Source of the DNA: a virus
IMG/VR virus record: IMGVR_UViG_3300036832_000974
Location: 24,796-88,795 of that record
Reading direction: 5' to 3' (one strand)
Length of the DNA stretch: 64,000 nt
Both the position numbers and the translations under genes were made by a program. Under the pieces are notes generated by a model. That model saw only the letters and a program-made list of their open reading frames with translations. It did no database searches and was not told the origin of the DNA. Within the stretch, counting starts at the first letter, position 1. Each line of letters starts with the position of its first letter. Of this stretch, positions 1 to 64,000 are shown one piece after another.

Positions 1-1
1 T

Positions 2-2683
2 ACGCGTCGTCGGATAGGCGCCGAACGCTCCCGCCCGCGCAGCCAGAACACCTGACCAGTCGGTGGTGCCGTCAACATTGGTGCCGGGCGGGAATGAAGC
101 AGCCCAGTTAACCGTCGCCTGATATGTGTAGCTCACCTGCGCCTGCAGGTCACTGATCTCGATCTTCTGAAAGCTGATCTGCGAGGAGTTGGCCGAAGCG
201 CGCTTCTCGACCGCGTCCATGCGGCCCTTTAGCTCGGCAATGTCACGCGCGATGCCGCCGAGCGTGGTGGTGGTGGTGGCCGCCGCGCCGCTGATACCGA
301 ACAGCGCCTCGTTGATCTTGCCGAGCAGCGCATCCTGATCGATGACGAGGCTGCCGTCGCCGTCGATGACGAGCGGCGCCTTGATCTCGACCGCCAGCGA
401 TCCATCCGGCTCGACCACCAGCGGATTGGCGAGATCAAGGCCGAGCTTTTGCTCGGCCAGGGCGAGCGGTGGCTGCGCCCAGATGATCTGCGCCGGGCCA
501 CGGCCGGGATCGGTGCGGCCGACGAGATTCGGCCCCGGCCAGCACTCCAGCTCGAAGAAGGCGTTGTAGTTGGCGTGGATCGACGGCATCGAGGTCGGAT
601 CATCGCGGTCGACGAGACAGATGACCTCGGGGTTCTGATCGAACGCGAAGAACACCGGCAGCGGGGGCAGGTTTGGCGGCCCACCGAACTCGGGCGAATG
701 CACGGTGAGATTGGCCGACCTGATCCGCTGCACCTGCGTCATCGTCGGCCCGCCAAGGTCCGGCCGGGCGATCAGGATCGACAGCGGGTGAAACACCGGG
801 TTGGTGCCCACCAGCGGGCTTCCCAGAACCGGGCCGACCGTCGGCGCCAACGACTGCGCCGTCATGGCGTACATGAAGCGCGCTTCGAGCGGCCGCCCCA
901 GCACCGGCGACCCCACCGTCAGCGGCTGCGCCGACAGCCCCACCACCCGTTTCATGGCCGGGGTACCAAGCGCGGGCGGCAACACCGCCACGTCGATGGC
1001 GGTCATGCCGTAGACCAGCCGGGCCAGTGCCGGCTGCCCGAGCGCGGGCGGCGCCACCACCTTGTCGAACGCCAGCATGTAGTGGTGCTGCCGCAGCGTC
1101 GGCGCCGTGAAGGTGGGCGGCCCGACCGTCAGCGGGATTGGCGCCACGTAGGGCAGCAGCAGCGATGGCCGGTCAATGACCGGCGGGGCCACCGCGAAGC
1201 CGATGGCAGTAAACTTCGGGGTGACCGTCAGCACCGGTGCAACCGGAGCGATGTCGGGGCGCCCGAGCGAGAGGTCGAAGGCGGTGAGGTGCTGGACCGG
1301 TGCCGTCGACGGTGTGCCGAGCACGGGTGAGCCAACCGAGAACCCGAGCGGCGAGGGAAGGGTCTGCTTTCCGCCTACCCTTGGGCTTCCTATCGCCAGG
1401 GCGGTGGGTGCCAGCGAGATCGCGGTGATGTAGTGGTGCTGGCCTAGCGCCGGGCTATCCAGCGCCGGCGAGGCCGGTATCAGCGGCAGCGGCTCGATCT
1501 GGTCGCCGACCACAAAGCCGGTGACGTCACCAAGCGCCAGGGCCCCGATCGGGGCGTCGGCCGCCGAAGCGAGGGCAGGCGACACCGCCACGACCTCGGG
1601 CGCCGCCACGGCGCCGACCGCGCTGGAACCCATGGCTGGCGAGCCCAGCGCCAGCGACGTCTTCCCCGGGAAGACGGCCGCTCGCCCCATGACCGGGCCG
1701 CCGATGACGGGCTGGCCCGCGGCCACGGGCACCGCCGCCAGGGCTGCCTTGGTGCTCTTGGCCAGCACCGGCACGGCAAAAGCCGGGTGGCCGACCGTCA
1801 ACCCGGGGGTGGCTACAGCATGCCGCTGCCTCAGCGCCGGGGTGCCAATGACGGGCGAGGCCGTCGCCAGCACCGACACCGCCGTCAGCTTGACCGTCGG
1901 CAGCAGCGTCGGACCGCCGAGGACGGGCGGCGGCACGGCAAAGCCGATCGCCGTCATCCCGTAGCGCTGTGCAAACACCGGGGCGCCGAGCCCAAGGGCA
2001 GCGGTTGCAAAAGCGCCAGCGCCCAGCACATCTGGCGCCACCGGCCACCCCACCATGAAGGCGGCCCACGGATTGGTGGCGATGGTGGCGCTGAAGATCT
2101 TCGACGCTGTGGTGGTTGAGGCTAGATTGCCGCCGCGAACGCGCGCAAACCCGGAGTTGGTCGCATCGGTAAACGGCGGCGTCGCGGTCAGGTTGCCGGT
2201 GATCGTGAAGGTGTCGGCGGTCGCCGCCCCAGCGATAGCAGCACCGCCAAGCAGCGCGGTGAGAACATCGGGAATAACTCCCGAGGCCACCGACGGTGTC
2301 GTTCCAGTCCCGGTCGCGTTGACGCTGACCGTCGGCGCCACGTCCTTGACGCCGGTGATGTACGCCGCCGACATCACGCAGCGGCCGCTGGCCTGCTTGT
2401 TATAGGTGAGCGTTGCGCCGGTCAGTGCTGCCGAATTGCGCCGATAGTGAATCTGCGCATAGCCGTTGGCAGTCAGTGCGTTGGGATTGGCCCTGAGCGT
2501 GGCATCGCTGGTATAGTTGCCAGCGTTCACGCCATCGGTAACGGTGCCCGCTACGGCACTGGTGTTTCGCTCATAGATAAAAACAACGATGTGGGCGCCA
2601 GCCGGGACGGTGACGCCAGTGATGGCTAGCGTGGCGCCGCTGTTGTTATTGTTGGTGCCGAGGCTGGTGAAGACAGCGGCCAT
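2..2683 (-). CDS. Long Pro/Ala/Val-rich repeat virion appendage/fibre scaffold protein (>894 aa, runs off the left edge; absent from the ORF track)
   Basis: Manual translation from ATG at 2683 (MAAVFTSLGTNNNNSGATLAITGVTVPAG...) stays open to position 2 (...AFGAYPTTR). N-terminal beta-rich domain, about 18 imperfect 22-24 aa repeats ending in P-x-(L/I/F)-G-x-P, then a coiled-coil-like segment (IARDIAELKGRMDAVEK). Confidence 0.85.
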   Translation of the reverse strand, partial: MAAVFTSLGTNNNNSGATLAITGVTVPAGAHIVVFIYERNTSAVAGTVTDGVNAGNYTSDATLRANPNALTANGYAQIHYRRNSAALTGATLTYNKQASGRCVMSAAYITGVKDVAPTVSVNATGTGTTPSVASGVIPDVLTALLGGAAIAGAATADTFTITGNLTATPPFTDATNSGFARVRGGNLASTTTASKIFSATIATNPWAAFMVGWPVAPDVLGAGAFATAALGLGAPVFAQRYGMTAIGFAVPPPVLGGPTLLPTVKLTAVSVLATASPVIGTPALRQRHAVATPGLTVGHPAFAVPVLAKSTKAALAAVPVAAGQPVIGGPVMGRAAVFPGKTSLALGSPAMGSSAVGAVAAPEVVAVSPALASAADAPIGALALGDVTGFVVGDQIEPLPLIPASPALDSPALGQHHYITAISLAPTALAIGSPRVGGKQTLPSPLGFSVGSPVLGTPSTAPVQHLTAFDLSLGRPDIAPVAPVLTVTPKFTAIGFAVAPPVIDRPSLLLPYVAPIPLTVGPPTFTAPTLRQHHYMLAFDKVVAPPALGQPALARLVYGMTAIDVAVLPPALGTPAMKRVVGLSAQPLTVGSPVLGRPLEARFMYAMTAQSLAPTVGPVLGSPLVGTNPVFHPLSILIARPDLGGPTMTQVQRIRSANLTVHSPEFGGPPNLPPLPVFFAFDQNPEVICLVDRDDPTSMPSIHANYNAFFELECWPGPNLVGRTDPGRGPAQIIWAQPPLALAEQKLGLDLANPLVVEPDGSLAVEIKAPLVIDGDGSLVIDQDALLGKINEALFGISGAAATTTTTLGGIARDIAELKGRMDAVEKRASANSSQISFQKIEISDLQAQVSYTYQATVNWAASFPPGTNVDGTTDWSGVLAARAGAFGAYPTTR

Positions 2684-2702
2684 GTCCCAGGCCCACCCAT
2701 CC

Positions 2703-5333
2703 TCAACGGAACATCATGAAGATGTAATTCGACGGCACCGACAATGTCGTATCAGCCGTAAACACCCCTCCTACCGTGCTTCCAGCAAACGTGTTCGGGG
2801 TTGACGTCGTGTCCACATTCTTGGAGTGGGCCACGAAGATCGATTGTTGAGATGCTGTCTTCGAAAGGCACCAAGGCTGGCCAGCCCCATCGGCTTGCCC
2901 GCCCTGCGAGTGCGTCCCGCAGTACGTTGTATCGAACCCAGCTATGAACGGCTCGGTGTTGTTGTTAACGCAATCGTTCCCAGTCACTGATGCGGTGTCA
3001 GCGCTGATCAGCGTTATGCATAAGCCAGCGGCGTTGGTTATGAAGTTGTTGGATATCTGCAAATTTTTGAACGGGAAACCGGATGGCGAGAACCCGCCAT
3101 CTTGAGTGGTGCCCCACACGAAGATGGCCGCTCCGTTCCACCCCGACGCACCTGCCCCGTTAGAGATAGATAACGGGTCCCAGACATGCGAGAAGTCGCC
3201 GCCTCCTACCCCCACGATTGAATTGTTGCGGACAATGATGTTGCTTGAACCTGAGCCGGCAAGGGTCTCCAGAGACGGAGTGTTGAAACTCCAGCTCATT
3301 TCAATCGGCCCATAATAATTATTGCCAAACACATTGTTCTCGATAAGGACGTTTTCATTGTAAGCAAGAATACGTCCATGGTTGTCATGGAAGCACGAGT
3401 CACGGATGATGACATTCGGAGAAGACAGCCCCGGGAACGCTATCGCCGGAAGCTGTGTGCCGGTAAGCCCAATGTACGGGGTTAGCTCCGGGACTGATGG
3501 ATAGGTCACGGTCCAGGTCCATATGCCAGTCCCCGCATTATACGACTGGGAGAATGATCCGATCGTTCTGCCGATCTCTGCATAGGTGTTCGGATCGATG
3601 AACTTGATCGTGTTGCCGACCCCTGTCGTCATCGGATATTGAAATGTCGTGTCCAGCGTGAAGCCGGTGGTTGACGTAAGAGACGTCAGGTTCTTCACCA
3701 TGAGCCCACGCATCCAGAAATCGTCATCATCTTGGAAACCAAAGTCGCTGTTCTCGATCAGAATGTTTCCGTAATTGAACGCCGAATCGGAATCGCCAAC
3801 GAACGAGACGTAACGCGGCTGCTCCCCAGATGCGAGGGCAGAATCCGGCTTCCGGGTCAGTGCGATATTACTCAGCCTCACATTCGAAGACTGCGAACCA
3901 ACTATGAGCCCGGTTCCTCCACCACCATAGCAGGCAACATTCTCGAACGTGGAGTTGGTCGCGGCCGAGCCGATATCGATGCATCCGGCAGTCTTGACGA
4001 ACAGAACAGCTTCGGTCCCATCCGGCAGATTGAAACCACCTGACAAATTGTAATAGTACAATCCATCCGAGGCGAAGTTGGAATTGAACCCGGTGCCATT
4101 TGGTCCTGTCGCAGTAGGTACAATCCCAACACGAGCGCCACCACGAAAGTCATAGGTGTAGTTGGACAGACGGTAGCCGTCCAATGTCTTGAGCGTAGGC
4201 GGGTTGGTCGGATCGGGAATGTAGTAAGAAGGATTGTTGACCGTGAACCGCTGCGATGAAACAGCTGTCATCACCGTAGGCGTCGATACATTCGTTGATG
4301 GGTTTATTCCATAGGTGAGATTATAGGTCCCCGTTCCGCCGGTCCCCGTTCCCCCGGGATAGATACGAGCCCAGCTGCCAATCGCTCCTGACGCATCATA
4401 GATGTACTGATCGTTGGCAAGCGCGCCGCTCGTCACACTGGACACTGTCAGGATGCCGCTGCCAGCATTAGGCGGCCCACCGGCAGCAATGGTGCCGGTG
4501 AACGTTGCGCCAACCACATTGTGAACAACTCCGGGGATTGCGGCGCGAAAGTCCCGGTCGAACTGAATGTCCCTCACGAGGGTCCGGTTGGTGAGACCGA
4601 CCACAAGTCCCTGAACAGCCCCAATCGTCGACGGCGTCTGATTGAAGAGGACGCGGGTCAGCGGAATGATGTGCCCCTTGGCATCGGTGGTGTGACCAGC
4701 GTCACCGATCAACGAGGTGTCATTGGCGGTCATCATAATGTTGTAATTGAACGTACTGGTGCTCCACGACGGATTGTTCAGATGATAATCGCCAGCAGCG
4801 AGATGCACCGCGGTGCCGGCAACCTTCAGGGCATTGTCTATGTTGGTGAAGTCACTACACCCTACCGCGCCATTGCAGGGCGACAGCATTACCGTTGACG
4901 TGGTGACAGGGACCTGGACCGTGAACGATATCGTGTCACCATTGGCCGCTTCGAATGATTCCGTCCGGTCCACCCCGAGCTTAGGCGCCGGGATTTGCTG
5001 CATCGGCGGACAATTGAATGGCAATGTCATGTCCGAGATCGCGGCACGCATTGGGTTGGTTTGACTCGCGCCATTCACGACCTGATAGACGTAAACCGTA
5101 TTCACGACCGCCGTTGTGTCGGTGAACGTCGCGCCCGCTGTCGTGCCGATCGTAGTGGTGGAACCCGGCACACCGAACGCCGAGCGCTGCACCGTGTTGG
5201 TCCCGGACGGTGACGATCCCCAGGACAATGCAATGTTGGTCCCCGACGGTATTGCTGACAGCGTTCCGAACGACTGCCCGAAAGCGCCGGATGTTGGGAT
5301 GACAAGGCACGCCAGCGCGAGCAGGTGTTTCAT
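2703..5333 (-). CDS. Signal-peptide protein with FN3-like domain and right-handed beta-helix, GH110-like glycosidase/depolymerase
   Basis: GGAGG RBS before ATG 5333. MKHLLALACLVIPTSGAFG-Q signal peptide. FN3-like LSW...FTDTT...YVYQV. NILIENSDFGFQDDDDFWMRG and VIIRDSCFHDNHGRIL...VLIENNVF resemble GH110 beta-helix motifs. Confidence 0.7.
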   Translation of the reverse strand: MKHLLALACLVIPTSGAFGQSFGTLSAIPSGTNIALSWGSSPSGTNTVQRSAFGVPGSTTTIGTTAGATFTDTTAVVNTVYVYQVVNGASQTNPMRAAISDMTLPFNCPPMQQIPAPKLGVDRTESFEAANGDTISFTVQVPVTTSTVMLSPCNGAVGCSDFTNIDNALKVAGTAVHLAAGDYHLNNPSWSTSTFNYNIMMTANDTSLIGDAGHTTDAKGHIIPLTRVLFNQTPSTIGAVQGLVVGLTNRTLVRDIQFDRDFRAAIPGVVHNVVGATFTGTIAAGGPPNAGSGILTVSSVTSGALANDQYIYDASGAIGSWARIYPGGTGTGGTGTYNLTYGINPSTNVSTPTVMTAVSSQRFTVNNPSYYIPDPTNPPTLKTLDGYRLSNYTYDFRGGARVGIVPTATGPNGTGFNSNFASDGLYYYNLSGGFNLPDGTEAVLFVKTAGCIDIGSAATNSTFENVACYGGGGTGLIVGSQSSNVRLSNIALTRKPDSALASGEQPRYVSFVGDSDSAFNYGNILIENSDFGFQDDDDFWMRGLMVKNLTSLTSTTGFTLDTTFQYPMTTGVGNTIKFIDPNTYAEIGRTIGSFSQSYNAGTGIWTWTVTYPSVPELTPYIGLTGTQLPAIAFPGLSSPNVIIRDSCFHDNHGRILAYNENVLIENNVFGNNYYGPIEMSWSFNTPSLETLAGSGSSNIIVRNNSIVGVGGGDFSHVWDPLSISNGAGASGWNGAAIFVWGTTQDGGFSPSGFPFKNLQISNNFITNAAGLCITLISADTASVTGNDCVNNNTEPFIAGFDTTYCGTHSQGGQADGAGQPWCLSKTASQQSIFVAHSKNVDTTSTPNTFAGSTVGGVFTADTTLSVPSNYIFMMFR

Positions 5334-6286
5334 CGGCACACCTCCAGCTTTTCGAGCCGGGATTTCAGCTCCCTTACTGCACCAACCAGCTCGGCGATCA
5401 TCCCAGGTTGCGACCACCCTCTGGGTTTTCCCTCAGTATCATACGCGACCAACCTGGACTCGACGGCTTCAACATCCTCGGCGATCAGCCCGATCTGCTG
5501 ACGATTGGAAACATCATCGTTCCGCACAAACGTCTTGGGCTGCAGCGCAGCGATGCGGTCCAGGGAGCCACCGAGCGGTGCGATGTCGTGCTTGACCCTG
5601 GCGGTCGAGGTGAGACACCCAAGCGTCGCATCGTAAGTGATGGCACCGCTGGTGCCGAAACAAACCGTGCCGAGCTGAGCCGCTGCCGTCTGAGTCATGG
5701 CCGGAACGAAGAGTTGGCCCACAAAATGAGCCGATTGAGAAGTATCTAAGGTCAAAGCCAGATTTGGGCCACCAGTGCCAAAAGCAAGTTGGCCATTACT
5801 ACGGAACGCTAGATCAGTGCCGTATGAGCCAGTAACGAGCGCTCCACCACTTCCTATGTAGCCGAAGGTCCCAAAGGGAGCGTTTGCCATCGAAAAATAG
5901 GTGTCAGCCTGCGGAGACGTCAGCACCAAGACTTGCTGCCATCCGTTCGAAATCACGCTTGGCTGGGTGCTGGACCCACCGACATTGATCCTGTCACCAA
6001 CTCCGAGCCCCTGATCGATGATGACGGCCCCGGTTGTTGGCGACGTCGATGCTGTCCCATTGGTGAAGTGAAACGGCTGCGAGAGATCAAGCGACAGCGT
6101 TGGCGGCGCCGTCCCGGTTACCTGCAAGGGAGACTGCGTAGCCGTTGCCGGACATGGTTGCAGCGCCGCTGGGGTACCTGTCGGATTGCAGAAGATGCTG
6201 AATGGCGGGACCTGACCGGGAAAAGTCTGCGCAGCCGCAGGAATGACGAACAGCGCGAGCAGCGCCGCGAGCAGGGAACGTCTCAT
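5330..6286 (-). CDS. Fibre-like protein with signal peptide and C-terminal intramolecular chaperone (peptidase S74) domain
   Basis: N-terminus MRRSLLAALLALFVIPAAA-Q. C-terminal TSTARVKHDI...IGLIAEDVEAV...LVGAVRELKSRLEKLE is a typical S74 autocleaving chaperone. Confidence 0.8.
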   Translation of the reverse strand: MRRSLLAALLALFVIPAAAQTFPGQVPPFSIFCNPTGTPAALQPCPATATQSPLQVTGTAPPTLSLDLSQPFHFTNGTASTSPTTGAVIIDQGLGVGDRINVGGSSTQPSVISNGWQQVLVLTSPQADTYFSMANAPFGTFGYIGSGGALVTGSYGTDLAFRSNGQLAFGTGGPNLALTLDTSQSAHFVGQLFVPAMTQTAAAQLGTVCFGTSGAITYDATLGCLTSTARVKHDIAPLGGSLDRIAALQPKTFVRNDDVSNRQQIGLIAEDVEAVESRLVAYDTEGKPRGWSQPGMIAELVGAVRELKSRLEKLEVCR

Positions 6287-7644
6287 TGGATGCTCCATCC
6301 AGCGTTCACGCCGTCATTGAAAGGCACGAGCGTGATGGCTGCATAATTGTTGCTGAGGACAAAACTTGGCAGCCCGTCGATAAGGTCCGGCGACGTGGTG
6401 GTGATCGTAATCGGGTGAGCCGCTGCTTGCCCCAAGTCCTTGAACGTCACCGGTCTGCCGGACCGGCTCGACGCCAGCGGCAGCGTGCAAGAAGCAGTCC
6501 CAGCAATGTTGCAGTTGATGATATTGTCGGTTGGGTTGACGACAATCGGTGACGCCGTCACCGCGCGCTGCTTCCTAACACCGAGCACCTGCGTCGCACT
6601 ACCGATCCGAACGTTGATGGCAGCACCGTCATTCCACACGTCGCCATCAACCGGTGACGTCGGCGCCGCACCCGAAGGAATGCTGATCCCCGATCGCGCC
6701 GCCGTGCTTGGCGATGTCCTGACCTGCCCGCCGAACCAGCTTGGCGTATCACCGGCAACGTAGACCCCCCATGAGTTGGTCGGTGCGTTGGGGGCAGGCG
6801 GCGGATCGACATAGACGCCGTACCAGTTCGTGATCGCACCGCCTTGGTTGAATCCAGTAGCAGCATAAAGGCAGCGGGCGTCGTCAATGGTGCCGCTGGC
6901 ATTGAGGTTCTGTATGCCGCCTTGCGTGGCCCACGCCTGAACAATCCTGCCCGCGCCAGTATTGTAAATAGTGCCTATGACTCCGTACGCAGTGAAGACA
7001 ATCCCGGTACCTCCCGGTTGAACCTGACCTTGAAGCGCGGTCAAACCTTGCTGGTAGTTGTAATCGCCTCCGGGATTGATGCCGAAAGATCCACCAGTGA
7101 CACCGGCGTTGCAAACCGTATCAATGTAGGGGACGACGAGAAGATACTGGGCCGTGGTCCAATCTGTAGGATTATAAAGGGCAGACTGCATGTGCAGCCT
7201 GACGGCGGACTGCGGCGCCTGATTGCCAATCGATACAGGCACATCACGAAACCACGTTGGTGCGTGATACACCCAAGCGTCAGGACTCGTGATGTTGTAG
7301 TCGGCGTGGTCGAGCTGGGTGAGCAGATTGGTTCCCGACGACAGGCTAGCAAGATCCTCGGCCAGGAGCACGAGAGCAACCCGGGCATTGCCGGAGAGCG
7401 CGAGCGCGGCGCCGCCGCTGCTCGACCCGAGCGGGCCGCGCGTCAGCGTGGTGCCGCTGCCACCGATGGTGCCGTGGCCGTACTCGTAAGCGGTGCCGTC
7501 AGAGATCGAGTAGGACACCGACGAGCCATCGGGGACCGAAGCCTGCGCGGGCGTGCGCCGCCCCGGAATCGCCGCGCCGACGGTGATGGTGCCGGTGCCG
7601 GTGGTCGGCGTCGAGAACTCGACGAGATTGAACAGTGCTGTCAT
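6283..7644 (-). CDS. Tail fibre/spike protein with shared N-terminal anchor domain
   Basis: 453 aa, beta-rich. First ~100 aa are paralogous to the N-terminus of 7644..13508. APTSPVDGDVW fibre motif. Confidence 0.75.
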   Translation of the reverse strand: MTALFNLVEFSTPTTGTGTITVGAAIPGRRTPAQASVPDGSSVSYSISDGTAYEYGHGTIGGSGTTLTRGPLGSSSGGAALALSGNARVALVLLAEDLASLSSGTNLLTQLDHADYNITSPDAWVYHAPTWFRDVPVSIGNQAPQSAVRLHMQSALYNPTDWTTAQYLLVVPYIDTVCNAGVTGGSFGINPGGDYNYQQGLTALQGQVQPGGTGIVFTAYGVIGTIYNTGAGRIVQAWATQGGIQNLNASGTIDDARCLYAATGFNQGGAITNWYGVYVDPPPAPNAPTNSWGVYVAGDTPSWFGGQVRTSPSTAARSGISIPSGAAPTSPVDGDVWNDGAAINVRIGSATQVLGVRKQRAVTASPIVVNPTDNIINCNIAGTASCTLPLASSRSGRPVTFKDLGQAAAHPITITTTSPDLIDGLPSFVLSNNYAAITLVPFNDGVNAGWSIQ

Positions 7645-10600
7645 CAGTGATACCGCCGCGTCGAGATGTAGATGGTCACCGACCCGTCAGTCAGTCCGGT
7701 AAGGGCAGTCGCCCCAATGAATCGAACGCTCATCTGCATAGTACCAGTCGGCCCGTCCCATCCCGGGCAGAATCCATCTGCAGTGGGCATCGTCGCCTTG
7801 GCGAGGTTAACCCCGTAGTCGGCATCGGCGATACCCTTGACGTTACCCTTCGTGCCGCCCCTCACTACGGTCGTGCAGTCGAACGCCTTGAGCAGATCGG
7901 TTCCACCCGAAGTGGTGCCGACCTGCATCGTGCAGGTGCCCGCGCCGGTGAACACTCGTGCCACATCGGCAACGATACCGGTGATCTTCGAGCGCATGGG
8001 TATGGCGCCCAGTGAGATATCAACGGTTGTGACCCCGGCGGAATTGATGGAGGTGAACGGTATTGTTATGGATGTGACGCCATCGGTCAGGATGCCCTGC
8101 GAGTGCGCTATCAGCCCGCTGCCCTGAACATTCTGTCCCAGGCCAGTCGAGAGGGTCTGAAGAGCACCGAACGATGTAGGAATTTTACCGGTGTCTCCGT
8201 AGTCGTTGATCTGCTGCACAGCCCACTTGGAGTGAGGGAATGTCGATGTGGGGAACTCATCATTGGGATCGTAGGGATTCATGGAGCCATCGTAGTAGAC
8301 CGGCACACCCTGCGTTCCACCGGTGTTCGCAAAGGAATTGCCGATGGACGTCACCCCTCCAGGCTCCTGCGCGCCTAGTATCTGCACGACCGTCATCCCC
8401 TTGGACGATACAGTGCCCATGTCCCGGTCGAGAGTGTATGTCCCAACCCCTCCGCTCCCAGTTCCGTAGTTGGAAATCTGGGCGGTCTCCATCGAGTTCC
8501 CTGACCCAGGAGACCTGTAGAACCTGATCTGCCACGTAGGACCGAACCCCGGGAAGCCAGCAGCGACCGCCGTGACGTTGAGAGTCGACACCCCTCCCGT
8601 CGTCGATATAGATGCGGTGATTGGAATAACTGGATGCGAGTTCAAACTGGAAATATCAGTGCAAACTATTTTTGGTGACATTCCAACGGCTGGGTTCTCA
8701 AGAAAGCAAGCGTCTCGTGCCCCATTCATGAAAACGTTGTTGATCATGGTCAGATTGCCCGGCCACTGGATGACAACACCATCGGCTGGCATTGTGCACT
8801 GATAAGAGTTCTGCACCAGCGTCGCATTGATCTGCCCGGCGCCACCAACGGCCGTTAAGAACATGCCGCAGCTCTCTGTCTCCGCGGACGTGATGTGGAT
8901 GTTCGATGCACCATTGGCACGGATGTCAGAGAGCGTGTCGCCAGCGAAAGATGGGAAGAACAGCTCGCAGCTCCCCGACACTGGGTCACCATCAAAGCCG
9001 TAGTCCAAGTGTCCGAACACAGTGTTGAAGATGAAGAAATTCTTGATGTTGCCACCGACGATGGTTCTGAAACCGGAGTGGCCCTTGATCGACCGAACTG
9101 TGGTTCCCGACCTCGTGGTGCCAACAAGCGGCACCTTACCGGCAAAGACTTTATGATTGCCATATTGCGTGCCAGTGAAGTTGATGCTGGCGCCGCCGGG
9201 CGTCGCCGACACCTGGAACGTGTCGGTAGCGAGTCCAGTGGCGCTGACGTAGTAATTATTGCCGTGGGTAATATCGGTCGAGTACAGCGGCCCACCGACG
9301 ATGGTCGATGGCAGCGATCCGTCAGTCTGAAACACCACCGGAGTATTAGCCGCTAGTCCATGCCCGGGCCAGTGAACCACGCCGGGACTAGCGTTGGGCA
9401 TCAACGTCGCGAACGCGTCAGTGATGGTCGGGAACTGGAAGTTGTAGACCGGGAGAGCGAGGTGATAGTGGTCGGCATCAATCGGGATGGCATAGTATGT
9501 CAGGCCAGAGTTGGCATCGTCGATCTTCACGGCACGACCCATGGTCAGCCCGTGGGCCGTGTCGGTTACGACGAGGGGATTGCCAGCGGCGATGGTCACC
9601 GTCGCATTCTTGATGCCGCCCAGCACCTCGCAGGAGTCAAAAATGATCTGAGCCGCTTGAACTGTCTGCTGTATTTGGTTGCCGCACAATACAGCAGTAC
9701 TGTTATGAGCTAACACCCCAGTCGCAAACACGCACCTGTTGAAAGTGATGTTGTTGCACGGCGTCCCGCCGCCGACCTTCTCGCCCACAGCATGGTCGTT
9801 GACGCAGTCGGCAACGAATGCATATTGGCTGACGATCGCCTTCACATAGACAATCTCGAACGCGGCGGTGCCGAGACCAACGCCGACACTTGCACCCGGT
9901 TGCACGCCAGGAGACGTCCACGGGTGGTCGTTGATCATCATATCGCAGGTGAAGGTCCGATTCGTACCAGCCGTCACCGCGGCGGCAAGATGGATTGCCC
10001 CGAAGTTGTTCATCGTGTTGTCGGCGGTGATGTGGACCGTGTTCACGAGGTCGCTGAAGGTCGTGTAGTCCATGCCGATGGAGACAAAGTTGACGGCTTC
10101 GATGATGATCTGGTTGGCGCCATAGATGATGAACATCGATGGGTAGCCAGACCCCTGCCACGCGAAGCAGCTGCTGACCGTACCGCCGGATGCTGATTGA
10201 GACTGGCCGAGTATCTTGATGCTGATGCCGTTGTTGCCGCACAGGATCACTGGGTGCTTCAACATCATGACAGAAGGTGGCAGCAGCAGCGTCGCCGTTA
10301 GGCTACCGCCGTTCAGGATGGTGCCGGGGTCCTGGAACGGCAGAAGCGCGGCGTTCAGGGTAGCCGAGTCGTCAGTGGACTGATCAGCGTAGACGCCCGC
10401 CACCTTGGCGTTCCAGCCGATCGCCTCCGGGATGTACTCCCAGTGCGCGCCATCGGCGCTGGTGAATGAGTAGGGCGCCTTGGACGGGTTGATCGAGGAG
10501 ACCCTCTTGTAGTTCGCGCCGCCGCCGTCACCGACGGTGCGGTAGCCAGAGGTGTGGATCGCGTTGAGAGAGGGCGCGATGTTTGCGGCCATCGCCACGG

Positions 10601-13508
10601 TTCGCGTGTCAAAGGTCGATGCCATCAATGACGATGATGCACCGCCACCACTGCCCCTGAGCTCGTACGGGAAGATCGGAAACACACCGCTGCATATCGC
10701 TGGCGTGTCGAGCGTGATCGTCCCCGGCGAGCCCACCGCCCCGGCAGTTACGGAAGCGATCCGGGTCCCGTCAGCGATCGGCCATCGCGCGTCGTCGCCC
10801 GCATTGTAGCGCGGCGAGAAGAACGGGTCGCCCGCCGCGTAGTAGGTGGCAAGCTCGCCGCCGTTGCCGTCGCCAAGATTGACGTTAGTGACGCTGGTGC
10901 TGCCCTTCTCGAAGGTGCCGAAGAACAGCTTGAGCGGGATCACCGCGCCGGTCTTGACGAGGACAGTGTATCCCGACAGCGCGAGATCGGTGTTCGCGTT
11001 GGAAAGGAAGTTGTAGGCGTCAGAGCCGTAGCCACCCACCGTCCTGATGTTGTTCTGCTGCTGGGTCGTGATGACATAGTGATTGTCTGCACCGGTCGGG
11101 CCAGCCACAGCGGTGACGACAAAGCTCGTGCCGGTATTGATATGGTAGAGAATGTCGCCGACATCGATCCGGTACATCGCACCGACCGAAGTCTGATAGG
11201 CGCCGAAATAGCCGAACGTCATCACGTCACCAGCGTAGGATGGAGCTACTGGCGTCGCGCCGCTGTCAGTCATCGCGATGAGCGCTTCCGACGGCACCGT
11301 GATCTGCCACTCGCGACCCTGGCTGTCGACGTAACGCTTGACATATTGGGACATCGGCGTCCGAAAACCGGTCGCAATAGAAACTTCGTCCTTGTTGAAG
11401 AACTGAACGCTTCCGCCATCCGCGGGATAATAGCTTGATCGCATCGCCTCACTGGCGTGGGAGACGTCATTAAAGTTGGCATAGTTGCCAATGGTGCTGT
11501 TGAAGCGGCCACCGCCCAACAGCATGCCACCGCAGTAGTTGATGGCCTGCCTCAAGGCTGGCGTTGAAAAATTCTGCGTCGCCCCGTACTGCAAGCCACC
11601 GCGGAACGACAGCGCCGCGCCTTGGGCAGCGAGAGTTGAGATGCGGGAATGGCCAACCCAAGTCGTGCCGATGAAAGTGATCGAAGTGTAGGAAGTGGAC
11701 GTGAGGATCGATGGTGGTATGAAATTCTGCACGCCATCCTGAAGATCGATCAGCCCACCGGTGAAGACGACGCTGCTACCTACCGGTGAGCCAGCCATTA
11801 ACGTGCCAAGACGGACCGTCGACTCGCAGTAGAGCTGGTTGATCACCAGCGGACCGGAAGACATTCCGATATCGAAAATCTGATAGGAAGCGCCGCCCGA
11901 GCAGTTGTCGATCGGCCCACCAAGGATACCGTTCGCGACACCGAAATGGGTGTTAGTTAGGAAGGTGTGACTCACATTGAAATTGTTGTTGCGTAGCTCG
12001 ACGTTGCGCGACTGCGTGTGGCACACCGCGATGTGATAGACGTTCCCCCACAGATTGTTGTTGCGGATGCGGGTGAAGTCGGCGTTGCCGTCGGCGTTGG
12101 GCTTGACGCAGATGCCGACGCCGAAGCCCTCGATGCTGCATTCTTCGATCGTCACGTCAGACGACGCCCCGTCACCATACTGCGTGGTTCGTCCCGTCCA
12201 TGCAGGGTAGATGCGGTCAGGGTAGTGGTCGGTCGGCTGAGACCCGCAGTAGGCGTCGATGGTCACGCCAGCGTAGGGCGAGTGCTGCTGCAGTCCGCCG
12301 GGATTTGATCCCGACGGCGTCAATCCCGGCGCCAGCCAATCGTCGCGATTCGGCGAGAGCGGATACGGGACGAGACCTGTTTGGGTCTGAGTAGCCCACA
12401 GGAAATTTCTGCCCTTGATGCGGAAGCCGCGAAGCAGCCCCATCCGCATGCCCATGAAATTGATGCAGGGCCGATCGGTCTTCGACGGGATCAGCAGGGT
12501 GCCACCGCCAACGTAGCTGCCACGTAAATTGGCAGCAACCAGTTGCAGTGAAGTGAGACCATTCCAGCCGAGATGGATAGTCTCATCGAGCCTGAACGGC
12601 CCATCTGGCACTCTCACCACGTTGTGGTAATTCTGCAGCGCGAAGTCGACGGCAGCCTGCAGCATCGGCGCATTATCGGTGCCGGTCACTGTATCGCGCC
12701 AGCACAAGAACTTCAGGTTAGTGCCAGCCGGAACGGCGCGCGAGACCGTGATGCTGGTGTTGGTGACAACGCTGACAACGGTGGCGTCGGTCGCCATCGC
12801 GTTGGCACCCATGCTCGCCCAGTTGAAGTTGCCGATGTGCATGCCGGACACCACACCGGTGGTGTCCGAAGTGGTTATCACCGTGGTGCCGTTAGCCGTC
12901 GCCGTGATGATGCCAACACCCCAGTCCATCGTCTGGGCGCCGTCCGGCACCATGCCGAACTCACCGGCGTTGACCGGACTGGTCGAGTACATCGGCGCGA
13001 ACAGCTGCCCGCCGACCGTGACCTCGCCGTACAGCCCGAGCGTCGATGCCACCGGCTTGAAGCTTAGTGGCACTGCCTCTTGGTATGCCGGCGGCGGCCA
13101 CGTCCCCATCATGTTGCGGATGCGGACCTCGGTGACATTGGCCGGAATGGTGCCTGACGCCAGAAAGTCGGCCTTGGTGTTGAACGCCATCACCGACGAC
13201 GACAGGCTGGTGAGATCCTCGGCGAGCAGCACGAACGCCACCCGCGCGGCACCTGAGAGCACGATCGCTGCGTTGCTGTTGCTGGACCCGATCGGGCCCC
13301 GCGTCATCACCGTGCCACCGCTGCCAATGATGCCGCGCCCGTACTCGTAGTTCGATCCGTCGATGATGGAATAGGAAACCTCGGTGCCGTCAGCGACGCC
13401 AGCTTGCGACGGCGTCCGCTTGCCGGTGAGCGGCAGCCCAACGGTGAGCGAACCGGTGCCCGTCGTTGGCGTACTGAACTGAACCAGATCGACGAATGCG
13501 GACATCAT
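7644..13508 (-). CDS. Giant tailspike/depolymerase, two tandem pectin-lyase-like beta-helices
   Basis: 1954 aa. Two helix-entry motifs (TDNAPMLQAAVD...VRVPDG and ADQSTDDSATLNAAL...LLLPP), tailspike SGYRTVGDGGGANY motif, N-terminal anchor domain. Confidence 0.8.
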   Translation of the reverse strand: MMSAFVDLVQFSTPTTGTGSLTVGLPLTGKRTPSQAGVADGTEVSYSIIDGSNYEYGRGIIGSGGTVMTRGPIGSSNSNAAIVLSGAARVAFVLLAEDLTSLSSSVMAFNTKADFLASGTIPANVTEVRIRNMMGTWPPPAYQEAVPLSFKPVASTLGLYGEVTVGGQLFAPMYSTSPVNAGEFGMVPDGAQTMDWGVGIITATANGTTVITTSDTTGVVSGMHIGNFNWASMGANAMATDATVVSVVTNTSITVSRAVPAGTNLKFLCWRDTVTGTDNAPMLQAAVDFALQNYHNVVRVPDGPFRLDETIHLGWNGLTSLQLVAANLRGSYVGGGTLLIPSKTDRPCINFMGMRMGLLRGFRIKGRNFLWATQTQTGLVPYPLSPNRDDWLAPGLTPSGSNPGGLQQHSPYAGVTIDAYCGSQPTDHYPDRIYPAWTGRTTQYGDGASSDVTIEECSIEGFGVGICVKPNADGNADFTRIRNNNLWGNVYHIAVCHTQSRNVELRNNNFNVSHTFLTNTHFGVANGILGGPIDNCSGGASYQIFDIGMSSGPLVINQLYCESTVRLGTLMAGSPVGSSVVFTGGLIDLQDGVQNFIPPSILTSTSYTSITFIGTTWVGHSRISTLAAQGAALSFRGGLQYGATQNFSTPALRQAINYCGGMLLGGGRFNSTIGNYANFNDVSHASEAMRSSYYPADGGSVQFFNKDEVSIATGFRTPMSQYVKRYVDSQGREWQITVPSEALIAMTDSGATPVAPSYAGDVMTFGYFGAYQTSVGAMYRIDVGDILYHINTGTSFVVTAVAGPTGADNHYVITTQQQNNIRTVGGYGSDAYNFLSNANTDLALSGYTVLVKTGAVIPLKLFFGTFEKGSTSVTNVNLGDGNGGELATYYAAGDPFFSPRYNAGDDARWPIADGTRIASVTAGAVGSPGTITLDTPAICSGVFPIFPYELRGSGGGASSSLMASTFDTRTVAMAANIAPSLNAIHTSGYRTVGDGGGANYKRVSSINPSKAPYSFTSADGAHWEYIPEAIGWNAKVAGVYADQSTDDSATLNAALLPFQDPGTILNGGSLTATLLLPPSVMMLKHPVILCGNNGISIKILGQSQSASGGTVSSCFAWQGSGYPSMFIIYGANQIIIEAVNFVSIGMDYTTFSDLVNTVHITADNTMNNFGAIHLAAAVTAGTNRTFTCDMMINDHPWTSPGVQPGASVGVGLGTAAFEIVYVKAIVSQYAFVADCVNDHAVGEKVGGGTPCNNITFNRCVFATGVLAHNSTAVLCGNQIQQTVQAAQIIFDSCEVLGGIKNATVTIAAGNPLVVTDTAHGLTMGRAVKIDDANSGLTYYAIPIDADHYHLALPVYNFQFPTITDAFATLMPNASPGVVHWPGHGLAANTPVVFQTDGSLPSTIVGGPLYSTDITHGNNYYVSATGLATDTFQVSATPGGASINFTGTQYGNHKVFAGKVPLVGTTRSGTTVRSIKGHSGFRTIVGGNIKNFFIFNTVFGHLDYGFDGDPVSGSCELFFPSFAGDTLSDIRANGASNIHITSAETESCGMFLTAVGGAGQINATLVQNSYQCTMPADGVVIQWPGNLTMINNVFMNGARDACFLENPAVGMSPKIVCTDISSLNSHPVIPITASISTTGGVSTLNVTAVAAGFPGFGPTWQIRFYRSPGSGNSMETAQISNYGTGSGGVGTYTLDRDMGTVSSKGMTVVQILGAQEPGGVTSIGNSFANTGGTQGVPVYYDGSMNPYDPNDEFPTSTFPHSKWAVQQINDYGDTGKIPTSFGALQTLSTGLGQNVQGSGLIAHSQGILTDGVTSITIPFTSINSAGVTTVDISLGAIPMRSKITGIVADVARVFTGAGTCTMQVGTTSGGTDLLKAFDCTTVVRGGTKGNVKGIADADYGVNLAKATMPTADGFCPGWDGPTGTMQMSVRFIGATALTGLTDGSVTIYISTRRYH

Positions 13509-15466
13509 CCCTCCAGCGCGGCCGACACCGCGTCAATCACCGCTGGCCAGTCGCGGAAACGCGGCTGCCGGAAGATCTTCATTCGCGGATACCAGATCGT
13601 GGTTTCGCCGCTGAGCCCCCACCGGAAGTCAGGATCGTAGGAAAGCAACAGCCACGTCGGCACGCCGAGCGCTCCGGCAAGATGCGCAATCACGGTGTCG
13701 ACGGTGATGACGAGATCAAGCGCCTTGATCGCCGCCGCGGTGGTGGCGAAGCTTTCAAACTGCCCGGTGTTCTCCAGCGAGAAAAACGGCCCGTGCTTCT
13801 TGACCAGTGGCGCCAGCAGCTTCTGCGGAATGTCGCGGGTGTAGGGCCGCTCGCTGGTGGCGCTGCCGACGCCGCACAGCCCGATCCTCGCCTCGTTCAT
13901 CGGGTGGCGACCGAACGCAAACGAATGGTTGCCCTGGCCGCGCCAGTTGTCGACCAGCATCGGATCGACCTTGAGATAGGGCGCATCAATCCGAATGAGA
14001 TCCTCGTCGGCATCAAGCACGCTCGGCACCGACGGCAACGGCAGGTGGAAACCATAGCGCGGCAGCGATCGCCGCAGCCGGTGGATTGCGTACTGCGGCA
14101 GGCCGAGCAGACCGCGCGAATCCTCGAACAGCTCGTAAAGCTCGGGCTGCACCTCAAGAACAGCGTTCGGCGCACGCTGCAACACGTAGCGCATGAACCG
14201 CGCAAACATGATGGTATCGCCATAGCCCTGTTCCGACCAGATCAGCACCGGCGCTTGCGTCGGCGTGCCGTCCCACGGCGGGCAATCGTGCACGCGGTTT
14301 GCCCCGATCAGATGCGGATGCGGCTGGCCACTGCGCAGCTCGTAGCCCTTCCAGCCCTGCCGCCAGCGACCAGCTTGCAGATCGTGCAACGCTCGCACGT
14401 GCAGGGTCGGCTTGTGCTCTGGATTGATCCGCAGATTGGTCTCGATCAGCGCCGCCGCCTTGTCGGTGCGCTGCATCAGCTGCTCGTAATGCGCCACCAG
14501 CAGCCGCGACATCAGGTCGTTCGGATCGCGCTCGATCACCCGGCTGAACCGGGCGATTTCGCGGTCGAACATCTGATCGTCCTGGCGGATGTCCGCGACC
14601 TCATCGAGATTGTTGACGCTCCACGGCTTGCCGTCACTAGCGCCCTCCTCGGGAACGCACAGCATCATGATCGACATCAGCACGCCGAAGATGTTGCGCT
14701 TCTCGCCGCGGAAGTTGCCGGGATTGAAGTGATACGGCCGGTGCCAATACATGCGATAGCCGTACTCGACCAGCTGCGCGATCAGCGCTTCGGACAGGTC
14801 CGGATCCTCGTTCTCGATGTAGATGATCGGCCGGCAGCGCTTGATGGTCTGCTCGGCGCCGCGCAGCACCTGCAGCTCATGGCGATCGACATCGATCTTG
14901 ATGAACTGCAGCCGCTGCAGGCCGAGGCTGTCGATCGTCATGCAGTTGATTTCAAAATCGCCAGTGTTGATCTCAGGGCGGCAGTAGGCGTGCAACGCGT
15001 CCTGCTTTGACACCTTGATGGTGCCGGTATGGTCGCTCGCCGCACACGGGATCACCCGCGCCTGCCGCAGATTGTTGTTGGCGAGGTTCGACATCAGCAG
15101 CGGCACGTTGGTCGGCGACGCCTCGAATGCAATCACTTGCCCGGTCCATCCGACCAGCTTCGCCATCGGCACCGTGAATGCGCCGATGTTGGCGCCGACG
15201 TCGATGGCAACATGGCCGGGCCGCAAGCACTTCTTGAAGACGACGACCTCGCCCTCAGAGTATTCGCCATAGGTCGCCAGCGAGAGCCCGACCAGCTCGT
15301 CCTCGTCATAGATCGAGAAGGTGCCGTGGCGGGCCTCGATCTTGCGCGGGGAGAAGAACGTGGTCGGCAGTGGCTCGGGCTTCTGTCCCGGCCCTGGCAA
15401 CACCCCCATGGTGGGGATATCGAACACCGCGCCGCCGTTGACATACTCGACCTGTGGTTCCGACAT
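13505..15466 (-). CDS. FkbM-family methyltransferase fused to TPR and GT-B (GT9-like) glycosyltransferase
   Basis: IDVGANIG, FEAS, FIKIDVD...LRGA...RPIIYIE (FkbM). LIWSEQGYGDTIMFARF and LDLVITVDTVIAHLAGALGVPTW...DFRW...WYP (TPR-GT9-like). Confidence 0.9.
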   Translation of the reverse strand: MSEPQVEYVNGGAVFDIPTMGVLPGPGQKPEPLPTTFFSPRKIEARHGTFSIYDEDELVGLSLATYGEYSEGEVVVFKKCLRPGHVAIDVGANIGAFTVPMAKLVGWTGQVIAFEASPTNVPLLMSNLANNNLRQARVIPCAASDHTGTIKVSKQDALHAYCRPEINTGDFEINCMTIDSLGLQRLQFIKIDVDRHELQVLRGAEQTIKRCRPIIYIENEDPDLSEALIAQLVEYGYRMYWHRPYHFNPGNFRGEKRNIFGVLMSIMMLCVPEEGASDGKPWSVNNLDEVADIRQDDQMFDREIARFSRVIERDPNDLMSRLLVAHYEQLMQRTDKAAALIETNLRINPEHKPTLHVRALHDLQAGRWRQGWKGYELRSGQPHPHLIGANRVHDCPPWDGTPTQAPVLIWSEQGYGDTIMFARFMRYVLQRAPNAVLEVQPELYELFEDSRGLLGLPQYAIHRLRRSLPRYGFHLPLPSVPSVLDADEDLIRIDAPYLKVDPMLVDNWRGQGNHSFAFGRHPMNEARIGLCGVGSATSERPYTRDIPQKLLAPLVKKHGPFFSLENTGQFESFATTAAAIKALDLVITVDTVIAHLAGALGVPTWLLLSYDPDFRWGLSGETTIWYPRMKIFRQPRFRDWPAVIDAVSAALEG

Positions 15467-15487
15467 ATGACCTTGTCCCTGACGCAC

Positions 15488-15511
15488 AAAAAAACCGGCT
15501 CAAAGGCCGGT
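15488..15511 (-). terminator. Intrinsic terminator
   Basis: Minus strand reads ACCGGCC-TTTG-AGCCGG-TTTTTTT, just downstream of 15541..15915. Confidence 0.75.
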
Positions 15512-15540
15512 CGAATGTCACAGATTGAGTTTGAGCTAAG

Positions 15541-15915
15541 TCATTGAGACGGTATGCGTATGTCAAAAGGCGTGAGCGTGAAGGTGTTCCCGGCGGTGAC
15601 CACTTGGGTTGCGCTCAACGTCCCGTGCGCGTGCAGGGTGCCTGCGGCATAGACCGCCCACCATGACGCCGTGCCGGACGTGGTAATGGTGCCGTCGCTG
15701 ACCGCCGTCGCCGTCACCCGGCGCCCGTTGGGCGTTCCAGCCGATGGCGCGCCGAACACCGCGCCAGCGCCCCAGCTCTTGAAGCCAAGCAGGCCGGTGG
15801 TTGCCGCGATCGCGATCGTGGTCGGCTCAGCCGAACAGACCGACAAGAATGCGCTTTCGGTGTCGAGGACATTGAGACCGAAGTCGAGGACACGATCTTC
15901 AAGCGAAGCAGCCAT
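15541..15915 (-). CDS. Small virion fibre/structural subunit (124 aa)
   Basis: AAGGAG RBS. Beta-rich, with LSVCSAEPTT...GTASWWAV...VTAGNTFTL pattern seen in small phage fibre subunits. Confidence 0.65.
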   Translation of the reverse strand: MAASLEDRVLDFGLNVLDTESAFLSVCSAEPTTIAIAATTGLLGFKSWGAGAVFGAPSAGTPNGRRVTATAVSDGTITTSGTASWWAVYAAGTLHAHGTLSATQVVTAGNTFTLTPFDIRIPSQ

Positions 15916-15936
15916 GGTGTTTGCTCTCCTTGTGGA

Positions 15937-16104
15937 TTACGCGCGGCCAGCCAGCTCTTGCTCGGCCGCTTTGACCGAGGTGCCGACCTTGTTGACTACA
16001 GCCCTCAGCTCGTCCGGCGTGATGCCGAACTTGTCAGCCCAGTAGCGCAGATCATGCGGCTGATTAATGTTGATGTGCGCGCGCTTCGATAGATCATCAG
16101 GCAT
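15937..16104 (-). CDS. DUF3606-like small protein (55 aa; below ORF-track cutoff)
   Basis: MPDDLSKRAHININQPHDLRYWADKFGITPDELRAVVNKVGTSVKAAEQELAGRA, with AGGAG RBS. Confidence 0.8.
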   Translation of the reverse strand: MPDDLSKRAHININQPHDLRYWADKFGITPDELRAVVNKVGTSVKAAEQELAGRA

Positions 16105-16116
16105 GGGCTGCTGCTC

Positions 16117-17358
16117 CTATGGAACGTTGCCGAATACAGGTGGCGTCGGCGGCAGCGGCACGCCGCCAGGAAATTCTTTCTGCAGAAACTTCTCGTTCAT
16201 GGTGTAGGGCGGGGAGACGCCGTCCATGCCGGTGAGCTGCACGGCCTGCACGTCGAGCCACGTGATGTAGCCCTGGCGCGAATAGATGTGCTCGGCGACC
16301 TTGCACCAGTACACACCGTCGACCCCGGGCCGAGCACCGACGATCTGCACCGCGCAATTGCCCTGCGCGGTCGGCTCGCCGTTGATGACGATACGGCCGG
16401 TCCCTTGCTCTTGCCCCAAGCTTTCGTCGACGCCTTCGTTGTCGCCGCCAGCCTGCTGCTTGTTGGGCGCCGGGACTGGCAACCTGAACTTGGACGTACC
16501 GAGGTTGAACGGCGCGTTCTGGGTGACCTGCTGGGCCACCTCGTTCCACTTGCCAGCACCGACGTCGAAGAAATGCTGCGATGCTTCCTTCCACATCGAC
16601 GCCGCCGACAACGGCCTCAATCGCCAGCCGATCAGGTTCTTGCCCCACACCGCCTCGACCGACGGCGTAAAGGTGCCGTCGACGTTCTGGAAGTTTTGGG
16701 TGAACTCGCCGTTGGTGCCGCCCTTGACCCGAAACAACGCGCCCATCTCCTTCGCCAAGCGAGTGGCGAAGTGGTAATACGGCTCACCGGCTTGCTGCCA
16801 GTAATCGCGCTGCAGGTTCTTCCCATCAAAAAAAGAATGCACTTCGATGGTGTGGCCAGCTTTCTGTGCGGCCTCCTTGAGCACCTTCGAAACCGGAAGC
16901 GTTTCGCCCTGCTCGCCCTCTTTGGCACCTTCGCCCCAGCTTCTGTTCTTCTGCTCCTTGCCGCCGCGGAATTGCTCGGCGCCCCTGCCGTGGATCCACA
17001 TGCGGCGGCCACCCTGCTTGCGGCCAAAGCCGTGCTCGACGTCATGCACGACACCGTCCCACACCAGCATGTTTGTGCTGCTCTCACCGACCCAGCCGAA
17101 GAAAATCTTGAGGCTGGAGTCGAGCGGCGGAATCGGCAGGCGGCCATCGCGATCGTCCAGCTCGATCTCGGCTTGGTAATCAGCAACGTTCATGCCGGTC
17201 ATGGCCCGCACCTGAATCAAATGCGGGTCGAGCTTGTGGGTAACGTTGAGGCCGTTGACGACGATGGCGCAATACGCGCGCAAGCGGTTGCTCTGAACCT
17301 GATCGCCAATGAAGGGATCGTAAAGCTGGCCGAAAGCAGGGTCGCTCAGCGTTGGCAT
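16117..17358 (-). CDS. Baseplate hub / late control protein D (P2 gpD-like)
   Basis: AEIELDDRDGRL, YWQQAGE...FATRLAKEMGALFRVKG, GARPGVDGVY motifs. Follows U and X. Confidence 0.85.
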   Translation of the reverse strand: MPTLSDPAFGQLYDPFIGDQVQSNRLRAYCAIVVNGLNVTHKLDPHLIQVRAMTGMNVADYQAEIELDDRDGRLPIPPLDSSLKIFFGWVGESSTNMLVWDGVVHDVEHGFGRKQGGRRMWIHGRGAEQFRGGKEQKNRSWGEGAKEGEQGETLPVSKVLKEAAQKAGHTIEVHSFFDGKNLQRDYWQQAGEPYYHFATRLAKEMGALFRVKGGTNGEFTQNFQNVDGTFTPSVEAVWGKNLIGWRLRPLSAASMWKEASQHFFDVGAGKWNEVAQQVTQNAPFNLGTSKFRLPVPAPNKQQAGGDNEGVDESLGQEQGTGRIVINGEPTAQGNCAVQIVGARPGVDGVYWCKVAEHIYSRQGYITWLDVQAVQLTGMDGVSPPYTMNEKFLQKEFPGGVPLPPTPPVFGNVP

Positions 17359-17365
17359 GATGACC

Positions 17366-17638
17366 TCATAGACGATATCCAAACTTGTCGGTCCACAGCG
17401 TGTCCTGCGCCATCGGTATTGGCTTTCCGGCAATCAAGGTTGGGTCGATGGGAACGCGAAGGTAGGTACCGACAGGAATGAACGGCGTCACCCGGTGGGC
17501 GAACGCCAGCTGCGGATTGAGGTCGAGCATCTGCTCGACAATGCCCGGCGCTTTGTTTCTGTACCGTTTCCACGCAATAAGATCGGCGGTGACGTATTCG
17601 CTTTCGACCTTCCATAGCTCGAAGCTGGTGATCGCCAT
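17366..17638 (-). CDS. Tail protein X (P2 gpX, LysM-like)
   Basis: DLIAWKRY...VEQMLDLNPQL...IPVGTYLRVP. Confidence 0.88.
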   Translation of the reverse strand: MAITSFELWKVESEYVTADLIAWKRYRNKAPGIVEQMLDLNPQLAFAHRVTPFIPVGTYLRVPIDPTLIAGKPIPMAQDTLWTDKFGYRL

Positions 17639-18180
17639 CAGCTGCCAGCTCCCGTGGTGCGCCAGATCTGGTTGAGATAGCCGTCAGCCTCTGGCACCGG
17701 CACCCGCGCCATCGTCGCCTCGAACGCGATCTGCTGACCAACACCTTCGGACGACAGGAATGTATGGGCGCGCACCAACCGCTCGCAGATGAACCAACCG
17801 AGAATCTCGCCGTTGCCGCGGACCAGCTGGTGAGCAACACCAGCGCGGCGCATGGCGTTGAAGTGCTCCAGCTCGTTCATGCCGCCGATGCGATATGGGA
17901 AAATCTTGCCACGTAGAAAAATCTGCTCGTCGTTCTCGCCAACCCACTCACGATAGATCGCCGCGCCAGCGATTTCCTTGTGAGCCCAATCCGATGCGGT
18001 CTCGTGGTCCAGCTCATGGATGTTGAGGGGAAAGACCTGAATCTGGACCGTTCCCCACTGGTACAACGTCGAGATATCGCCGCCCTCGCTGGTCGTGGTC
18101 GGCGCATACCAGCCGCTGCCATCCGGCTTGGTCGATTGGTAGTTCGGCTTGGTGGTGGTAGGGGTTGTCGTGAGCGCCAT
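17638..18180 (-). CDS. Tail protein U (P2 gpU-like tube initiator)
   Basis: WVGENDEQIFLRGKIFP...LVRGNGEILGWF...GVGQQIAF. Follows the tape measure. Confidence 0.88.
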   Translation of the reverse strand: MALTTTPTTTKPNYQSTKPDGSGWYAPTTTSEGGDISTLYQWGTVQIQVFPLNIHELDHETASDWAHKEIAGAAIYREWVGENDEQIFLRGKIFPYRIGGMNELEHFNAMRRAGVAHQLVRGNGEILGWFICERLVRAHTFLSSEGVGQQIAFEATMARVPVPEADGYLNQIWRTTGAGS

Positions 18181-21100
18181 TTATGCAAACCCCAGATTAG
18201 CTGCACTGTTACGCCGGTCGGCCGCATCCTGCGACATGCGGTCAATCCGCGAGCTATGCCGGGTCGACGAGCGCCGCTGAGCTGGAGACGGATGCTCAAT
18301 CTCGATCTTGGTCTTGATCGGCTTCGACAGCTCATCGCGTGCCGCACGCACCTGAGTGTGAAGATTGGATTCGCCGATGTCACCGCTGACACCAGTGGTA
18401 GCGCTGCCAGCAGCGCCAACGATATGGCCGGGACTCTTGGTCCAGTCGATCGCCGTCTGAGTGGCTGGCGCACTAGGACGTGCCTGCCCTTCGCCGGGCG
18501 GATGGCGGAAAGTGTATCGGTCGATGCGCTCTTGCCGACGCCATGGCCCCTGATTGCCGCCGAGCATCGTGAACTTGCCGGTCTTCGGATCGACGCTCTC
18601 GGCAATAGCAACATGCGATCCTGGTTGACCAACTTGCGCGCCGCCGCCAAAGCGGCTGCTCTTGCGCACGACGATGTCGCCAGCATGCGGTGCGCCGCCG
18701 CCTGTTCCATACCTGAGCCAGTTGGAAGCCACCGCCGCGCCTTCCACAGGCACGCCGCCGGACCGCTTCACGGCCGCGGCAACGAAGTCGCCGCACCAGT
18801 TGTCGTCCATGCGGTAGCCCTTCGCCGCCAGCATGCGCTTGACCGCGCTCGGGCTACCCATGGTCGCCAATGCAGCAGCCTCTTTGAGAATATCGCTCGG
18901 AACATTGCTGGCCGTCGCCTGCGCTGGATCCCATGGCTTGTAGCCACCAGCGCCTACGGCGCCGGTAGCGCCCGTGGTCGTGTCGCCAGCCCGCATCCGC
19001 TGCGCCCATTTGGCAGCGCCTGCCCCCATGTCGCTGTACCACTCGCCACCGATGTTCGCGAGCCGCGCTCCCGCTGCGCCGACCTGCTTGGCGTAAGGGT
19101 GCTCATAATGCCCCGGCTGCCACATGCCTTGATCAGTGCGGTAGTCGATCAAATTGCTGCCGCCTCTGACAGCCTCGTACGCCGCCAGCGCCGCGGTCCG
19201 CTCAGCACCGCCGAGCGGCGTCGTCTGACCGCGATTCACCGGCCCGAAAAAACCACCATAGAGAATCTTCGATGCCGACTGTCCGGTCATGGCGGCGCGG
19301 TTCGCTGCGGCTTCGAGCGGCCCCTGCGCATGACCACGCAACTCGGTGTTGGTCGCCCGCAGCATCGCTTCCTTCAGCTGCGGATTAGCATCCAGCTCCT
19401 TAAAGAATTTGGCGCGCGCCGTTGCCAGATTGGTGCTGCCGCCGGGTCCAGCACCGCCAGCACTGGTTTGCCCCGCACCGGTGCCGCCGGGACCTCCAAT
19501 GTAGCCTTCCGGCAACGTCCCACCACCCGCCTTGAGATCCTCGGTCAAGAGCCCGAGCGGCTTCTTGAAGTCAGCAGTCTCAGAGCCCTTGAGCCATTCT
19601 GGCGATGAGCGGTCCTCGCCAGAGCCGCCCGCGCCAGTGCCACCATCGCCACTACCGCCCGCACCGGTACCACCACCACCGCCACCGCCGCCACCGCCGC
19701 CACCACGACCACCACCGCCGCCGCTGCCCGGTCCCCAACCGCCGCCACCGCCAGCGCCAGGAAGCCCGCCCATCACGGCGGTCGGATCGATCCCCGGCCG
19801 GTAGCCGCGGTTGCGCGAAAGCGCGCGCCACAGCCCCGCCATCGCCGGATCGGGCTTATCGATGTACTGCGTCGAGCCGCCCGGCCCTGGCGCTGCACCT
19901 TCGCCTGCGCCCATCGCCTGACCAAGCGGCACCACGGCCTCGGGCCCGGCCTCGCCGATCATCGCCAGCGTCGGCGAGGTGACGACACCGCCAGATGCAT
20001 ACGGCTTAATCCGGCTGGTCCATGGCACACTGGTCGCTGGCTTGTTGCCACCACCACCCTGGCCGTAAACGTCATTGAGGTATTTGTTGATGGCCGATCC
20101 GGCCCGGTTTGTGCCGATATTGTTGGGGTCGCCGGTCTTCTTGCTGGGGTCGTATCCAATCAAGGTGTTGAGGTATTCAATTCCCTTGTTGATGCCTTTG
20201 ACCGCTGCATCGATCGACTCGAACTCACCGGCAAGCGTATGAATCAATTCGCTACCACCAAGCAGGTGGAGAAGCTTGCCAAACTCCTCATAGAGCGTTT
20301 TGACACTGGTCCCTAAGTGGTCAAGCGCCTCTGACGCTTGCGCCTTAAACAGCGCGCTGTCATCGACCGCCTTGTTGAGCCGCTTTTGCTCCTCGATATT
20401 CGCAACAAGCTGGCTCCGTATCCGTGGGTACAGATGCAGCCACTCGCGCAGCTCCGGCAGCTCACCGAACATCTGGCGCCGCGCTTCTTCCGATTTTGGC
20501 GCGCGCTCAAGCAAAGTGTCGGAGAACTGAACAATGTCGCTTCTGCCTTGCTGCCAGCTGCGCAAGGCGTCCTCGATCGGAAGCGCCGACTTCATCCGAT
20601 AGGCTTGATCGATGATGTTGGCGAACAGCCCACCGCCTCGACCGGGATCGCCGCTGATCTGAGCCAGCGTCTGAACCAGCGCGGCTGATTGCTCGTCGGC
20701 GTCCTTGGCGGCGATCCCAGCTTCTCTGAACGCCTTGGACAGATTGCCGTGCACCTCCAGCGCACCGCTGCCCAGGTTCTTCAATGAGCCACCAAGCCGG
20801 TTGAGATATTCCGGCATGTCATCGAGATCGATCCCGCCAGCACTGCGCGCAACGTTGACGACCTTCATGACATCGCCAAACGTCGAGCGCGTGACGGTGG
20901 AAAAGCGCTCCATCGTCGGGAACAGCTTTTCCAGCTGCTCGTTGGTCATCGCGGTGTGGCTGCGCAGGTCGACGAAGTCTTTGGTTAGCTGCTCGACCGG
21001 CTTGCCGACCGTTGGTGCCAGCTTCTCAAAACTTTCGACCAGATGATCGGCTTCGTGGGCGGTCAGCTTGCTGGTTGCTTCCAGCGCTTTCAGTCCCTTC

Positions 21101-21342
21101 TCAGCTTCGGCAAACGCCTTGTAGGCTTCCTTGCCGAACTCAACGACTTTATCGCTTGCCTTCCCAAGACTGGGAATGAGGGTGGACCCGATACCAGCCG
21201 CGAGGCCGGTCATTGCCGCTTGGGTCAGACCGAAGCCCTTGGTCATGGCATCGGAGGCGGCCTTGGCATTCTTCGCTGCGCTCTCGAACCCCTGCTTGGT
21301 TTTATCAGTTACGCCTATATTCAGGTTGACGTCGTCGGTCAT
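18181..21342 (-). CDS. Tape measure protein with Gly-rich linker and C-terminal peptidoglycan hydrolase domain(s) (TIGR02594/CHAP-like)
   Basis: Helical Ala-rich N-terminus. YASGGVV...IGEAGPEAVVPL motif. WCGDFV...GDIVV...HVAI...LGGNQ. Lies between chaperone and gpU. Confidence 0.88.
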   Translation of the reverse strand: MTDDVNLNIGVTDKTKQGFESAAKNAKAASDAMTKGFGLTQAAMTGLAAGIGSTLIPSLGKASDKVVEFGKEAYKAFAEAEKGLKALEATSKLTAHEADHLVESFEKLAPTVGKPVEQLTKDFVDLRSHTAMTNEQLEKLFPTMERFSTVTRSTFGDVMKVVNVARSAGGIDLDDMPEYLNRLGGSLKNLGSGALEVHGNLSKAFREAGIAAKDADEQSAALVQTLAQISGDPGRGGGLFANIIDQAYRMKSALPIEDALRSWQQGRSDIVQFSDTLLERAPKSEEARRQMFGELPELREWLHLYPRIRSQLVANIEEQKRLNKAVDDSALFKAQASEALDHLGTSVKTLYEEFGKLLHLLGGSELIHTLAGEFESIDAAVKGINKGIEYLNTLIGYDPSKKTGDPNNIGTNRAGSAINKYLNDVYGQGGGGNKPATSVPWTSRIKPYASGGVVTSPTLAMIGEAGPEAVVPLGQAMGAGEGAAPGPGGSTQYIDKPDPAMAGLWRALSRNRGYRPGIDPTAVMGGLPGAGGGGGWGPGSGGGGGRGGGGGGGGGGGGTGAGGSGDGGTGAGGSGEDRSSPEWLKGSETADFKKPLGLLTEDLKAGGGTLPEGYIGGPGGTGAGQTSAGGAGPGGSTNLATARAKFFKELDANPQLKEAMLRATNTELRGHAQGPLEAAANRAAMTGQSASKILYGGFFGPVNRGQTTPLGGAERTAALAAYEAVRGGSNLIDYRTDQGMWQPGHYEHPYAKQVGAAGARLANIGGEWYSDMGAGAAKWAQRMRAGDTTTGATGAVGAGGYKPWDPAQATASNVPSDILKEAAALATMGSPSAVKRMLAAKGYRMDDNWCGDFVAAAVKRSGGVPVEGAAVASNWLRYGTGGGAPHAGDIVVRKSSRFGGGAQVGQPGSHVAIAESVDPKTGKFTMLGGNQGPWRRQERIDRYTFRHPPGEGQARPSAPATQTAIDWTKSPGHIVGAAGSATTGVSGDIGESNLHTQVRAARDELSKPIKTKIEIEHPSPAQRRSSTRHSSRIDRMSQDAADRRNSAANLGFA

Positions 21343-21809
21343 GACACCCGCCTAGCAGCTGGGTCTGGCATATCGAGCGCCATACCTGGACCGCCCTCCG
21401 GCGGCGGCCGTATCGGCAGCACTGTCGTCTCAGCTGGGAAGCGCGGGTCGTTCTGATCGACAGCCCGGGCGCCCGGCTCCTCCGGCGGTACTGCATCGGC
21501 TGGCGTCGCCATCGGCCGCACCCCGTTGGTGAGGTCGTCTTTGAGCGCCTGCGGCACCACGTTGTAGAGCGCCAGCATGACGCGGTCGGCATCGGGATAG
21601 GAGATCTGGCGCAGCACCATCTCGGGAATGCCGGACAGCTCGGCAAGCAGTGCCAGCGATGACGGAAACTGGCCGCTGCTCCACCGCACCATGGTCTCGA
21701 TCGTGAGCGGCCTGATCTCGACGACCTCGATGGTTTGGTTGGCGTGCTTGATCGGTGTGGCCAGCTCCACCGCCCAGCCGCCGGTGCGCCGCATGATATC
21801 GAATGCCAT
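21339..21809 (-). CDS. Tail assembly chaperone (gpE/gp41-like)
   Basis: VELATPI...IRP...LLAELSGIP...LRQISYPDADRV. Lies between tube and tape measure. Confidence 0.75.
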   Translation of the reverse strand: MAFDIMRRTGGWAVELATPIKHANQTIEVVEIRPLTIETMVRWSSGQFPSSLALLAELSGIPEMVLRQISYPDADRVMLALYNVVPQALKDDLTNGVRPMATPADAVPPEEPGARAVDQNDPRFPAETTVLPIRPPPEGGPGMALDMPDPAARRVS

Positions 21810-21820
21810 TGGCTACACCG

Positions 21821-22411
21821 TTACGGGATCGTGCCCTGCAATATCCCCGCTGGCAGCACTGGCGCCGCGCTCGGCGTCGGGATGTTGAGAATGCGGTTAA
21901 TGTCGGCGTTACGGTCGTAGGTGCCGACGATGAATCGATTCTCGAAGAACGACCAGTCATAGATCGGCGTCACACCAATCGAGAGCTGGTAGAGCGTGAT
22001 TCCCTTGATGCCGTAATTCCAATGCTGGGCGGCGCCGAGATTCCAGTTCTGCGGATCGGCAAGACCGAGACGCCCTCTCATCTTCGCAGTAACGCGCGAC
22101 GTCGCCGCAGTCATGCGATCACGCAGCAGGCCGTAGACCCAGAACACATTCTGCTCGGCGATCCACGACGCAATCAGTGTCGCCACCTGCGCATTCCATC
22201 CCATCAGCTGGAATGTCGCTTCCATCTTGGCAAACTGGGTATCCACCTCGATGCCGATCGGCGTGCCAGCAGCGCGATGATCGACATATTGCTCGTTCAT
22301 CGCCGGAAGCTTGAACTCGGTCAGCTCCAAGTAAAGACCAGCATTGGTGTCGGTCGGCTCACGACCGCAAAACATGTTCGCCTTCTCAAGCGTGAGGATG
22401 GTGTCTGACAT
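21821..22411 (-). CDS. Major tail tube protein (P2 FII-like), copy 1
   Basis: LELTEFKLP...DHRAAG...IEVD...MEATF...MRGRLG. AGGAG RBS. Confidence 0.88.
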   Translation of the reverse strand: MSDTILTLEKANMFCGREPTDTNAGLYLELTEFKLPAMNEQYVDHRAAGTPIGIEVDTQFAKMEATFQLMGWNAQVATLIASWIAEQNVFWVYGLLRDRMTAATSRVTAKMRGRLGLADPQNWNLGAAQHWNYGIKGITLYQLSIGVTPIYDWSFFENRFIVGTYDRNADINRILNIPTPSAAPVLPAGILQGTIP

Positions 22412-22491
22412 TGCCTTGCTCCTGATAGATTGCGAAATAGCTCGACGCACGGTCAGACGACCGTTTCATCGACGTTGGTGATGCGGGGTGG

Positions 22492-22998
22492 TTAAGCTGC
22501 GTCGCGCGCGACGATCAGTCGGTTCTCGAAGAAGTTCCAGTCAAAGACAACGGTTTCATCGACCGTCAGTCGGTAGGCGATGATGCCTTTGATCTCGTAA
22601 GTGATGTGCTGCAGGGCACCGAGACTCCACGGCTCTGGCTCGACACTGCCAAGACGGCCGCGTAGCATCGCTTCGATGGTCTTTGGTTTCCTAGACATAC
22701 GATCGCGCAGCAGGCCATAAATCCAGAACACGTTCTGCTCAACCTTCCACGCATCGATCAGGGTCGCCACCTCGACATTCCACCCGAGCAGCCGGAACTG
22801 AGTTTCCAGCTTGCCGAACACAACATCGACCTCGATCCCCATCGGCGCGCCGCCGGGCCGATGATCGACGTAGTTTTCCTTGAAGGCCGGCAGCTTAAAA
22901 TCGGTAAGCTCAAGATAGAGACCGTGGCTTTCGCGGGTGGGCGCGGTCATGCCGCAGAACATGTTGGCCTTCTCAAGGGTGAGAAGCATGTCGGTCAT
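22492..22998 (-). CDS. Major tail tube protein (P2 FII-like), copy 2
   Basis: Close paralogue of 21821..22411 (LTLEKANMFCG, GLYLELT, EQNVFW.YGLLRDRM, FFENR). Confidence 0.85.
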   Translation of the reverse strand: MTDMLLTLEKANMFCGMTAPTRESHGLYLELTDFKLPAFKENYVDHRPGGAPMGIEVDVVFGKLETQFRLLGWNVEVATLIDAWKVEQNVFWIYGLLRDRMSRKPKTIEAMLRGRLGSVEPEPWSLGALQHITYEIKGIIAYRLTVDETVVFDWNFFENRLIVARDAA

Positions 22999-23210
22999 TT
23001 AGGCACCCCGACGATGAGCGTGTGAAGGCGCTGGCTCGGCATGGTGGTCTGCTTCGGCAGTGGACCGTAGCAGTCAGAGCAGCGCCGCTTGATGCGGGTT
23101 TTGTCGTTCTGCTCGCAACCGCGTCCGGTCATGCGACAGCCATACAGCTGGTAATCGTCGGCCGCGCCACTCGGGCCGTACACGACGATCGTCCGCATCT
23201 CGGTCATCAA
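22995..23210 (-). CDS. Hypothetical Cys-containing small protein
   Basis: 71 aa ORF overlapping both neighbours (translational coupling). Confidence 0.5.
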   Translation of the reverse strand: MMTEMRTIVVYGPSGAADDYQLYGCRMTGRGCEQNDKTRIKRRCSDCYGPLPKQTTMPSQRLHTLIVGVPK

Positions 23211-23542
23211 TCCGGATCCTTGCAGTACAACGAGTTTACGCCCGCGCGATCGGCCAGCTCGCGGACGTCGTAGCCATAGAGCGGGTCACCATCGGGATCG
23301 TCGACCACCGCGCGCGCATAAGCTTGAAGTGCAGCCAGGGCGTACCTGTCTTTGAGCATGATCACGAAAAACTCGCCGGGCGTTTTCGGCACGCCCCATT
23401 CCAGCATGCCGTGGCGCTCCAACGTCGCAAACGCATAGTCAACATCGGCACGTGCGCCAGGATCATCTGGCAGCTTGGCCATGCGGACGACCGCGTACTT
23501 GCCGCGGCCGTCCTTGGTGATGTTGCGGATGAGGCGGGTCAT
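23207..23542 (-). CDS. Hypothetical protein inserted between sheath and tube
   Basis: 111 aa, ATGA overlap with sheath stop. FFVIMLKDRYALAALQAYA motif typical of small phage proteins. Confidence 0.7.
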   Translation of the reverse strand: MTRLIRNITKDGRGKYAVVRMAKLPDDPGARADVDYAFATLERHGMLEWGVPKTPGEFFVIMLKDRYALAALQAYARAVVDDPDGDPLYGYDVRELADRAGVNSLYCKDPD

Positions 23543-25449
23543 CCGACGAAGGTGAGCTGCTCTGCGAGCTGAGCCACCATCGCATCGATGGCTGGCTTGT
23601 AGCGCGCGCTCATGGTGGTGATGCGCTTCAAGACCGGAGGCTCTTCGGCCGCGAAGCTGACAGTGAGATGGCCCAGCCGGATCTCTTCGGCGCTGTTGAG
23701 GTTGCCTTGGAAGCTGACCTTGTAGCCGAGGATCTGCTGCTGCGCCGTGAGCTGGCCAAGGAAGTTGGCGATCGTCTCTTCGATGTTCGCCACGGTTTGA
23801 CGATCGATGTTGGTTCGGCCAAGATAGGTGCGCAACGCCGGCATTAAACTCAAGTGAATATAGTCGCGCCCTCTTTTCACATTATACATTCTCCAGAGTT
23901 CATCATCTCCCATATTATCAGTGGCAATGAGGATAAACCCACCAGAACTAATTGCCGTTTCCACACCCACCAATCCGCGCACCATGACACCGAGGTTTGC
24001 TGCCAGCAGCAGCTGGCCTTCGGTAGCGCCGTCGGTGAGCGAGAACGCGATGCTGCGCGCCGGCCCGACGATGCCCTGCACCGCGCGGTTGGCAAACGAG
24101 TGGAACGGAAAGCCGGTGCGGAAGTCCTCCGCGACCATGCAGCCCGCCGCACGCGGCGCCAGCGGCATCACCATGATGTTGCCGCTTGCGGGATCAATCA
24201 CCTTGCAGCCACCGGACAGACCGATCAGCCGCTGGCTGTTCAACGTGTCGCGCCAGTTCTCATCAGCAATGGTCGAGGTGCCAGAGCTTTCCACGATCGC
24301 ATGCGCAATCAGGGTGTCGAGCACGCCGGTCAGCTCGGCACAAACCGGATTGGCACCAAGCGCCATGGTGGCGGTGAGTGTGCAGTCGGCTGCCACCTGC
24401 GCATCGACGCCACCGGTGAGATGCGGTGGCCACGACGCGCCGGTCACGGTCGATCCGATGGTGAAGCTGTTGCCAGCCACGCCGGGCATCTGTGCAGTGA
24501 TATTGAGCGCGAATAGCGTACCCAGCACCTTCTCATAGCTGCACAGCCCAATGTTGGGATCGGCCTGCGCGGTGGTGCCTTCCAGATACGCCACAAGGTT
24601 ATCGAGCGTGTCTGACAGGTTGGCGCCAAGCTTGACCTGATGCGCCGCGGGCGTCCCGGTCGCGGCAATGAAGGTGACGTCCTGCGAGTTGAGGGTAATC
24701 TTGGATCCGACCCCGGGCATGCCCTGGAACAGGATCTGGCCGGTAGCCGCCTGTGCTTCCTGCGCTTCGCCGTCGTGCGCTGGCAGCGTCGCGGTCGGTG
24801 CCACCGTGAACCACGCACCCCAGCTGTCGATGAAGATATCGCGATCGTGGATCTCGCCATTAGCGTCGGCAACCGCGTGCGCCTGCGGCAGCACCACGTT
24901 GGCACCGTTGGTCTCGCCGCCGCCGAGCCCGAACGTCACCGTGTAAGTCTGGCCAGGGATGTAGCCAACACCGACAATATCGGTCAGCAGGGTATCGAGT
25001 GAGTTCGCCATCTGCCCGGTGTAGCCGGGCGCGATGATAATCCGCGGCGTGCAGTACAGCGTGTTAGGCGCCTTCAAGAACGCATGCACCCCGGTGCCCT
25101 GCACGCTGTTGCCCATGATCCGCGCGATGGTCTGCTGCAGTTTGAGGTTAGCGTCGCTCTGGCTGCCGTAGTCGGTGCGCACGATCACCAGCTGAGCCGC
25201 GATCTCAAAGTCCGCCAGCTGGTCATTGATTGCATCAATAGCATCTGGGATGTAACCGTCTGTGCCGAGCTTCTTGAGGGTAGGTAGGTCGTTCGAGAAG
25301 ACGAGGACAGGCGTGTCGAGCGGAAAGATGGTCGGATCAGCCTGCGCGGCCGGGCCGATGATTCCCACCACGTCCATGTTGGCGCCGAGGATCGGCTGGG
25401 GTTGATCGTCAACTTGTATAAACTGCAGGCCAAACGTGGGGTTCGCCAT
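23539..25449 (-). CDS. Contractile tail sheath protein with inserted domain
   Basis: VVGIIGPA...FPLDTPVL, PRIIIAPG, LNSAEEIRLGHLTVSFAAEEPPVLKRI. GGAG RBS. Confidence 0.93.
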   Translation of the reverse strand: MANPTFGLQFIQVDDQPQPILGANMDVVGIIGPAAQADPTIFPLDTPVLVFSNDLPTLKKLGTDGYIPDAIDAINDQLADFEIAAQLVIVRTDYGSQSDANLKLQQTIARIMGNSVQGTGVHAFLKAPNTLYCTPRIIIAPGYTGQMANSLDTLLTDIVGVGYIPGQTYTVTFGLGGGETNGANVVLPQAHAVADANGEIHDRDIFIDSWGAWFTVAPTATLPAHDGEAQEAQAATGQILFQGMPGVGSKITLNSQDVTFIAATGTPAAHQVKLGANLSDTLDNLVAYLEGTTAQADPNIGLCSYEKVLGTLFALNITAQMPGVAGNSFTIGSTVTGASWPPHLTGGVDAQVAADCTLTATMALGANPVCAELTGVLDTLIAHAIVESSGTSTIADENWRDTLNSQRLIGLSGGCKVIDPASGNIMVMPLAPRAAGCMVAEDFRTGFPFHSFANRAVQGIVGPARSIAFSLTDGATEGQLLLAANLGVMVRGLVGVETAISSGGFILIATDNMGDDELWRMYNVKRGRDYIHLSLMPALRTYLGRTNIDRQTVANIEETIANFLGQLTAQQQILGYKVSFQGNLNSAEEIRLGHLTVSFAAEEPPVLKRITTMSARYKPAIDAMVAQLAEQLTFVG

Positions 25450-25576
25450 TTACATCTCCATGAGTTTGATAGGTTAACCGGTCGACCTCACCGTCACAGT
25501 GACGAGCTGCACGTAGTCAGGCCGTCTCGGCCGCCGGTACGACCGCTTCGAAGCCGGACAAGCACGGGCCTCGGAG

Positions 25577-25813
25577 TTAGAATTCAATCCCCGACGGTAT
25601 GAGGATTTCGAGCTGGGTTTTGTCGTTAACGGTTTGATCGCCGCCGTAAACCGCGATCTCCAACACAGGTCGTCGGTTCGTGGTGGTCGGCGGGTCGGTG
25701 TAGAGCTGGATCAACCGCACATACTGCGTGCCCGCTTGGTCGGGCTGGATCGGCGAAATCTCGATGCTCTGCACGCCGTCGATGCGCAGATTGCTGCGGT
25801 CGAATGTGAACAT
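25577..25813 (-). CDS. Hypothetical protein
   Basis: 78 aa with GGGG RBS, in operon orientation. Confidence 0.65.
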   Translation of the reverse strand: MFTFDRSNLRIDGVQSIEISPIQPDQAGTQYVRLIQLYTDPPTTTNRRPVLEIAVYGGDQTVNDKTQLEILIPSGIEF

Positions 25814-25822
25814 GCTTTCCCC

Positions 25823-26497
25823 TTACAGATGGAAGGCTGCGATATTGGCCCGACCAAGCTTGATCGCGCTCAGAACTGGCGTGAAGGTGACGGCGCTTGC
25901 CACGGCATTGACCCGGCTCCCCGCCGTGAACGGCAGAACATTCGTCGATGTGCCGGTGACGAAGCCGTCGTCTTCCCATGCCGGATCGCAAGTCGGCGTC
26001 GTCACGTTTGACGGCCCTGCCCAGAACGCAAAGAACAGCCGTCCCGGACCGCTCGGCGTGCCCGACGTGATCGTCGGTGCGACCGTGCCCGAGTTGGCGG
26101 CCGTGGCATAAGCCGCCGCGTCGTAGGGCGATGGCGCAGCACCCGCGGCCCACATGCCGCCAGCGCTCATGATGGACGTAGAGCCAGAGCGCGCCGTGGC
26201 GGTGATTGTCCCACCCACCAGAAGATTGGTGATCCGCGACCAGAAGATGCTACAGCCGCCCGCGCTGTTGTCCGTCCATCCGGTGTTATTCCAGGTATTG
26301 CCGGATGTATCTGATACGACACCCATCGCCGAGGTGGCGCTCTGGTCAGCGACGCCGATCGCAACCAGTGCTCCTACCGGAATGATGAGGCCGGAGAACA
26401 CCACGGAGCCAGTGCTGTGACGCGCCGAGAGCGCGGTGCGAGGTCCCCATGCCTGCGCGCCGCCGATGAAGCCGCGCGCCGCGGGTAGGATGATCAC
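25823..26497 (-). CDS. Fibre-associated beta-sandwich protein
   Basis: GTG 26497 overlaps the TGA of 26494..27867. Resembles the N-terminal domain of ORF 2..2683. Confidence 0.65.
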   Translation of the reverse strand: MIILPAARGFIGGAQAWGPRTALSARHSTGSVVFSGLIIPVGALVAIGVADQSATSAMGVVSDTSGNTWNNTGWTDNSAGGCSIFWSRITNLLVGGTITATARSGSTSIMSAGGMWAAGAAPSPYDAAAYATAANSGTVAPTITSGTPSGPGRLFFAFWAGPSNVTTPTCDPAWEDDGFVTGTSTNVLPFTAGSRVNAVASAVTFTPVLSAIKLGRANIAAFHL

Positions 26498-27867
26498 GCG
26501 GTGTCGCCGCCGAGCACGAACACCGCATTGGTGCCAGTGGTGTTCGACATGCACATGATACTGACCATGGCGTACTGGCCTGCGGTCTTGCTCTGGCCCT
26601 GGCGGTTGCGCAAAGCCGCACCAGTCGCGGGCGCAAAGCTGATCTGCCCGGTGCCGCCCTGCCACACAATCGCGTTCCAGCCTTTAGCGATGTTGTTCGG
26701 CAGGATCGCATTGATGGCGGAAGCATTGGTTATCGTTACTGCACGGCCGTTGTCACTTGGCGCGAAGGTGTAGTTCGTCCCGGTCTGGTCATCGAACATG
26801 GCGCCGATCTGCGACGAGGCGATCAGCGCCGAGCTGAGCGCATTGGTGATCGCAGTGTTGACCTGATCTGCAGTCTGATACGGCGCCACTGCGGTGGCGA
26901 CGCTCGCCGGTGTGGCAAAGTCCGAGGCCGGATGCACCGCGGCGTCGCCGAGCCCGAGCGCAGTGCGCACGCTCGCGGCGTCGGCGCAGGCGTCGAGCGC
27001 CCGGGCAAACGCCGTGTAGGTCGCCAGCGTCATGGCACCGACGCCGGTGAAGTATGGCAGGCGATCCGTCGCGCCGCCGAGGCCGGCGAAAGTCGTCAGC
27101 AACGAGCTTATTGGCTGCTTGCCATTGAGCTGAGTATTGAACGTGGTGGTCAGCACCCGAGCTGCCAGCGCATCGCTGAGCCCGACCACGTCGGCAAGCT
27201 GCAGAATCACAACGCCGGTCTTGCCAGCAACACTCGCCACCGGGCCCGACTGCACCGCCGCGATGAGCGACTCAAGATCGCCAATCTGTCCGGAAACGCT
27301 AGTCTCAGCGGCTACCGCGGCGTTGGCTGCTGTCTGCGCCTGCGTGAGCAGATCCGCCATCGCTGATGGCAGCGCGCTGTTGCACGACAGTGACCATTGC
27401 GTCGACGACTGGGTCTTGGTGCAGAACACGCAATGGCCGGCAAACACACCGGTCGTGCCGGAATAGGCATTGAGCGACAGCACACCCCAGTTGGTGCTGT
27501 CGAGAATATCGATCGCCAGTATGTAGGGTGTCGGCGTAAACAGCGACTTGCCATCCGAGGTTACCGTGAACTGGGTGTCGATCCCAACCACCAGCGACAC
27601 CGGCGGCCCGGACGCCTCGGCAACAAGGAAGCCGATCTGTGCCGCCTCTTCGAGCACGGTAAGCAGCGGCCCGAGCACATCGTTGATGCGCGTCAGCCCA
27701 ACTTGCACCAGTGTCGCTTCGGTCTTGTCGAAGGTGTCCTGGCGCGCAGCAACGCCGTTGATGGCGTTGACGATGTTCGCGAACCGCTTGTTAAAAAAGA
27801 TGTAGTCGAGATCCTCGCCGCGCGGCGCAACCTGCAGATCCTTGAACTGGATGACCTCGCCTGACAT
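26494..27867 (-). CDS. Tail fibre protein
   Basis: VASVAGKTGVVIL...DVVGL, DRLPYFTG, VRTALGLG fibre motifs. C-terminal QTGTNYT...VLGGD domain. Confidence 0.8.
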   Translation of the reverse strand: MSGEVIQFKDLQVAPRGEDLDYIFFNKRFANIVNAINGVAARQDTFDKTEATLVQVGLTRINDVLGPLLTVLEEAAQIGFLVAEASGPPVSLVVGIDTQFTVTSDGKSLFTPTPYILAIDILDSTNWGVLSLNAYSGTTGVFAGHCVFCTKTQSSTQWSLSCNSALPSAMADLLTQAQTAANAAVAAETSVSGQIGDLESLIAAVQSGPVASVAGKTGVVILQLADVVGLSDALAARVLTTTFNTQLNGKQPISSLLTTFAGLGGATDRLPYFTGVGAMTLATYTAFARALDACADAASVRTALGLGDAAVHPASDFATPASVATAVAPYQTADQVNTAITNALSSALIASSQIGAMFDDQTGTNYTFAPSDNGRAVTITNASAINAILPNNIAKGWNAIVWQGGTGQISFAPATGAALRNRQGQSKTAGQYAMVSIMCMSNTTGTNAVFVLGGDTA

Positions 27868-27878
27868 CGATCAATGCC

Positions 27879-28058
27879 TCATGGACTGGTGTACGCCTCG
27901 TTTGCCGTGATGCAGTGACTGGCAAACGTCGAGCCGTCATCGAGCGTCGAGTTATAGATGTCTGGCGATACCCAGTAGGTCTTGCCCGGCACGAAGTCCG
28001 TTTGAGCAACGGTAAATGCCGTGTTCACCGTCACTAGGTAATAGAGTGGATCGGCCAT
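27879..28058 (-). CDS. Hypothetical 59-aa protein (below ORF-track cutoff)
   Basis: AAGGAGG RBS. MADPLYYLVTVNTAFTVAQTDFVPGKTYWVSPDIYNSTLDDGSTFASHCITANEAYTSP. Confidence 0.7.
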   Translation of the reverse strand: MADPLYYLVTVNTAFTVAQTDFVPGKTYWVSPDIYNSTLDDGSTFASHCITANEAYTSP

Positions 28059-28072
28059 TCAGCTTTCCTCCT

Positions 28073-30547
28073 TTATGGCGAAGCGTAGGCGATGCGCTGG
28101 CCGACAACAAAATCATCGCCGGTGCCATCGGTGGTGCCATCGATCTCGATGTAAAAGCCGTCGGGGATCGATGCGGTGTTGAACGTCCACGTGCGTTCAA
28201 CACTGCCGTCGTCGAGTGTCACGTCAGCAACGACGTCAGCCGACTTGTGAACCGTGGTCAGGTAGTGCAGCGACGCGGTGCAGGTGTGATGCGCGGTGAC
28301 GAACTGATACAGCTTGCAAATCACCTTCACGTGGGTGATCGCGGAAGCAACCGGGATGAAGGTCGAGATGTGGTGGTAAGTGTTCGAGCGAATGCCGTGA
28401 AGAATGACCTGCGATCGTGACTGCAATGCCACCCCTGGCATCAGATCGGTGGTCCCCATGAACACCACCTTGAACGGCATCATCGGCGGGCCGCCGGTGA
28501 AGGTCACCGACGCGTTCGGATCAGCGTCGAACTTCTGCCAGACGCCCGCGACCTGCACCTGATAGGACAGGCTGGTCGCGGGCGGCTCGACCGCCTCGGC
28601 CAAGATGTCGATGCCACCAATGCCGCCAGCGAGCTGCAACGGCTGCATCTGCACCTCGGCGACCACGGTGCCGCCCGCCCCTTGGTTGTTGCCCTGCCAC
28701 TGTCCCCACGTCGCATAGTGCAGCATGAAGCGCAGCGATTTCGGATTGGTGGTCGACGGCCAGCGATACAGCCCGGTGTTGCCGCTGACCCAGTAGACGC
28801 CCTGATGCACCGCGAACAAGTCCCACTGGTCGCTGATGCAGAAACGGTGATCAAACGCAGACAGGAAATGCAGCCCGTAGCGCTTGCCGCTCTCAAGAAA
28901 CACCGGCGGGAACGTGATGCGGCACGGATAGACGTAAATCGGCGGACCGGTCTTGATGGTGACACGCGTGACCGTGCCAGTTCTGTTGGTTCGCGACGTC
29001 ACCGATTCCAAGTCGCCGATCAGCACCGGATTATCGAAACACGCCTGCACCCCCGGCCCGTCGAGCGCTACCTGCCGGATGGTCTGATGCAGATGGTCTG
29101 GCGTACCGTCGTCCAGCGTCCCCGCGATCAGCACCGCCAGCGGCTGCGCTAAAGGCGACATCATGTAGATGGTAACGCCCGACAGCCAGCCGTCCTGCGC
29201 GTTGAGGAATGTCTGACAGATGTGCTGACCCGACTGGGGATAAAGATCGACAATTTTGGCCCAGTGATAGACGTCGACACGATCGAGCCAATAAAACCGC
29301 AAGCGATCAAACTTATGCTGCGGATAATCCGGCGAGCCCTCGGGATGCTGGGCCACGTCCCGCAACGTCGTGACCGCCCATGACTCACCGGTAAAGGCGA
29401 GAATCCCAAGCGTCGGGTCGAGCTGCGCTTGATACCAGAGCACCTGCGCCAGCGGCGATGGCAAAAACGGAAAACCGAACCGGCGCCGCAACCTCGCTAT
29501 GCGCAGATGGCGAATCGTGAAGCTGCCGTTGAAGATGTACTGCAGAATGCGCTCTTCAATCCACGGCAACGAGTTGAACGAGCAGTCGAGCCGCACCCGT
29601 GCGCCCGATGGCGTCGGCAGCATGAATCCGTCCAGTGAAATGGTAGCGCCAGGATCGCTCGGATTGAGCAGCTGCAGCGTTGTGGTCGACGAGGTGTTGC
29701 TGCCGGGAAACCGCAGACCCTCACGAACGCTGGCATTATAAGCGCCGTCGACGTTGCCGGTGAGGAACGACTGGCTGTTGTCGAGGAAATTATCGGTGCC
29801 ATAGAACATATACGCCGCTGGCTGGTGAATGAGATCCCAGATCTCTTTGACCAGCGTGACCAGCTTTTGATAATCGGCGAGCAGCACATAGTTACGCAGC
29901 TGATCCGCCAGCGCCGCAAGTGCGGTCGTCAGCGTTGACACCTGCCCGGCAATCTGAGCATCAAACACCTCGATCGACGACACCCGGTCGGTGAGATCAC
30001 GCAGGTTGTCGATCGCGTTGACGGTGACCTGCTGCACCGAAACGATGCCAGTAGGGTCGACCAGCACGTAAGCAATCAAGAGATCGGTGGCATCGATAGC
30101 CGGATACTGCGGTGATGGACCTTCGACTCCCGGCACCACATCAACGTTGCAGTAGCGGGTCGTCGTCATCGCTACCGATTGCGGCTGCGATTGCCCGGTG
30201 TCAGCATCAATGATGAAGTCACGCGGCTGAATATCCTGCGTGATAGTAGAGCCCCAGCACACCACCGCAATCTGCTTCTTCTGGGTCACCGGCAGGCTGT
30301 TGAACAGGTCGATGGTCACAACATCGTTGCGCGCGTAAACCTGACCGGCGTTGTAAAGCCGCCCCGCAGAGACGTTAATCTGGGTCGGCGCCACCTTCGA
30401 AACAGTGAAGCCGTAATAGGACATCTGCGGTTCGATGGCGTCGTTGACCACATGATCCAGCGAACCGCCGAGATAATCCTGCATATTGTTGAAATCTGCA
30501 GCCTGCGTTTCCTGATTGTCACGGAAGATGACTGCGTTCTCGGCCAT
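28073..30547 (-). CDS. Large baseplate wedge/fibre-attachment protein
   Basis: 824 aa directly after gpI. Beta-rich with a central coiled coil. Confidence 0.7.
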   Translation of the reverse strand: MAENAVIFRDNQETQAADFNNMQDYLGGSLDHVVNDAIEPQMSYYGFTVSKVAPTQINVSAGRLYNAGQVYARNDVVTIDLFNSLPVTQKKQIAVVCWGSTITQDIQPRDFIIDADTGQSQPQSVAMTTTRYCNVDVVPGVEGPSPQYPAIDATDLLIAYVLVDPTGIVSVQQVTVNAIDNLRDLTDRVSSIEVFDAQIAGQVSTLTTALAALADQLRNYVLLADYQKLVTLVKEIWDLIHQPAAYMFYGTDNFLDNSQSFLTGNVDGAYNASVREGLRFPGSNTSSTTTLQLLNPSDPGATISLDGFMLPTPSGARVRLDCSFNSLPWIEERILQYIFNGSFTIRHLRIARLRRRFGFPFLPSPLAQVLWYQAQLDPTLGILAFTGESWAVTTLRDVAQHPEGSPDYPQHKFDRLRFYWLDRVDVYHWAKIVDLYPQSGQHICQTFLNAQDGWLSGVTIYMMSPLAQPLAVLIAGTLDDGTPDHLHQTIRQVALDGPGVQACFDNPVLIGDLESVTSRTNRTGTVTRVTIKTGPPIYVYPCRITFPPVFLESGKRYGLHFLSAFDHRFCISDQWDLFAVHQGVYWVSGNTGLYRWPSTTNPKSLRFMLHYATWGQWQGNNQGAGGTVVAEVQMQPLQLAGGIGGIDILAEAVEPPATSLSYQVQVAGVWQKFDADPNASVTFTGGPPMMPFKVVFMGTTDLMPGVALQSRSQVILHGIRSNTYHHISTFIPVASAITHVKVICKLYQFVTAHHTCTASLHYLTTVHKSADVVADVTLDDGSVERTWTFNTASIPDGFYIEIDGTTDGTGDDFVVGQRIAYASP

Positions 30548-30559
30548 CGAGATGATCTC

Positions 30560-32215
30560 CTAATCGTTGATGTACTGACCGACGGTGTAGTTGCCGTCGA
30601 CCGGCAGGCTGTCGTTGGTAGAGATGACGCGCTTCACCTTGGTGTCGATGCCAACGGTATCGCGCACCGCCATCGACGCGGTGACAGCGCGGCGCAGCTT
30701 CTGAATTGTCTTGGTGTCAGGCGCGCGCAGAAAACCGCGCAGGTAGCCGGTGGTGTTCAAAAACCATGGGCGCCATGGCCTGAACATCTGGATCTTAAGC
30801 TCGGCGCTGTAGCGCTTGATCCCGAACCGCGCCACGCCCATGAAGGTGTAGCCCTTGCGATAGTCAGGCGCGCGATTGCGATCGAGGATGTACCAGCGCT
30901 CATAGATGAACTGCCACGCCGTTGAGGTCGGTAGAAATTTGCGGGTGAGATAATTCGGATTGCCCGGCGGTACCGGCAGCGTGTCGGGCGCGTTCGAACT
31001 GAGGAACTGCTTGGCGGGCCGCTTCGCCGCGTACAGCTTGCGCTTCGACATCGGATGAACTTCTGAAACATATTCGGGCTGCAGATTGATCAGCTCGCCG
31101 CCCGGCACGAGGGTCTGGTAAATCGCCTTCGCCTGCGAAAGATCGAGGCGGCCATCACGCGGGATACGAACCAAGCGCGCTTCGGTGCCATCATCGGCGC
31201 CAAGGAAGATGCCGTGCTTGTTGCTCGCCAGCGGATGGTCCTTGGGCAGCGGCCACTTGCCTTCCTCGCCCATGTAGTAGTGATTGTTCAGCCGCGCGGG
31301 CAGCATCACCTCGTCGTAAGTGGTGGCGCCGTACTTGGTGTTCAGGTCAGTGACGGTGCGAAACGTCAGCGGTGTCTCGATGCCGCGATCCCACAGTGTC
31401 GCGGTGCGGGTGAACTTGCCGCCAGCGGTCTGGCTGGTCGGATAGAACTTGCGGGTCGGCCCGGTGAAGCTGCCGTTCTTGGTGAACTTCTTGACCGTGT
31501 CTGGCGGCAGACCACTGATGAATTTAGCCGGATAGCACAGCCACGGCAGCTTCACCCGCTCAACAAACGGATAGAGCCGCAGCTGCGGAAACCGCGCCAC
31601 GTACGCCGCGCGCTCGTCGTTGGAGTAGCTCTTGGTCGGAAAGAACTTCGCGGGCGGCACGATCGCCTTGACGACCTTGCCGCCGACCGCCTCGACGAAC
31701 CGCTTGGTGCCGAGCAGGCTGCCGCGCTGCGATTTCAGTTCCCACTGGTTGGCGGTCCACCAGCGCCGAAACGTCTCGTCCCAGTCGTCTTCCCACAGGT
31801 TGACGCCCATCGCCCACGCCAGATAGGGCAGGTTGGCGTAGCGGATCGCGTACGGATCCCACTGGTCGCGAATGATCTCGGCATAGGTGACGGTGAGCCG
31901 GTAGGCGTCGACGTCTGCCAGTGCCTTCTCCAGGCCCGTGGCTTGGCGGTACAGCACGTCTTCGCCCGCGGTGACCAGAATGCCGGGCGTGATCGGATCG
32001 GCTTGCTGGAGCAGCGGCACGCCGAACACGGGGCGTCCTGCGGCCACCCCGAGGGCGAACAGATCGCGGGTCGGCCCGGTCGGCCTGCCGAACTCCGGCT
32101 TGTCGACCGCAAAGCCCTGCGCCCGCAGACTAACGGTGACGCCATACGCTGGATCAGGCGAAACGAACGGCCCGCCAATGGCGGCGCCGCCACCGAGGAA
32201 ATCACGACCAAGCAT
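30560..32215 (-). CDS. Baseplate/tail protein I (P2 gpI-like) with N- and C-terminal extensions
   Basis: WDP...LPYLAWAMGVNLWEDDWDE...RGSLLG. Confidence 0.88.
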   Translation of the reverse strand: MLGRDFLGGGAAIGGPFVSPDPAYGVTVSLRAQGFAVDKPEFGRPTGPTRDLFALGVAAGRPVFGVPLLQQADPITPGILVTAGEDVLYRQATGLEKALADVDAYRLTVTYAEIIRDQWDPYAIRYANLPYLAWAMGVNLWEDDWDETFRRWWTANQWELKSQRGSLLGTKRFVEAVGGKVVKAIVPPAKFFPTKSYSNDERAAYVARFPQLRLYPFVERVKLPWLCYPAKFISGLPPDTVKKFTKNGSFTGPTRKFYPTSQTAGGKFTRTATLWDRGIETPLTFRTVTDLNTKYGATTYDEVMLPARLNNHYYMGEEGKWPLPKDHPLASNKHGIFLGADDGTEARLVRIPRDGRLDLSQAKAIYQTLVPGGELINLQPEYVSEVHPMSKRKLYAAKRPAKQFLSSNAPDTLPVPPGNPNYLTRKFLPTSTAWQFIYERWYILDRNRAPDYRKGYTFMGVARFGIKRYSAELKIQMFRPWRPWFLNTTGYLRGFLRAPDTKTIQKLRRAVTASMAVRDTVGIDTKVKRVISTNDSLPVDGNYTVGQYIND

Positions 32216-32218
32216 GGA

Positions 32219-33541
32219 TCAGCCGATGACCCAGGCCGAAGCGGTGCGATAGACCGGCACGAAGTTGGTGCCGCCGCCGACCACCGTGGTGCCGAACGTG
32301 GTCACCGTGGCATCGGTGACGAATGCCCGTGTGCCAGCGCTGGCCGTGGGAAGGTTCGCCACCGTCACCCCCGCCATAAGCGACGCCACGATAGCGCTCG
32401 GGGCAATGATTCGACTACCGCTAGGGAGAGTCCCACCGGCATTATCGAGGATGGAGCCGGTGGAAACACTGTAGGCGGGGCCGTTGATGGTCCCAGTGAA
32501 GCTGCTGAAGAGCAAGAACAATGCGCCATCGGAGAGGAGTATGAAGGCAGTATTATAAGTCGGGTTGCCTACGATGGTGATGGCAGCTTGACAGTTGATC
32601 TCCCCGAATCCAGACCCAGAGGCAAATGCATACTGACCTGCCGCTCCGGGCGTCATAGTCATGTTGCCATTCAGCACAATTTGCGCTCCTACCGCCGTGG
32701 CCTGAAACCCGGTTGCGTGGTTGGCGAGCGTTCCCAGGATGACGTGGCCGCCGTACTTTCCGACGTTGACCTTGCACTCAGAAACCACAGATACATAGCC
32801 ACCCCAGGCAACCGTGGGAGACACCAGCGTCACTTCAGCAATGGTGATTGGTGAGAGTATAGGTATGCCGCCAAAATAGAAGCAAAGCCCCCAGCCAAGA
32901 CTGGCAGCGCCTTCGGCGTCAGCGTCGATGACCACTTTCGTTGCGTCAGCGGAATTGCCAAGGATGAAGATGTTGCCAGACCCGATCGGAGTCACCCACA
33001 CGGTGCTCCATTGGTCACCTGACATGACAACCGGCCCGTAGTGCGCCGTCGCGTCCTGAAGCTGGACGGTGATGTCGAAGCCATTCAAGTCGTATGAGCA
33101 CAGGGTGTTCCAGGCTTTCGCCATCGTCTTGAACGGAGCGGTACTGGTGCCAGCGTTGCTGTCGTTGCCGGTATCGGCATTGACGTAGATCGTCAGCGCT
33201 GCCTGCAGCAACGGCCGCGACGGCGCGGACGGCGGTGGTGCAAAGTCTTCCGCTAGCGCGTCGATCATCACCGTCGGCGGCGCCGAGAAGTTCACCTTGG
33301 CGTTGGCGGCCGACGACATCAGCACAGTGGTGCGAGCGAATACCGGCCCGGTGCTCGAATAGGTGCCGCGGCCGATCTCCCACTGCGAATTGTCGTTCGA
33401 TCGAGCGTTGTAGCTGTACACCCCGCCGGTTACTGCGCCCGACTGCGCTGGCGTCAGTGACCCAACCTTCGCCGCCGCGATGCCGAAATCTCCGGTGCCG
33501 CCCGCAACCGCAGCGAACGCGACGTTGTTGAGAAGACTCAT
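32219..33541 (-). CDS. Fibre/spike protein with anchor domain, inserted between J and I
   Basis: N-terminal anchor (WEIGRGTY...RTTVLMSS...ALAEDF), IYVNADTGNDSNAG...PFKT motif, spike-type C-terminus (VANLP...AFVTDA...WVIG). Confidence 0.75.
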   Translation of the reverse strand: MSLLNNVAFAAVAGGTGDFGIAAAKVGSLTPAQSGAVTGGVYSYNARSNDNSQWEIGRGTYSSTGPVFARTTVLMSSAANAKVNFSAPPTVMIDALAEDFAPPPSAPSRPLLQAALTIYVNADTGNDSNAGTSTAPFKTMAKAWNTLCSYDLNGFDITVQLQDATAHYGPVVMSGDQWSTVWVTPIGSGNIFILGNSADATKVVIDADAEGAASLGWGLCFYFGGIPILSPITIAEVTLVSPTVAWGGYVSVVSECKVNVGKYGGHVILGTLANHATGFQATAVGAQIVLNGNMTMTPGAAGQYAFASGSGFGEINCQAAITIVGNPTYNTAFILLSDGALFLLFSSFTGTINGPAYSVSTGSILDNAGGTLPSGSRIIAPSAIVASLMAGVTVANLPTASAGTRAFVTDATVTTFGTTVVGGGTNFVPVYRTASAWVIG

Positions 33542-34551
33542 TCGCCTTGCCCCATGTAACGCAGCGTTGCGCTGACGATGTTCACGCAGCCATCGACATC
33601 AACGATGGTGTCTGTGGTCGGTGATGTGATCTTGGTGTTGTAGACGCCCGCCTGCGCCAGCGCGCCCTGCAACGTCAGCATCGTGAGATCGGCGCCGAGC
33701 CAGCGCAGCGCCTCGATCAGATCGGCGATCGCCTGCGCCACCGTCGCCATCAGCGTGTTGCGATCGACGCCGTTGAACAGCCAGATCTGAATATCGAGCA
33801 TCACCGGCGCGACCTTCGGCGGGATCACATTGATGACGTCGGTGAGTCCCTTTCGCGCCGTGTCAGGCTCGGTAATGTACTCGTACACGGCTTCAATCTG
33901 CGTTGGCGTCGGCACCGGATGGGTGCCAGGAACGAGCGTCCATACATTGCCGTCGAGCGAGACCGACCACACGTAGTCAGGATTGTCGATCGCCGACGAC
34001 AGGATCGGAATGTAAACGTTGCCGGTGTACGGCTTGGTCAGCGCCGCGGCATGCTTCAGCCCGACATCATTGGGAAACATCGGCGCCGACAGCGCCCAGA
34101 ACACATAGCTTTCGAACGTGCCCATGCCGGGCCCGCCGAGGCTGAGAATGTTCGGCGACAGCCACACCCGGCGCCGGTACATCTCGTCGCTCTCGCCGAG
34201 ATTGCGCGGCATGCCGTAAGGATAGCGCGAGCCGATCGCATCGAGATCGCTACCAACCGCAAACGCCAGCGTTACCGCGCGGCACGCCTGATTGACCCGA
34301 TCGCGCACCAGCAGCTCAAAGAAAGCGTTCAGCTCCTGATTGATCCGGATCGGATCGAATTCGAGCGCGCCAACATCGTACTGCGCCGCATGGGGCGGAT
34401 CGTGCGCCGCCCAGATCTCGACCAGCTTGGTCATGCGCTGGTCAATCAGCGCCTCGGTGTCGATCCGCTGCAGCACCGCCATCGGCGGCAACAGCTCGGG
34501 ACGAATGACGCTGAACCTCGACGGCGTAGTGGTGACGAGGTTCGTCGGCAT
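33538..34551 (-). CDS. Baseplate J protein
   Basis: RDRVNQA...LAFAVGSDLD...GESDEMYRRRV...SYVFWALSA. Confidence 0.9.
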   Translation of the reverse strand: MPTNLVTTTPSRFSVIRPELLPPMAVLQRIDTEALIDQRMTKLVEIWAAHDPPHAAQYDVGALEFDPIRINQELNAFFELLVRDRVNQACRAVTLAFAVGSDLDAIGSRYPYGMPRNLGESDEMYRRRVWLSPNILSLGGPGMGTFESYVFWALSAPMFPNDVGLKHAAALTKPYTGNVYIPILSSAIDNPDYVWSVSLDGNVWTLVPGTHPVPTPTQIEAVYEYITEPDTARKGLTDVINVIPPKVAPVMLDIQIWLFNGVDRNTLMATVAQAIADLIEALRWLGADLTMLTLQGALAQAGVYNTKITSPTTDTIVDVDGCVNIVSATLRYMGQGE

Positions 34552-34561
34552 CGTGCTTCCC

Positions 34562-35176
34562 TTACGTGAACGGCTGGACGTCCCACAGCTGATCGCCGCG
34601 TCCGATCAGCCCGGATTGCTTTTGCATGTACTGGGTAAAGTCGCCGAGATGCGCGCGCGGGCGGTAGATCCCCTCGTTGCGGAAGATCGCCTGCCCGAGA
34701 CGGATCATGTCGGCGGCGCTTGCCGTGGTCAGCGGCGACCACTGCTGCAGCGCATCACCCATGTAGTAGATCTGCTTGATGCGGTAGTTCGGCTCCCACA
34801 GATCGATCGACGACGCGATCGCCCAGTAGAACCGGGTGACGATGCGGGCGACGTAGGTCTCGCCGAGCAGCACCGGCACGAATGACCCGACCCAGCGCCG
34901 CAGCACCCGCTCATGAAACGGGGTGGCGAAGATCACTTCCATCGATTGCTGAACGTGATCCCAGCCCTGCTTGAGCTTCCCGGTCCGACGATCCATGCCG
35001 TTGCGCGCTGGCGAGATGATGACCTTGCCGCCGAGCAGGTCCGGCCAGATCGCGTTAACCGAGCGATAAAACTGGTTGTCGACCACCGGAAAGTCGACAC
35101 CCGACCTGACCCGCAGCTGCTGCGACGCCAGCACATCGGCGGGCAGCGGATCAGGGATGACGTCGCCATTACCCAC
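34562..35176 (-). CDS. Baseplate wedge W / gp25-like
   Basis: GMDRRTGK...HVQQSMEVIFATP...RVLRRWVGS...WEP. Confidence 0.88.
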   Translation of the reverse strand: MGNGDVIPDPLPADVLASQQLRVRSGVDFPVVDNQFYRSVNAIWPDLLGGKVIISPARNGMDRRTGKLKQGWDHVQQSMEVIFATPFHERVLRRWVGSFVPVLLGETYVARIVTRFYWAIASSIDLWEPNYRIKQIYYMGDALQQWSPLTTASAADMIRLGQAIFRNEGIYRPRAHLGDFTQYMQKQSGLIGRGDQLWDVQPFT

Positions 35177-35179
35177 CGC

Positions 35180-35428
35180 TTAAGCCGCCGGCTCTTCCGG
35201 CGCTTCCGACAGCAGCGGCTTGATCGCACCAGCATCAAGATAATACTTGGCCTGCTTGTCGGTCAGATCGACCAGCTGCTGCAAACCCATCTTGCGCACC
35301 TTGGCGCCCGCGAACTCACCGCGCATGTCGGGCCGATGGTACGGATCGGTGATGACATAGGTCTTGCGCTCCGGTGGCTGAGCCCCGGCCTTCTTGGCGG
35401 CGCGTTGATGACGTGGCGATAACGGCAT
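35180..35428 (-). CDS. Hypothetical protein
   Basis: AGGAG RBS. LTDKQAKYYLDAGAI motif. Confidence 0.7.
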   Translation of the reverse strand: MPLSPRHQRAAKKAGAQPPERKTYVITDPYHRPDMRGEFAGAKVRKMGLQQLVDLTDKQAKYYLDAGAIKPLLSEAPEEPAA

Positions 35429-35438
35429 GATTGCTCTC

Positions 35439-35639
35439 CTATGTTGGAATGATGCTTGCGATCCATTTCACGATCACGACAACGCCAATCCAGAACGGCA
35501 CACAGAAACCGATGGCGATCGCATAAAACAGCGCACGCGAGCGCTTCTCGCGGCGGTAGTCATCGAGCTGATAAACCACGGCCACGGCGCGGTCAGCTTT
35601 TGGCGATCTTGATCCAGTCATTGGCAAGCAGATCGCCAT
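35439..35639 (-). CDS. Small membrane protein
   Basis: C-terminal hydrophobic helix. Start position uncertain. Confidence 0.45.
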   Translation of the reverse strand: MAICLPMTGSRSPKADRAVAVVYQLDDYRREKRSRALFYAIAIGFCVPFWIGVVVIVKWIASIIPT

Positions 35640-35820
35640 GACGAGGGCACCACGGGACCTTGCTGCCGTCGGAATAGTGAATGTAGATGTACTGCTCAGT
35701 CATCTTGGAGTTGGTGCCCGGCTCCAAGATTCCGATCCACACATCCTTGCCCTTGTTCTCGCGATAGCACGTGCCACCGCTCTTCATGTGTTCGAGCGCA
35801 CCACCAAAGCTCATTGCCAT
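35593..35820 (-). CDS. DUF2829 / Tad2-like protein (candidate Thoeris anti-defence sponge)
   Basis: MSFGGALEHMKSG...YIYI...VPWCP...DLLANDW matches the DUF2829 pattern. Confidence 0.8.
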   Translation of the reverse strand: MAMSFGGALEHMKSGGTCYRENKGKDVWIGILEPGTNSKMTEQYIYIHYSDGSKVPWCPRHGDLLANDWIKIAKS

Positions 35821-35829
35821 CGCCAGCCC

Positions 35830-36459
35830 CTATTTGTAATCGTCGTCAAACTTCAGCATGTTCTTGTCGATCTTGAGCGGTTCAGTGCAGAACAGCCCGT
35901 CCTTGGTGATCCAGATCGACTTCTCGCCTTTGCCCTTGCTGATGTGCACACCCTTGTCGGTGGCGGCAAAACGAAACGAGTTGCCGCCGGTGCCAACCCG
36001 GCCGGTCAGGAAGCCGTCCTGCGAAGCGCGATAGATCATCGCTGGCTGCCCGCCACCATCGAGCCACACATTGTGCGATCCATTCTCATCGATCGTGGTG
36101 CGCACCGGGCCCGATGCCAGTGTCTTCGAATCAGGACCAGCATTGTCAGCCTGTGGTGGCGGACCGAACTGCTTGTTGGGCGCATAGGGCGACACCGTCG
36201 CCTGCCGGAAATCGCCGCCAACCGCGGACAGCCGGACGTTCTGACCCGGCTTGTAGTTGTCGCGCTCGGTGGTGCCGCCGCGGTGGTCGGTGGTATGAAG
36301 CCACGGCGATAGCCACGGCTGGCCATCGTCCTGCAGCCCCATGTTCACCCGCATCTTGTCGCCCTTGACCTCGTGCACTGTACCCATGCGGTCGCTGATC
36401 GAGGTCTTGCGGCGATGCTCTGCCAGCTCGAACAGAATCTTCTGCATGGGGTCGAGCAT
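35830..36459 (-). CDS. Baseplate spike protein V
   Basis: GTVHEV...SPWL...YKPGQNV OB-fold pattern. Upstream of W. Confidence 0.82.
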   Translation of the reverse strand: MLDPMQKILFELAEHRRKTSISDRMGTVHEVKGDKMRVNMGLQDDGQPWLSPWLHTTDHRGGTTERDNYKPGQNVRLSAVGGDFRQATVSPYAPNKQFGPPPQADNAGPDSKTLASGPVRTTIDENGSHNVWLDGGGQPAMIYRASQDGFLTGRVGTGGNSFRFAATDKGVHISKGKGEKSIWITKDGLFCTEPLKIDKNMLKFDDDYK

Positions 36460-37064
36460 TATTCTTCCTCCTTCTTGAAATCGCGGGCGGTCAGCGTGGT
36501 CTTCAGCTCTTTGGCGACCGCATCACCGAGCTGCTTCATGGTGAACAGCTGCACCGGAGCGCCCTTGCCGAACGTCACCGGCATCTGACGCGTCGCGTGC
36601 CACGTTTCGGTCCAGCAGTGGCAGTTCGGATGCACGAGGCCGTTGTTGTACGGATTCATCCCCATGAGTTCTTCGAGCGTGTAGGGCGAGTGCGCCGCGA
36701 CCTCGATGCACTTGTCGCACACAGTGCCGTCATCACGGGTGATAACCTTGAGCAGCGTGCGATCGTCGAAGCCGGTGCGCTTGTCCCACGGCCGGGACCA
36801 GTCCATCTGCTCCGACTGAAACACCTTGCTGGTGTCCATCGACCAGTTGAGATCATCGGGCGTCGCTTTCTTCACCCCGATCAGATCGAACACGTCGTTG
36901 GGATCGAGCCCGGTCTCTTGCGCCACAGCATGTGCGGCTTCGTGGAGAATGTTGTCGCCAACTGTGTTGAGAGCGCGCGCGATGGCAGCGCCGGTCCGTC
37001 TCGGCACGCGATTCATATAGCGCGCCCACTTCAGCAGCTCAGTGGTATCTAATGAGACGTCCAT
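36459..37064 (-). CDS. Minor tail/neck protein (lambda Z-like N-terminus) with MuF-like Cys/His motif
   Basis: AIARALNTVG, then VCDKC...PYTL...HPNCHC. Confidence 0.6.
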   Translation of the reverse strand: MDVSLDTTELLKWARYMNRVPRRTGAAIARALNTVGDNILHEAAHAVAQETGLDPNDVFDLIGVKKATPDDLNWSMDTSKVFQSEQMDWSRPWDKRTGFDDRTLLKVITRDDGTVCDKCIEVAAHSPYTLEELMGMNPYNNGLVHPNCHCWTETWHATRQMPVTFGKGAPVQLFTMKQLGDAVAKELKTTLTARDFKKEEE

Positions 37065-37288
37065 GGTCGCGACAGCATGTCGATGATCAGTAAAACCAGC
37101 ATCACGAACAGCGCGAAACCGGCAAGCGCCACGGCGCGGCCGAACCCCCAGCCCGGCGGTGGCGGCCGCAGCTGCGGTACCGCCTTGAGGTACCCACACG
37201 CCGGACAGGTGCCATTGTGATGGGTGATGGTATGGCCGCCGCAGCCACGACATGGCGTAGCGCGCGGCGGGAAGTTGTCTTCAAACAC
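37049..37288 (-). CDS. Small Zn-ribbon membrane protein
   Basis: CRGC...CPAC followed by a transmembrane helix. Confidence 0.5.
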   Translation of the reverse strand: MFEDNFPPRATPCRGCGGHTITHHNGTCPACGYLKAVPQLRPPPPGWGFGRAVALAGFALFVMLVLLIIDMLSRPWTSH

Positions 37289-37403
37289 GTTGCTTCCGTC
37301 GTAACTGCAAGCCCCGGAAAATCCAGCGCCATGTCACGCGCCGCCAGTAGCCTCGGCCGGTTGGCTTAATATACCAGTAGTATGTTTTGCCCAGCATGCG
37401 GCA

Positions 37404-37643
37404 TCAGTGAAAGAAACGCGGCAACGCCGGGCCGCCGAGCAAGCACGAGATCAGCTCAAAGATCAGATAGACAACGACGATCGCCATGACCGCCCACAGC
37501 ACGATGTTGATGATCTGTGGCAGCGGACCGGGAAGCACGCTGGTCAAATACGGAACCAGAACGCGGATGATCGCAAAGATCGCCGAGACCACGATGATGT
37601 AGACGATCAGCTGGACAAGAAATGCGGTGCTCAAGCATGCCAT
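37404..37643 (-). CDS. Two-TM membrane protein (possible holin)
   Basis: Two long hydrophobic helices, GGAGG RBS. Confidence 0.6.
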   Translation of the reverse strand: MACLSTAFLVQLIVYIIVVSAIFAIIRVLVPYLTSVLPGPLPQIINIVLWAVMAIVVVYLIFELISCLLGGPALPRFFH

Positions 37644-37645
37644 GA

Positions 37646-38530
37646 TCACGGCCCTCCAAGGTCATCTTGGTCCGACGGATTAGCTTGCGGTGTCGTCTGC
37701 GGCGCCATGTCGGCGTCGTGCAGCGTGATATCGGTGAGCGGCGGCACGAACTCATTCGGGTCGGAATAGTCGAGCGGCGGCTCTTCGATGTACGGATCGG
37801 GCAGCGGTACCGCCGCATTGATCGCCTCGATACCTTCCTTGGTCAGACCGAGCTGGCCCTGGATCACGCGCCAATCCGGCGCCGCAGTTGCCACCACCAG
37901 CAGACCCTCGATGATACCAGCGTAGTCAATCTGATTGCTCAACGGCTGCGAGCGCGCCAGCGTAACAAAGTCGTAGACGGGATGACCGACCTTCGGTATG
38001 AGACCGGGCGAAAAGTCGTACATCGGCTCGACCACGAAGATGATCCGCCGCGCCGCATAGCGCACACCCTGCGATGCCTGTCCGCCACGCCGCGACGGCA
38101 CCCGTCGAATGTTGACGGTGAAGCGCTTGAACAGCTCGCCCCACGCGCTCTTGTAATCACCCGACAGCGCCGCGAATACCTGCGCGCTGACAACGTCGCA
38201 TGCCCATTCCATGCCGACATCGGTGGCGGCGAACTTCAGCACCAGCGGCGACAGCGGATCGCCTTTCGTGGCACGCACCGCGCCCGCAATGCCAATCTCA
38301 ACCGCGAGCGACAGCGCGCGATTACGACCATCGTAGATTTCACCAACACCAGTAACCGGTTGAACATCGTCTTGATCCGTATAAACCACGCAGTACGGTT
38401 TTGCCGGACCACCATAAACCGCCTGTGCCAGAGGCGTTAAATCGCTATCATAAACGCGTTCCTCGGCCCACGTCTTGTCGCGCAGCGCGCCGACCGCGCA
38501 GGCTCGAATCATCGCGCGCAGCAGACTCAT
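37646..38530 (-). CDS. Putative tail terminator/completion protein
   Basis: TWAEERVYDS...VVYTD. Position after the head-tail joining genes. Confidence 0.6.
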   Translation of the reverse strand: MSLLRAMIRACAVGALRDKTWAEERVYDSDLTPLAQAVYGGPAKPYCVVYTDQDDVQPVTGVGEIYDGRNRALSLAVEIGIAGAVRATKGDPLSPLVLKFAATDVGMEWACDVVSAQVFAALSGDYKSAWGELFKRFTVNIRRVPSRRGGQASQGVRYAARRIIFVVEPMYDFSPGLIPKVGHPVYDFVTLARSQPLSNQIDYAGIIEGLLVVATAAPDWRVIQGQLGLTKEGIEAINAAVPLPDPYIEEPPLDYSDPNEFVPPLTDITLHDADMAPQTTPQANPSDQDDLGGP

Positions 38531-38641
38531 AATAGAACTCCCTCACTGCGCGCTCGATCGCGTGGCGCATGCGGCGATGGCAATGGTCCTCGCGCATCAC
38601 ACTGGTGAGATGACGAAGGAAGCGGCGCAGTTCACGCGCTG

Positions 38642-39088
38642 TCATCGCGGCGGCGTCCACGTCTCCGGCTCGGCCTGCCAGCCCGGGCCCTGCTGCAGCC
38701 GGATCAGCATCACGTGGTAGCGCTTGGTCGCATCAGGGATGACCGATTGAATGGTGTGCCATTGCTGGTTCGGCAGCTGATCAGGCAAGAAGACGCGATC
38801 GTAGGCGTTCCAGTTGCCGGGATCGCCCATGTTGTATTCGGTGATCTCGACCCACTCCTGTGCCACTTGCGTATTCGCATTGATGCCGGGCGCCTCGACA
38901 TCAGCCGTCGGCGCTCCCGAGGTGCGATAGACGCCAACAGTGCGGATCACGACCCGCTGCGAGTCCTGTTGGCCCTCGTCGGACACCCGCTGCCCGCCAC
39001 TCCAGGGTATCAAGTGCACCGGCTCGGCGAACTGATCATCAACGATACCGTCCATGCGCTGCTGCAGCACCCGCCAGTCCAGCATCAC
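38642..39088 (-). CDS. Head closure / head-tail joining protein
   Basis: 148 aa, beta-rich, follows DUF4054. Confidence 0.6.
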   Translation of the reverse strand: MMLDWRVLQQRMDGIVDDQFAEPVHLIPWSGGQRVSDEGQQDSQRVVIRTVGVYRTSGAPTADVEAPGINANTQVAQEWVEITEYNMGDPGNWNAYDRVFLPDQLPNQQWHTIQSVIPDATKRYHVMLIRLQQGPGWQAEPETWTPPR

Positions 39089-39495
39089 ACCACCATGATC
39101 GGAATGATGTTGCGATTACGAAGGTTCAGAAACATCTGGCCGTACAGCGTCAGCGGCAGCGTCTCTTCACCGGATCCCGCCATGCCCTTGATCGTTCCCC
39201 AGTTCGCTCTGGTGCCATAGCTCACCGAGCGCTCGCCGAAGCTGATGTTATTAACGAACAGGTCGAGCGGACCAACCCCATGCTGGGCATTGGCCGCCTG
39301 CGTTGCCTGCATCGTTATCAGATGCGCCGCGTACATCATCCGCGCATTGGCGAAGTCGACCAAGTTCGGCCACACGCTGGGATCCAGCAACATGTCGACG
39401 ATGTTGATGGCCGACGCCACGACCGCATCCGGATAGGTGCTGAAGTCGGCAAACTCTGCCTTGAGCATCAGCACGTCCTGCGCCGTCGCGGACAC
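39085..39495 (-). CDS. Head-tail adaptor (DUF4054-like)
   Basis: EFADF...YAAHLI...SVSY...TLYGQMF. Confidence 0.85.
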   Translation of the reverse strand: MSATAQDVLMLKAEFADFSTYPDAVVASAINIVDMLLDPSVWPNLVDFANARMMYAAHLITMQATQAANAQHGVGPLDLFVNNISFGERSVSYGTRANWGTIKGMAGSGEETLPLTLYGQMFLNLRNRNIIPIMVV

Positions 39496-39498
39496 GGG

Positions 39499-39984
39499 TC
39501 AGCCCCGGCGCGCAACCGCCGCAGCGGCCGCCGCAACCGGATCCATGACCGCCATCGGCGGCGGCACGTCATTGCGAGCCGACGGCAGATCGTCGACGTC
39601 GACAAACCGCACCGGATGCAACGGCAGCGGCTGACCGTAGAAATGGCCGGTCATGAAGTAACCGCGGTCAGGCCGCGTCTTCTCGCGATGCGCAGCAATC
39701 TGGCTCACCGTCATTTCAATGCGCTTGCTCTGGGTGGGCTGCAGCGCATGCTGGTTGTTGTAGCGATCGATCATGATGTGGGTTTGCGCCGGGTGAAAGT
39801 TGCGCAGCGTCACCCACTGTGACTCCTCCTGGAGCTGCCTTGCATCCGGCGGAATGGTGTACTGCGGCACCAGCTGCGGTCGGTGCGGCTGATCGAGCGT
39901 CGGCGCAAGAGCGAGATTTGGCGGCGCCTGCGGCTGACGGCCCTTCGCCGCCAGCGCGTCCAGGTCGACGGGACCTTCCATCAT
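39499..39984 (-). CDS. Hypothetical head-associated protein
   Basis: GGAGG RBS, 161 aa. Confidence 0.65.
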   Translation of the reverse strand: MMEGPVDLDALAAKGRQPQAPPNLALAPTLDQPHRPQLVPQYTIPPDARQLQEESQWVTLRNFHPAQTHIMIDRYNNQHALQPTQSKRIEMTVSQIAAHREKTRPDRGYFMTGHFYGQPLPLHPVRFVDVDDLPSARNDVPPPMAVMDPVAAAAAAVARRG

Positions 39985-40097
39985 TGCGTTACCTCCGATT
40001 TAGGATATGGTGGCTGCGCTGGCCGCCCGCGCTCTCGCAGAGCTGATGTCGCTACCGAGGCTCCATCAACTGCCGACCGCGGTCGCGGCCAGCGTTC

Positions 40098-40427
40098 TCA
40101 CAGAACCGCACCGTTGAGCAGCTCGATCGCTGCCGCGCGCGTCATCGCCACCTTGACGTCGCCAGCATTGCTCTTGATCGTCACGGTCTCGGGCTTCGCG
40201 GGCACCGCGGGCTTAGCTTCAACGGCGGGATGACCGGCACGCGGCGGACGGCCAGGATTGTCACCGCTGGCAGGCTCGCCGGGATCATCCTCAACCGCGT
40301 CCTGCGCTTCCACCGCGGGCTGCGCCGGCTCGCCCGGCTCGATCTCAGCCCCAGTGACCTGCGATAGCACGATGATGTGCGGCTTGCCGTCAACGTCGTT
40401 CACGAGCACTGCATTCTTCATGATCAT
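40098..40427 (-). CDS. Hypothetical protein with PAVEA low-complexity insert
   Basis: GGAG RBS, directly after the capsid gene. Confidence 0.65.
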   Translation of the reverse strand: MIMKNAVLVNDVDGKPHIIVLSQVTGAEIEPGEPAQPAVEAQDAVEDDPGEPASGDNPGRPPRAGHPAVEAKPAVPAKPETVTIKSNAGDVKVAMTRAAAIELLNGAVL

Positions 40428-40453
40428 GTCCTCCGGAATCTGTTGGCTATCGA

Positions 40454-41401
40454 TCAGCAGATGCCGTCGACGTAGCGGATCGCGGCTGGTCGTCTGATCT
40501 CGACGCCACCGGTTCGGAAGATGCCCGGCACGTCATAGACCAGCGGGCCGCGCTGCCACACCGGCAAGAAGCGATGCGGCATCGGCACGTGCATCTTGAT
40601 GATCTCGGGATCCTTGCGATACGCCACCATGCGACCGCCACCCGATGCGCCCGCCGTATCAAGACCGCGCACCGCGCGCACGGTGAGAGCGCCGCCCGTT
40701 TGCTGGGTGTAAATGTTGTTCTTCATCAGCCATTCGAGCAGGTTCATCGTGGTGTTCGGTAGCTGCGCGATGTTGATCGCCGACATCGCCGAGAACGGCA
40801 ACAGCAGTGTGTCGGCCGTCTCGATGCCGAGCGATCCCTGCCAGATGTTGGTGAGACACATGTTGACGTCGTTGAGAATCGCCTGCGTCAACGGCGGTGC
40901 CTGCGCCATGTCATAGGCCCAGGTGTGCGAAGTATTGATAACGGCAGGCAGAGTATGATTGGTCAATCCCAACCAGCTCTTAACAGTATTGCCGTAGAGG
41001 GCGATATTATGAAGAAACTCCTCGCTGGCCCGACGCGCAGCGCTGGCGCGCTCGGTCGAAAGCGAGAAATTGGGTATCATCATCGATTGCGCCAGCTCCT
41101 CGGTATTATACCGATAGCCGATCGCACCCATCTCGATCGCAACCTCACCCTTGGCGCGAACGACGTCTGCCAGGGGCACATCTGATGCCTGTGCGTGGAA
41201 CCAATCCGCGGCACCGACTTGGTCGATCGAAAAGAAGGTGACGCTTTTTGCCCATTCAGTACCGGTCGAATCTACTGGCATTAACTCGCGCCAAATCAAA
41301 TCCGGATACTTAATCCGGTAAACTGTCGGTTCGATGTAAGTGATTTGGCTGACCAAGAAGCTCAGGGCCGCCTGTTCGTTAGGCATATCACGGAAAAACA
41401 T
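40454..41401 (-). CDS. Major capsid protein (DUF2184 family)
   Basis: GYRYNTEELAQS, GLTNH, DTLLLP, RMVAY...PMPHRFLP...GGVEIRRPAAIRYVDGI. Confidence 0.93.
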   Translation of the reverse strand: MFFRDMPNEQAALSFLVSQITYIEPTVYRIKYPDLIWRELMPVDSTGTEWAKSVTFFSIDQVGAADWFHAQASDVPLADVVRAKGEVAIEMGAIGYRYNTEELAQSMMIPNFSLSTERASAARRASEEFLHNIALYGNTVKSWLGLTNHTLPAVINTSHTWAYDMAQAPPLTQAILNDVNMCLTNIWQGSLGIETADTLLLPFSAMSAINIAQLPNTTMNLLEWLMKNNIYTQQTGGALTVRAVRGLDTAGASGGGRMVAYRKDPEIIKMHVPMPHRFLPVWQRGPLVYDVPGIFRTGGVEIRRPAAIRYVDGIC

Positions 41402-41476
41402 GACGATCTCCTATTACGTCGTTTGTTGTGGATCGCCCGTTCCCGCGGGCCCTGAAACCGCGGGCGCGAGCGGAAT

Positions 41477-42346
41477 TTAGAACTGCATCGACAGCGAAGC
41501 GCGCGCGATGTTGCCCGCCACGTTCTTGTCAAGCCAGCGGCCGCCGGTGACAGCCGTCGCTGATGCGGTACCGCCAGCGAGCGTCGCACCCGACTTGGTG
41601 GCGCCGGGCGGCACCGTAGTGATGGCAAGCGCGTTGCCAGCAGTGCCGGGCGCAACCGCCGCAATCAGGATGGTGTCGGCGCCGGACCCCTGCGCCGCGC
41701 CGCCGGGCGAAGCCGGAGAAGCGGTGAAGTTGAGCGCGGCAAAGCCCGCGGTAGCCGACCCTTCGAGCACAGCCGCCGCCGCCGCAACGGTGTCGCCCAG
41801 CGTCGGACCGATGTTGACCTGATCGCCGGTCGCGCCAGACGTCTTGAAGGTGAAGGTCGCGCCATTGATGACGAGGGTGTCGCCATCGCTCGGCTGCCGC
41901 GAGAACGTCACCGAACCGGTCGCACTGGTGCCGGACGCGCTGTTCGCAAATGCGCCGGTGGTGGTGTTGTAGAACAGCGGATCGTTGGGATTGACCGGCG
42001 AACCAGCCGTCACCCAGATGCGGCCGCGCGTCAGCACGGCAACATTGGTGCGTAGCCCATAAGCGTCAACGGGATTGAGTGTGTTGGAATACGGATCAAC
42101 CGGCGACAGCGACAGCGTGATGTCGCGAATGCTGATGCCGATGAAGGCCGAGCCACCAAGCACGCAGCCGCGGGTGCGGCCATAAAAGTCACTGGTGACG
42201 CCCCAGCCGACCGCAGCACCAAACGGAATGCCTGCAGCCGTCTCGTTGACCCACGTGCTGATCGACCGCTCGGTCATATCAGCCAGCATGCCCGGCAACG
42301 CGGGACGAATTTGCGGGGCATAACTTCTCTGGAGTACGACAGTCAT
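41477..42346 (-). CDS. Head decoration/cement protein with inserted domain
   Basis: IPFGAAV...FIGISIR...VAVLTRGRIWV. Lies between DUF2213 and the capsid gene. Confidence 0.8.
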   Translation of the reverse strand: MTVVLQRSYAPQIRPALPGMLADMTERSISTWVNETAAGIPFGAAVGWGVTSDFYGRTRGCVLGGSAFIGISIRDITLSLSPVDPYSNTLNPVDAYGLRTNVAVLTRGRIWVTAGSPVNPNDPLFYNTTTGAFANSASGTSATGSVTFSRQPSDGDTLVINGATFTFKTSGATGDQVNIGPTLGDTVAAAAAVLEGSATAGFAALNFTASPASPGGAAQGSGADTILIAAVAPGTAGNALAITTVPPGATKSGATLAGGTASATAVTGGRWLDKNVAGNIARASLSMQF

Positions 42347-42385
42347 TTGAATCTCCTATTTGCGGTGTTGCGTAAATGCGCGCGC

Positions 42386-44068
42386 TTAGGCTTGAAAGCC
42401 CTGCGCCGCGGCGGCCGCCTTGCGCTGCTCGGGCGTCATCCACGCATGCGTCATGTCGAACACGCTCTGCGCATAGGCGGCGTCGCGGATGTGCTGAGGG
42501 TTGCTGCCATCGAACTGCGGCATTGGCGCGTAACCATTGCCGGGCCGCCCCGCGAACACCCGCACCGCATCAGCCACACCACCAGCGGTCGGAGCGGTGG
42601 CGGTGAGCGTGTCAAAGCTCGCCCTGATCTGCTCGTCGCTCCAACCCTGCGCAGCGGCGCCGAGCTTGGCGTCGACCACCTGCTTGCGCATGTCCTCGAT
42701 GGTCTTGCCGTCGACCATCAGCTTATCGCCGAGCACCCGGCGCGCCTTCTCGACCGCGGCGTGGCGATCCTTCACCAGCGCATCGAGCTGCTGTGGCGTC
42801 AGCTTGGCATCGGCCAGCTGCTTCTTGAGTGTGACGATCTCGGCGTCCTTGGTGCCGAGCTGCGTGGCCATCTCGGTGATCTTCACCGCGGCGTCCTTGC
42901 AGTCCTCGTCCTTCTTCTTGCCGTTCTTCTTCTCTTCCTCGAACGCATCCTGCAGTGCGCTGATGGTGCGTTGGACCAGCGCGGCAGCGGTGTCGGTCAT
43001 CTGGCATTCGATGCCGTCAACCATCACGGTCTTGAGGTTCATTGCATTCTCCTTCGGATGATTGTGATCGCCGATCTTCAAAGTCGGACCACCTCGCGCC
43101 ACGGCGACAACGGCTAGATGGTTTGCCCTGATGTTTCGCTGGACGGCGTCGTAGTGCTCGCCCTTGGGCGTGACGCCCGGCGACCATTCAAGGTCGCAGG
43201 TGTAGCCAACCGAAAGCTGATTGGTGCCAGCCTTGAATGCGGCGATCGCAGCCTTGTCCATCAGCGTCATTGGCACGCGGATCGCATCGCCCTCGCGCAG
43301 CACCTCATCGCCGATCGAGCCGACCGAATATTCCTTCCAGTTGTCGGCAGTGACCGCCACCGGCGGATGATCGAGCGTCACCGGCTTGTGCGCGAAGGTC
43401 TTCAGCGCGTCCGTCGAGAACACCGTGGACTCGGGCCGATACACCCGCACCACGTCCATGTCGGCAATGCCGCATTCCTCGCCGTGGTAGAGCTGGATCC
43501 CGACCTTCGCGACACGCGGTGTCGCCGTCATGTAGCCGTCCTTGGTGAAGGTGACTTTCGCCGCGTCGTCGAACTCGACCTTGTCGGCAAGCTGCAGCGT
43601 CGTCGGAAGCGGTATGGCATCACCAACAATGCGGAACAGCGCGGACATGGAGTCTTCCTCCTCGTACTCGTTCAGCAGACGGCCCATCGGGTCGCGCCGG
43701 GTCACGCGCTTGCCGCTGCCGGGATTGGCTTTGAACTCGGAAACCAGCCGACCCATCGGGTCGCGCTCGGTGGTGTTGCTGCCGCTGCGCGGGCGCGTCG
43801 CCCCGGTGATCGGGTCGTAATAGAGAAGATCCCGCTGCGGGAACGTGCGGAAAATTGCGGGAACTTGCGCATCATTGCGCTTGCGGTTGTTGTAGGTCTC
43901 GCCGTAGTAGCCGCCCGTGGTTGTCGTCCGCTTGCGGGAATTGCACTTGTCGACGCCACTGATCGTCCCGGCGTTCTTGCTCGCGTAAAAGACCCGCTCG
44001 CCTTCCTCCTCGCCGTACTGCTCACGCATCGACGCAAGAATCTTGCGTCCCTTCTCGGTGAGGGGCAT
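42386..44068 (-). CDS. DUF2213 prohead protease/scaffold with N-terminal extension
   Basis: VAKVGIQLY, VYRPE..VFS, PVTLDHP, LSVGY, NHLAVVAVARGG, then a coiled-coil scaffold. Internal RBS-led starts at 43648 and 43042. Confidence 0.9.
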   Translation of the reverse strand: MPLTEKGRKILASMREQYGEEEGERVFYASKNAGTISGVDKCNSRKRTTTTGGYYGETYNNRKRNDAQVPAIFRTFPQRDLLYYDPITGATRPRSGSNTTERDPMGRLVSEFKANPGSGKRVTRRDPMGRLLNEYEEEDSMSALFRIVGDAIPLPTTLQLADKVEFDDAAKVTFTKDGYMTATPRVAKVGIQLYHGEECGIADMDVVRVYRPESTVFSTDALKTFAHKPVTLDHPPVAVTADNWKEYSVGSIGDEVLREGDAIRVPMTLMDKAAIAAFKAGTNQLSVGYTCDLEWSPGVTPKGEHYDAVQRNIRANHLAVVAVARGGPTLKIGDHNHPKENAMNLKTVMVDGIECQMTDTAAALVQRTISALQDAFEEEKKNGKKKDEDCKDAAVKITEMATQLGTKDAEIVTLKKQLADAKLTPQQLDALVKDRHAAVEKARRVLGDKLMVDGKTIEDMRKQVVDAKLGAAAQGWSDEQIRASFDTLTATAPTAGGVADAVRVFAGRPGNGYAPMPQFDGSNPQHIRDAAYAQSVFDMTHAWMTPEQRKAAAAAQGFQA

Positions 44069-44339
44069 CGGTGCGGCTCCGTGCAGAATTTTGCGTGAAT
44101 TTGCGGCGACGCATTTTGTGCGTCGGATTTGTGCGTCGGATTGTCGGATTGTCGGGATTGATTGATGCCGGACGCTTCCAGTCGCCCCAACAGTTTGAAG
44201 CACGTCAGTTCGTGCTGGCATCAAGCCGTCAGATTTTACCGGATATCTGCCCGCAACCGTAGACACCGGTATTGCGTTGCAGTAAGCACCTGCCCGCCGC
44301 ACGTCAGCGGCAGACAGCAACCCCAATGGGAGGACCTCG

Positions 44340-44600
44340 ATGGATCAGACCCGTCGCGACATCGACTATAATCACGACTTCGGGCACGACATCAGACGCT
44401 TACAGCAAGCTCCTATCGCTTTACTTGGAGGCTGGCTGGAAGTCTGGCGCGGCTACACCCAAGCGGCGCACGCCATGTTCAACGTCATGTCCGAAGCGAT
44501 GCACTCGAACGTCCGCCACATCACCAACACCATCGACGAGGTCCGCGATCAGGCTGACCAACGTCGCCCGATCGGTACCGGCCCGTCTGCGAAGCCGTAA
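44340..44600 (+). CDS. Counter-oriented moron, helical phasin-like protein
   Basis: GGGAGG RBS. Amphipathic 86-aa helical protein on the opposite strand to the late operon. Confidence 0.6.
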   Translation: MDQTRRDIDYNHDFGHDIRRLQQAPIALLGGWLEVWRGYTQAAHAMFNVMSEAMHSNVRHITNTIDEVRDQADQRRPIGTGPSAKP

Positions 44601-44604
44601 GGCT

Positions 44605-44790
44605 TCAGTCGCGAGGGGGTGCCACGCCCCCTCGCTTCCGGCCCCGCAACGCCAACGGCCAGATCAGCGCGCACAGCGCCAGCGCCGCGAGCTTGAAGGC
44701 CGGATGCATCGGCACCTTGAACCACGTCAGAACCGCAGGCCACGTACCGATCGCCAGATAGGCGACCGCCGCATAGCCAAGCATGGTCAC
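44605..44790 (-). CDS. Small two-TM membrane protein
   Basis: Hydrophobic 61 aa, coupled to the upstream gene. Confidence 0.55.
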   Translation of the reverse strand: MTMLGYAAVAYLAIGTWPAVLTWFKVPMHPAFKLAALALCALIWPLALRGRKRGGVAPPRD

Positions 44791-45182
44791 TTGGTAAGCT
44801 TCTTCAGCTCAGCATCGAGCTTGGCCGCCGTCAGTGGACCCATCCAGCCGTCGGCGGTCAGGCCAAACTTGGTCTGGAACGCACTGATCGCTTCGTGAGT
44901 CTTCGGCCCCATGTCGCCATCGACAACCAGCTTGGGCAAGCCGAGGTCGAACTGATTGAGCCCGTCCTGTACCCACCGCACGTCATACTGCGGCGTCGAC
45001 GTTCCCGCTGGCAGAAACAGCGCCAGCAGCTCCTTGACCTGCGGCGCGATCGCCGGAATATCCCGCTGCAGCATCTCGATGTAGGGCTTCGCTGCAGCGA
45101 TCAACGCATTGATCTTGTCGCGGTTCTGCAGCAGCTTGAACACCATCTGCATGGTGTTGCCGATGTCACCAATCGTGCTCAT
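44787..45182 (-). CDS. Peptidoglycan-binding domain protein (PG_binding_1), no catalytic domain
   Basis: DVRWVQDGLN...VDGDMGPKTHEAISAFQ...GLTADGWMGPLT. Confidence 0.85.
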   Translation of the reverse strand: MSTIGDIGNTMQMVFKLLQNRDKINALIAAAKPYIEMLQRDIPAIAPQVKELLALFLPAGTSTPQYDVRWVQDGLNQFDLGLPKLVVDGDMGPKTHEAISAFQTKFGLTADGWMGPLTAAKLDAELKKLTK

Positions 45183-45397
45183 GGCTTACTCCTCCCCCTC
45201 GGGATCAAGCGGTCGATAGTCGCGTCATCGTAGCCCTTCGCTTTGAGCCGCGCGCGCGACACCTCGGCAGCGGCGTCGTGATCGCCATCGTCGAGAATCG
45301 CATTGTGCAGCTCGGCATCCGCCCGCAGCGGGCCATCACGATAGAAGAACTCTTTAGCCGGCTGGCTTGGCTTCGGCACGTTTGGCCTTTCCGACAT
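45179..45397 (-). CDS. Hypothetical protein (candidate immunity/partner of the MuF-GNAT domain)
   Basis: 72 aa, overlapping the 3' end of the portal fusion. Confidence 0.55.
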   Translation of the reverse strand: MSERPNVPKPSQPAKEFFYRDGPLRADAELHNAILDDGDHDAAAEVSRARLKAKGYDDATIDRLIPRGRSKP

Positions 45398-48300
45398 AGG
45401 CGTTGAAGCGCTTCATCGTCTCTTCATCGTGCAGATCAAGCTCGCCGTACCAGTCGCTGCCGAGCAGCAGCTCCTTGCCATGCTCGGAATCGGCAATCGC
45501 CCACACCGCTTTCGGATCACTGTCGTCGATCAGCTCGCGCAACGTTGAGGCATCGCCCTCGTCAATCTCGCCGCTGCCTTCAGCCTCGCCAATCTGTGGC
45601 AGCTCGCCATTATCGCGAGCCCACGCGAACTTGTCGCGCGCACGCATGCTGTCCCAATATTCGCGCTGGTACTCGGTAATATTCTCGCTGATGTAATCCG
45701 TTGGATCGAGATCGCCGCGGCGGTTCTCAGCCTCCTTGTTGAAGACCTCCTTGACCATGTCTTCAAGCTGGCTGCGCTCGTCGTCAGTCAATTCCTTGGT
45801 CTGCTCTGGCTCAATGGTGACGTCCGGGTCCTCTTCCCCGTCACCACGGCGATCGTCGTAGGTGATCGTCGTGTTGTGGAGTACGTGCTCCAGACTGGTA
45901 CCCTTGCTGATCAGATACTGACCGACCGACGGGCTCTTCACGTCTTCGCCTTCGCCAATCACCAGAGCGTGCCCAAGCATGCCCTTCGATGCCCACACAT
46001 AGACGTCCTTCTCGTCGGCCAGCTGCGTCTTCGCAACGGCGAGGTCCTGGCCACTATCGCGCCAGCTCTCAGACTCGCTGTCGATGAAATCCTGCTCGGT
46101 GTAGTCGGCCCAGGCACGGAAAATCCGCTCCTGCTCATCGTCGCCGATCTCATCCCAGCTTTCCGGCTCATAGCCGCTGCGGCCACCGCCTAGCTCGTCG
46201 AGCTTCTCGGTCATCCAGACGTTGAGATCGTTCTGCCACGACCTTTCAGTTGGCACGTAGCCGTACTTCGCCCAGGCATAGCCGCCGACATCGATGTCGG
46301 CGTGCACCTCAACGGCATCAAGGCCCATCTTCTGGTACATCGCGACATTGCCAGCGAGCAGCTGCTTGCCAACGTCCTTGCCCTGCGAACTGTTGTAAAG
46401 CTTGAAGTAGTCGCTGCTCGCCTTATTCGTCTCGAAATCGATCGTGCGTGTATACTCGCCAATGGTAATGCCATCGGCGTTCTCAAGCTTGCCACTAATA
46501 TTCCACGAGGAACGGTCCTCCTCCTGGATGACCATCGTGCCGGGCGTGCCACCAAGAAATTCCTGCCTGAACTGCTCGGGCGCTTCCTTCACACGCTCAC
46601 CCCACAGATCAAGAAACTTCTTGAGCTTCCCTGGATCGCCCTTGATGTCGTTGCCGATCTCGACCTTGCCCTTGTCAAAGTCTGGCAGTGAGACCTTCTC
46701 GCCGGGGATCGGCGGAAACACGCCGGGGAATAGCTCTTTCTGCGCTGGCTTCGGTTGCGAAGACGCAGCTGCAGCTGCGGCCACCCTTTGCGCCTCGGCC
46801 TCCACCGCCAACCCTGTCTTGTACGCCGCCGCCCGCCGCGCTTCTGCGGCTTCCCGCTGGCGCTTCCAATAGGGATCGCTCGCGGGCTTGTTCGTCCACC
46901 GGCCGCCAGCAGCGCGCGGATGCTTGCCTTCCTCATACTCGGGCTGCGGCGGCGCATCAGCCCACCAGCGCCAATCAACGACCATCCGCGCACGCGGTGC
47001 GCTGTCCTCCTTGGCGTAACGCTGGTCAAGCCACGGGAACGGTCGGCACCGACACCGCGGGTGCGCCGGGAATTGGCCGATGTACTCGGCGAGCGTGTAC
47101 GGCGCAGCGTCAGCGAGATCTTCGCAGATCTGGCACACGAACTCATCGCCAGCGGTGCGCACACCAACGAAGCCAACCCGCGCCATGCTCTTAGGGATAG
47201 CAGCCTGCTGCAGCTCCTCGAAGCGCTCCATCGCCTCGACGACGTTGGGGTCATCCGGCTCGATATCATCACGCACCCGGCGCCGAGAGCGGGGGGCATC
47301 GCGCGGGGAAGCAGACGCTGCCGCGCCGCTCTCGGGCACAACGCCCACCGCCCCAATGCCATGAGACCGGTAGACGCTGATCAAAGCCCGGGTGAACGCC
47401 AGCACCGGCGCTGTGTCGGCCAGGAGCGGCAGCCGCTGGTCGGCCACCTTGCCCAGCTCGACATCGAGCTGATTGAACGCCCGGATCGGCGTGATGGTCT
47501 GGTGCGCGCTGGCGGCAATGATGCCGTCGGCAACGCGCACCAGCCGTTGCTGAATGGCTGCGCCGATACCATCCAGCTCGCGCTTCGCCAGGGTAACGAG
47601 ACCCTCAAACTCATCATCATTGTGAACGGCGGCGACCCCCGTCTCGGAAGCCGCCGCCGCCACACCATCCTGCCAAGCCCGGTGTAGAAAAACGCGTGTC
47701 CAGTCACCAGTCGTCACACCCATCATGGCGACATGAAGCGAATGTCCGAAGGCGTCGAGCCGAGTGTTAGCAGGATGAAACGCCATCGGGCCGGATTGGC
47801 CCAATGCCAGCACGTCATGTTCAACCACCAGCCGCCGCATCTGCGCCCGCACCTGCCGCAGCCGCATCGCGGCATCAGCACGGAAGCGGGCCCGGACCGG
47901 ACCGGTGCCAGTGGGGTCGCTCTCGCGTTCCTCATCCCCAAAAAAGCGGGACCGCGAACCTGCGGTCCCAGTCAGGGAGGAAACTCTCGGCGCCCTCGCC
48001 GAGCTGTCAGCGGCGAAAGGGCGGCGCGAATCGCGCGCGCCTCCCCCGCCGTTACCTTTGGGTGGACCGATCTGCTTGGGCGGCGGGTCCGGCGCATACT
48101 GCTTACCCATTTTCGCCTTGTGCTCGACCACCTGTGGATCGTTCGGATCGAGCATGCCGCCGGACATGCCGAGCTGCATGCCTTCCTCAGCATCCCAGTC
48201 CGCCTCATCGTCGATCGCTTGCTCGATGCCGGGATACAGGAAGCCGTCTTCCATCAGGAAGTTCTGCCGCCCGGTCTGCAGCACATGCGGCGAGATGATG

Positions 48301-49574
48301 CCGGAGCCAACATCGATCTGATGCGCCTGCGCCGCCTTCAGGTTCATGTCGGCCTTCTCGGTCGCCGACAATTGCCAGAGCGGATTCCACTCGTAGCGAA
48401 TGCTATCGTCGCGCTCGCCGAATGTGTGCCGGATCAGCACCTCATCGAGCCGCGTCAACAGCGGCGTGTATTTCACCTTCTGATCGGACGACAAGCGATC
48501 GTAGTAATTCCTCAGATCGCTCTCGCCCGTCGCATTCATGCCATCGGGCGACTTGCCCATGAAGCGCGTCGCCGGAATATCCGCGGCCGCGCATGCCAGC
48601 ATGTAGTAGATGCTGATGACCTTGTCGTAGTTCGACAGCTGCGGCGTGATGCGCTCAAACTCTTCCGCCATATCGACCAACAATGCATTGATCGTCGATT
48701 TGCCAATGTTGCCCTGAGCAAACCGATTGAACAGCTCTTGCGTTCCGATCTCGGTCATCATCTTCGCGGTGAGGTTCGGCACCTTGAAGATGTCGAGCTT
48801 CGCCTCACTGATCAGCGTCGCGATCGACGACGAGGCCATGCCGGCCGCCTTCAACGCGTCCTGCACCACCTGCAGCACGCTGTCGCCCCACGCATCAGGT
48901 GCATTCTCGATGTCGGGATATTGCGCACCCACCAACCGGATCACCCGCGACGGATGGATCATCAGCATGTCACCGGGTGCCTGCCCCATCGTCGGCAAGC
49001 CAACGTTGGCAATGCGCGAATCGGGCGGATCGACCGTCACCGTGTTGCTGCGCTGGTAATAGGTCGGCTCACCAAACCACGCCGAGGTGATCTCACGCAC
49101 CGGCGGCCCAGCCGCAATGAAGTTCTTCGACACCACGTGCACGAACTTCAGATCGCCCTCGCGGATCGCGTCGAGATCCAGCTCGTCCTGAAAGGTGCCC
49201 TGGTCAACACCCATGACCATCGCAGCGCCGCCATAGAGCCGCGCCATCTTCAGCGCCAGCAACATCTTGCCGGGGATATCGAACATGCGCTCGGTGTCTT
49301 CGAGTGCCGACACCTGCTCCTTGTCGGCCTGCCACTGCCGCCACGCCCGCGTCATGTCGAATGCAGGAATGTCAATGATCTTGCGCGCCGCCCAGTCGCC
49401 ACGATACGCAGCTTCGAGCTGTCCGTTGTCGAGCGGACATAGCCACCACTGCTGGCCCAGCGACTTGTCGCGGCCGGGCACACCGAAGCCTGCAAGGAAA
49501 TTGCGGAAGCTGTCGCCGGTCATCCGGTCGAACACCGCGCGCGGGAATCGGACGATGTTCGAGAGATCAACCAC
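45354..49574 (-). CDS. Portal (DUF1073) - MuF minor head - GNAT acetyltransferase fusion
   Basis: AGGAGG RBS before GTG 49574. Portal motifs IIDIPAFDMTR, ARLYGG, AADIPATRFMGKSPDGMNATGESD..NYYD. MuF motif VCQIC...PAHPRCRC. GNAT motif QGKDVGKQLL...DVGGYAWAKYGY. Confidence 0.88.
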   Translation of the reverse strand: MVDLSNIVRFPRAVFDRMTGDSFRNFLAGFGVPGRDKSLGQQWWLCPLDNGQLEAAYRGDWAARKIIDIPAFDMTRAWRQWQADKEQVSALEDTERMFDIPGKMLLALKMARLYGGAAMVMGVDQGTFQDELDLDAIREGDLKFVHVVSKNFIAAGPPVREITSAWFGEPTYYQRSNTVTVDPPDSRIANVGLPTMGQAPGDMLMIHPSRVIRLVGAQYPDIENAPDAWGDSVLQVVQDALKAAGMASSSIATLISEAKLDIFKVPNLTAKMMTEIGTQELFNRFAQGNIGKSTINALLVDMAEEFERITPQLSNYDKVISIYYMLACAAADIPATRFMGKSPDGMNATGESDLRNYYDRLSSDQKVKYTPLLTRLDEVLIRHTFGERDDSIRYEWNPLWQLSATEKADMNLKAAQAHQIDVGSGIISPHVLQTGRQNFLMEDGFLYPGIEQAIDDEADWDAEEGMQLGMSGGMLDPNDPQVVEHKAKMGKQYAPDPPPKQIGPPKGNGGGGARDSRRPFAADSSARAPRVSSLTGTAGSRSRFFGDEERESDPTGTGPVRARFRADAAMRLRQVRAQMRRLVVEHDVLALGQSGPMAFHPANTRLDAFGHSLHVAMMGVTTGDWTRVFLHRAWQDGVAAAASETGVAAVHNDDEFEGLVTLAKRELDGIGAAIQQRLVRVADGIIAASAHQTITPIRAFNQLDVELGKVADQRLPLLADTAPVLAFTRALISVYRSHGIGAVGVVPESGAAASASPRDAPRSRRRVRDDIEPDDPNVVEAMERFEELQQAAIPKSMARVGFVGVRTAGDEFVCQICEDLADAAPYTLAEYIGQFPAHPRCRCRPFPWLDQRYAKEDSAPRARMVVDWRWWADAPPQPEYEEGKHPRAAGGRWTNKPASDPYWKRQREAAEARRAAAYKTGLAVEAEAQRVAAAAAASSQPKPAQKELFPGVFPPIPGEKVSLPDFDKGKVEIGNDIKGDPGKLKKFLDLWGERVKEAPEQFRQEFLGGTPGTMVIQEEDRSSWNISGKLENADGITIGEYTRTIDFETNKASSDYFKLYNSSQGKDVGKQLLAGNVAMYQKMGLDAVEVHADIDVGGYAWAKYGYVPTERSWQNDLNVWMTEKLDELGGGRSGYEPESWDEIGDDEQERIFRAWADYTEQDFIDSESESWRDSGQDLAVAKTQLADEKDVYVWASKGMLGHALVIGEGEDVKSPSVGQYLISKGTSLEHVLHNTTITYDDRRGDGEEDPDVTIEPEQTKELTDDERSQLEDMVKEVFNKEAENRRGDLDPTDYISENITEYQREYWDSMRARDKFAWARDNGELPQIGEAEGSGEIDEGDASTLRELIDDSDPKAVWAIADSEHGKELLLGSDWYGELDLHDEETMKRFNAYVGKAKRAEAKPAG

Positions 49575-49693
49575 GCAAAGCCTCCTTTCCTGATTTGCGA
49601 CATAACCGCGCGGAAAATACTCAATGACTATGGACGATACTCGCCCATAACCCATTGACCATTTCCGCAAACTCAAAGTGCAGTTTTCGAGCA

Positions 49694-49702
49694 TGGTATA
49701 AT
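49694..49702 (+). promoter_or_regulatory. Extended -10 promoter (TGGTATAAT)
   Basis: Exact TGnTATAAT about 60 bp upstream of ORF 49761. Confidence 0.65.
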
Positions 49703-49760
49703 GCGCGCACAGCCGTCGGAATGGTCCGGCGGCTGGGCTGTTTGAAAACTGGAGAAAGCT

Positions 49761-50159
49761 ATGGCGATTTACACGCGCCTCGGCGCACCCGTACGCATCG
49801 TCGCCGCCGAGCGGCGCACCCGATGGTGGATCATGAAACGCGGTCGATCTTACGTGCTCGACCGTGAGCCCACCGCCACCCAGCGCAAAGGCGCGAAGGA
49901 GGAAAGCCGGTTCGCAATCTGGTGGATCAAGGCCGAGCAGATCGGCGCCTATCCCGACGGGACCGGGACCGAAGGTATCGGCAAATTCCTACATGCCCCC
50001 GAGGACAAGACGCGGCGCGGCTACCTCGATGAAACGTTCTTCCGTGCGGACGACGGCATCAGGGAGATATACGCCGAGTGCAGGAAGCAAGCGAAACCCT
50101 CCCCGACGGTGTCAGACGTCGGAGAGGGCGAGACAACCCAAAGAGAGGAAGAAATCTAA
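49761..50159 (+). CDS. Counter-oriented hypothetical protein (moron)
   Basis: GGAG RBS and its own promoter. Confidence 0.7.
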   Translation: MAIYTRLGAPVRIVAAERRTRWWIMKRGRSYVLDREPTATQRKGAKEESRFAIWWIKAEQIGAYPDGTGTEGIGKFLHAPEDKTRRGYLDETFFRADDGIREIYAECRKQAKPSPTVSDVGEGETTQREEEI

Positions 50160-50197
50160 CCTACCACGCCCGCGGCCGCCTCGAAAGGGGCGGCCGT

Positions 50198-50470
50198 TCA
50201 AGCATGCCCCGATCGCTCGCTCTCCGGGACGTCCTCTTCAGCGAAGACTGGGGTGCTGCCGATCGACTGTTCGATCGCGAACTTCATGACGGCCGTCACA
50301 AAGTCGAGAAACTGGCGCTTGAGAACAGGGTTGCTCTGGATCGGACCGATCATCGTCGACGCGATCAGCTTCGCGTTCTCCATGGTGCCAACCTGAGCCA
50401 GATAGGCGTTCCACCACTCACCCTCCTCGCGAAGAGCTAAGCGAACGGGAAGCTTGCGCATCTTGTCCAT
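50198..50470 (-). CDS. Hypothetical protein
   Basis: RLALREEGEWWNAY...PESERSGHA. Confidence 0.7.
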   Translation of the reverse strand: MDKMRKLPVRLALREEGEWWNAYLAQVGTMENAKLIASTMIGPIQSNPVLKRQFLDFVTAVMKFAIEQSIGSTPVFAEEDVPESERSGHA

Positions 50471-50478
50471 TCGGCTTT

Positions 50479-50655
50479 CTACCACGCTCGCGGGCGCCTC
50501 GGAAGTTGCATCTGCTTGAGCATGCGCCGCTGGCGGCGCCGGGTCTCACGCAAATAGCTCATCCAACGGCGCCGACGCTGCTCGCGCCATTCCATCACGA
50601 CTGCCATCGTCAATGCGATCGCCATGATAACCAGCGCAACAAAGGCACAGCTCAT
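50479..50655 (-). CDS. Small membrane protein with basic tail
   Basis: N-terminal TM helix, Arg-rich C-terminus. Confidence 0.45.
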   Translation of the reverse strand: MSCAFVALVIMAIALTMAVVMEWREQRRRRWMSYLRETRRRQRRMLKQMQLPRRPRAW

Positions 50656-50665
50656 CCGACGTTGT

Positions 50666-50917
50666 TCATATCGGCGCGCCCCTCGGCACCCGAAACTCAC
50701 GCTGGTCGACGTTGACGATCGCAGCATAGGTGCCAATACGCACGCCGAACCGAAACGGGCCGAGACGCGGATCCACATTCGGCGGCGTGGTCGCGCCATC
50801 AGGCAGCATCAGAACAACGTCACACGTCGGCCCCCTGATCCGGCCGATCCCGACCACCTCGGTACCGTGGTGCTCGATCATCAGCGCGCACAGGCCGGCG
50901 ACCAGCGAGGTGAACAT
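50666..50917 (-). CDS. Hypothetical protein
   Basis: 83 aa, abuts the upstream gene. Confidence 0.5.
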   Translation of the reverse strand: MFTSLVAGLCALMIEHHGTEVVGIGRIRGPTCDVVLMLPDGATTPPNVDPRLGPFRFGVRIGTYAAIVNVDQREFRVPRGAPI

Positions 50918-51112
50918 CTATGGCGCCTGTCCTAGCTCGTACATGCAGCTGCGATACCAGAAATTCTGCTGGCTGTCGTAGTCGTAGTATTTCCCTGGCG
51001 GGTGCCGCTTGCTCTCGACGTTGCAGTAGCGCAGCGCCGCATCACGGCCGTGGATCACCGGCGGCAGCGTCGACGACCAGCACGTGAAGAAGATCATGCA
51101 GGGCACCCACAT
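50918..51112 (-). CDS. Small Cys-containing protein, paralogue A
   Basis: CNVESKRHPPGKYYDYD...SCMYELG. GGGAG RBS. Confidence 0.75.
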   Translation of the reverse strand: MWVPCMIFFTCWSSTLPPVIHGRDAALRYCNVESKRHPPGKYYDYDSQQNFWYRSCMYELGQAP

Positions 51113-51127
51113 TGCAATTCTCCCATG

Positions 51128-51151
51128 AAAAAAGGCCGCACAATGCGGCCG
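51128..51151 (-). terminator. Intrinsic terminator
   Basis: Minus strand reads GGCCGCA-TTG-TGCGGCC-TTTTTT. Confidence 0.75.
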
Positions 51152-51248
51152 CTGAAAAGCCCTGACTAGAGCACCAAAGCAACACTTCTAATTAATTGCT
51201 CGCGGCGCAGGTCAAGGGTGCGCCGCGAGGACCTCTCACTCTACGTGC

Positions 51249-51437
51249 TTACGGCACGTAGCCCGCGCTGTACATGCACTGCTGATAGTAGTGACTCCAC
51301 GCCATGTCGTAGTCGTAATACTTCCCGCGTGGGTGATTACGACTCTCGACATTACAGTGCTGGATCGCCAGCTCGCGCGGCGTGAGCTTCACGTCGACAA
51401 GGTGGCACTGGATCAGCAATGCACAGACTTCCAACAT
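51249..51437 (-). CDS. Small Cys-containing protein, paralogue B
   Basis: CNVESRNHPRGKYYDYD...QCMYSAG. AAGGGAG RBS. Confidence 0.75.
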   Translation of the reverse strand: MLEVCALLIQCHLVDVKLTPRELAIQHCNVESRNHPRGKYYDYDMAWSHYYQQCMYSAGYVP

Positions 51438-51655
51438 CGCAATACTCCCTTTGAAAATGCCGCACCCAGTGGGCGGCATCGGGAGTCTTACCCGCCATCG
51501 GTTCCATCTGTGTGAAATACTTCACACAGCATTGCCAACAAGTTCTCGTCACCCACTCCAAACTTTTTCGGCAAGAAGGCCGAGCACCATAATCCAGGTC
51601 AGGACCACCACCGCCACACTCACAGCCGTCAGCCAGTTTTCGCCGCTGCCCAGTC

Positions 51656-51946
51656 TCACCGTCTACGCTCCACGCCCGAGTCAATGTCGTGGCCGGCCAT
51701 CAGCCGATACTTGTTCGCTAGCCACTTGGCGAACGCCGCATCGTTCCTCGGCTTGCACAGATAGCGCACCCGCGGCCGCAGCGATCTGTAATCGGCAACA
51801 ATGTCCTTGACCGACAGCTCACGCGGCGACTCGTTGAACATCCGGCGCGCCAGCGGCCCGAGACTATCAACCGCGCGCATCTCGGCACGGACATCGAAGT
51901 AGCCCGCCTGACTACGCAAGGCGGCGATAACGGCTTTTATCTTCAT
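51656..51946 (-). CDS. Hypothetical protein
   Basis: ATGA overlap with the upstream gene. Confidence 0.55.
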   Translation of the reverse strand: MKIKAVIAALRSQAGYFDVRAEMRAVDSLGPLARRMFNESPRELSVKDIVADYRSLRPRVRYLCKPRNDAAFAKWLANKYRLMAGHDIDSGVERRR

Positions 51947-52467
51947 GGCGGCGGCACCACGATGCGCGCCAGCCCGGCGCCGTATTGCTCGTAATGCGTC
52001 CACTCGCTGACCGCGACCCACGGGCGCCCCATGCGCTCGGTGGTCAGCGTATTAACGGTCTCGCCGGTCTCCAGCGACGTCCACCTGATCATCCTGATAG
52101 GAACTAAGCTCTTGTCCTCAACGAGCTGCGGCGCCGACCAGCGCCGCTCAAAGATGCGCGGGCGGCCGTTCCATTCACCCCAGTACAGATGACGCGCCAA
52201 CTCGATCGTCGGCGTCGACCACCCGCATTCGCACTCCTCACGCCACGCCCGCTCGATCCTCTCCTGACGCTTACGCGCCTCGCGATCGATAGCCTGCGAC
52301 AACCGCAGCATCGGAATCGGCTCAGGCCACGTGCGCGTGTCGCTGATGTCGCCGAGCGAACGCGTATGGATGGTGCCGCACCGTCGCAGCTGCTCGATGA
52401 CATCAAGCGGCGCGAAGTCGTCGAAGTCCTCATCGATCGGTTCTGCAAAACCAAAGATGCCAGCCAT
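51943..52467 (-). CDS. Hypothetical protein
   Basis: 174 aa in operon orientation. Confidence 0.6.
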   Translation of the reverse strand: MAGIFGFAEPIDEDFDDFAPLDVIEQLRRCGTIHTRSLGDISDTRTWPEPIPMLRLSQAIDREARKRQERIERAWREECECGWSTPTIELARHLYWGEWNGRPRIFERRWSAPQLVEDKSLVPIRMIRWTSLETGETVNTLTTERMGRPWVAVSEWTHYEQYGAGLARIVVPPP

Positions 52468-52485
52468 GGCGGCAGCATAGCAAGA

Positions 52486-52740
52486 TCAGCTTTCAACGTC
52501 TTCGGGATCGACGCTCTTGCCTTCCGCACACCGCTTCAATGCCGCGTACTGCTTGGGCGTCAGCCGTTCCCATTGCTGGACCGCCGCATACATCGCTGCA
52601 CTAAAGGCGAGATGCGGGTTCGCCTTGATCCACCGCGCCTCGCGCGGATAGTCGCGGCAGAACGTCTGCCATCGCCGATCATGGATGGCATAGACCCGGT
52701 GTCGAGCCCGCTCCATGAACTGAACGAATTCACTGCTCAT
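52486..52740 (-). CDS. Hypothetical protein
   Basis: LTPKQYAAL motif common in small phage proteins. Confidence 0.6.
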   Translation of the reverse strand: MSSEFVQFMERARHRVYAIHDRRWQTFCRDYPREARWIKANPHLAFSAAMYAAVQQWERLTPKQYAALKRCAEGKSVDPEDVES

Positions 52741-52756
52741 TTAGTGAACAATGTTT

Positions 52757-53053
52757 TCAGGGCTTGTCATCTGGTTCAACCCATTCTTCCATGCAGGATT
52801 TGCAGAGGCGAGCCGAGGCCCCGCGCGCGTCCCAAATTATTAAAGGGATGTCCAGCAACGGCCCCGCGCAAATTGCGCAAAGCTCGCGCGGTTGACTCTC
52901 AGGTAAGCCCCAAGCGCAGAAGCGGTCAAACCCCGCCTTGAAGCGCAGCTTCATTGAATCTTCACTGAAGACATGCGGCAGCCCGCCTTCACACGGCCCA
53001 TCACACATTCCGCAGCCGTGATAACCACGACACCACGGCGTGATGGTTCTCAT
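52757..53053 (-). CDS. Cys-rich hypothetical protein
   Basis: ATGA overlap with the terL stop. Several CxxC motifs. Confidence 0.55.
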   Translation of the reverse strand: MRTITPWCRGYHGCGMCDGPCEGGLPHVFSEDSMKLRFKAGFDRFCAWGLPESQPRELCAICAGPLLDIPLIIWDARGASARLCKSCMEEWVEPDDKP

Positions 53054-54519
53054 TGAAACCCTGCGTACGTTGTGTCGTAAATCGGCCCCATGGTCAGGTG
53101 CTGGAACGCCATCGCCGCAGCGTCGCCCTGATCGAGCGTCTTCGAGAACGGCCACCCTTCCAGCTCTTCAAGGAAACCCTCGACCCAACGCCCTGCCACC
53201 AACAGCACATTCGACGCCTGCACCTGCGCCGCAAACGGCTCGGCGCGCACCGTCTTCTCGCCGGTCACCTTGTCGAGCACGACAACGAAGCCAGCGAGGT
53301 TGCGAGCGGTTGCCTCGGCTGACTCCTTGCCGCCACTGCCGGGCTCCTGCTCGACAACGATCTTAAAATTCCACTGCATGTGACCCAGCGACGTCCGCGC
53401 CGCTTCGGCAGCTCCCTTGATCACCTGCTCACGCTCCAGCGCCCCCCAGCGCCCTCGGAGCACAGCCTCAATAAGAAACTGGCCGTTCTTGAGACTGTGC
53501 ATCAACACAATCGCGGTGCAGGCGCCATCACCATCCTTGGTACCCGCCTTGTCGATCGCCAGCACGCTGGCGGTGATCTGCGAACGATCGAACACCGGAA
53601 TGATGTGGAGCTTCTCGATGGGAAACATCCCACCGCCGACAAGGTACGGCTCTTGCTGGTACTCAGCTTCCCAGCTCGCCTCGCTCATCAGCCGCTGCTG
53701 CGAGCGCAGCATCGCCAGCGGCTTGAACTCCGGAAACAACGGCTCGCCGCGCTTGCGGTGACGCTCGTCCTGCTCGGCGATCGCCTTGAACTTCAGGACG
53801 CGGATGTCAGCGCCCTCTTTCTCCAGCGCGCGACCGAGCGGATCATCGATGTGCCACCGCGTCATGATCCACAGCATGCCGCTGTTCGCAGCAAACCGCG
53901 GCCGGAATACGTCGGTGTACCAGTTCCAAATCTTGTCGCGCATCACAATCGAGTTGGCGTCGGCGCGATCCTTCACCGGATCGTCGATGATGCCGAGATG
54001 CAATTCCAGCCCGTTGATGCCTCCGCTCACCGTGACGTTGCGAAAGCTGCCGCTGTGGCCAACGTACTCAACGAGGCTGGTGTTGCGCACCCAGCCCTTC
54101 GCCCCGATCGTGGTCTTGAACACGTTCTGATAGCGCTCGGACTCCATCATGCGCTGCATGCCGAGATTGCAGCGCTCGCCGAGATTGTCCAAGTGCGACG
54201 CGTAAATCGTTTTCATGTCGGGCGCCTTGCCAGCGAGCCACGACACGAAGTCCTCGGCCGCGAGGCTCTTGCCATGCTGCGGCGGCGCCATGATCGCAAG
54301 CTTCGGCCGCTTGCCGTTGACCATATCCCGGTAGAACTGCTGCAGCGCGTCGGACAGCGCCTGCGTGAACCAGTTCCACTTCATGGTCGGCCGCATCATC
54401 TTGCGATATGCGGCGAAGCTGTTGCGCGAGTTCTGGTATTCGCGAAGCTCGATCGCCTCGGTCTTCTCGTCAGGCCAGATCAGCGGCGGCTTGATGTTGA
54501 GGTTCATTGGTGGCCACAC
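53050..54519 (-). CDS. terL: Terminase large subunit
   Basis: Walker A APPQHGKS, Walker B GIIDDPVK, motif MTRWHIDD, nuclease IDKA...EQEPGSGG...DQGDA. Start is GTG 54519 or ATG 54507. Confidence 0.95.
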   Translation of the reverse strand: MWPPMNLNIKPPLIWPDEKTEAIELREYQNSRNSFAAYRKMMRPTMKWNWFTQALSDALQQFYRDMVNGKRPKLAIMAPPQHGKSLAAEDFVSWLAGKAPDMKTIYASHLDNLGERCNLGMQRMMESERYQNVFKTTIGAKGWVRNTSLVEYVGHSGSFRNVTVSGGINGLELHLGIIDDPVKDRADANSIVMRDKIWNWYTDVFRPRFAANSGMLWIMTRWHIDDPLGRALEKEGADIRVLKFKAIAEQDERHRKRGEPLFPEFKPLAMLRSQQRLMSEASWEAEYQQEPYLVGGGMFPIEKLHIIPVFDRSQITASVLAIDKAGTKDGDGACTAIVLMHSLKNGQFLIEAVLRGRWGALEREQVIKGAAEAARTSLGHMQWNFKIVVEQEPGSGGKESAEATARNLAGFVVVLDKVTGEKTVRAEPFAAQVQASNVLLVAGRWVEGFLEELEGWPFSKTLDQGDAAAMAFQHLTMGPIYDTTYAGFQ

Positions 54520-54638
54520 CTTAGGATCGTAATATGCGCAGTGTGGCCAGCTGGCCGCTCCCTTCGTTCGATCCCGCCAACACGGACGTCACAGGATGTC
54601 GACAAATCCTCAGTCCGATAACCGAACTTATACCACGG

Positions 54639-54857
54639 TCACTCGTCGAAAACAGTCACCCCACACCTGCGCATCGCCGCCACCAGCTCGTCAAATGTTT
54701 CGGTAACCCGCCAATGATAGCCCTGGCAGAACAGCACCGCGTTGACGTTGTCTTGCTGCTTCTCGCTCGGCGTCGCGGGCCGCACCATGGTCGCCGCGGC
54801 GAGGTCAACCAGCAGCGTCTCGCCGTCCGGCGCTGTGAGGATCACGCGTGTCGACAC
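54639..54857 (-). CDS. FlbD/SwrD-like small protein
   Basis: ILTAPDGETLLVD...WRVTETFDEL pattern. Confidence 0.5.
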   Translation of the reverse strand: MSTRVILTAPDGETLLVDLAAATMVRPATPSEKQQDNVNAVLFCQGYHWRVTETFDELVAAMRRCGVTVFDE

Positions 54858-55013
54858 GATCAGGTCTCTTGTACTTCGACAGTAGCCAGTCGGCGGGCGA
54901 TTCCGAGCTTATCTTGCGCTCGTTGAGCCGGTTTGCTGGCCGTTTCTCTGGCCACTTCTTCTCGAACCTACCCCTTATGCTGTAATGCCTGCCGACGTAT
55001 TTCTTGGCCATCG

Positions 55014-55211
55014 TCATTGATCCTTGCACAGCTTAGCCCGCACGGCGCAATCCTTGGCTTCGAGCAACTTGCGCAAGCCGGCGGTGCGCTCAGCATTCGA
55101 TGGCAAATTGTCGACCGCCCAATGCGCCAGCTCAGCAAACTTTCGGCTGATGTCCTGCAAATGCTCCGGCAAATGCGCGTAGTCAAAAAACTGCAGCATC
55201 CGATCACTCAT
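55014..55211 (-). CDS. Small helical-hairpin phage protein, possibly Acb2/Tad1-related
   Basis: LQFFDYAHLPEHLQ...LPSNAERTAGLRKLLEAKDCAVRA. Confidence 0.6.
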   Translation of the reverse strand: MSDRMLQFFDYAHLPEHLQDISRKFAELAHWAVDNLPSNAERTAGLRKLLEAKDCAVRAKLCKDQ

Positions 55212-55504
55212 TCGCTTCCCCCATCATAGACGCAGTTCTGTGTCAGTGAAATCGGATCGTCTGGGCGCCCAGCTGTGGTGATGACGGTCCGACTATGGCA
55301 GCGATTGCAAACCACAACCAGCAGCCCGATCCCACGCCATGGCCACATGATGTAAGGCAGCTCGCCGTGACAACTCGGCCGCTTCGGATCATGCGCTTCT
55401 AGCGCCTTACCGTTGGGATAGGCAGGGTCAGGTGCCACGCGGGGCTGCCGACCGCCCTCGCGTGGTACCCACGTGATATCCCAATCGGCAGGCTGTGGCT
55501 TCAT
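55208..55504 (-). CDS. Hypothetical Zn-ribbon protein
   Basis: PDPAYPNG...CNRC...TTAGRPDDP. Confidence 0.65.
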   Translation of the reverse strand: MKPQPADWDITWVPREGGRQPRVAPDPAYPNGKALEAHDPKRPSCHGELPYIMWPWRGIGLLVVVCNRCHSRTVITTAGRPDDPISLTQNCVYDGGSE

Positions 55505-55954
55505 TCAGCGATTGAGCGGATTGACCTGCGGCGCATTCGGATCAACCGGCGGCGGCTGCTGGGGTGGCGTCGTCGGTGGCGCATTCGGATCGACCGGCGG
55601 CTTCGACGTGTTGGCGTCGATGGCGTCCTGGATCTCCTGCTTGCGCTGCTCGACCTCGTCAAAGATCGCATCGATCTTGTCCTGCGCCTCTGCTGGCAAG
55701 TCAACGTTCGCCAGCGCGTCTTCGAGCTTGCCCTGCAATCCTTTCACCAGCTCAACCATACCAGCAATGGGGCTTTTCAGTTCTCTGATGTTGGTAAGAA
55801 TCTCATCGAGTGACTTGTGTGCTTCTGCCATAGCTTCCTCCCATCCGGAGAGATCTGGAGACTGCGCAAGCAACTTTTTCACGTTGCGATCAATGCGCGT
55901 TGTCATCGCAACGAGGTAATCCCACTCGCTTCGGTCGACCCACAGATACGGCAT
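55505..55954 (-). CDS. Coiled-coil protein with Pro-rich tail
   Basis: Two PPVDPNAP repeats at the C-terminus. Confidence 0.65.
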   Translation of the reverse strand: MPYLWVDRSEWDYLVAMTTRIDRNVKKLLAQSPDLSGWEEAMAEAHKSLDEILTNIRELKSPIAGMVELVKGLQGKLEDALANVDLPAEAQDKIDAIFDEVEQRKQEIQDAIDANTSKPPVDPNAPPTTPPQQPPPVDPNAPQVNPLNR

Positions 55955-55958
55955 GCGA

Positions 55959-56372
55959 TCACCTCGCTTTGCGCGACCGCTCTGCCTTCTTGGCCTTGCG
56001 GCGCTTGGTCGGCTTGGTCGCCACCGCTATGGCCCCCTCAAGCTCATCGTCGGAAAACGTGAACCTCTTCGGCGCCGGTGGCGGCGGCAGCAGCATCTGC
56101 TTGAGATGCTCGATCGCCTTGGATTTGCGCTCGCGCAGCTTCGGCACATCAGGACGCAACTCGGAAATATGCACCGGCGTGCTCAGTCCAGCAGGGTCGA
56201 ACATGGCCACCATCGCGCGCCGTAGCATTTCAGCGTAGTCCATCCTTGTGAACGGCATATTAAGCGCGCGCGACAACCGCTCGAACGTCTCACGATAGGC
56301 TGGATCCGGCACGTGCTTGCGGATCGGCCGCAAAATGAAATGCACAACCGCGTTGAACTCGGTGTCCGTCAT
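55959..56372 (-). CDS. Hypothetical protein
   Basis: 137 aa, coupled to the upstream gene. Confidence 0.6.
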   Translation of the reverse strand: MTDTEFNAVVHFILRPIRKHVPDPAYRETFERLSRALNMPFTRMDYAEMLRRAMVAMFDPAGLSTPVHISELRPDVPKLRERKSKAIEHLKQMLLPPPPAPKRFTFSDDELEGAIAVATKPTKRRKAKKAERSRKAR

Positions 56373-56611
56373 TTGGGGCCACCCTGATTCGGATCGAGCG
56401 GTGGTGGATGATCAGGTTGACCGCCGCCACCCGGCGCCGTGGCCGCCGCCAGCTTGCGCAGCGCCTTCTTCAGCGCGTTGCCGACCTCGACCTTGTTGGC
56501 CGCCGACAACGGACGCCCTTCGAGCAAATACTTGATCAGCAGGCCATGATCGTTGTGCTCGCGCAAGGCACCGACTGCCTCGGCAAAATCCATCTCGTCA
56601 CGCTTGGTCAT
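56369..56611 (-). CDS. Hypothetical protein
   Basis: AAGGGG RBS. Confidence 0.6.
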   Translation of the reverse strand: MTKRDEMDFAEAVGALREHNDHGLLIKYLLEGRPLSAANKVEVGNALKKALRKLAAATAPGGGGQPDHPPPLDPNQGGPK

Positions 56612-56629
56612 TGCTTCCCCTTGATCAGA

Positions 56630-56908
56630 TCACTTTGGCTTTCGGTACACGCTGTCCATGAACGCCATCCGCATCCGCTGCACATTGACGATCTTCGGAT
56701 CCTTTACAACGCTGAGCGTCTCATCGACGGTCAACTCGCGGATCGGCTTGCCATGCTCGTCGCACATCGTGATGTGACCGCAGTACAGGCAGATCGACAA
56801 ACAGTCTTTAGGTCTTTTGCCTTTGCCGATGGTGCCGAACTGCGCCGCCGCCTTAAGCGGCTTGCCGCACCCGAAGCACGGCGTCAGCTCATAGCGGTGG
56901 CGCTTCAT
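56630..56908 (-). CDS. Zn-ribbon hypothetical protein
   Basis: CFGC...CLYC. Confidence 0.6.
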   Translation of the reverse strand: MKRHRYELTPCFGCGKPLKAAAQFGTIGKGKRPKDCLSICLYCGHITMCDEHGKPIRELTVDETLSVVKDPKIVNVQRMRMAFMDSVYRKPK

Positions 56909-56927
56909 GACGGCGCACCCGGACGCT

Positions 56928-57305
56928 TCATCTCGCCTTTTGCTGGCGATACCACGTCCGCCGCGACACCCCCGCAAGTTCCCATGGCTGACCATCCTTG
57001 GTGGCAGACTTTGGGCGACCACCCTTGGATGGTTTTGTGCCACGGGGTTTTGTGCCACGAGGTTTTGTGCCACGAGCAGGCTTTTGTGCCAACGGTTTTG
57101 TGCCAATGGCGGGCGCCGCCGACGCACGGCTGGGTGTGATTGGCGGGGCGGCGCCCTGGAGCTTCGCCTTTTTGGCCGGTACGGCGACGCTCGTCTGGAA
57201 CTGGCGGCCGATCTGCGTCGGCGGGATCTCTCCACCATACAGCTTCGGGCATACGCGCCCATAATGGCGCTCGTTGCATGCCTTGCACAGCGGCGCGAGC
57301 ATCAT
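56928..57305 (-). CDS. Basic protein with GTKP repeats and C-terminal HTH
   Basis: PWELAGVSRRTWYR HTH-like end. Coupled to terS. Confidence 0.65.
   Translation of the reverse strand: MMLAPLCKACNERHYGRVCPKLYGGEIPPTQIGRQFQTSVAVPAKKAKLQGAAPPITPSRASAAPAIGTKPLAQKPARGTKPRGTKPRGTKPSKGGRPKSATKDGQPWELAGVSRRTWYRQQKAR
57031..57105. repeat. Five copies of TTTTGTGCCA
   Basis: Cores at 57033, 57048, 57063, 57082 and 57096. Confidence 0.9.
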
Positions 57306-57760
57306 TCCCCCGGCTTCGGCGGCGTGATGTCGATCAGCTCGGGATCAGCCGGCTCGGCCGCCTCAAGCATGACATCGTAGGAAATGCCCCTCGCCATGCA
57401 CAGCGCCCGGATCTCATCCTCGGTCTTGTAGCGGTTGGTCTGCACCATGGCATGCACATGCATCGGCAGCACCTTGAGCGCAAACGGCGCAAACACCGTC
57501 TCATTGTGCAGCGCTAAGTGCAGCATATAGCCCAACAATCCCTCGTCGCCGGGGATGTCATAGGCGCCGGTATCCTTGTTGAAGATCTTGCGGCCAGCGA
57601 TCTCCATCGCCTGCACGACCGCATCCTTCATCGCGATCGTCATGTGGTTCGCCTGCCCTGGCTTGCGGCCAGCATTCGGATGCCTTGGCTCGCCCTTTTT
57701 GAAAGGCCGACCCGTAGCAGGTCGCTTTACGACGGCGTTCTTTTTAAGCGGCTTGATCAT
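57302..57760 (-). CDS. Putative terminase small subunit
   Basis: GRPFKKGE..HPNAGRKPGQAN..T..MKDAV motif. First gene of the minus-strand operon. Confidence 0.7.
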   Translation of the reverse strand: MIKPLKKNAVVKRPATGRPFKKGEPRHPNAGRKPGQANHMTIAMKDAVVQAMEIAGRKIFNKDTGAYDIPGDEGLLGYMLHLALHNETVFAPFALKVLPMHVHAMVQTNRYKTEDEIRALCMARGISYDVMLEAAEPADPELIDITPPKPGE

Positions 57761-57815
57761 GGCTTCGCACGCTACGGCTTACACGGTTGCGTTGGCAATG
57801 CTATCGTGAAAAGCC

Positions 57816-58139
57816 ATGAAAGCAAAACGACTTACGCGAAACAGAAATGTAAACCGAAGTGTGACATCGCGGGTTTGCGTCTGCGTCATCTGTGGCAATA
57901 GCTTCATGGCTCACCGTAGGCACGCCAGCACATGTGGCACGCGATGTCGCAAGCAACGCCAGCGCCAACGCGTATCGCCATCCATCGACGCTGGACGACT
58001 TGCGCGGTCGGGCGCGACTTGGACTTGCGCATGCTCACCCGATCTGGTGTGGCTAGCATCGGTGAATCGCAACAACATCATGTTCATCAATCACGCCACG
58101 CGCCATGCGGCGCTAACTTACAGGAGGATCGCACCATGA
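57816..58139 (+). CDS. Zn-finger hypothetical protein
   Basis: CVICG..F...TCGTRCRK. Confidence 0.5.
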   Translation: MKAKRLTRNRNVNRSVTSRVCVCVICGNSFMAHRRHASTCGTRCRKQRQRQRVSPSIDAGRLARSGATWTCACSPDLVWLASVNRNNIMFINHATRHAALTYRRIAP

Positions 58140-58372
58140 AAGACGCTAACGACGAGGCTCTCATCACCAATCTTGCAACCGGCTTGGTGCACGCTGCGGC
58201 CAGGACCCAAGGCGTCACCCATGACAGGATCATCGCTGCGCTGTTCCAGCTGATCGGCACGTCCTCGACCACAGAGATGAAGGCTGAACCCAAGCAGCGC
58301 CGCACCCGCCGCCCACGCACCCCTAAGGGCAATGGACCGCTGCTCGATCCACCGGCGGCATCCCCAGAATGA
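58136..58372 (+). CDS. Hypothetical protein
   Basis: AGGAGG RBS before ATG 58136. Confidence 0.65.
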   Translation: MKDANDEALITNLATGLVHAAARTQGVTHDRIIAALFQLIGTSSTTEMKAEPKQRRTRRPRTPKGNGPLLDPPAASPE

Positions 58373-58572
58373 TCATTGCCGACGACGATGTGCAAAACGC
58401 AATGATCTCGATCGTTCAGCATCGAGACACCAAGCGCTGGCGCGTCCTCGTGCAATACGACGACGGCGAGGAGTTCCTGAGCCGTGAAGAATACGTCGAC
58501 GAGGCCGAGGCCACCCAAGTCGCCTTGGCGTGGGGACTCGCGAACTCACAGCCAGAGGGCCCGCCGCAGTGA
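58369..58572 (+). CDS. Hypothetical protein
   Basis: ATGA coupling with the upstream gene. Confidence 0.6.
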   Translation: MIIADDDVQNAMISIVQHRDTKRWRVLVQYDDGEEFLSREEYVDEAEATQVALAWGLANSQPEGPPQ

Positions 58573-58880
58573 TGTGACTACGGCGGGCGGGGAAGTCTGT
58601 GTAAAGCGTGAGAAACAAAATCACTCTGATAAGAAATCGAGGCTCTCGCAAGCCAAAATCACGGCGCCGTTGCGAGGTTGTCGTGACCTTCGTTTGCCCG
58701 ATCGCCGCTTGGTCGATTTGCGTTTGGTCGGATTACGTGGCGCCCGGATCCTGACACAGCGCGCGCATACCGGGCCGTCAGCTGCTTCAAACACCACCGT
58801 GGAAGCCTCGCCGCAGCGCTGGCAGCGCCACACCATCCCCATACAAACACTCGCTTTTTTAACTTTTCTGCAAGAAGCCC

Positions 58881-58909
58881 TTGCAAATTTGAGCCCGGTC
58901 CCCTATCTC
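58881..58909 (+). promoter_or_regulatory. Sigma70-type early promoter
   Basis: TTGCAA-17 bp-TATCTC with an AT-rich upstream tract, ahead of the + strand gene cluster. Confidence 0.55.
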
Positions 58910-58977
58910 TAGGTCGTCGGGGCGACACCCCGACAGCCTGATCCTAACGGTGCGATGCACCACGAAAGGAATTTCAC

Positions 58978-59169
58978 GTGACCCGCAAGCACTTCGTCGA
59001 GATCGCCGACATCCTGTCGGCCGCTCGCCCCACCATGTCTGACGCCGCACACCACGCGCTCGTCAACGAGTTCGCCAGCTTCCTCGGTTCGCAGAACACG
59101 CGCTTCGATTACGCAAAGTTCAAGCTCGCCGCGAGCGACTTGCCCGAGACCATGCGAAAGGCCGCGTAA
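58978..59169 (+). CDS. Conserved small early phage protein
   Basis: AAGGA RBS. MTRKHFVEIA...NTRFDYAKF..A pattern. Confidence 0.8.
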   Translation: MTRKHFVEIADILSAARPTMSDAAHHALVNEFASFLGSQNTRFDYAKFKLAASDLPETMRKAA

Positions 59170-59271
59170 TTCAGCTGATGCCCGCCGCCTCACCCGCGCC
59201 CCTAGGCGGGCATCCAGGAGCGGCTCTCGATCCCACGGGAGCCGCTCCACCTCTAACCCACGGAGACTGAC

Positions 59272-59460
59272 ATGACCACGATGAATCAACGCGAAGCCGA
59301 GCTGCTCGCCGTGAGTGACCGGAACTGGACTCCCCGCAAAATACGCGGCCGATGGGTCGTGTGGGACGCCGTGTCCGATCACGCCGTCGAGTTCGACGCC
59401 GACACCATGCGCGCCATCGCGCAGGTCGACTACGACCTGATCAAGGGCCACAGCCGATGA
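59272..59460 (+). CDS. Hypothetical protein
   Basis: GGAG RBS. Confidence 0.7.
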   Translation: MTTMNQREAELLAVSDRNWTPRKIRGRWVVWDAVSDHAVEFDADTMRAIAQVDYDLIKGHSR

Positions 59461-59645
59461 AAAAGAAACTCGTCGTTGCCCCGTGCGATTGCTGCAACAA
59501 GCGCGACTTCCTTGAGCAGTGCTGGCTCGGCGGACTTGAGACATGGGCATGCGACGCGTGCCGATCGCAGCCCGATGCCGCGCGTAAGACCGCGGCATCG
59601 ATCGGCGACCAGCCGACAACCGCAAAGAAAAGGAACACCCAATGA
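59457..59645 (+). CDS. Cys-rich small protein
   Basis: ATGA coupling at both ends. CDCC...CDAC. Confidence 0.6.
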   Translation: MKKKLVVAPCDCCNKRDFLEQCWLGGLETWACDACRSQPDAARKTAASIGDQPTTAKKRNTQ

Positions 59646-60736
59646 AAACCGGAAAGACCCTCACCCAGCTCGCTCAGGAAATCGAGCGTCGCGCCAATGC
59701 GAAGTCCGACCTCGTCGCCTCAACGCAGCACATGAACGTGCGCGCCACCGGCGATGGCGTCAAGATCGCAGTCGGCGATGAGTACGAATTCGCCGTCAAC
59801 AGCGTCGCCCACGACCAGATCGGCACGCACACCGGAATCCCTGCGGTGTACTACGACAAGATGCTGACCGAGGCGCCCGCGCTGCTCGCCAACAACGTTA
59901 ACGAATGGTTCCACAAATACCCAGCAACTCGCATGGTGCGCGTGCTCGATGATACCAACCGCGCGTTCCTGTCCGACAAATTCTGCCCGGACATGGAAAA
60001 CGAGGACCTCGCCGCCGCGGTGCTGCCGGTGATCGGTGATCTCGGGCTCGACGTCATGAGTTGCGACGTCACCGATCGTCGGCTTTACATCAAGGCGGTC
60101 GACAAGAAGGTGACTCGCGAGCTGGCCAAGCACGGCGCGCGGTTCGGCGACGGTGGTCACACCATCGTGCGGATCGTCTCGCCCTCGATCACCATCAGCA
60201 ATTCCGAGGTCGGCCTCGGTGCGCTGTCGATCCAGGGCGGCACCTATGACGCGTTCTGCAGCAATCTCGCCTCGTTCGGCGAGCGGTCGATGCGCCGCGC
60301 CCACGTCGGGCAGAAGCACTCGATCGAAGAGGGCGCGCTGTACGCAATGCTTTCCGACAAGACCAGACGGCTCGATCAGGCCGCGCTGTGGAGCAAGGTG
60401 CGCGACGTCGTGCGCGGTGTGTTCGATCAGGTCAAGTTCGACGCGCTGGTGAACAAGATCGAGGGCACTCGCCAGGAGCACATCGTCTCCGAGGACGTCG
60501 TGAAGGTCGTGAAGGTCGCGACCGTCAAGCTCGGCCTCAACGAGACCGAGGGCAAGTCGGTCTTGAAGCACCTGATCGAGGGCGGCGAGCTGTCGCGGTT
60601 CGGCCTCTACAACGCGGTGACCCGCATGTCGGCGGACGTCGAGTCCTACGATCGCGCGACCGAGCTGGAGCGGGTCGGCGCCAAAGTGATCGAGCTGCCT
60701 AAGAATGAATGGAAGGAAATCGCCGAAGCGGCGTGA
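59642..60736 (+). CDS. DUF932-like phage protein
   Basis: RAFLSDK, ISNSEVGLGAL, FCSN, RRAHVG, FGLYNAVTR...RATELE..G. Confidence 0.8.
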   Translation: MKTGKTLTQLAQEIERRANAKSDLVASTQHMNVRATGDGVKIAVGDEYEFAVNSVAHDQIGTHTGIPAVYYDKMLTEAPALLANNVNEWFHKYPATRMVRVLDDTNRAFLSDKFCPDMENEDLAAAVLPVIGDLGLDVMSCDVTDRRLYIKAVDKKVTRELAKHGARFGDGGHTIVRIVSPSITISNSEVGLGALSIQGGTYDAFCSNLASFGERSMRRAHVGQKHSIEEGALYAMLSDKTRRLDQAALWSKVRDVVRGVFDQVKFDALVNKIEGTRQEHIVSEDVVKVVKVATVKLGLNETEGKSVLKHLIEGGELSRFGLYNAVTRMSADVESYDRATELERVGAKVIELPKNEWKEIAEAA

Positions 60737-60793
60737 TCACTCACCGGGCAGGGCGCGAACGCCCTGCCCGCCACTACCCCGGGAGAATAACCC

Positions 60794-60976
60794 ATGTCGA
60801 AGAATGATCTGTTTTGGGTCCGCGTGCTGTGCATCGCGCTGCTGGCCGCCGTGTTCTTTCCGGCGGGCGTGATCGCCTTCATTGTCGAGCACCGGCGCTA
60901 TCGCGAGAACTCGATCTGGTCGAGCCTCACGAACACCCTTCGCCAAGCATGGAGGAAAGACAACGCGCAATGCTGA
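60794..60976 (+). CDS. Small membrane protein
   Basis: GGGAG RBS, TM helix. Confidence 0.6.
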   Translation: MSKNDLFWVRVLCIALLAAVFFPAGVIAFIVEHRRYRENSIWSSLTNTLRQAWRKDNAQC

Positions 60977-61191
60977 TCGACGTCGTCGTCACCGTTGCCA
61001 AGCTCGATCTCGGTCACACTCGCCATCGATGGATCATCGGAAAGCACGACGCACGACGTCAACCTGACGACGTTCTGTTGACGGCGTGGGGCATCGACCC
61101 CGCCACCGTCATCATCTGCCGACGCCGCCGTATGTGGGGGCGTCGGGTCTGGCAAGTTGAAATCACCAAGAAAAGTAGGAGCACCCAATGA
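60970..61191 (+). CDS. Hypothetical protein
   Basis: Overlaps both neighbours. Confidence 0.5.
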   Translation: MLIDVVVTVAKLDLGHTRHRWIIGKHDARRQPDDVLLTAWGIDPATVIICRRRRMWGRRVWQVEITKKSRSTQ

Positions 61192-61568
61192 CTATTACTG
61201 AAGCCCACATCTACCTGCGCGGACTAATGGAAGGTCGCCCCCGCGACGACCACGCGCGCATCCAACACGCCGCCCCTGTCAAAAATGCGACCTTTGCCAT
61301 CGCTGGCGCCATCCTGTGCTACTGCGATGACCCCGCGTACATCCACGTCCGCGAAAGCCACCTCGGTGGCACCAACACGGGGTGGTTCACCTGCGGGCGT
61401 AGGCGCCTCTGCGCTATCTACAATCACAACACCCAATCCATCGATATCCGCGACCGCAGCCATCGCGGCCCGACGTTGTTCTCGGTCAACGATAGCAACA
61501 TGCAAATCGTCCAGCCGAGCTTCGCCCTTCTCAAATCCGGCTACTTCCACAGAACGCGGGCGGCATGA
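61188..61568 (+). CDS. Integron cassette protein VCH_CASS14-like
   Basis: YLRGLM...HA..V...AIAGAI...YNHNTQSIDIR..SHRGPTLFS matches the recalled family pattern. AGGAG RBS. Confidence 0.65.
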   Translation: MTITEAHIYLRGLMEGRPRDDHARIQHAAPVKNATFAIAGAILCYCDDPAYIHVRESHLGGTNTGWFTCGRRRLCAIYNHNTQSIDIRDRSHRGPTLFSVNDSNMQIVQPSFALLKSGYFHRTRAA

Positions 61569-61597
61569 AGTAACCAAAAAAGAACAAGGGACACCCA

Positions 61598-61873
61598 ATG
61601 ACCAAGACACTCGAAGACTACTGGAACGACTACCGCGACACCGTGCTGACCCCCCACGACAAGGGCGGCGAACTGCGTACGCTCAAGGGCATCTTCTACA
61701 GCGGCGCAGTTGCAGCAACCAGAGTTCTCGCAGACGCTGCCAAGAAGGAGATCAGCGAAAAATTCGACAGCAGTGATGAACTCAATTGCTTCGGCGATCT
61801 CGCCGCACGCGTCCGGCTGTTCTTCGCGCATCTGCGAAGCGCGGAGCGCGGCGAGAACGGCGAGAACCACTGA
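61598..61873 (+). CDS. Hypothetical protein
   Basis: W..YR..V...FYSGA motif common in phage proteins. Confidence 0.7.
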   Translation: MTKTLEDYWNDYRDTVLTPHDKGGELRTLKGIFYSGAVAATRVLADAAKKEISEKFDSSDELNCFGDLAARVRLFFAHLRSAERGENGENH

Positions 61874-61947
61874 TCCCCTGGCGGCGGCCGCCCGCCAACA
61901 GCCGCCGCACACACACCCCACACAATCAGAAACGAAAGATCATCCCA

Positions 61948-62454
61948 ATGAGCACCACCACGCCACCATCATCGCCGACACAGCGTGACCTCAACAAGAA
62001 GTTCGTCGCTAGCGTCGGCGGCCTGCTCGGCATCGCCCTGCTGATCGGAATCGGCAACAGCAACAAGAGCCAACCGCCGCAGGCGACCGAACAGAACGAA
62101 CCTCAATTCGTGACGGTTCAAGACCTGCTGCTCGACGGCAGGAAACTGGCTCGCGCCCAAGCCAGAGTCACCTTTTCCGGTCAGTATTACCGAGACGGAA
62201 ACCTTGAAATGGTTTTCGGTTCAGGTGGCGACATGCTCAGGTCAACAGGGGCTTACGGACATGTTCGGGATACCTCAAGACGCCTGATCGTGAACACGGA
62301 TGATGCATCTCGCAAAACCAGAGAGTGGGTTCTGTCCTGCGGACAGAAGACTTACGGTTGCAGCGACATGACTCTCACCGGACACATGACCATGTGCACG
62401 ATCCAAAATGGATTCGGCGCCAAGCACGAAGAACCATGTCTGGCGGCTGACTGA
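61948..62454 (+). CDS. Membrane-anchored periplasmic protein (OB-fold-like)
   Basis: N-terminal TM, then TVQDLL...VTFSG. Confidence 0.6.
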   Translation: MSTTTPPSSPTQRDLNKKFVASVGGLLGIALLIGIGNSNKSQPPQATEQNEPQFVTVQDLLLDGRKLARAQARVTFSGQYYRDGNLEMVFGSGGDMLRSTGAYGHVRDTSRRLIVNTDDASRKTREWVLSCGQKTYGCSDMTLTGHMTMCTIQNGFGAKHEEPCLAAD

Positions 62455-62480
62455 GACGTGCACCGCAAGCAAACGAGGGC

Positions 62481-62732
62481 GTGATGAGAAAGCAGCTCGA
62501 AAACGAATACAGCGGCATCAGCGCCGAGGCGCTAGCCGAGCTGATCGAGGGCGTCGGCATGACGTCGCGCAGTCTCGGCCGCTTCCTTGGTGTTCGCGAT
62601 GACACCGTACGCAGCTGGATGCGCGGCGATCAGGCACCGCCGATCCCCGTGGTGATGACGCTCAGCCTCATGCGCCACTTCAATCTGACCCAAGAGCAGG
62701 TCCGCGACATCAGCAGGGAGGAAGCAGAATGA
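62481..62732 (+). CDS. XRE-like HTH DNA-binding protein
   Basis: MTSRSLGRFLGVRDDTVRSWMRG...PIPV. Confidence 0.8.
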   Translation: MMRKQLENEYSGISAEALAELIEGVGMTSRSLGRFLGVRDDTVRSWMRGDQAPPIPVVMTLSLMRHFNLTQEQVRDISREEAE

Positions 62733-63124
62733 GCACGTCATTACTTTTGAGCATCGAAAAACTGATCGAAAATCACATCGAAACGACGCTGCGCGAAGTA
62801 TGGGAAGACCCAGACGTCACCCGCATCTCGTTCCCGATTCTGTGGGGCGACACACCAAAAACGATGGTGAAAGCTTTTGGCGATGCCGCCGAAGGCATCG
62901 AATTCGATGACACCACGATCTTCCTCCTGCTGTGTCCGAACGGTGATGGTCCTGTCGCCATACGATCGATCTCTCTGAGCGACGAACTCAACTTCTGGCT
63001 GGACGAATGCGCCAGCGACGGCAGCTGGAAAGATGGGCTGACCAAACTGGCGGCTGGATTCCGCGATCTGGCCGACAAGATCGACGAGGCCATTAAACAA
63101 CACGAAGAGAAGATCTCCCCATGA
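62729..63124 (+). CDS. Hypothetical protein
   Basis: Acidic 131 aa, translationally coupled. Confidence 0.65.
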   Translation: MSTSLLLSIEKLIENHIETTLREVWEDPDVTRISFPILWGDTPKTMVKAFGDAAEGIEFDDTTIFLLLCPNGDGPVAIRSISLSDELNFWLDECASDGSWKDGLTKLAAGFRDLADKIDEAIKQHEEKISP

Positions 63125-63501
63125 TCAAATCGAAGACCCGACCGCTGTGCGGCTGCTGCGGCAAGCCGATCCAGAAGCTCACCGTGATGCACTGGGTGAC
63201 CAAGAAGAATCCCAGCGTAACCCGCGCACCATCCGCCACCGATCACATCGTCGACCAGCTGCCGGAGACGCGCGAGGATTGCCAGCGTCTCGTCGGCGAC
63301 ACGGTCGTCACCCTGCGCCGCACGGTGAATGGCGCCATTTCCAGATTCGGAACGTGGGACGGCGAAAGCTGGGACACCCGCTATCGATACTTCTGCAGCA
63401 ATAGCTGCGCCGCTGACTATGGCCAGCTCGCCTTCGAGAAGACCACGCTGCGCACCAAGGCGTGGTCCGAAGCAGCGAAAGAACGGGAGACGGCGTCGTG
63501 A
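63121..63501 (+). CDS. Zn-binding hypothetical protein
   Basis: CGCCGKP...YFCSNSCA. Confidence 0.65.
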   Translation: MIKSKTRPLCGCCGKPIQKLTVMHWVTKKNPSVTRAPSATDHIVDQLPETREDCQRLVGDTVVTLRRTVNGAISRFGTWDGESWDTRYRYFCSNSCAADYGQLAFEKTTLRTKAWSEAAKERETAS

Positions 63502-63872
63502 TCCGCTTTCTCGTCACCGCGGCGTTCATCGCCACCTCGCCCATCGAGGCGCAGGCGCAATACACTCGGACCCACCCATTCGTCACCGGGCCCGAGTTCC
63601 TGAACAACTGCACAGCCAAGGAGCGCGAGCGTCACATTGCCTGCGTCGGTTTCATCGCTGGTGTCACCGACGCCTATCTCAACGCTCAGCAGTTCTGCGT
63701 CCCCGACAACGTATCGCCTAACGCGATCGCGGACTTCGTGATCGAGTACGCACTGCGGATTGCCCGCGACCAGTCCCCGGTCGGCATGATCCTGCTGGCC
63801 CTCAAGGCTAAGTGGCCATGCATCGGCCGCGCCGGCTTCCCGCCGCCATTCCAGTGGCACAACGGGCGATGA
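63498..63872 (+). CDS. Rap1a/Tai-family T6SS amidase immunity-like protein
   Basis: Signal peptide, then TGPEFLNNC...CVGFIAGVTD...FCVP...ALKAKWPC. Confidence 0.8.
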   Translation: MIRFLVTAAFIATSPIEAQAQYTRTHPFVTGPEFLNNCTAKERERHIACVGFIAGVTDAYLNAQQFCVPDNVSPNAIADFVIEYALRIARDQSPVGMILLALKAKWPCIGRAGFPPPFQWHNGR

Positions 63873-63905
63873 CCCGCACGCGGATACGGACATGGGAGGG
63901 ACGAA

Positions 63906-64000
63906 ATGAGCAACGAGGGCCGTCACGAAGTGGTCTCTGTCCGGACAAGGTGGCGCCTCAGGCGACGCGACGACGGCCAGTTGATCGGGTGGTACGACAA
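63906..64000 (+). CDS. Partial hypothetical protein
   Basis: GGAGGG RBS, open to the window edge. Confidence 0.45.
   Translation, partial: MSNEGRHEVVSVRTRWRLRRRDDGQLIGWYD

Follow-up and report, generated by a model that had tools for sequence, protein, structure and literature searches.

Chain-like phage fibres have been solved only recently and in few phages. In the solved structures, dimers of a small bead protein thread onto a rope, with about 22–24 residues of rope for each dimer (PMC13730344, PMC12609058). The whisker dimers of Bas63 are 'beads on a string' on the N-terminal rope of the collar (PMC12609058), and the Sf14 collar protein gp30 has about 45 residues ahead of its globular domain for 2 dimers, or about 22 residues per dimer. 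In phage A1002, the fiber-dock domain spans 268 residues (the sum of the published ranges) and takes up 11 dimers, which gives about 24 residues per dimer, while the fibre of GP4 docks on the capsid (PMC13730344). Small homodimeric garland proteins are found at the baseplate of 7-7-1, where no rope was identified (PMC12796354).

Here, a window of 64,000 nucleotides from the genome of an uncultured phage is analysed (the window being the whole stretch of DNA under study). The most likely explanation of its fibre genes is that the phage hangs beads-on-a-string fibres from its baseplate, tipped by interchangeable host-binding proteins. This reading would give the known fibre type a new site of attachment and extend it to a module of three genes that is very widespread.

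Genome context and gene order

The genome is a single contig with terminal repeats, 88.8 kb in length and with a completeness rating of 100%. Its tail genes are of the P2 type and include Baseplate_J, Tail_P2_I, two tube FII proteins, TAC, TMP, GpU and tail X; the phage is complete, with a contractile tail of the P2 type, and the window covers its tail half. The features discussed below are collected in table 1. The gene for the 124-aa protein heads the module, as the first-pass annotation had it: it is the first gene after gpD and the start of an accessory fibre operon. The fusion protein encoded within this operon keeps 85% identity in a relative (G004), and of the two additional fibre-like proteins, one (904 aa) has a weak beta-helix match and the other (322 aa) a Peptidase_S74 chaperone domain.

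Table 1. Coordinates of the tail and fibre features in the window.
Feature	Position	Strand	Basis or remark
Free-standing 'rope' protein, 966 aa	-217..2683 (217 nt outside window start)	-	repeat anatomy
Repeat array, about 19 units of 23–24 aa (aa 243–670)	674..1957	-	motif count, period, HMM units
Two additional fibre-like genes, accessory fibre operon	2703..6298	-	both without anchor domain
Anchor-domain protein 1, 453 aa	6283..7644	-	anchor domain 7336–7644
Anchor-domain protein 2, 1954 aa	7644..13508	-	anchor domain 13197–13508
FkbM methyltransferase + GT9-like fusion	13505..15487	-	between bead gene and anchor genes
'Bead' protein, 124 aa	15541..15915	-	predicted whisker / Fiber-I fold: N-terminal helix + beta-sandwich
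Baseplate wedge protein gpI, 551 aa	30560..32215	-	Tail_P2_I domain aa 91–181; phrog_34934
Two rope units, gpI N-terminal extension (aa 31–75)	31991..32125	-	22 aa apart
gpI N-terminal peptide MLGRDFLGGGAAIGGP	32168..32215	-	weak candidate for docking peptide of anchor domain
Anchor-domain protein 3, 440 aa, between gpJ and gpI	32219..33541	-	anchor domain aa 1–100 (33242–33541)
Baseplate J-like protein (gpJ)	33538..34551	-	4-nt overlap of its end with start of anchor gene 3

A small protein with a predicted bead fold

The 124-aa protein, as modelled, folds like the beads of chain-like fibres. Its AF2 model (pLDDT 93.7) begins with a helix (H2-18) that is followed by beta strands. Alignment of the model with VIA-align gave near-whole-chain matches to the whiskers of Sf14 (9c39_K; Z 10.9, rmsd 2.7 Å, 107 aligned) and Bas63 (9mt4_K; Z 10.5) and to a 139-aa chain of the 7-7-1 tail-fibre entry (9rkv_A; Z 8.3), as well as a match to GP4 Fiber I (8jou_a; Z 6.0). 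A Foldseek search returned three significant matches, all of them phage entries (Bas63 connector, Sf14 neck and 7-7-1 tail fibers). The protein itself has no match in Pfam, even at E 10, and 6 of 14 members of its family match PF23140 (Gp80), all below threshold and with a best E of 4e-4. The protein is therefore filed as a structural relative of that family and not as a member. Its homologues number more than 200 and are 117–130 aa long, within the size range of known beads (about 105–170 aa).

Repeats on the 966-aa protein and on gpI

The 966-aa protein consists of a globular N-terminal domain (aa 1–215), the repeat array, a middle region in which a single long helix is predicted (aa 808–832) and three further repeat units at aa 900–960, outside the window. 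A typical copy of the core motif in the array reads LTVGSPVLG.P, often with Q.H after it, and the protein has 24 matches to the motif P-x-h-[GDTAI]-x-[PSA] against a mean of 5.9 (maximum 14) in 1000 shuffles. The autocorrelation of residues 240–670 peaks at 23 aa (z 7.8); this period gives about 19 units in the array and, with the three at the C-terminus, about 22 in total. The number of units first reported for this reading frame (2–2683) stands, but the unit length of 16 aa does not, the unit being 23–24 aa. No tandem repeat is seen in the array at the DNA level, so the copies are old. The AF2 model has a pLDDT of 31 over the whole length, globular N-terminal domain included, and thus speaks neither for an unfolded rope nor against a self-folding beta-solenoid. 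The repeats match no solved rope among PDB sequences, where the chain of a rope may be short or built without an assigned sequence.

The second set of repeats lies on gpI, which matches Pfam PF09684 with 51.4 bits (cutoff 20.6) and an E of 1.4e-13. The two units that had been noticed on its N-terminus are present; an HMM trained on the repeats of relatives finds one of them, with 15.6 bits, and the pair aligns with the last two units of a 16-unit array on the gpI of the relatives L002–L005. Repeat extensions on the gpI of relatives range from 315 aa to about 880 aa, and both the 16 units of L002–L005 and the extension of about 880 aa in P0010 are N-terminal to the gpI domain. That the two units here are homologous to the repeats is shown by these relatives, in which the corresponding part of gpI has 16 to about 35 of them. 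Their position ahead of the Tail_P2_I domain makes the N-terminus of gpI the free end, as in the solved ropes.

A shared anchor domain on three fibre proteins

The N-terminal domain of about 100 aa ascribed to three proteins is confirmed, and the genome holds exactly three copies of it. The 453-aa and 1954-aa proteins share 66% identity over residues 1–103 (E 5e-37), and the 453-aa and 440-aa proteins 34% over about 99 residues (E 6e-8). No alignment was found among the three beyond this domain, which agrees with the earlier description of their distal domains as unrelated. The anchor domain has no match in Pfam, PHROG or PDB. Its homologues amount to 15,219 representative proteins at E<=1e-3; among the best 150 of these, which are 104–1679 aa long, the best match begins within the first six residues in 147, and the distal domains of the homologues vary. 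The anchor domain is read here as a generic adaptor that accompanies the bead and rope genes of many phages.

Of the two anchor subfamilies sampled (see below), the second is the nearer to anchor protein 3 (55% to L022), and no close relatives of this protein were found in two collections. Its gene is missing from the corresponding position in relatives L002–L006, in which the gpJ and gpI genes adjoin; here it is inserted directly before a gpI that starts with MLG, whereas relatives without it start gpI differently.

Co-occurrence of bead, anchor and rope genes

Bead, anchor and periodic rope genes are found together in many unrelated phages, an association that the first-pass annotation had put forward for checking. 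Close relatives keep the bead gene, which in G004 adjoins the gene of the 16-unit gpI, and bead homologues are also listed on contigs whose lengths equal those of P0004, P0006 and P0010. In a Thalassovita prophage (L015), a bead with 41% identity to the 124-aa protein, an anchor protein and a 446-aa rope with the same 23-aa repeats all lie within 3.3 kb. Two samples of anchor loci have a Gp80-like gene directly upstream of the anchor gene in 72 of 78 and 55 of 66 cases, and a protein with a 20–24-aa period downstream of it at 29 and 41 loci, respectively. Each bead cluster is paired with a single rope period (for example, 13 of 13 at 23 aa).

A conserved peptide of 16 aa opens the free-standing ropes. 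Its sequence is not the same in the two sampled anchor subfamilies, being MLGFSPLASAPLADDG in one and MSLLGFDAxGRLALGQ in the second, and these N-termini are 73% identical where the beads are only 27% identical. Because the loci were retrieved through their similarity to the anchor, a high anchor identity is built into the sample, and as the loci are kin, the co-variation may reflect shared descent. None of the ropes in this phage has the peptide type associated with anchor proteins 1 and 2. gpI begins with MLGRDFLGGGAAIGG, and no other protein of the genome starts with a peptide like its N-terminal MLGRDFLGGGAAIGGP. The gpI start fits the second-subfamily peptide better than 99.75% of ORF starts (top 0.25% of 3614 ORF N-termini with a rope-start PSSM), a weak similarity with a negative absolute score, and it is missed by both rope-peptide HMMs. 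A likeness to the gpI start had also been claimed for the AADAPIGALALGD segment of the repeat protein, but this scores no higher than shuffled sequence.

Proposed fibre architecture and its alternatives

Each 23-aa unit of an extended, single-chain rope would be clamped by one dimer of the 124-aa protein, and a strand of the rope would complete the beta-sandwich of the bead. The first rope would be the two-unit extension of gpI, with two bead dimers on each and, by analogy with P2-type baseplates, six gpI ropes per virion; the second would be the free-standing 966-aa protein with its units. Fibre length would be set by the number of repeats, which on the gpI of relatives reaches the values given above. 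The proposal that the small subunit lies along the repeats and that their number sets the length is well supported by the fold, the 23-aa period and the gene co-occurrence, and agrees with the architecture solved in GP4, Bas63/Sf14 and A1002; polymerisation of the subunit was dropped from it in favour of dimers on a single-chain rope, and no indication was found of a branched fibre network. The three anchor-domain proteins would be receptor-binding or depolymerase parts of the fibre system, with the anchor domain most likely clipped to the N-terminal peptide at the free end of a rope and anchor protein 3 on the N-terminus of gpI. By analogy with the solved fibres, binding of bead to rope is quite probable, and the full arrangement of beads on two ropes with anchor-domain receptor-binding parts is somewhat less so, though still likely. 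Docking of the anchor domain on the rope peptide is a tentative proposal that we would not call probable.

The repeats might instead form a self-folding single-chain beta-solenoid or stalk in which each turn takes about 23 residues and whose role is simply to hold gpI and the 966-aa protein away from the particle; the small protein would then be an unrelated decoration such as a neck whisker or baseplate garland. The turns of beta-helices are, after all, typically 22–23 residues too. The contact between bead and repeat is drawn here by analogy, and the garland homodimers of 7-7-1 sit at the baseplate without an identified rope (PMC12796354). We nevertheless consider a solenoid improbable, since bead subfamily and rope period pair one-to-one, bead and 23-aa repeats recur together in the unrelated prophage L015, and a spacing of 22–24 aa per dimer is that of solved ropes; nor did AF2 give a confident solenoid for the 966-aa protein, although that model is uninformative overall. 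Far less credible, and already disfavoured, is the view that these are ordinary modular tail fibres, in which the shared domain is an exchangeable fibre N-terminus, the repeats are a low-complexity Pro/Gly/Ala linker from very G+C-rich DNA and the three elements are functionally unconnected. Modular fibre N-termini are indeed common, and the repeat gene has 70% G+C against 57–63% in its surroundings, but the motif is kept across copies that are dissimilar at the DNA level and in proteins of unrelated genomes, and the three elements co-occur far above chance.

How the receptor-binding proteins are attached is a separate matter. The anchor domain could bind conventional baseplate proteins or the bead dimers, leaving the rope peptide to another partner (an assembly chaperone, or a contact with capsid or neck). 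The tightest linkage of the anchor gene, which is to the bead gene directly upstream, would suit this, as would the weak similarity of the rope peptide on gpI, its absence for anchor proteins 1 and 2, and the docking of the GP4 fibre on the capsid (PMC13730344). Such direct attachment is rather unlikely in our estimate: the rope-start peptide differs by anchor subfamily and is conserved where beads and rope bodies diverge, the N-terminus of gpI is necessarily a free end, and anchor gene 3 sits exactly before the one gpI that starts with MLG. In its broadest form, the preferred reading makes the anchor domain a general socket, by which receptor-binding proteins are clipped interchangeably onto the conserved free N-terminal peptide of bead-covered ropes, with a rope grafted onto gpI in this phage family; as a generalization, this is slightly more doubtful than docking itself. 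Were it true, chain-like fibres would be modular, length-adjustable carriers of host-range determinants in thousands of phages, and a receptor bound by the tip of a beaded tether on gpI could feed directly into the trigger of contraction.

Comparison with known systems

In structure, the 124-aa protein comes closest to the collar–whisker system of the Ounavirinae (Bas63 gp5, 9MT4; Sf14 gp31/gp30, 9C39; PMC12609058), with only about 16% sequence identity to these whiskers. Like the phage described here, these phages have a contractile tail, and one of their virion proteins is extended at its N-terminus by a rope with two bead dimers, the number of units on this gpI. Their rope, however, is on the neck collar protein and not on the baseplate wedge gpI and a separate 966-aa protein, and anchor-domain receptor-binding proteins are not described for them. 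Fiber I of the Ralstonia podophage GP4 (gp80 dimers; 8JOU; PF23140, PF23148) has a free-standing rope like the 966-aa protein, but its five dimers run from a tail adaptor (gp77) to the capsid, and a gp77-like fibre–tail adaptor was not found in this phage. The GP4-type repeat motif also differs, with a period of about 20 in the NK-7 homologue. In the Pseudomonas podophage A1002 (gp40/gp41 dimers, nozzle-rope gp39; PMC13730344), the rope and a tail structural protein form one fusion with a free N-terminus, and the number of docking sites determines how long the fibre is, as proposed here; its rope partner is the podophage nozzle and it has two bead proteins, as opposed to one.

The garland of the Agrobacterium myophages 7-7-1 and Milano (gp014 homodimers; 9RKV) offers baseplate homodimers in an alphaproteobacterial contractile phage, and 9rkv_A, the putative garland chain, has 23% identity to the bead. 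With wedge proteins of the P2 gpI and Mu gp48 type (PF09684), gpI shares the central domain and a gene position downstream of gpJ, in P2-like order; it differs in its 85-aa N-terminal rope extension, in about 370 extra C-terminal residues and in the extra gene between J and I.

Genome and tail module

The virus record is a single 88,795-bp sequence with direct terminal repeats and a completeness rating of 100%, for which a DNA search found no close relatives among GenBank phages; the window covers its bases 24,796-88,795. The tail module of the phage is P2-like, and a second operon starts after the gene in the gpD position; the genes of both are collected in the table below.

Near the C-terminus of the tape measure protein lies a CHAP peptidase domain (aa 845-930), and the protein also has a long Gly-rich tract. 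The FkbM methyltransferase and GT9-like fusion is 85% identical in G004, a 64-kb relative, and has a conserved peptide at its N-terminus, GGAVFDIP(T/S)MGV(L/V)PGPGQK; the rope-repeat HMM gives no score to this fusion protein. In G004, a 265-aa Cys-rich gene (L177:6578-7375) that is absent from this phage lies between the bead and methyltransferase genes. The 904-aa beta-helix-like protein and the 322-aa S74-chaperone fibre have hydrophobic, signal-peptide-like N-termini, which is odd for virion proteins.

Features of the tail module and second operon. All genes of interest, and every feature listed, lie on the minus strand.
Feature	Position	Location	Remarks
204-aa ORF		tail module, before Baseplate_J	gpW-like by position only; no Pfam match
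Baseplate_J (J)	33538-34551	tail module	
Anchor protein 3 (440 aa)		between Baseplate_J and gpI	
gpI (Tail_P2_I)	30560-32215	tail module	
Fibre-like proteins (824 and 457 aa)		after gpI	conserved in relatives
Additional ORF	25823-26665	overlaps end of 457-aa fibre gene	
636-aa ORF		sheath position	assigned from position and size; no Pfam match
Two tube FII paralogues (168 and 209 aa)	21821-22998	adjacent	both match PF04985; 60% identical
Chaperone, tape measure, GpU, tail X	18181-21342 (tape measure)	tail module, after tube FII genes	
438-aa ORF		gpD position	no Pfam match
Bead (124 aa)	15541-15915	heads second operon	
FkbM/GT9-like fusion	13505-15487	between bead gene and receptor-binding genes	
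Anchor proteins 2 (1954 aa) and 1 (453 aa)		second operon	
S74-chaperone fibre (322 aa), beta-helix-like protein (904 aa)	2703-6298	second operon, after the anchor proteins	
Rope (repeat) protein (966 aa in full)		end of second operon	gene extends 217 nt beyond window start

The bead protein

For the 124-aa protein there are over 200 close homologues, most of them 124-128 aa long, and its AF2 model (pLDDT 93.7) is a beta-sandwich with an N-terminal helix. A Foldseek search of the PDB returned three significant matches, all from phages: the Sf14 neck (9c39_K; Z 10.9, rmsd 2.7 Å, 107/108 aligned), the Bas63 connector or whisker (9mt4_K; Z 10.5, 2.8 Å, 106/107) and the 7-7-1 tail fibers (9rkv_A; Z 8.3, 3.0 Å, 119/139). 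In the structure alignment that gave these Z scores, all three exceed the ~7 seen for unrelated structures; GP4 Fiber I (8jou_a) gave Z 6.0 (2.8 Å, 94/136). By its modelled fold, the 124-aa protein is the predicted bead of chain-like fibres. Sequence searches of the PDB with the bead and its profile gave nothing significant. Sub-threshold matches to PF23140 (Gp80) occur in 6 of 14 bead family members; the window's own protein has no match to PF23140 and is therefore classed as a structural relative, not a Pfam member.

The rope and its repeats

The first-pass annotation had described repeats in the 966-aa protein, and these are real, with 24 copies of the core motif against 5.9 in shuffled sequences (maximum 14), but the unit length had to be revised: autocorrelation peaks at 23 aa (z 7.8), and the repeat period is 23-24 aa. 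Approximately 19 units occupy residues 243-670 and three further units lie at the C-terminus. The copies are not detectable at the DNA level, which points to retention of the peptide motif itself. The AF2 model of this protein is uninformative (pLDDT 31), and PDB sequence searches with the rope and with a rope candidate from the GP4-like NK-7 gave nothing significant. The rope gene (window 1-2000) has 70% G+C, against 57-63% in the rest of the module. The C-terminal half of the additional ORF overlapping the 457-aa fibre gene weakly resembles the N-terminal globular domain of the rope protein (22% identity, E 0.001).

Two matching units had also been placed on gpI, and they are present at residues 31-75. 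In close relatives, whose neighbouring genes are 70-86% identical, gpI is 845-848 aa long, and its first ~315 residues comprise 14 near-regular 23-aa units, such as NLQAQGLTVGSPVLGAPTVGVTS, plus two degenerate units, which are the ones retained in this phage; nothing lies between the J and I genes of these relatives. In P0010 (1386 aa), from another relative, the extension is ~880 aa long and has the same units with inserted globular parts. The gpI repeats are ancestral, and the longer arrays and J-I adjacency of relatives indicate that in this phage the gpI rope was shortened and the 440-aa gene inserted before gpI.

Co-occurrence of bead, anchor and rope

Bead, anchor and periodic rope genes occur together across phage genomes, a co-occurrence that the first-pass annotation had proposed as a check. 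G004 has both a 16-unit gpI and a bead gene after gpD, and contigs that match in length those carrying P0004, P0006 and P0010 are listed as having bead homologues. Outside the phage family, a Thalassovita litoralis prophage (L015) encodes within 3.3 kb a 120-aa bead (41% identical to the window bead, E 2e-25), a 208-aa anchor-domain protein, two small genes and a 446-aa rope made of the 23-aa units seen in the window rope. At loci with anchors of the L015 type, a Gp80-like gene lies just upstream of 72 of 78 anchor genes, and 29 loci have a periodic protein downstream (20-24 aa). At those of a second type, represented by locus L022, the counts are 55 of 66 and 41 loci (mostly 20-21 aa). Two loci fetched through P0008 (L012 and L013) share only its N-terminal domain, lack such repeats and are uninformative on co-occurrence. 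Each bead cluster pairs with one rope period, beads of 120-126 aa with 23 aa in 13/13 loci and other clusters with 20 or 22; the sampled loci are partly kin, which makes this pairing consistent with co-evolution without proving it.

Between the anchor and rope genes of two loci (L015:11016-11579 and L014:11694-12284) lie conserved genes of ~190 aa, ending ...DD.WWP, that look like tail-fibre assembly chaperones. On three viral contigs (L162, L168 and L175), very long periodic proteins (640-1048 aa, period 20-21, z 33-45) adjoin anchor-domain genes and may be much longer ropes.

The shared anchor domain

The N-terminal domain reported as common to three proteins is genuine: identity between the 453-aa protein and the 1954-aa one is 66% over 103 residues (E 5e-37), and the 440-aa protein is ~34% identical to both N-termini (E 6e-8 against the 453-aa protein). 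The genome contains exactly three copies, beyond which the three proteins have nothing in common. A profile of these copies matched 15,219 representative proteins, 5,324 of them at E<=1e-10. Among the best 150 of the 15,219, the best match begins within the first six residues in 147, and the proteins range from 104 to 1679 aa. The distal domains of anchor proteins include pectate-lyase-like, BclA_C-like, YadA-head and beta-propeller types.

The anchor domain has no relative in Pfam, PHROGs or the PDB, including a PDB sequence search with the anchor profile, and Pfam and PHROGs likewise returned nothing for the anchor proteins, bead and rope. Kinship between anchor domain and bead was rejected (profile-profile probability 1.5%), as was an anchor domain in NK-7, including its tail-fibre N-terminus that appears similar by eye, where the anchor HMM has no match. 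Anchor protein 3 is closest to the L022-type anchor (55%); no relatives of it were found in viral and metagenome contigs, and a protein search of GenBank phages found no close relative of it or of the anchor domain of the 453-aa protein. The G004 contig stops before the expected anchor-gene site, making the missing domain there uninformative.

Rope starts and docking

The start of a free-standing rope is one of two peptides, according to the neighbouring anchor type: MLGFSPLASAPLADDG beside L015-type anchors and MSLLGFDAxGRLALGQ beside L022-type anchors, with L022's own rope starting MSLLGFDAIGRLALGQ. This rope-start 16-mer is 73% identical between loci whose beads are 27% and rope bodies 23% identical, anchor identity in the comparison being high by construction because similarity of the anchors was how the loci were fetched. 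Where a rope is part of a fusion (collar, nozzle and gpI), its free end is the N-terminus; the rope-start peptide should therefore encounter a conserved partner at the tip of the fibre, and the evident candidate for this partner is the anchor domain.

Within this phage, anchor gene 3 sits directly before gpI, which begins MLGRDFLGGGAAIGG; in relatives without that gene, gpI begins MSDFSRADF.... The gpI start resembles the rope-start peptide weakly, falling in the top 0.25% of 3,614 ORF starts by PSSM with a negative score. Peptide HMMs of both rope-start types, run against the phage proteome, recovered neither the gpI start nor the internal AADAPIGALALGD segment, and the similarity claimed for that segment did not survive a PSSM scan of the 966-aa protein, which scored no better than shuffles. 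A docking peptide for anchor proteins 1 and 2 is not evident. The putative plug-and-socket arrangement, in which anchor domains would dock on rope peptides, is a reasonable but tentative inference.

Significance and comparison with known chain-like fibres

The anatomy proposed at first pass (common domain, repeats and gpI units) is borne out by sequence analyses, and the placing of small subunits along the repeats agrees with solved chain-like fibre structures; the beads probably do sit along the repeats of this phage. Beads on a rope are a kind of fibre already known in the literature. What is new is the fusion of a rope to gpI, a P2-type baseplate protein, with 2 to ~35 units among relatives, the widespread triad of bead, anchor protein and rope, and the conserved rope-start peptide. 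The gpI fusion provides a baseplate-borne version of the fibre with natural length variants, and the very common three-gene module links chain-like fibres to typical receptor-binding and depolymerase domains. The rope N-terminus and anchor domain form a concrete candidate peptide-domain pair, testable with small recombinant pieces; if true, it would offer a simple rule for assigning receptor-binding proteins to the fibres that bear them, and for swapping them in laboratory phages, and would give a name to a currently unannotated domain family of >15,000 protein clusters. To our knowledge, only a handful of chain-like fibre structures have appeared since 2023.

The neck fibre of cyanophage A-1(L) was rejected as a match, being of a different, trimer-on-trimer design. 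In Bas63, whisker dimers are arranged 'like beads on a string' round the collar's N-terminal rope domain, with two dimers on each rope, and the incomplete bead sandwiches are completed by the rope; in GP4, a separate rope protein carries five bead dimers (PMC12609058). In A1002, eleven dimers attach by beta-augmentation to nozzle-rope gp39's fiber-dock domain, whose residue ranges total 268 by our sum, or ~24 aa per dimer (PMC13730344). The Sf14 collar gp30 has ~45 residues before its globular part, or ~22 aa per dimer. The 23-aa unit of this phage agrees with the ~22-24 rope residues per dimer in Sf14 and A1002, and the two units of its gpI equal the number of dimers on each Bas63 rope.
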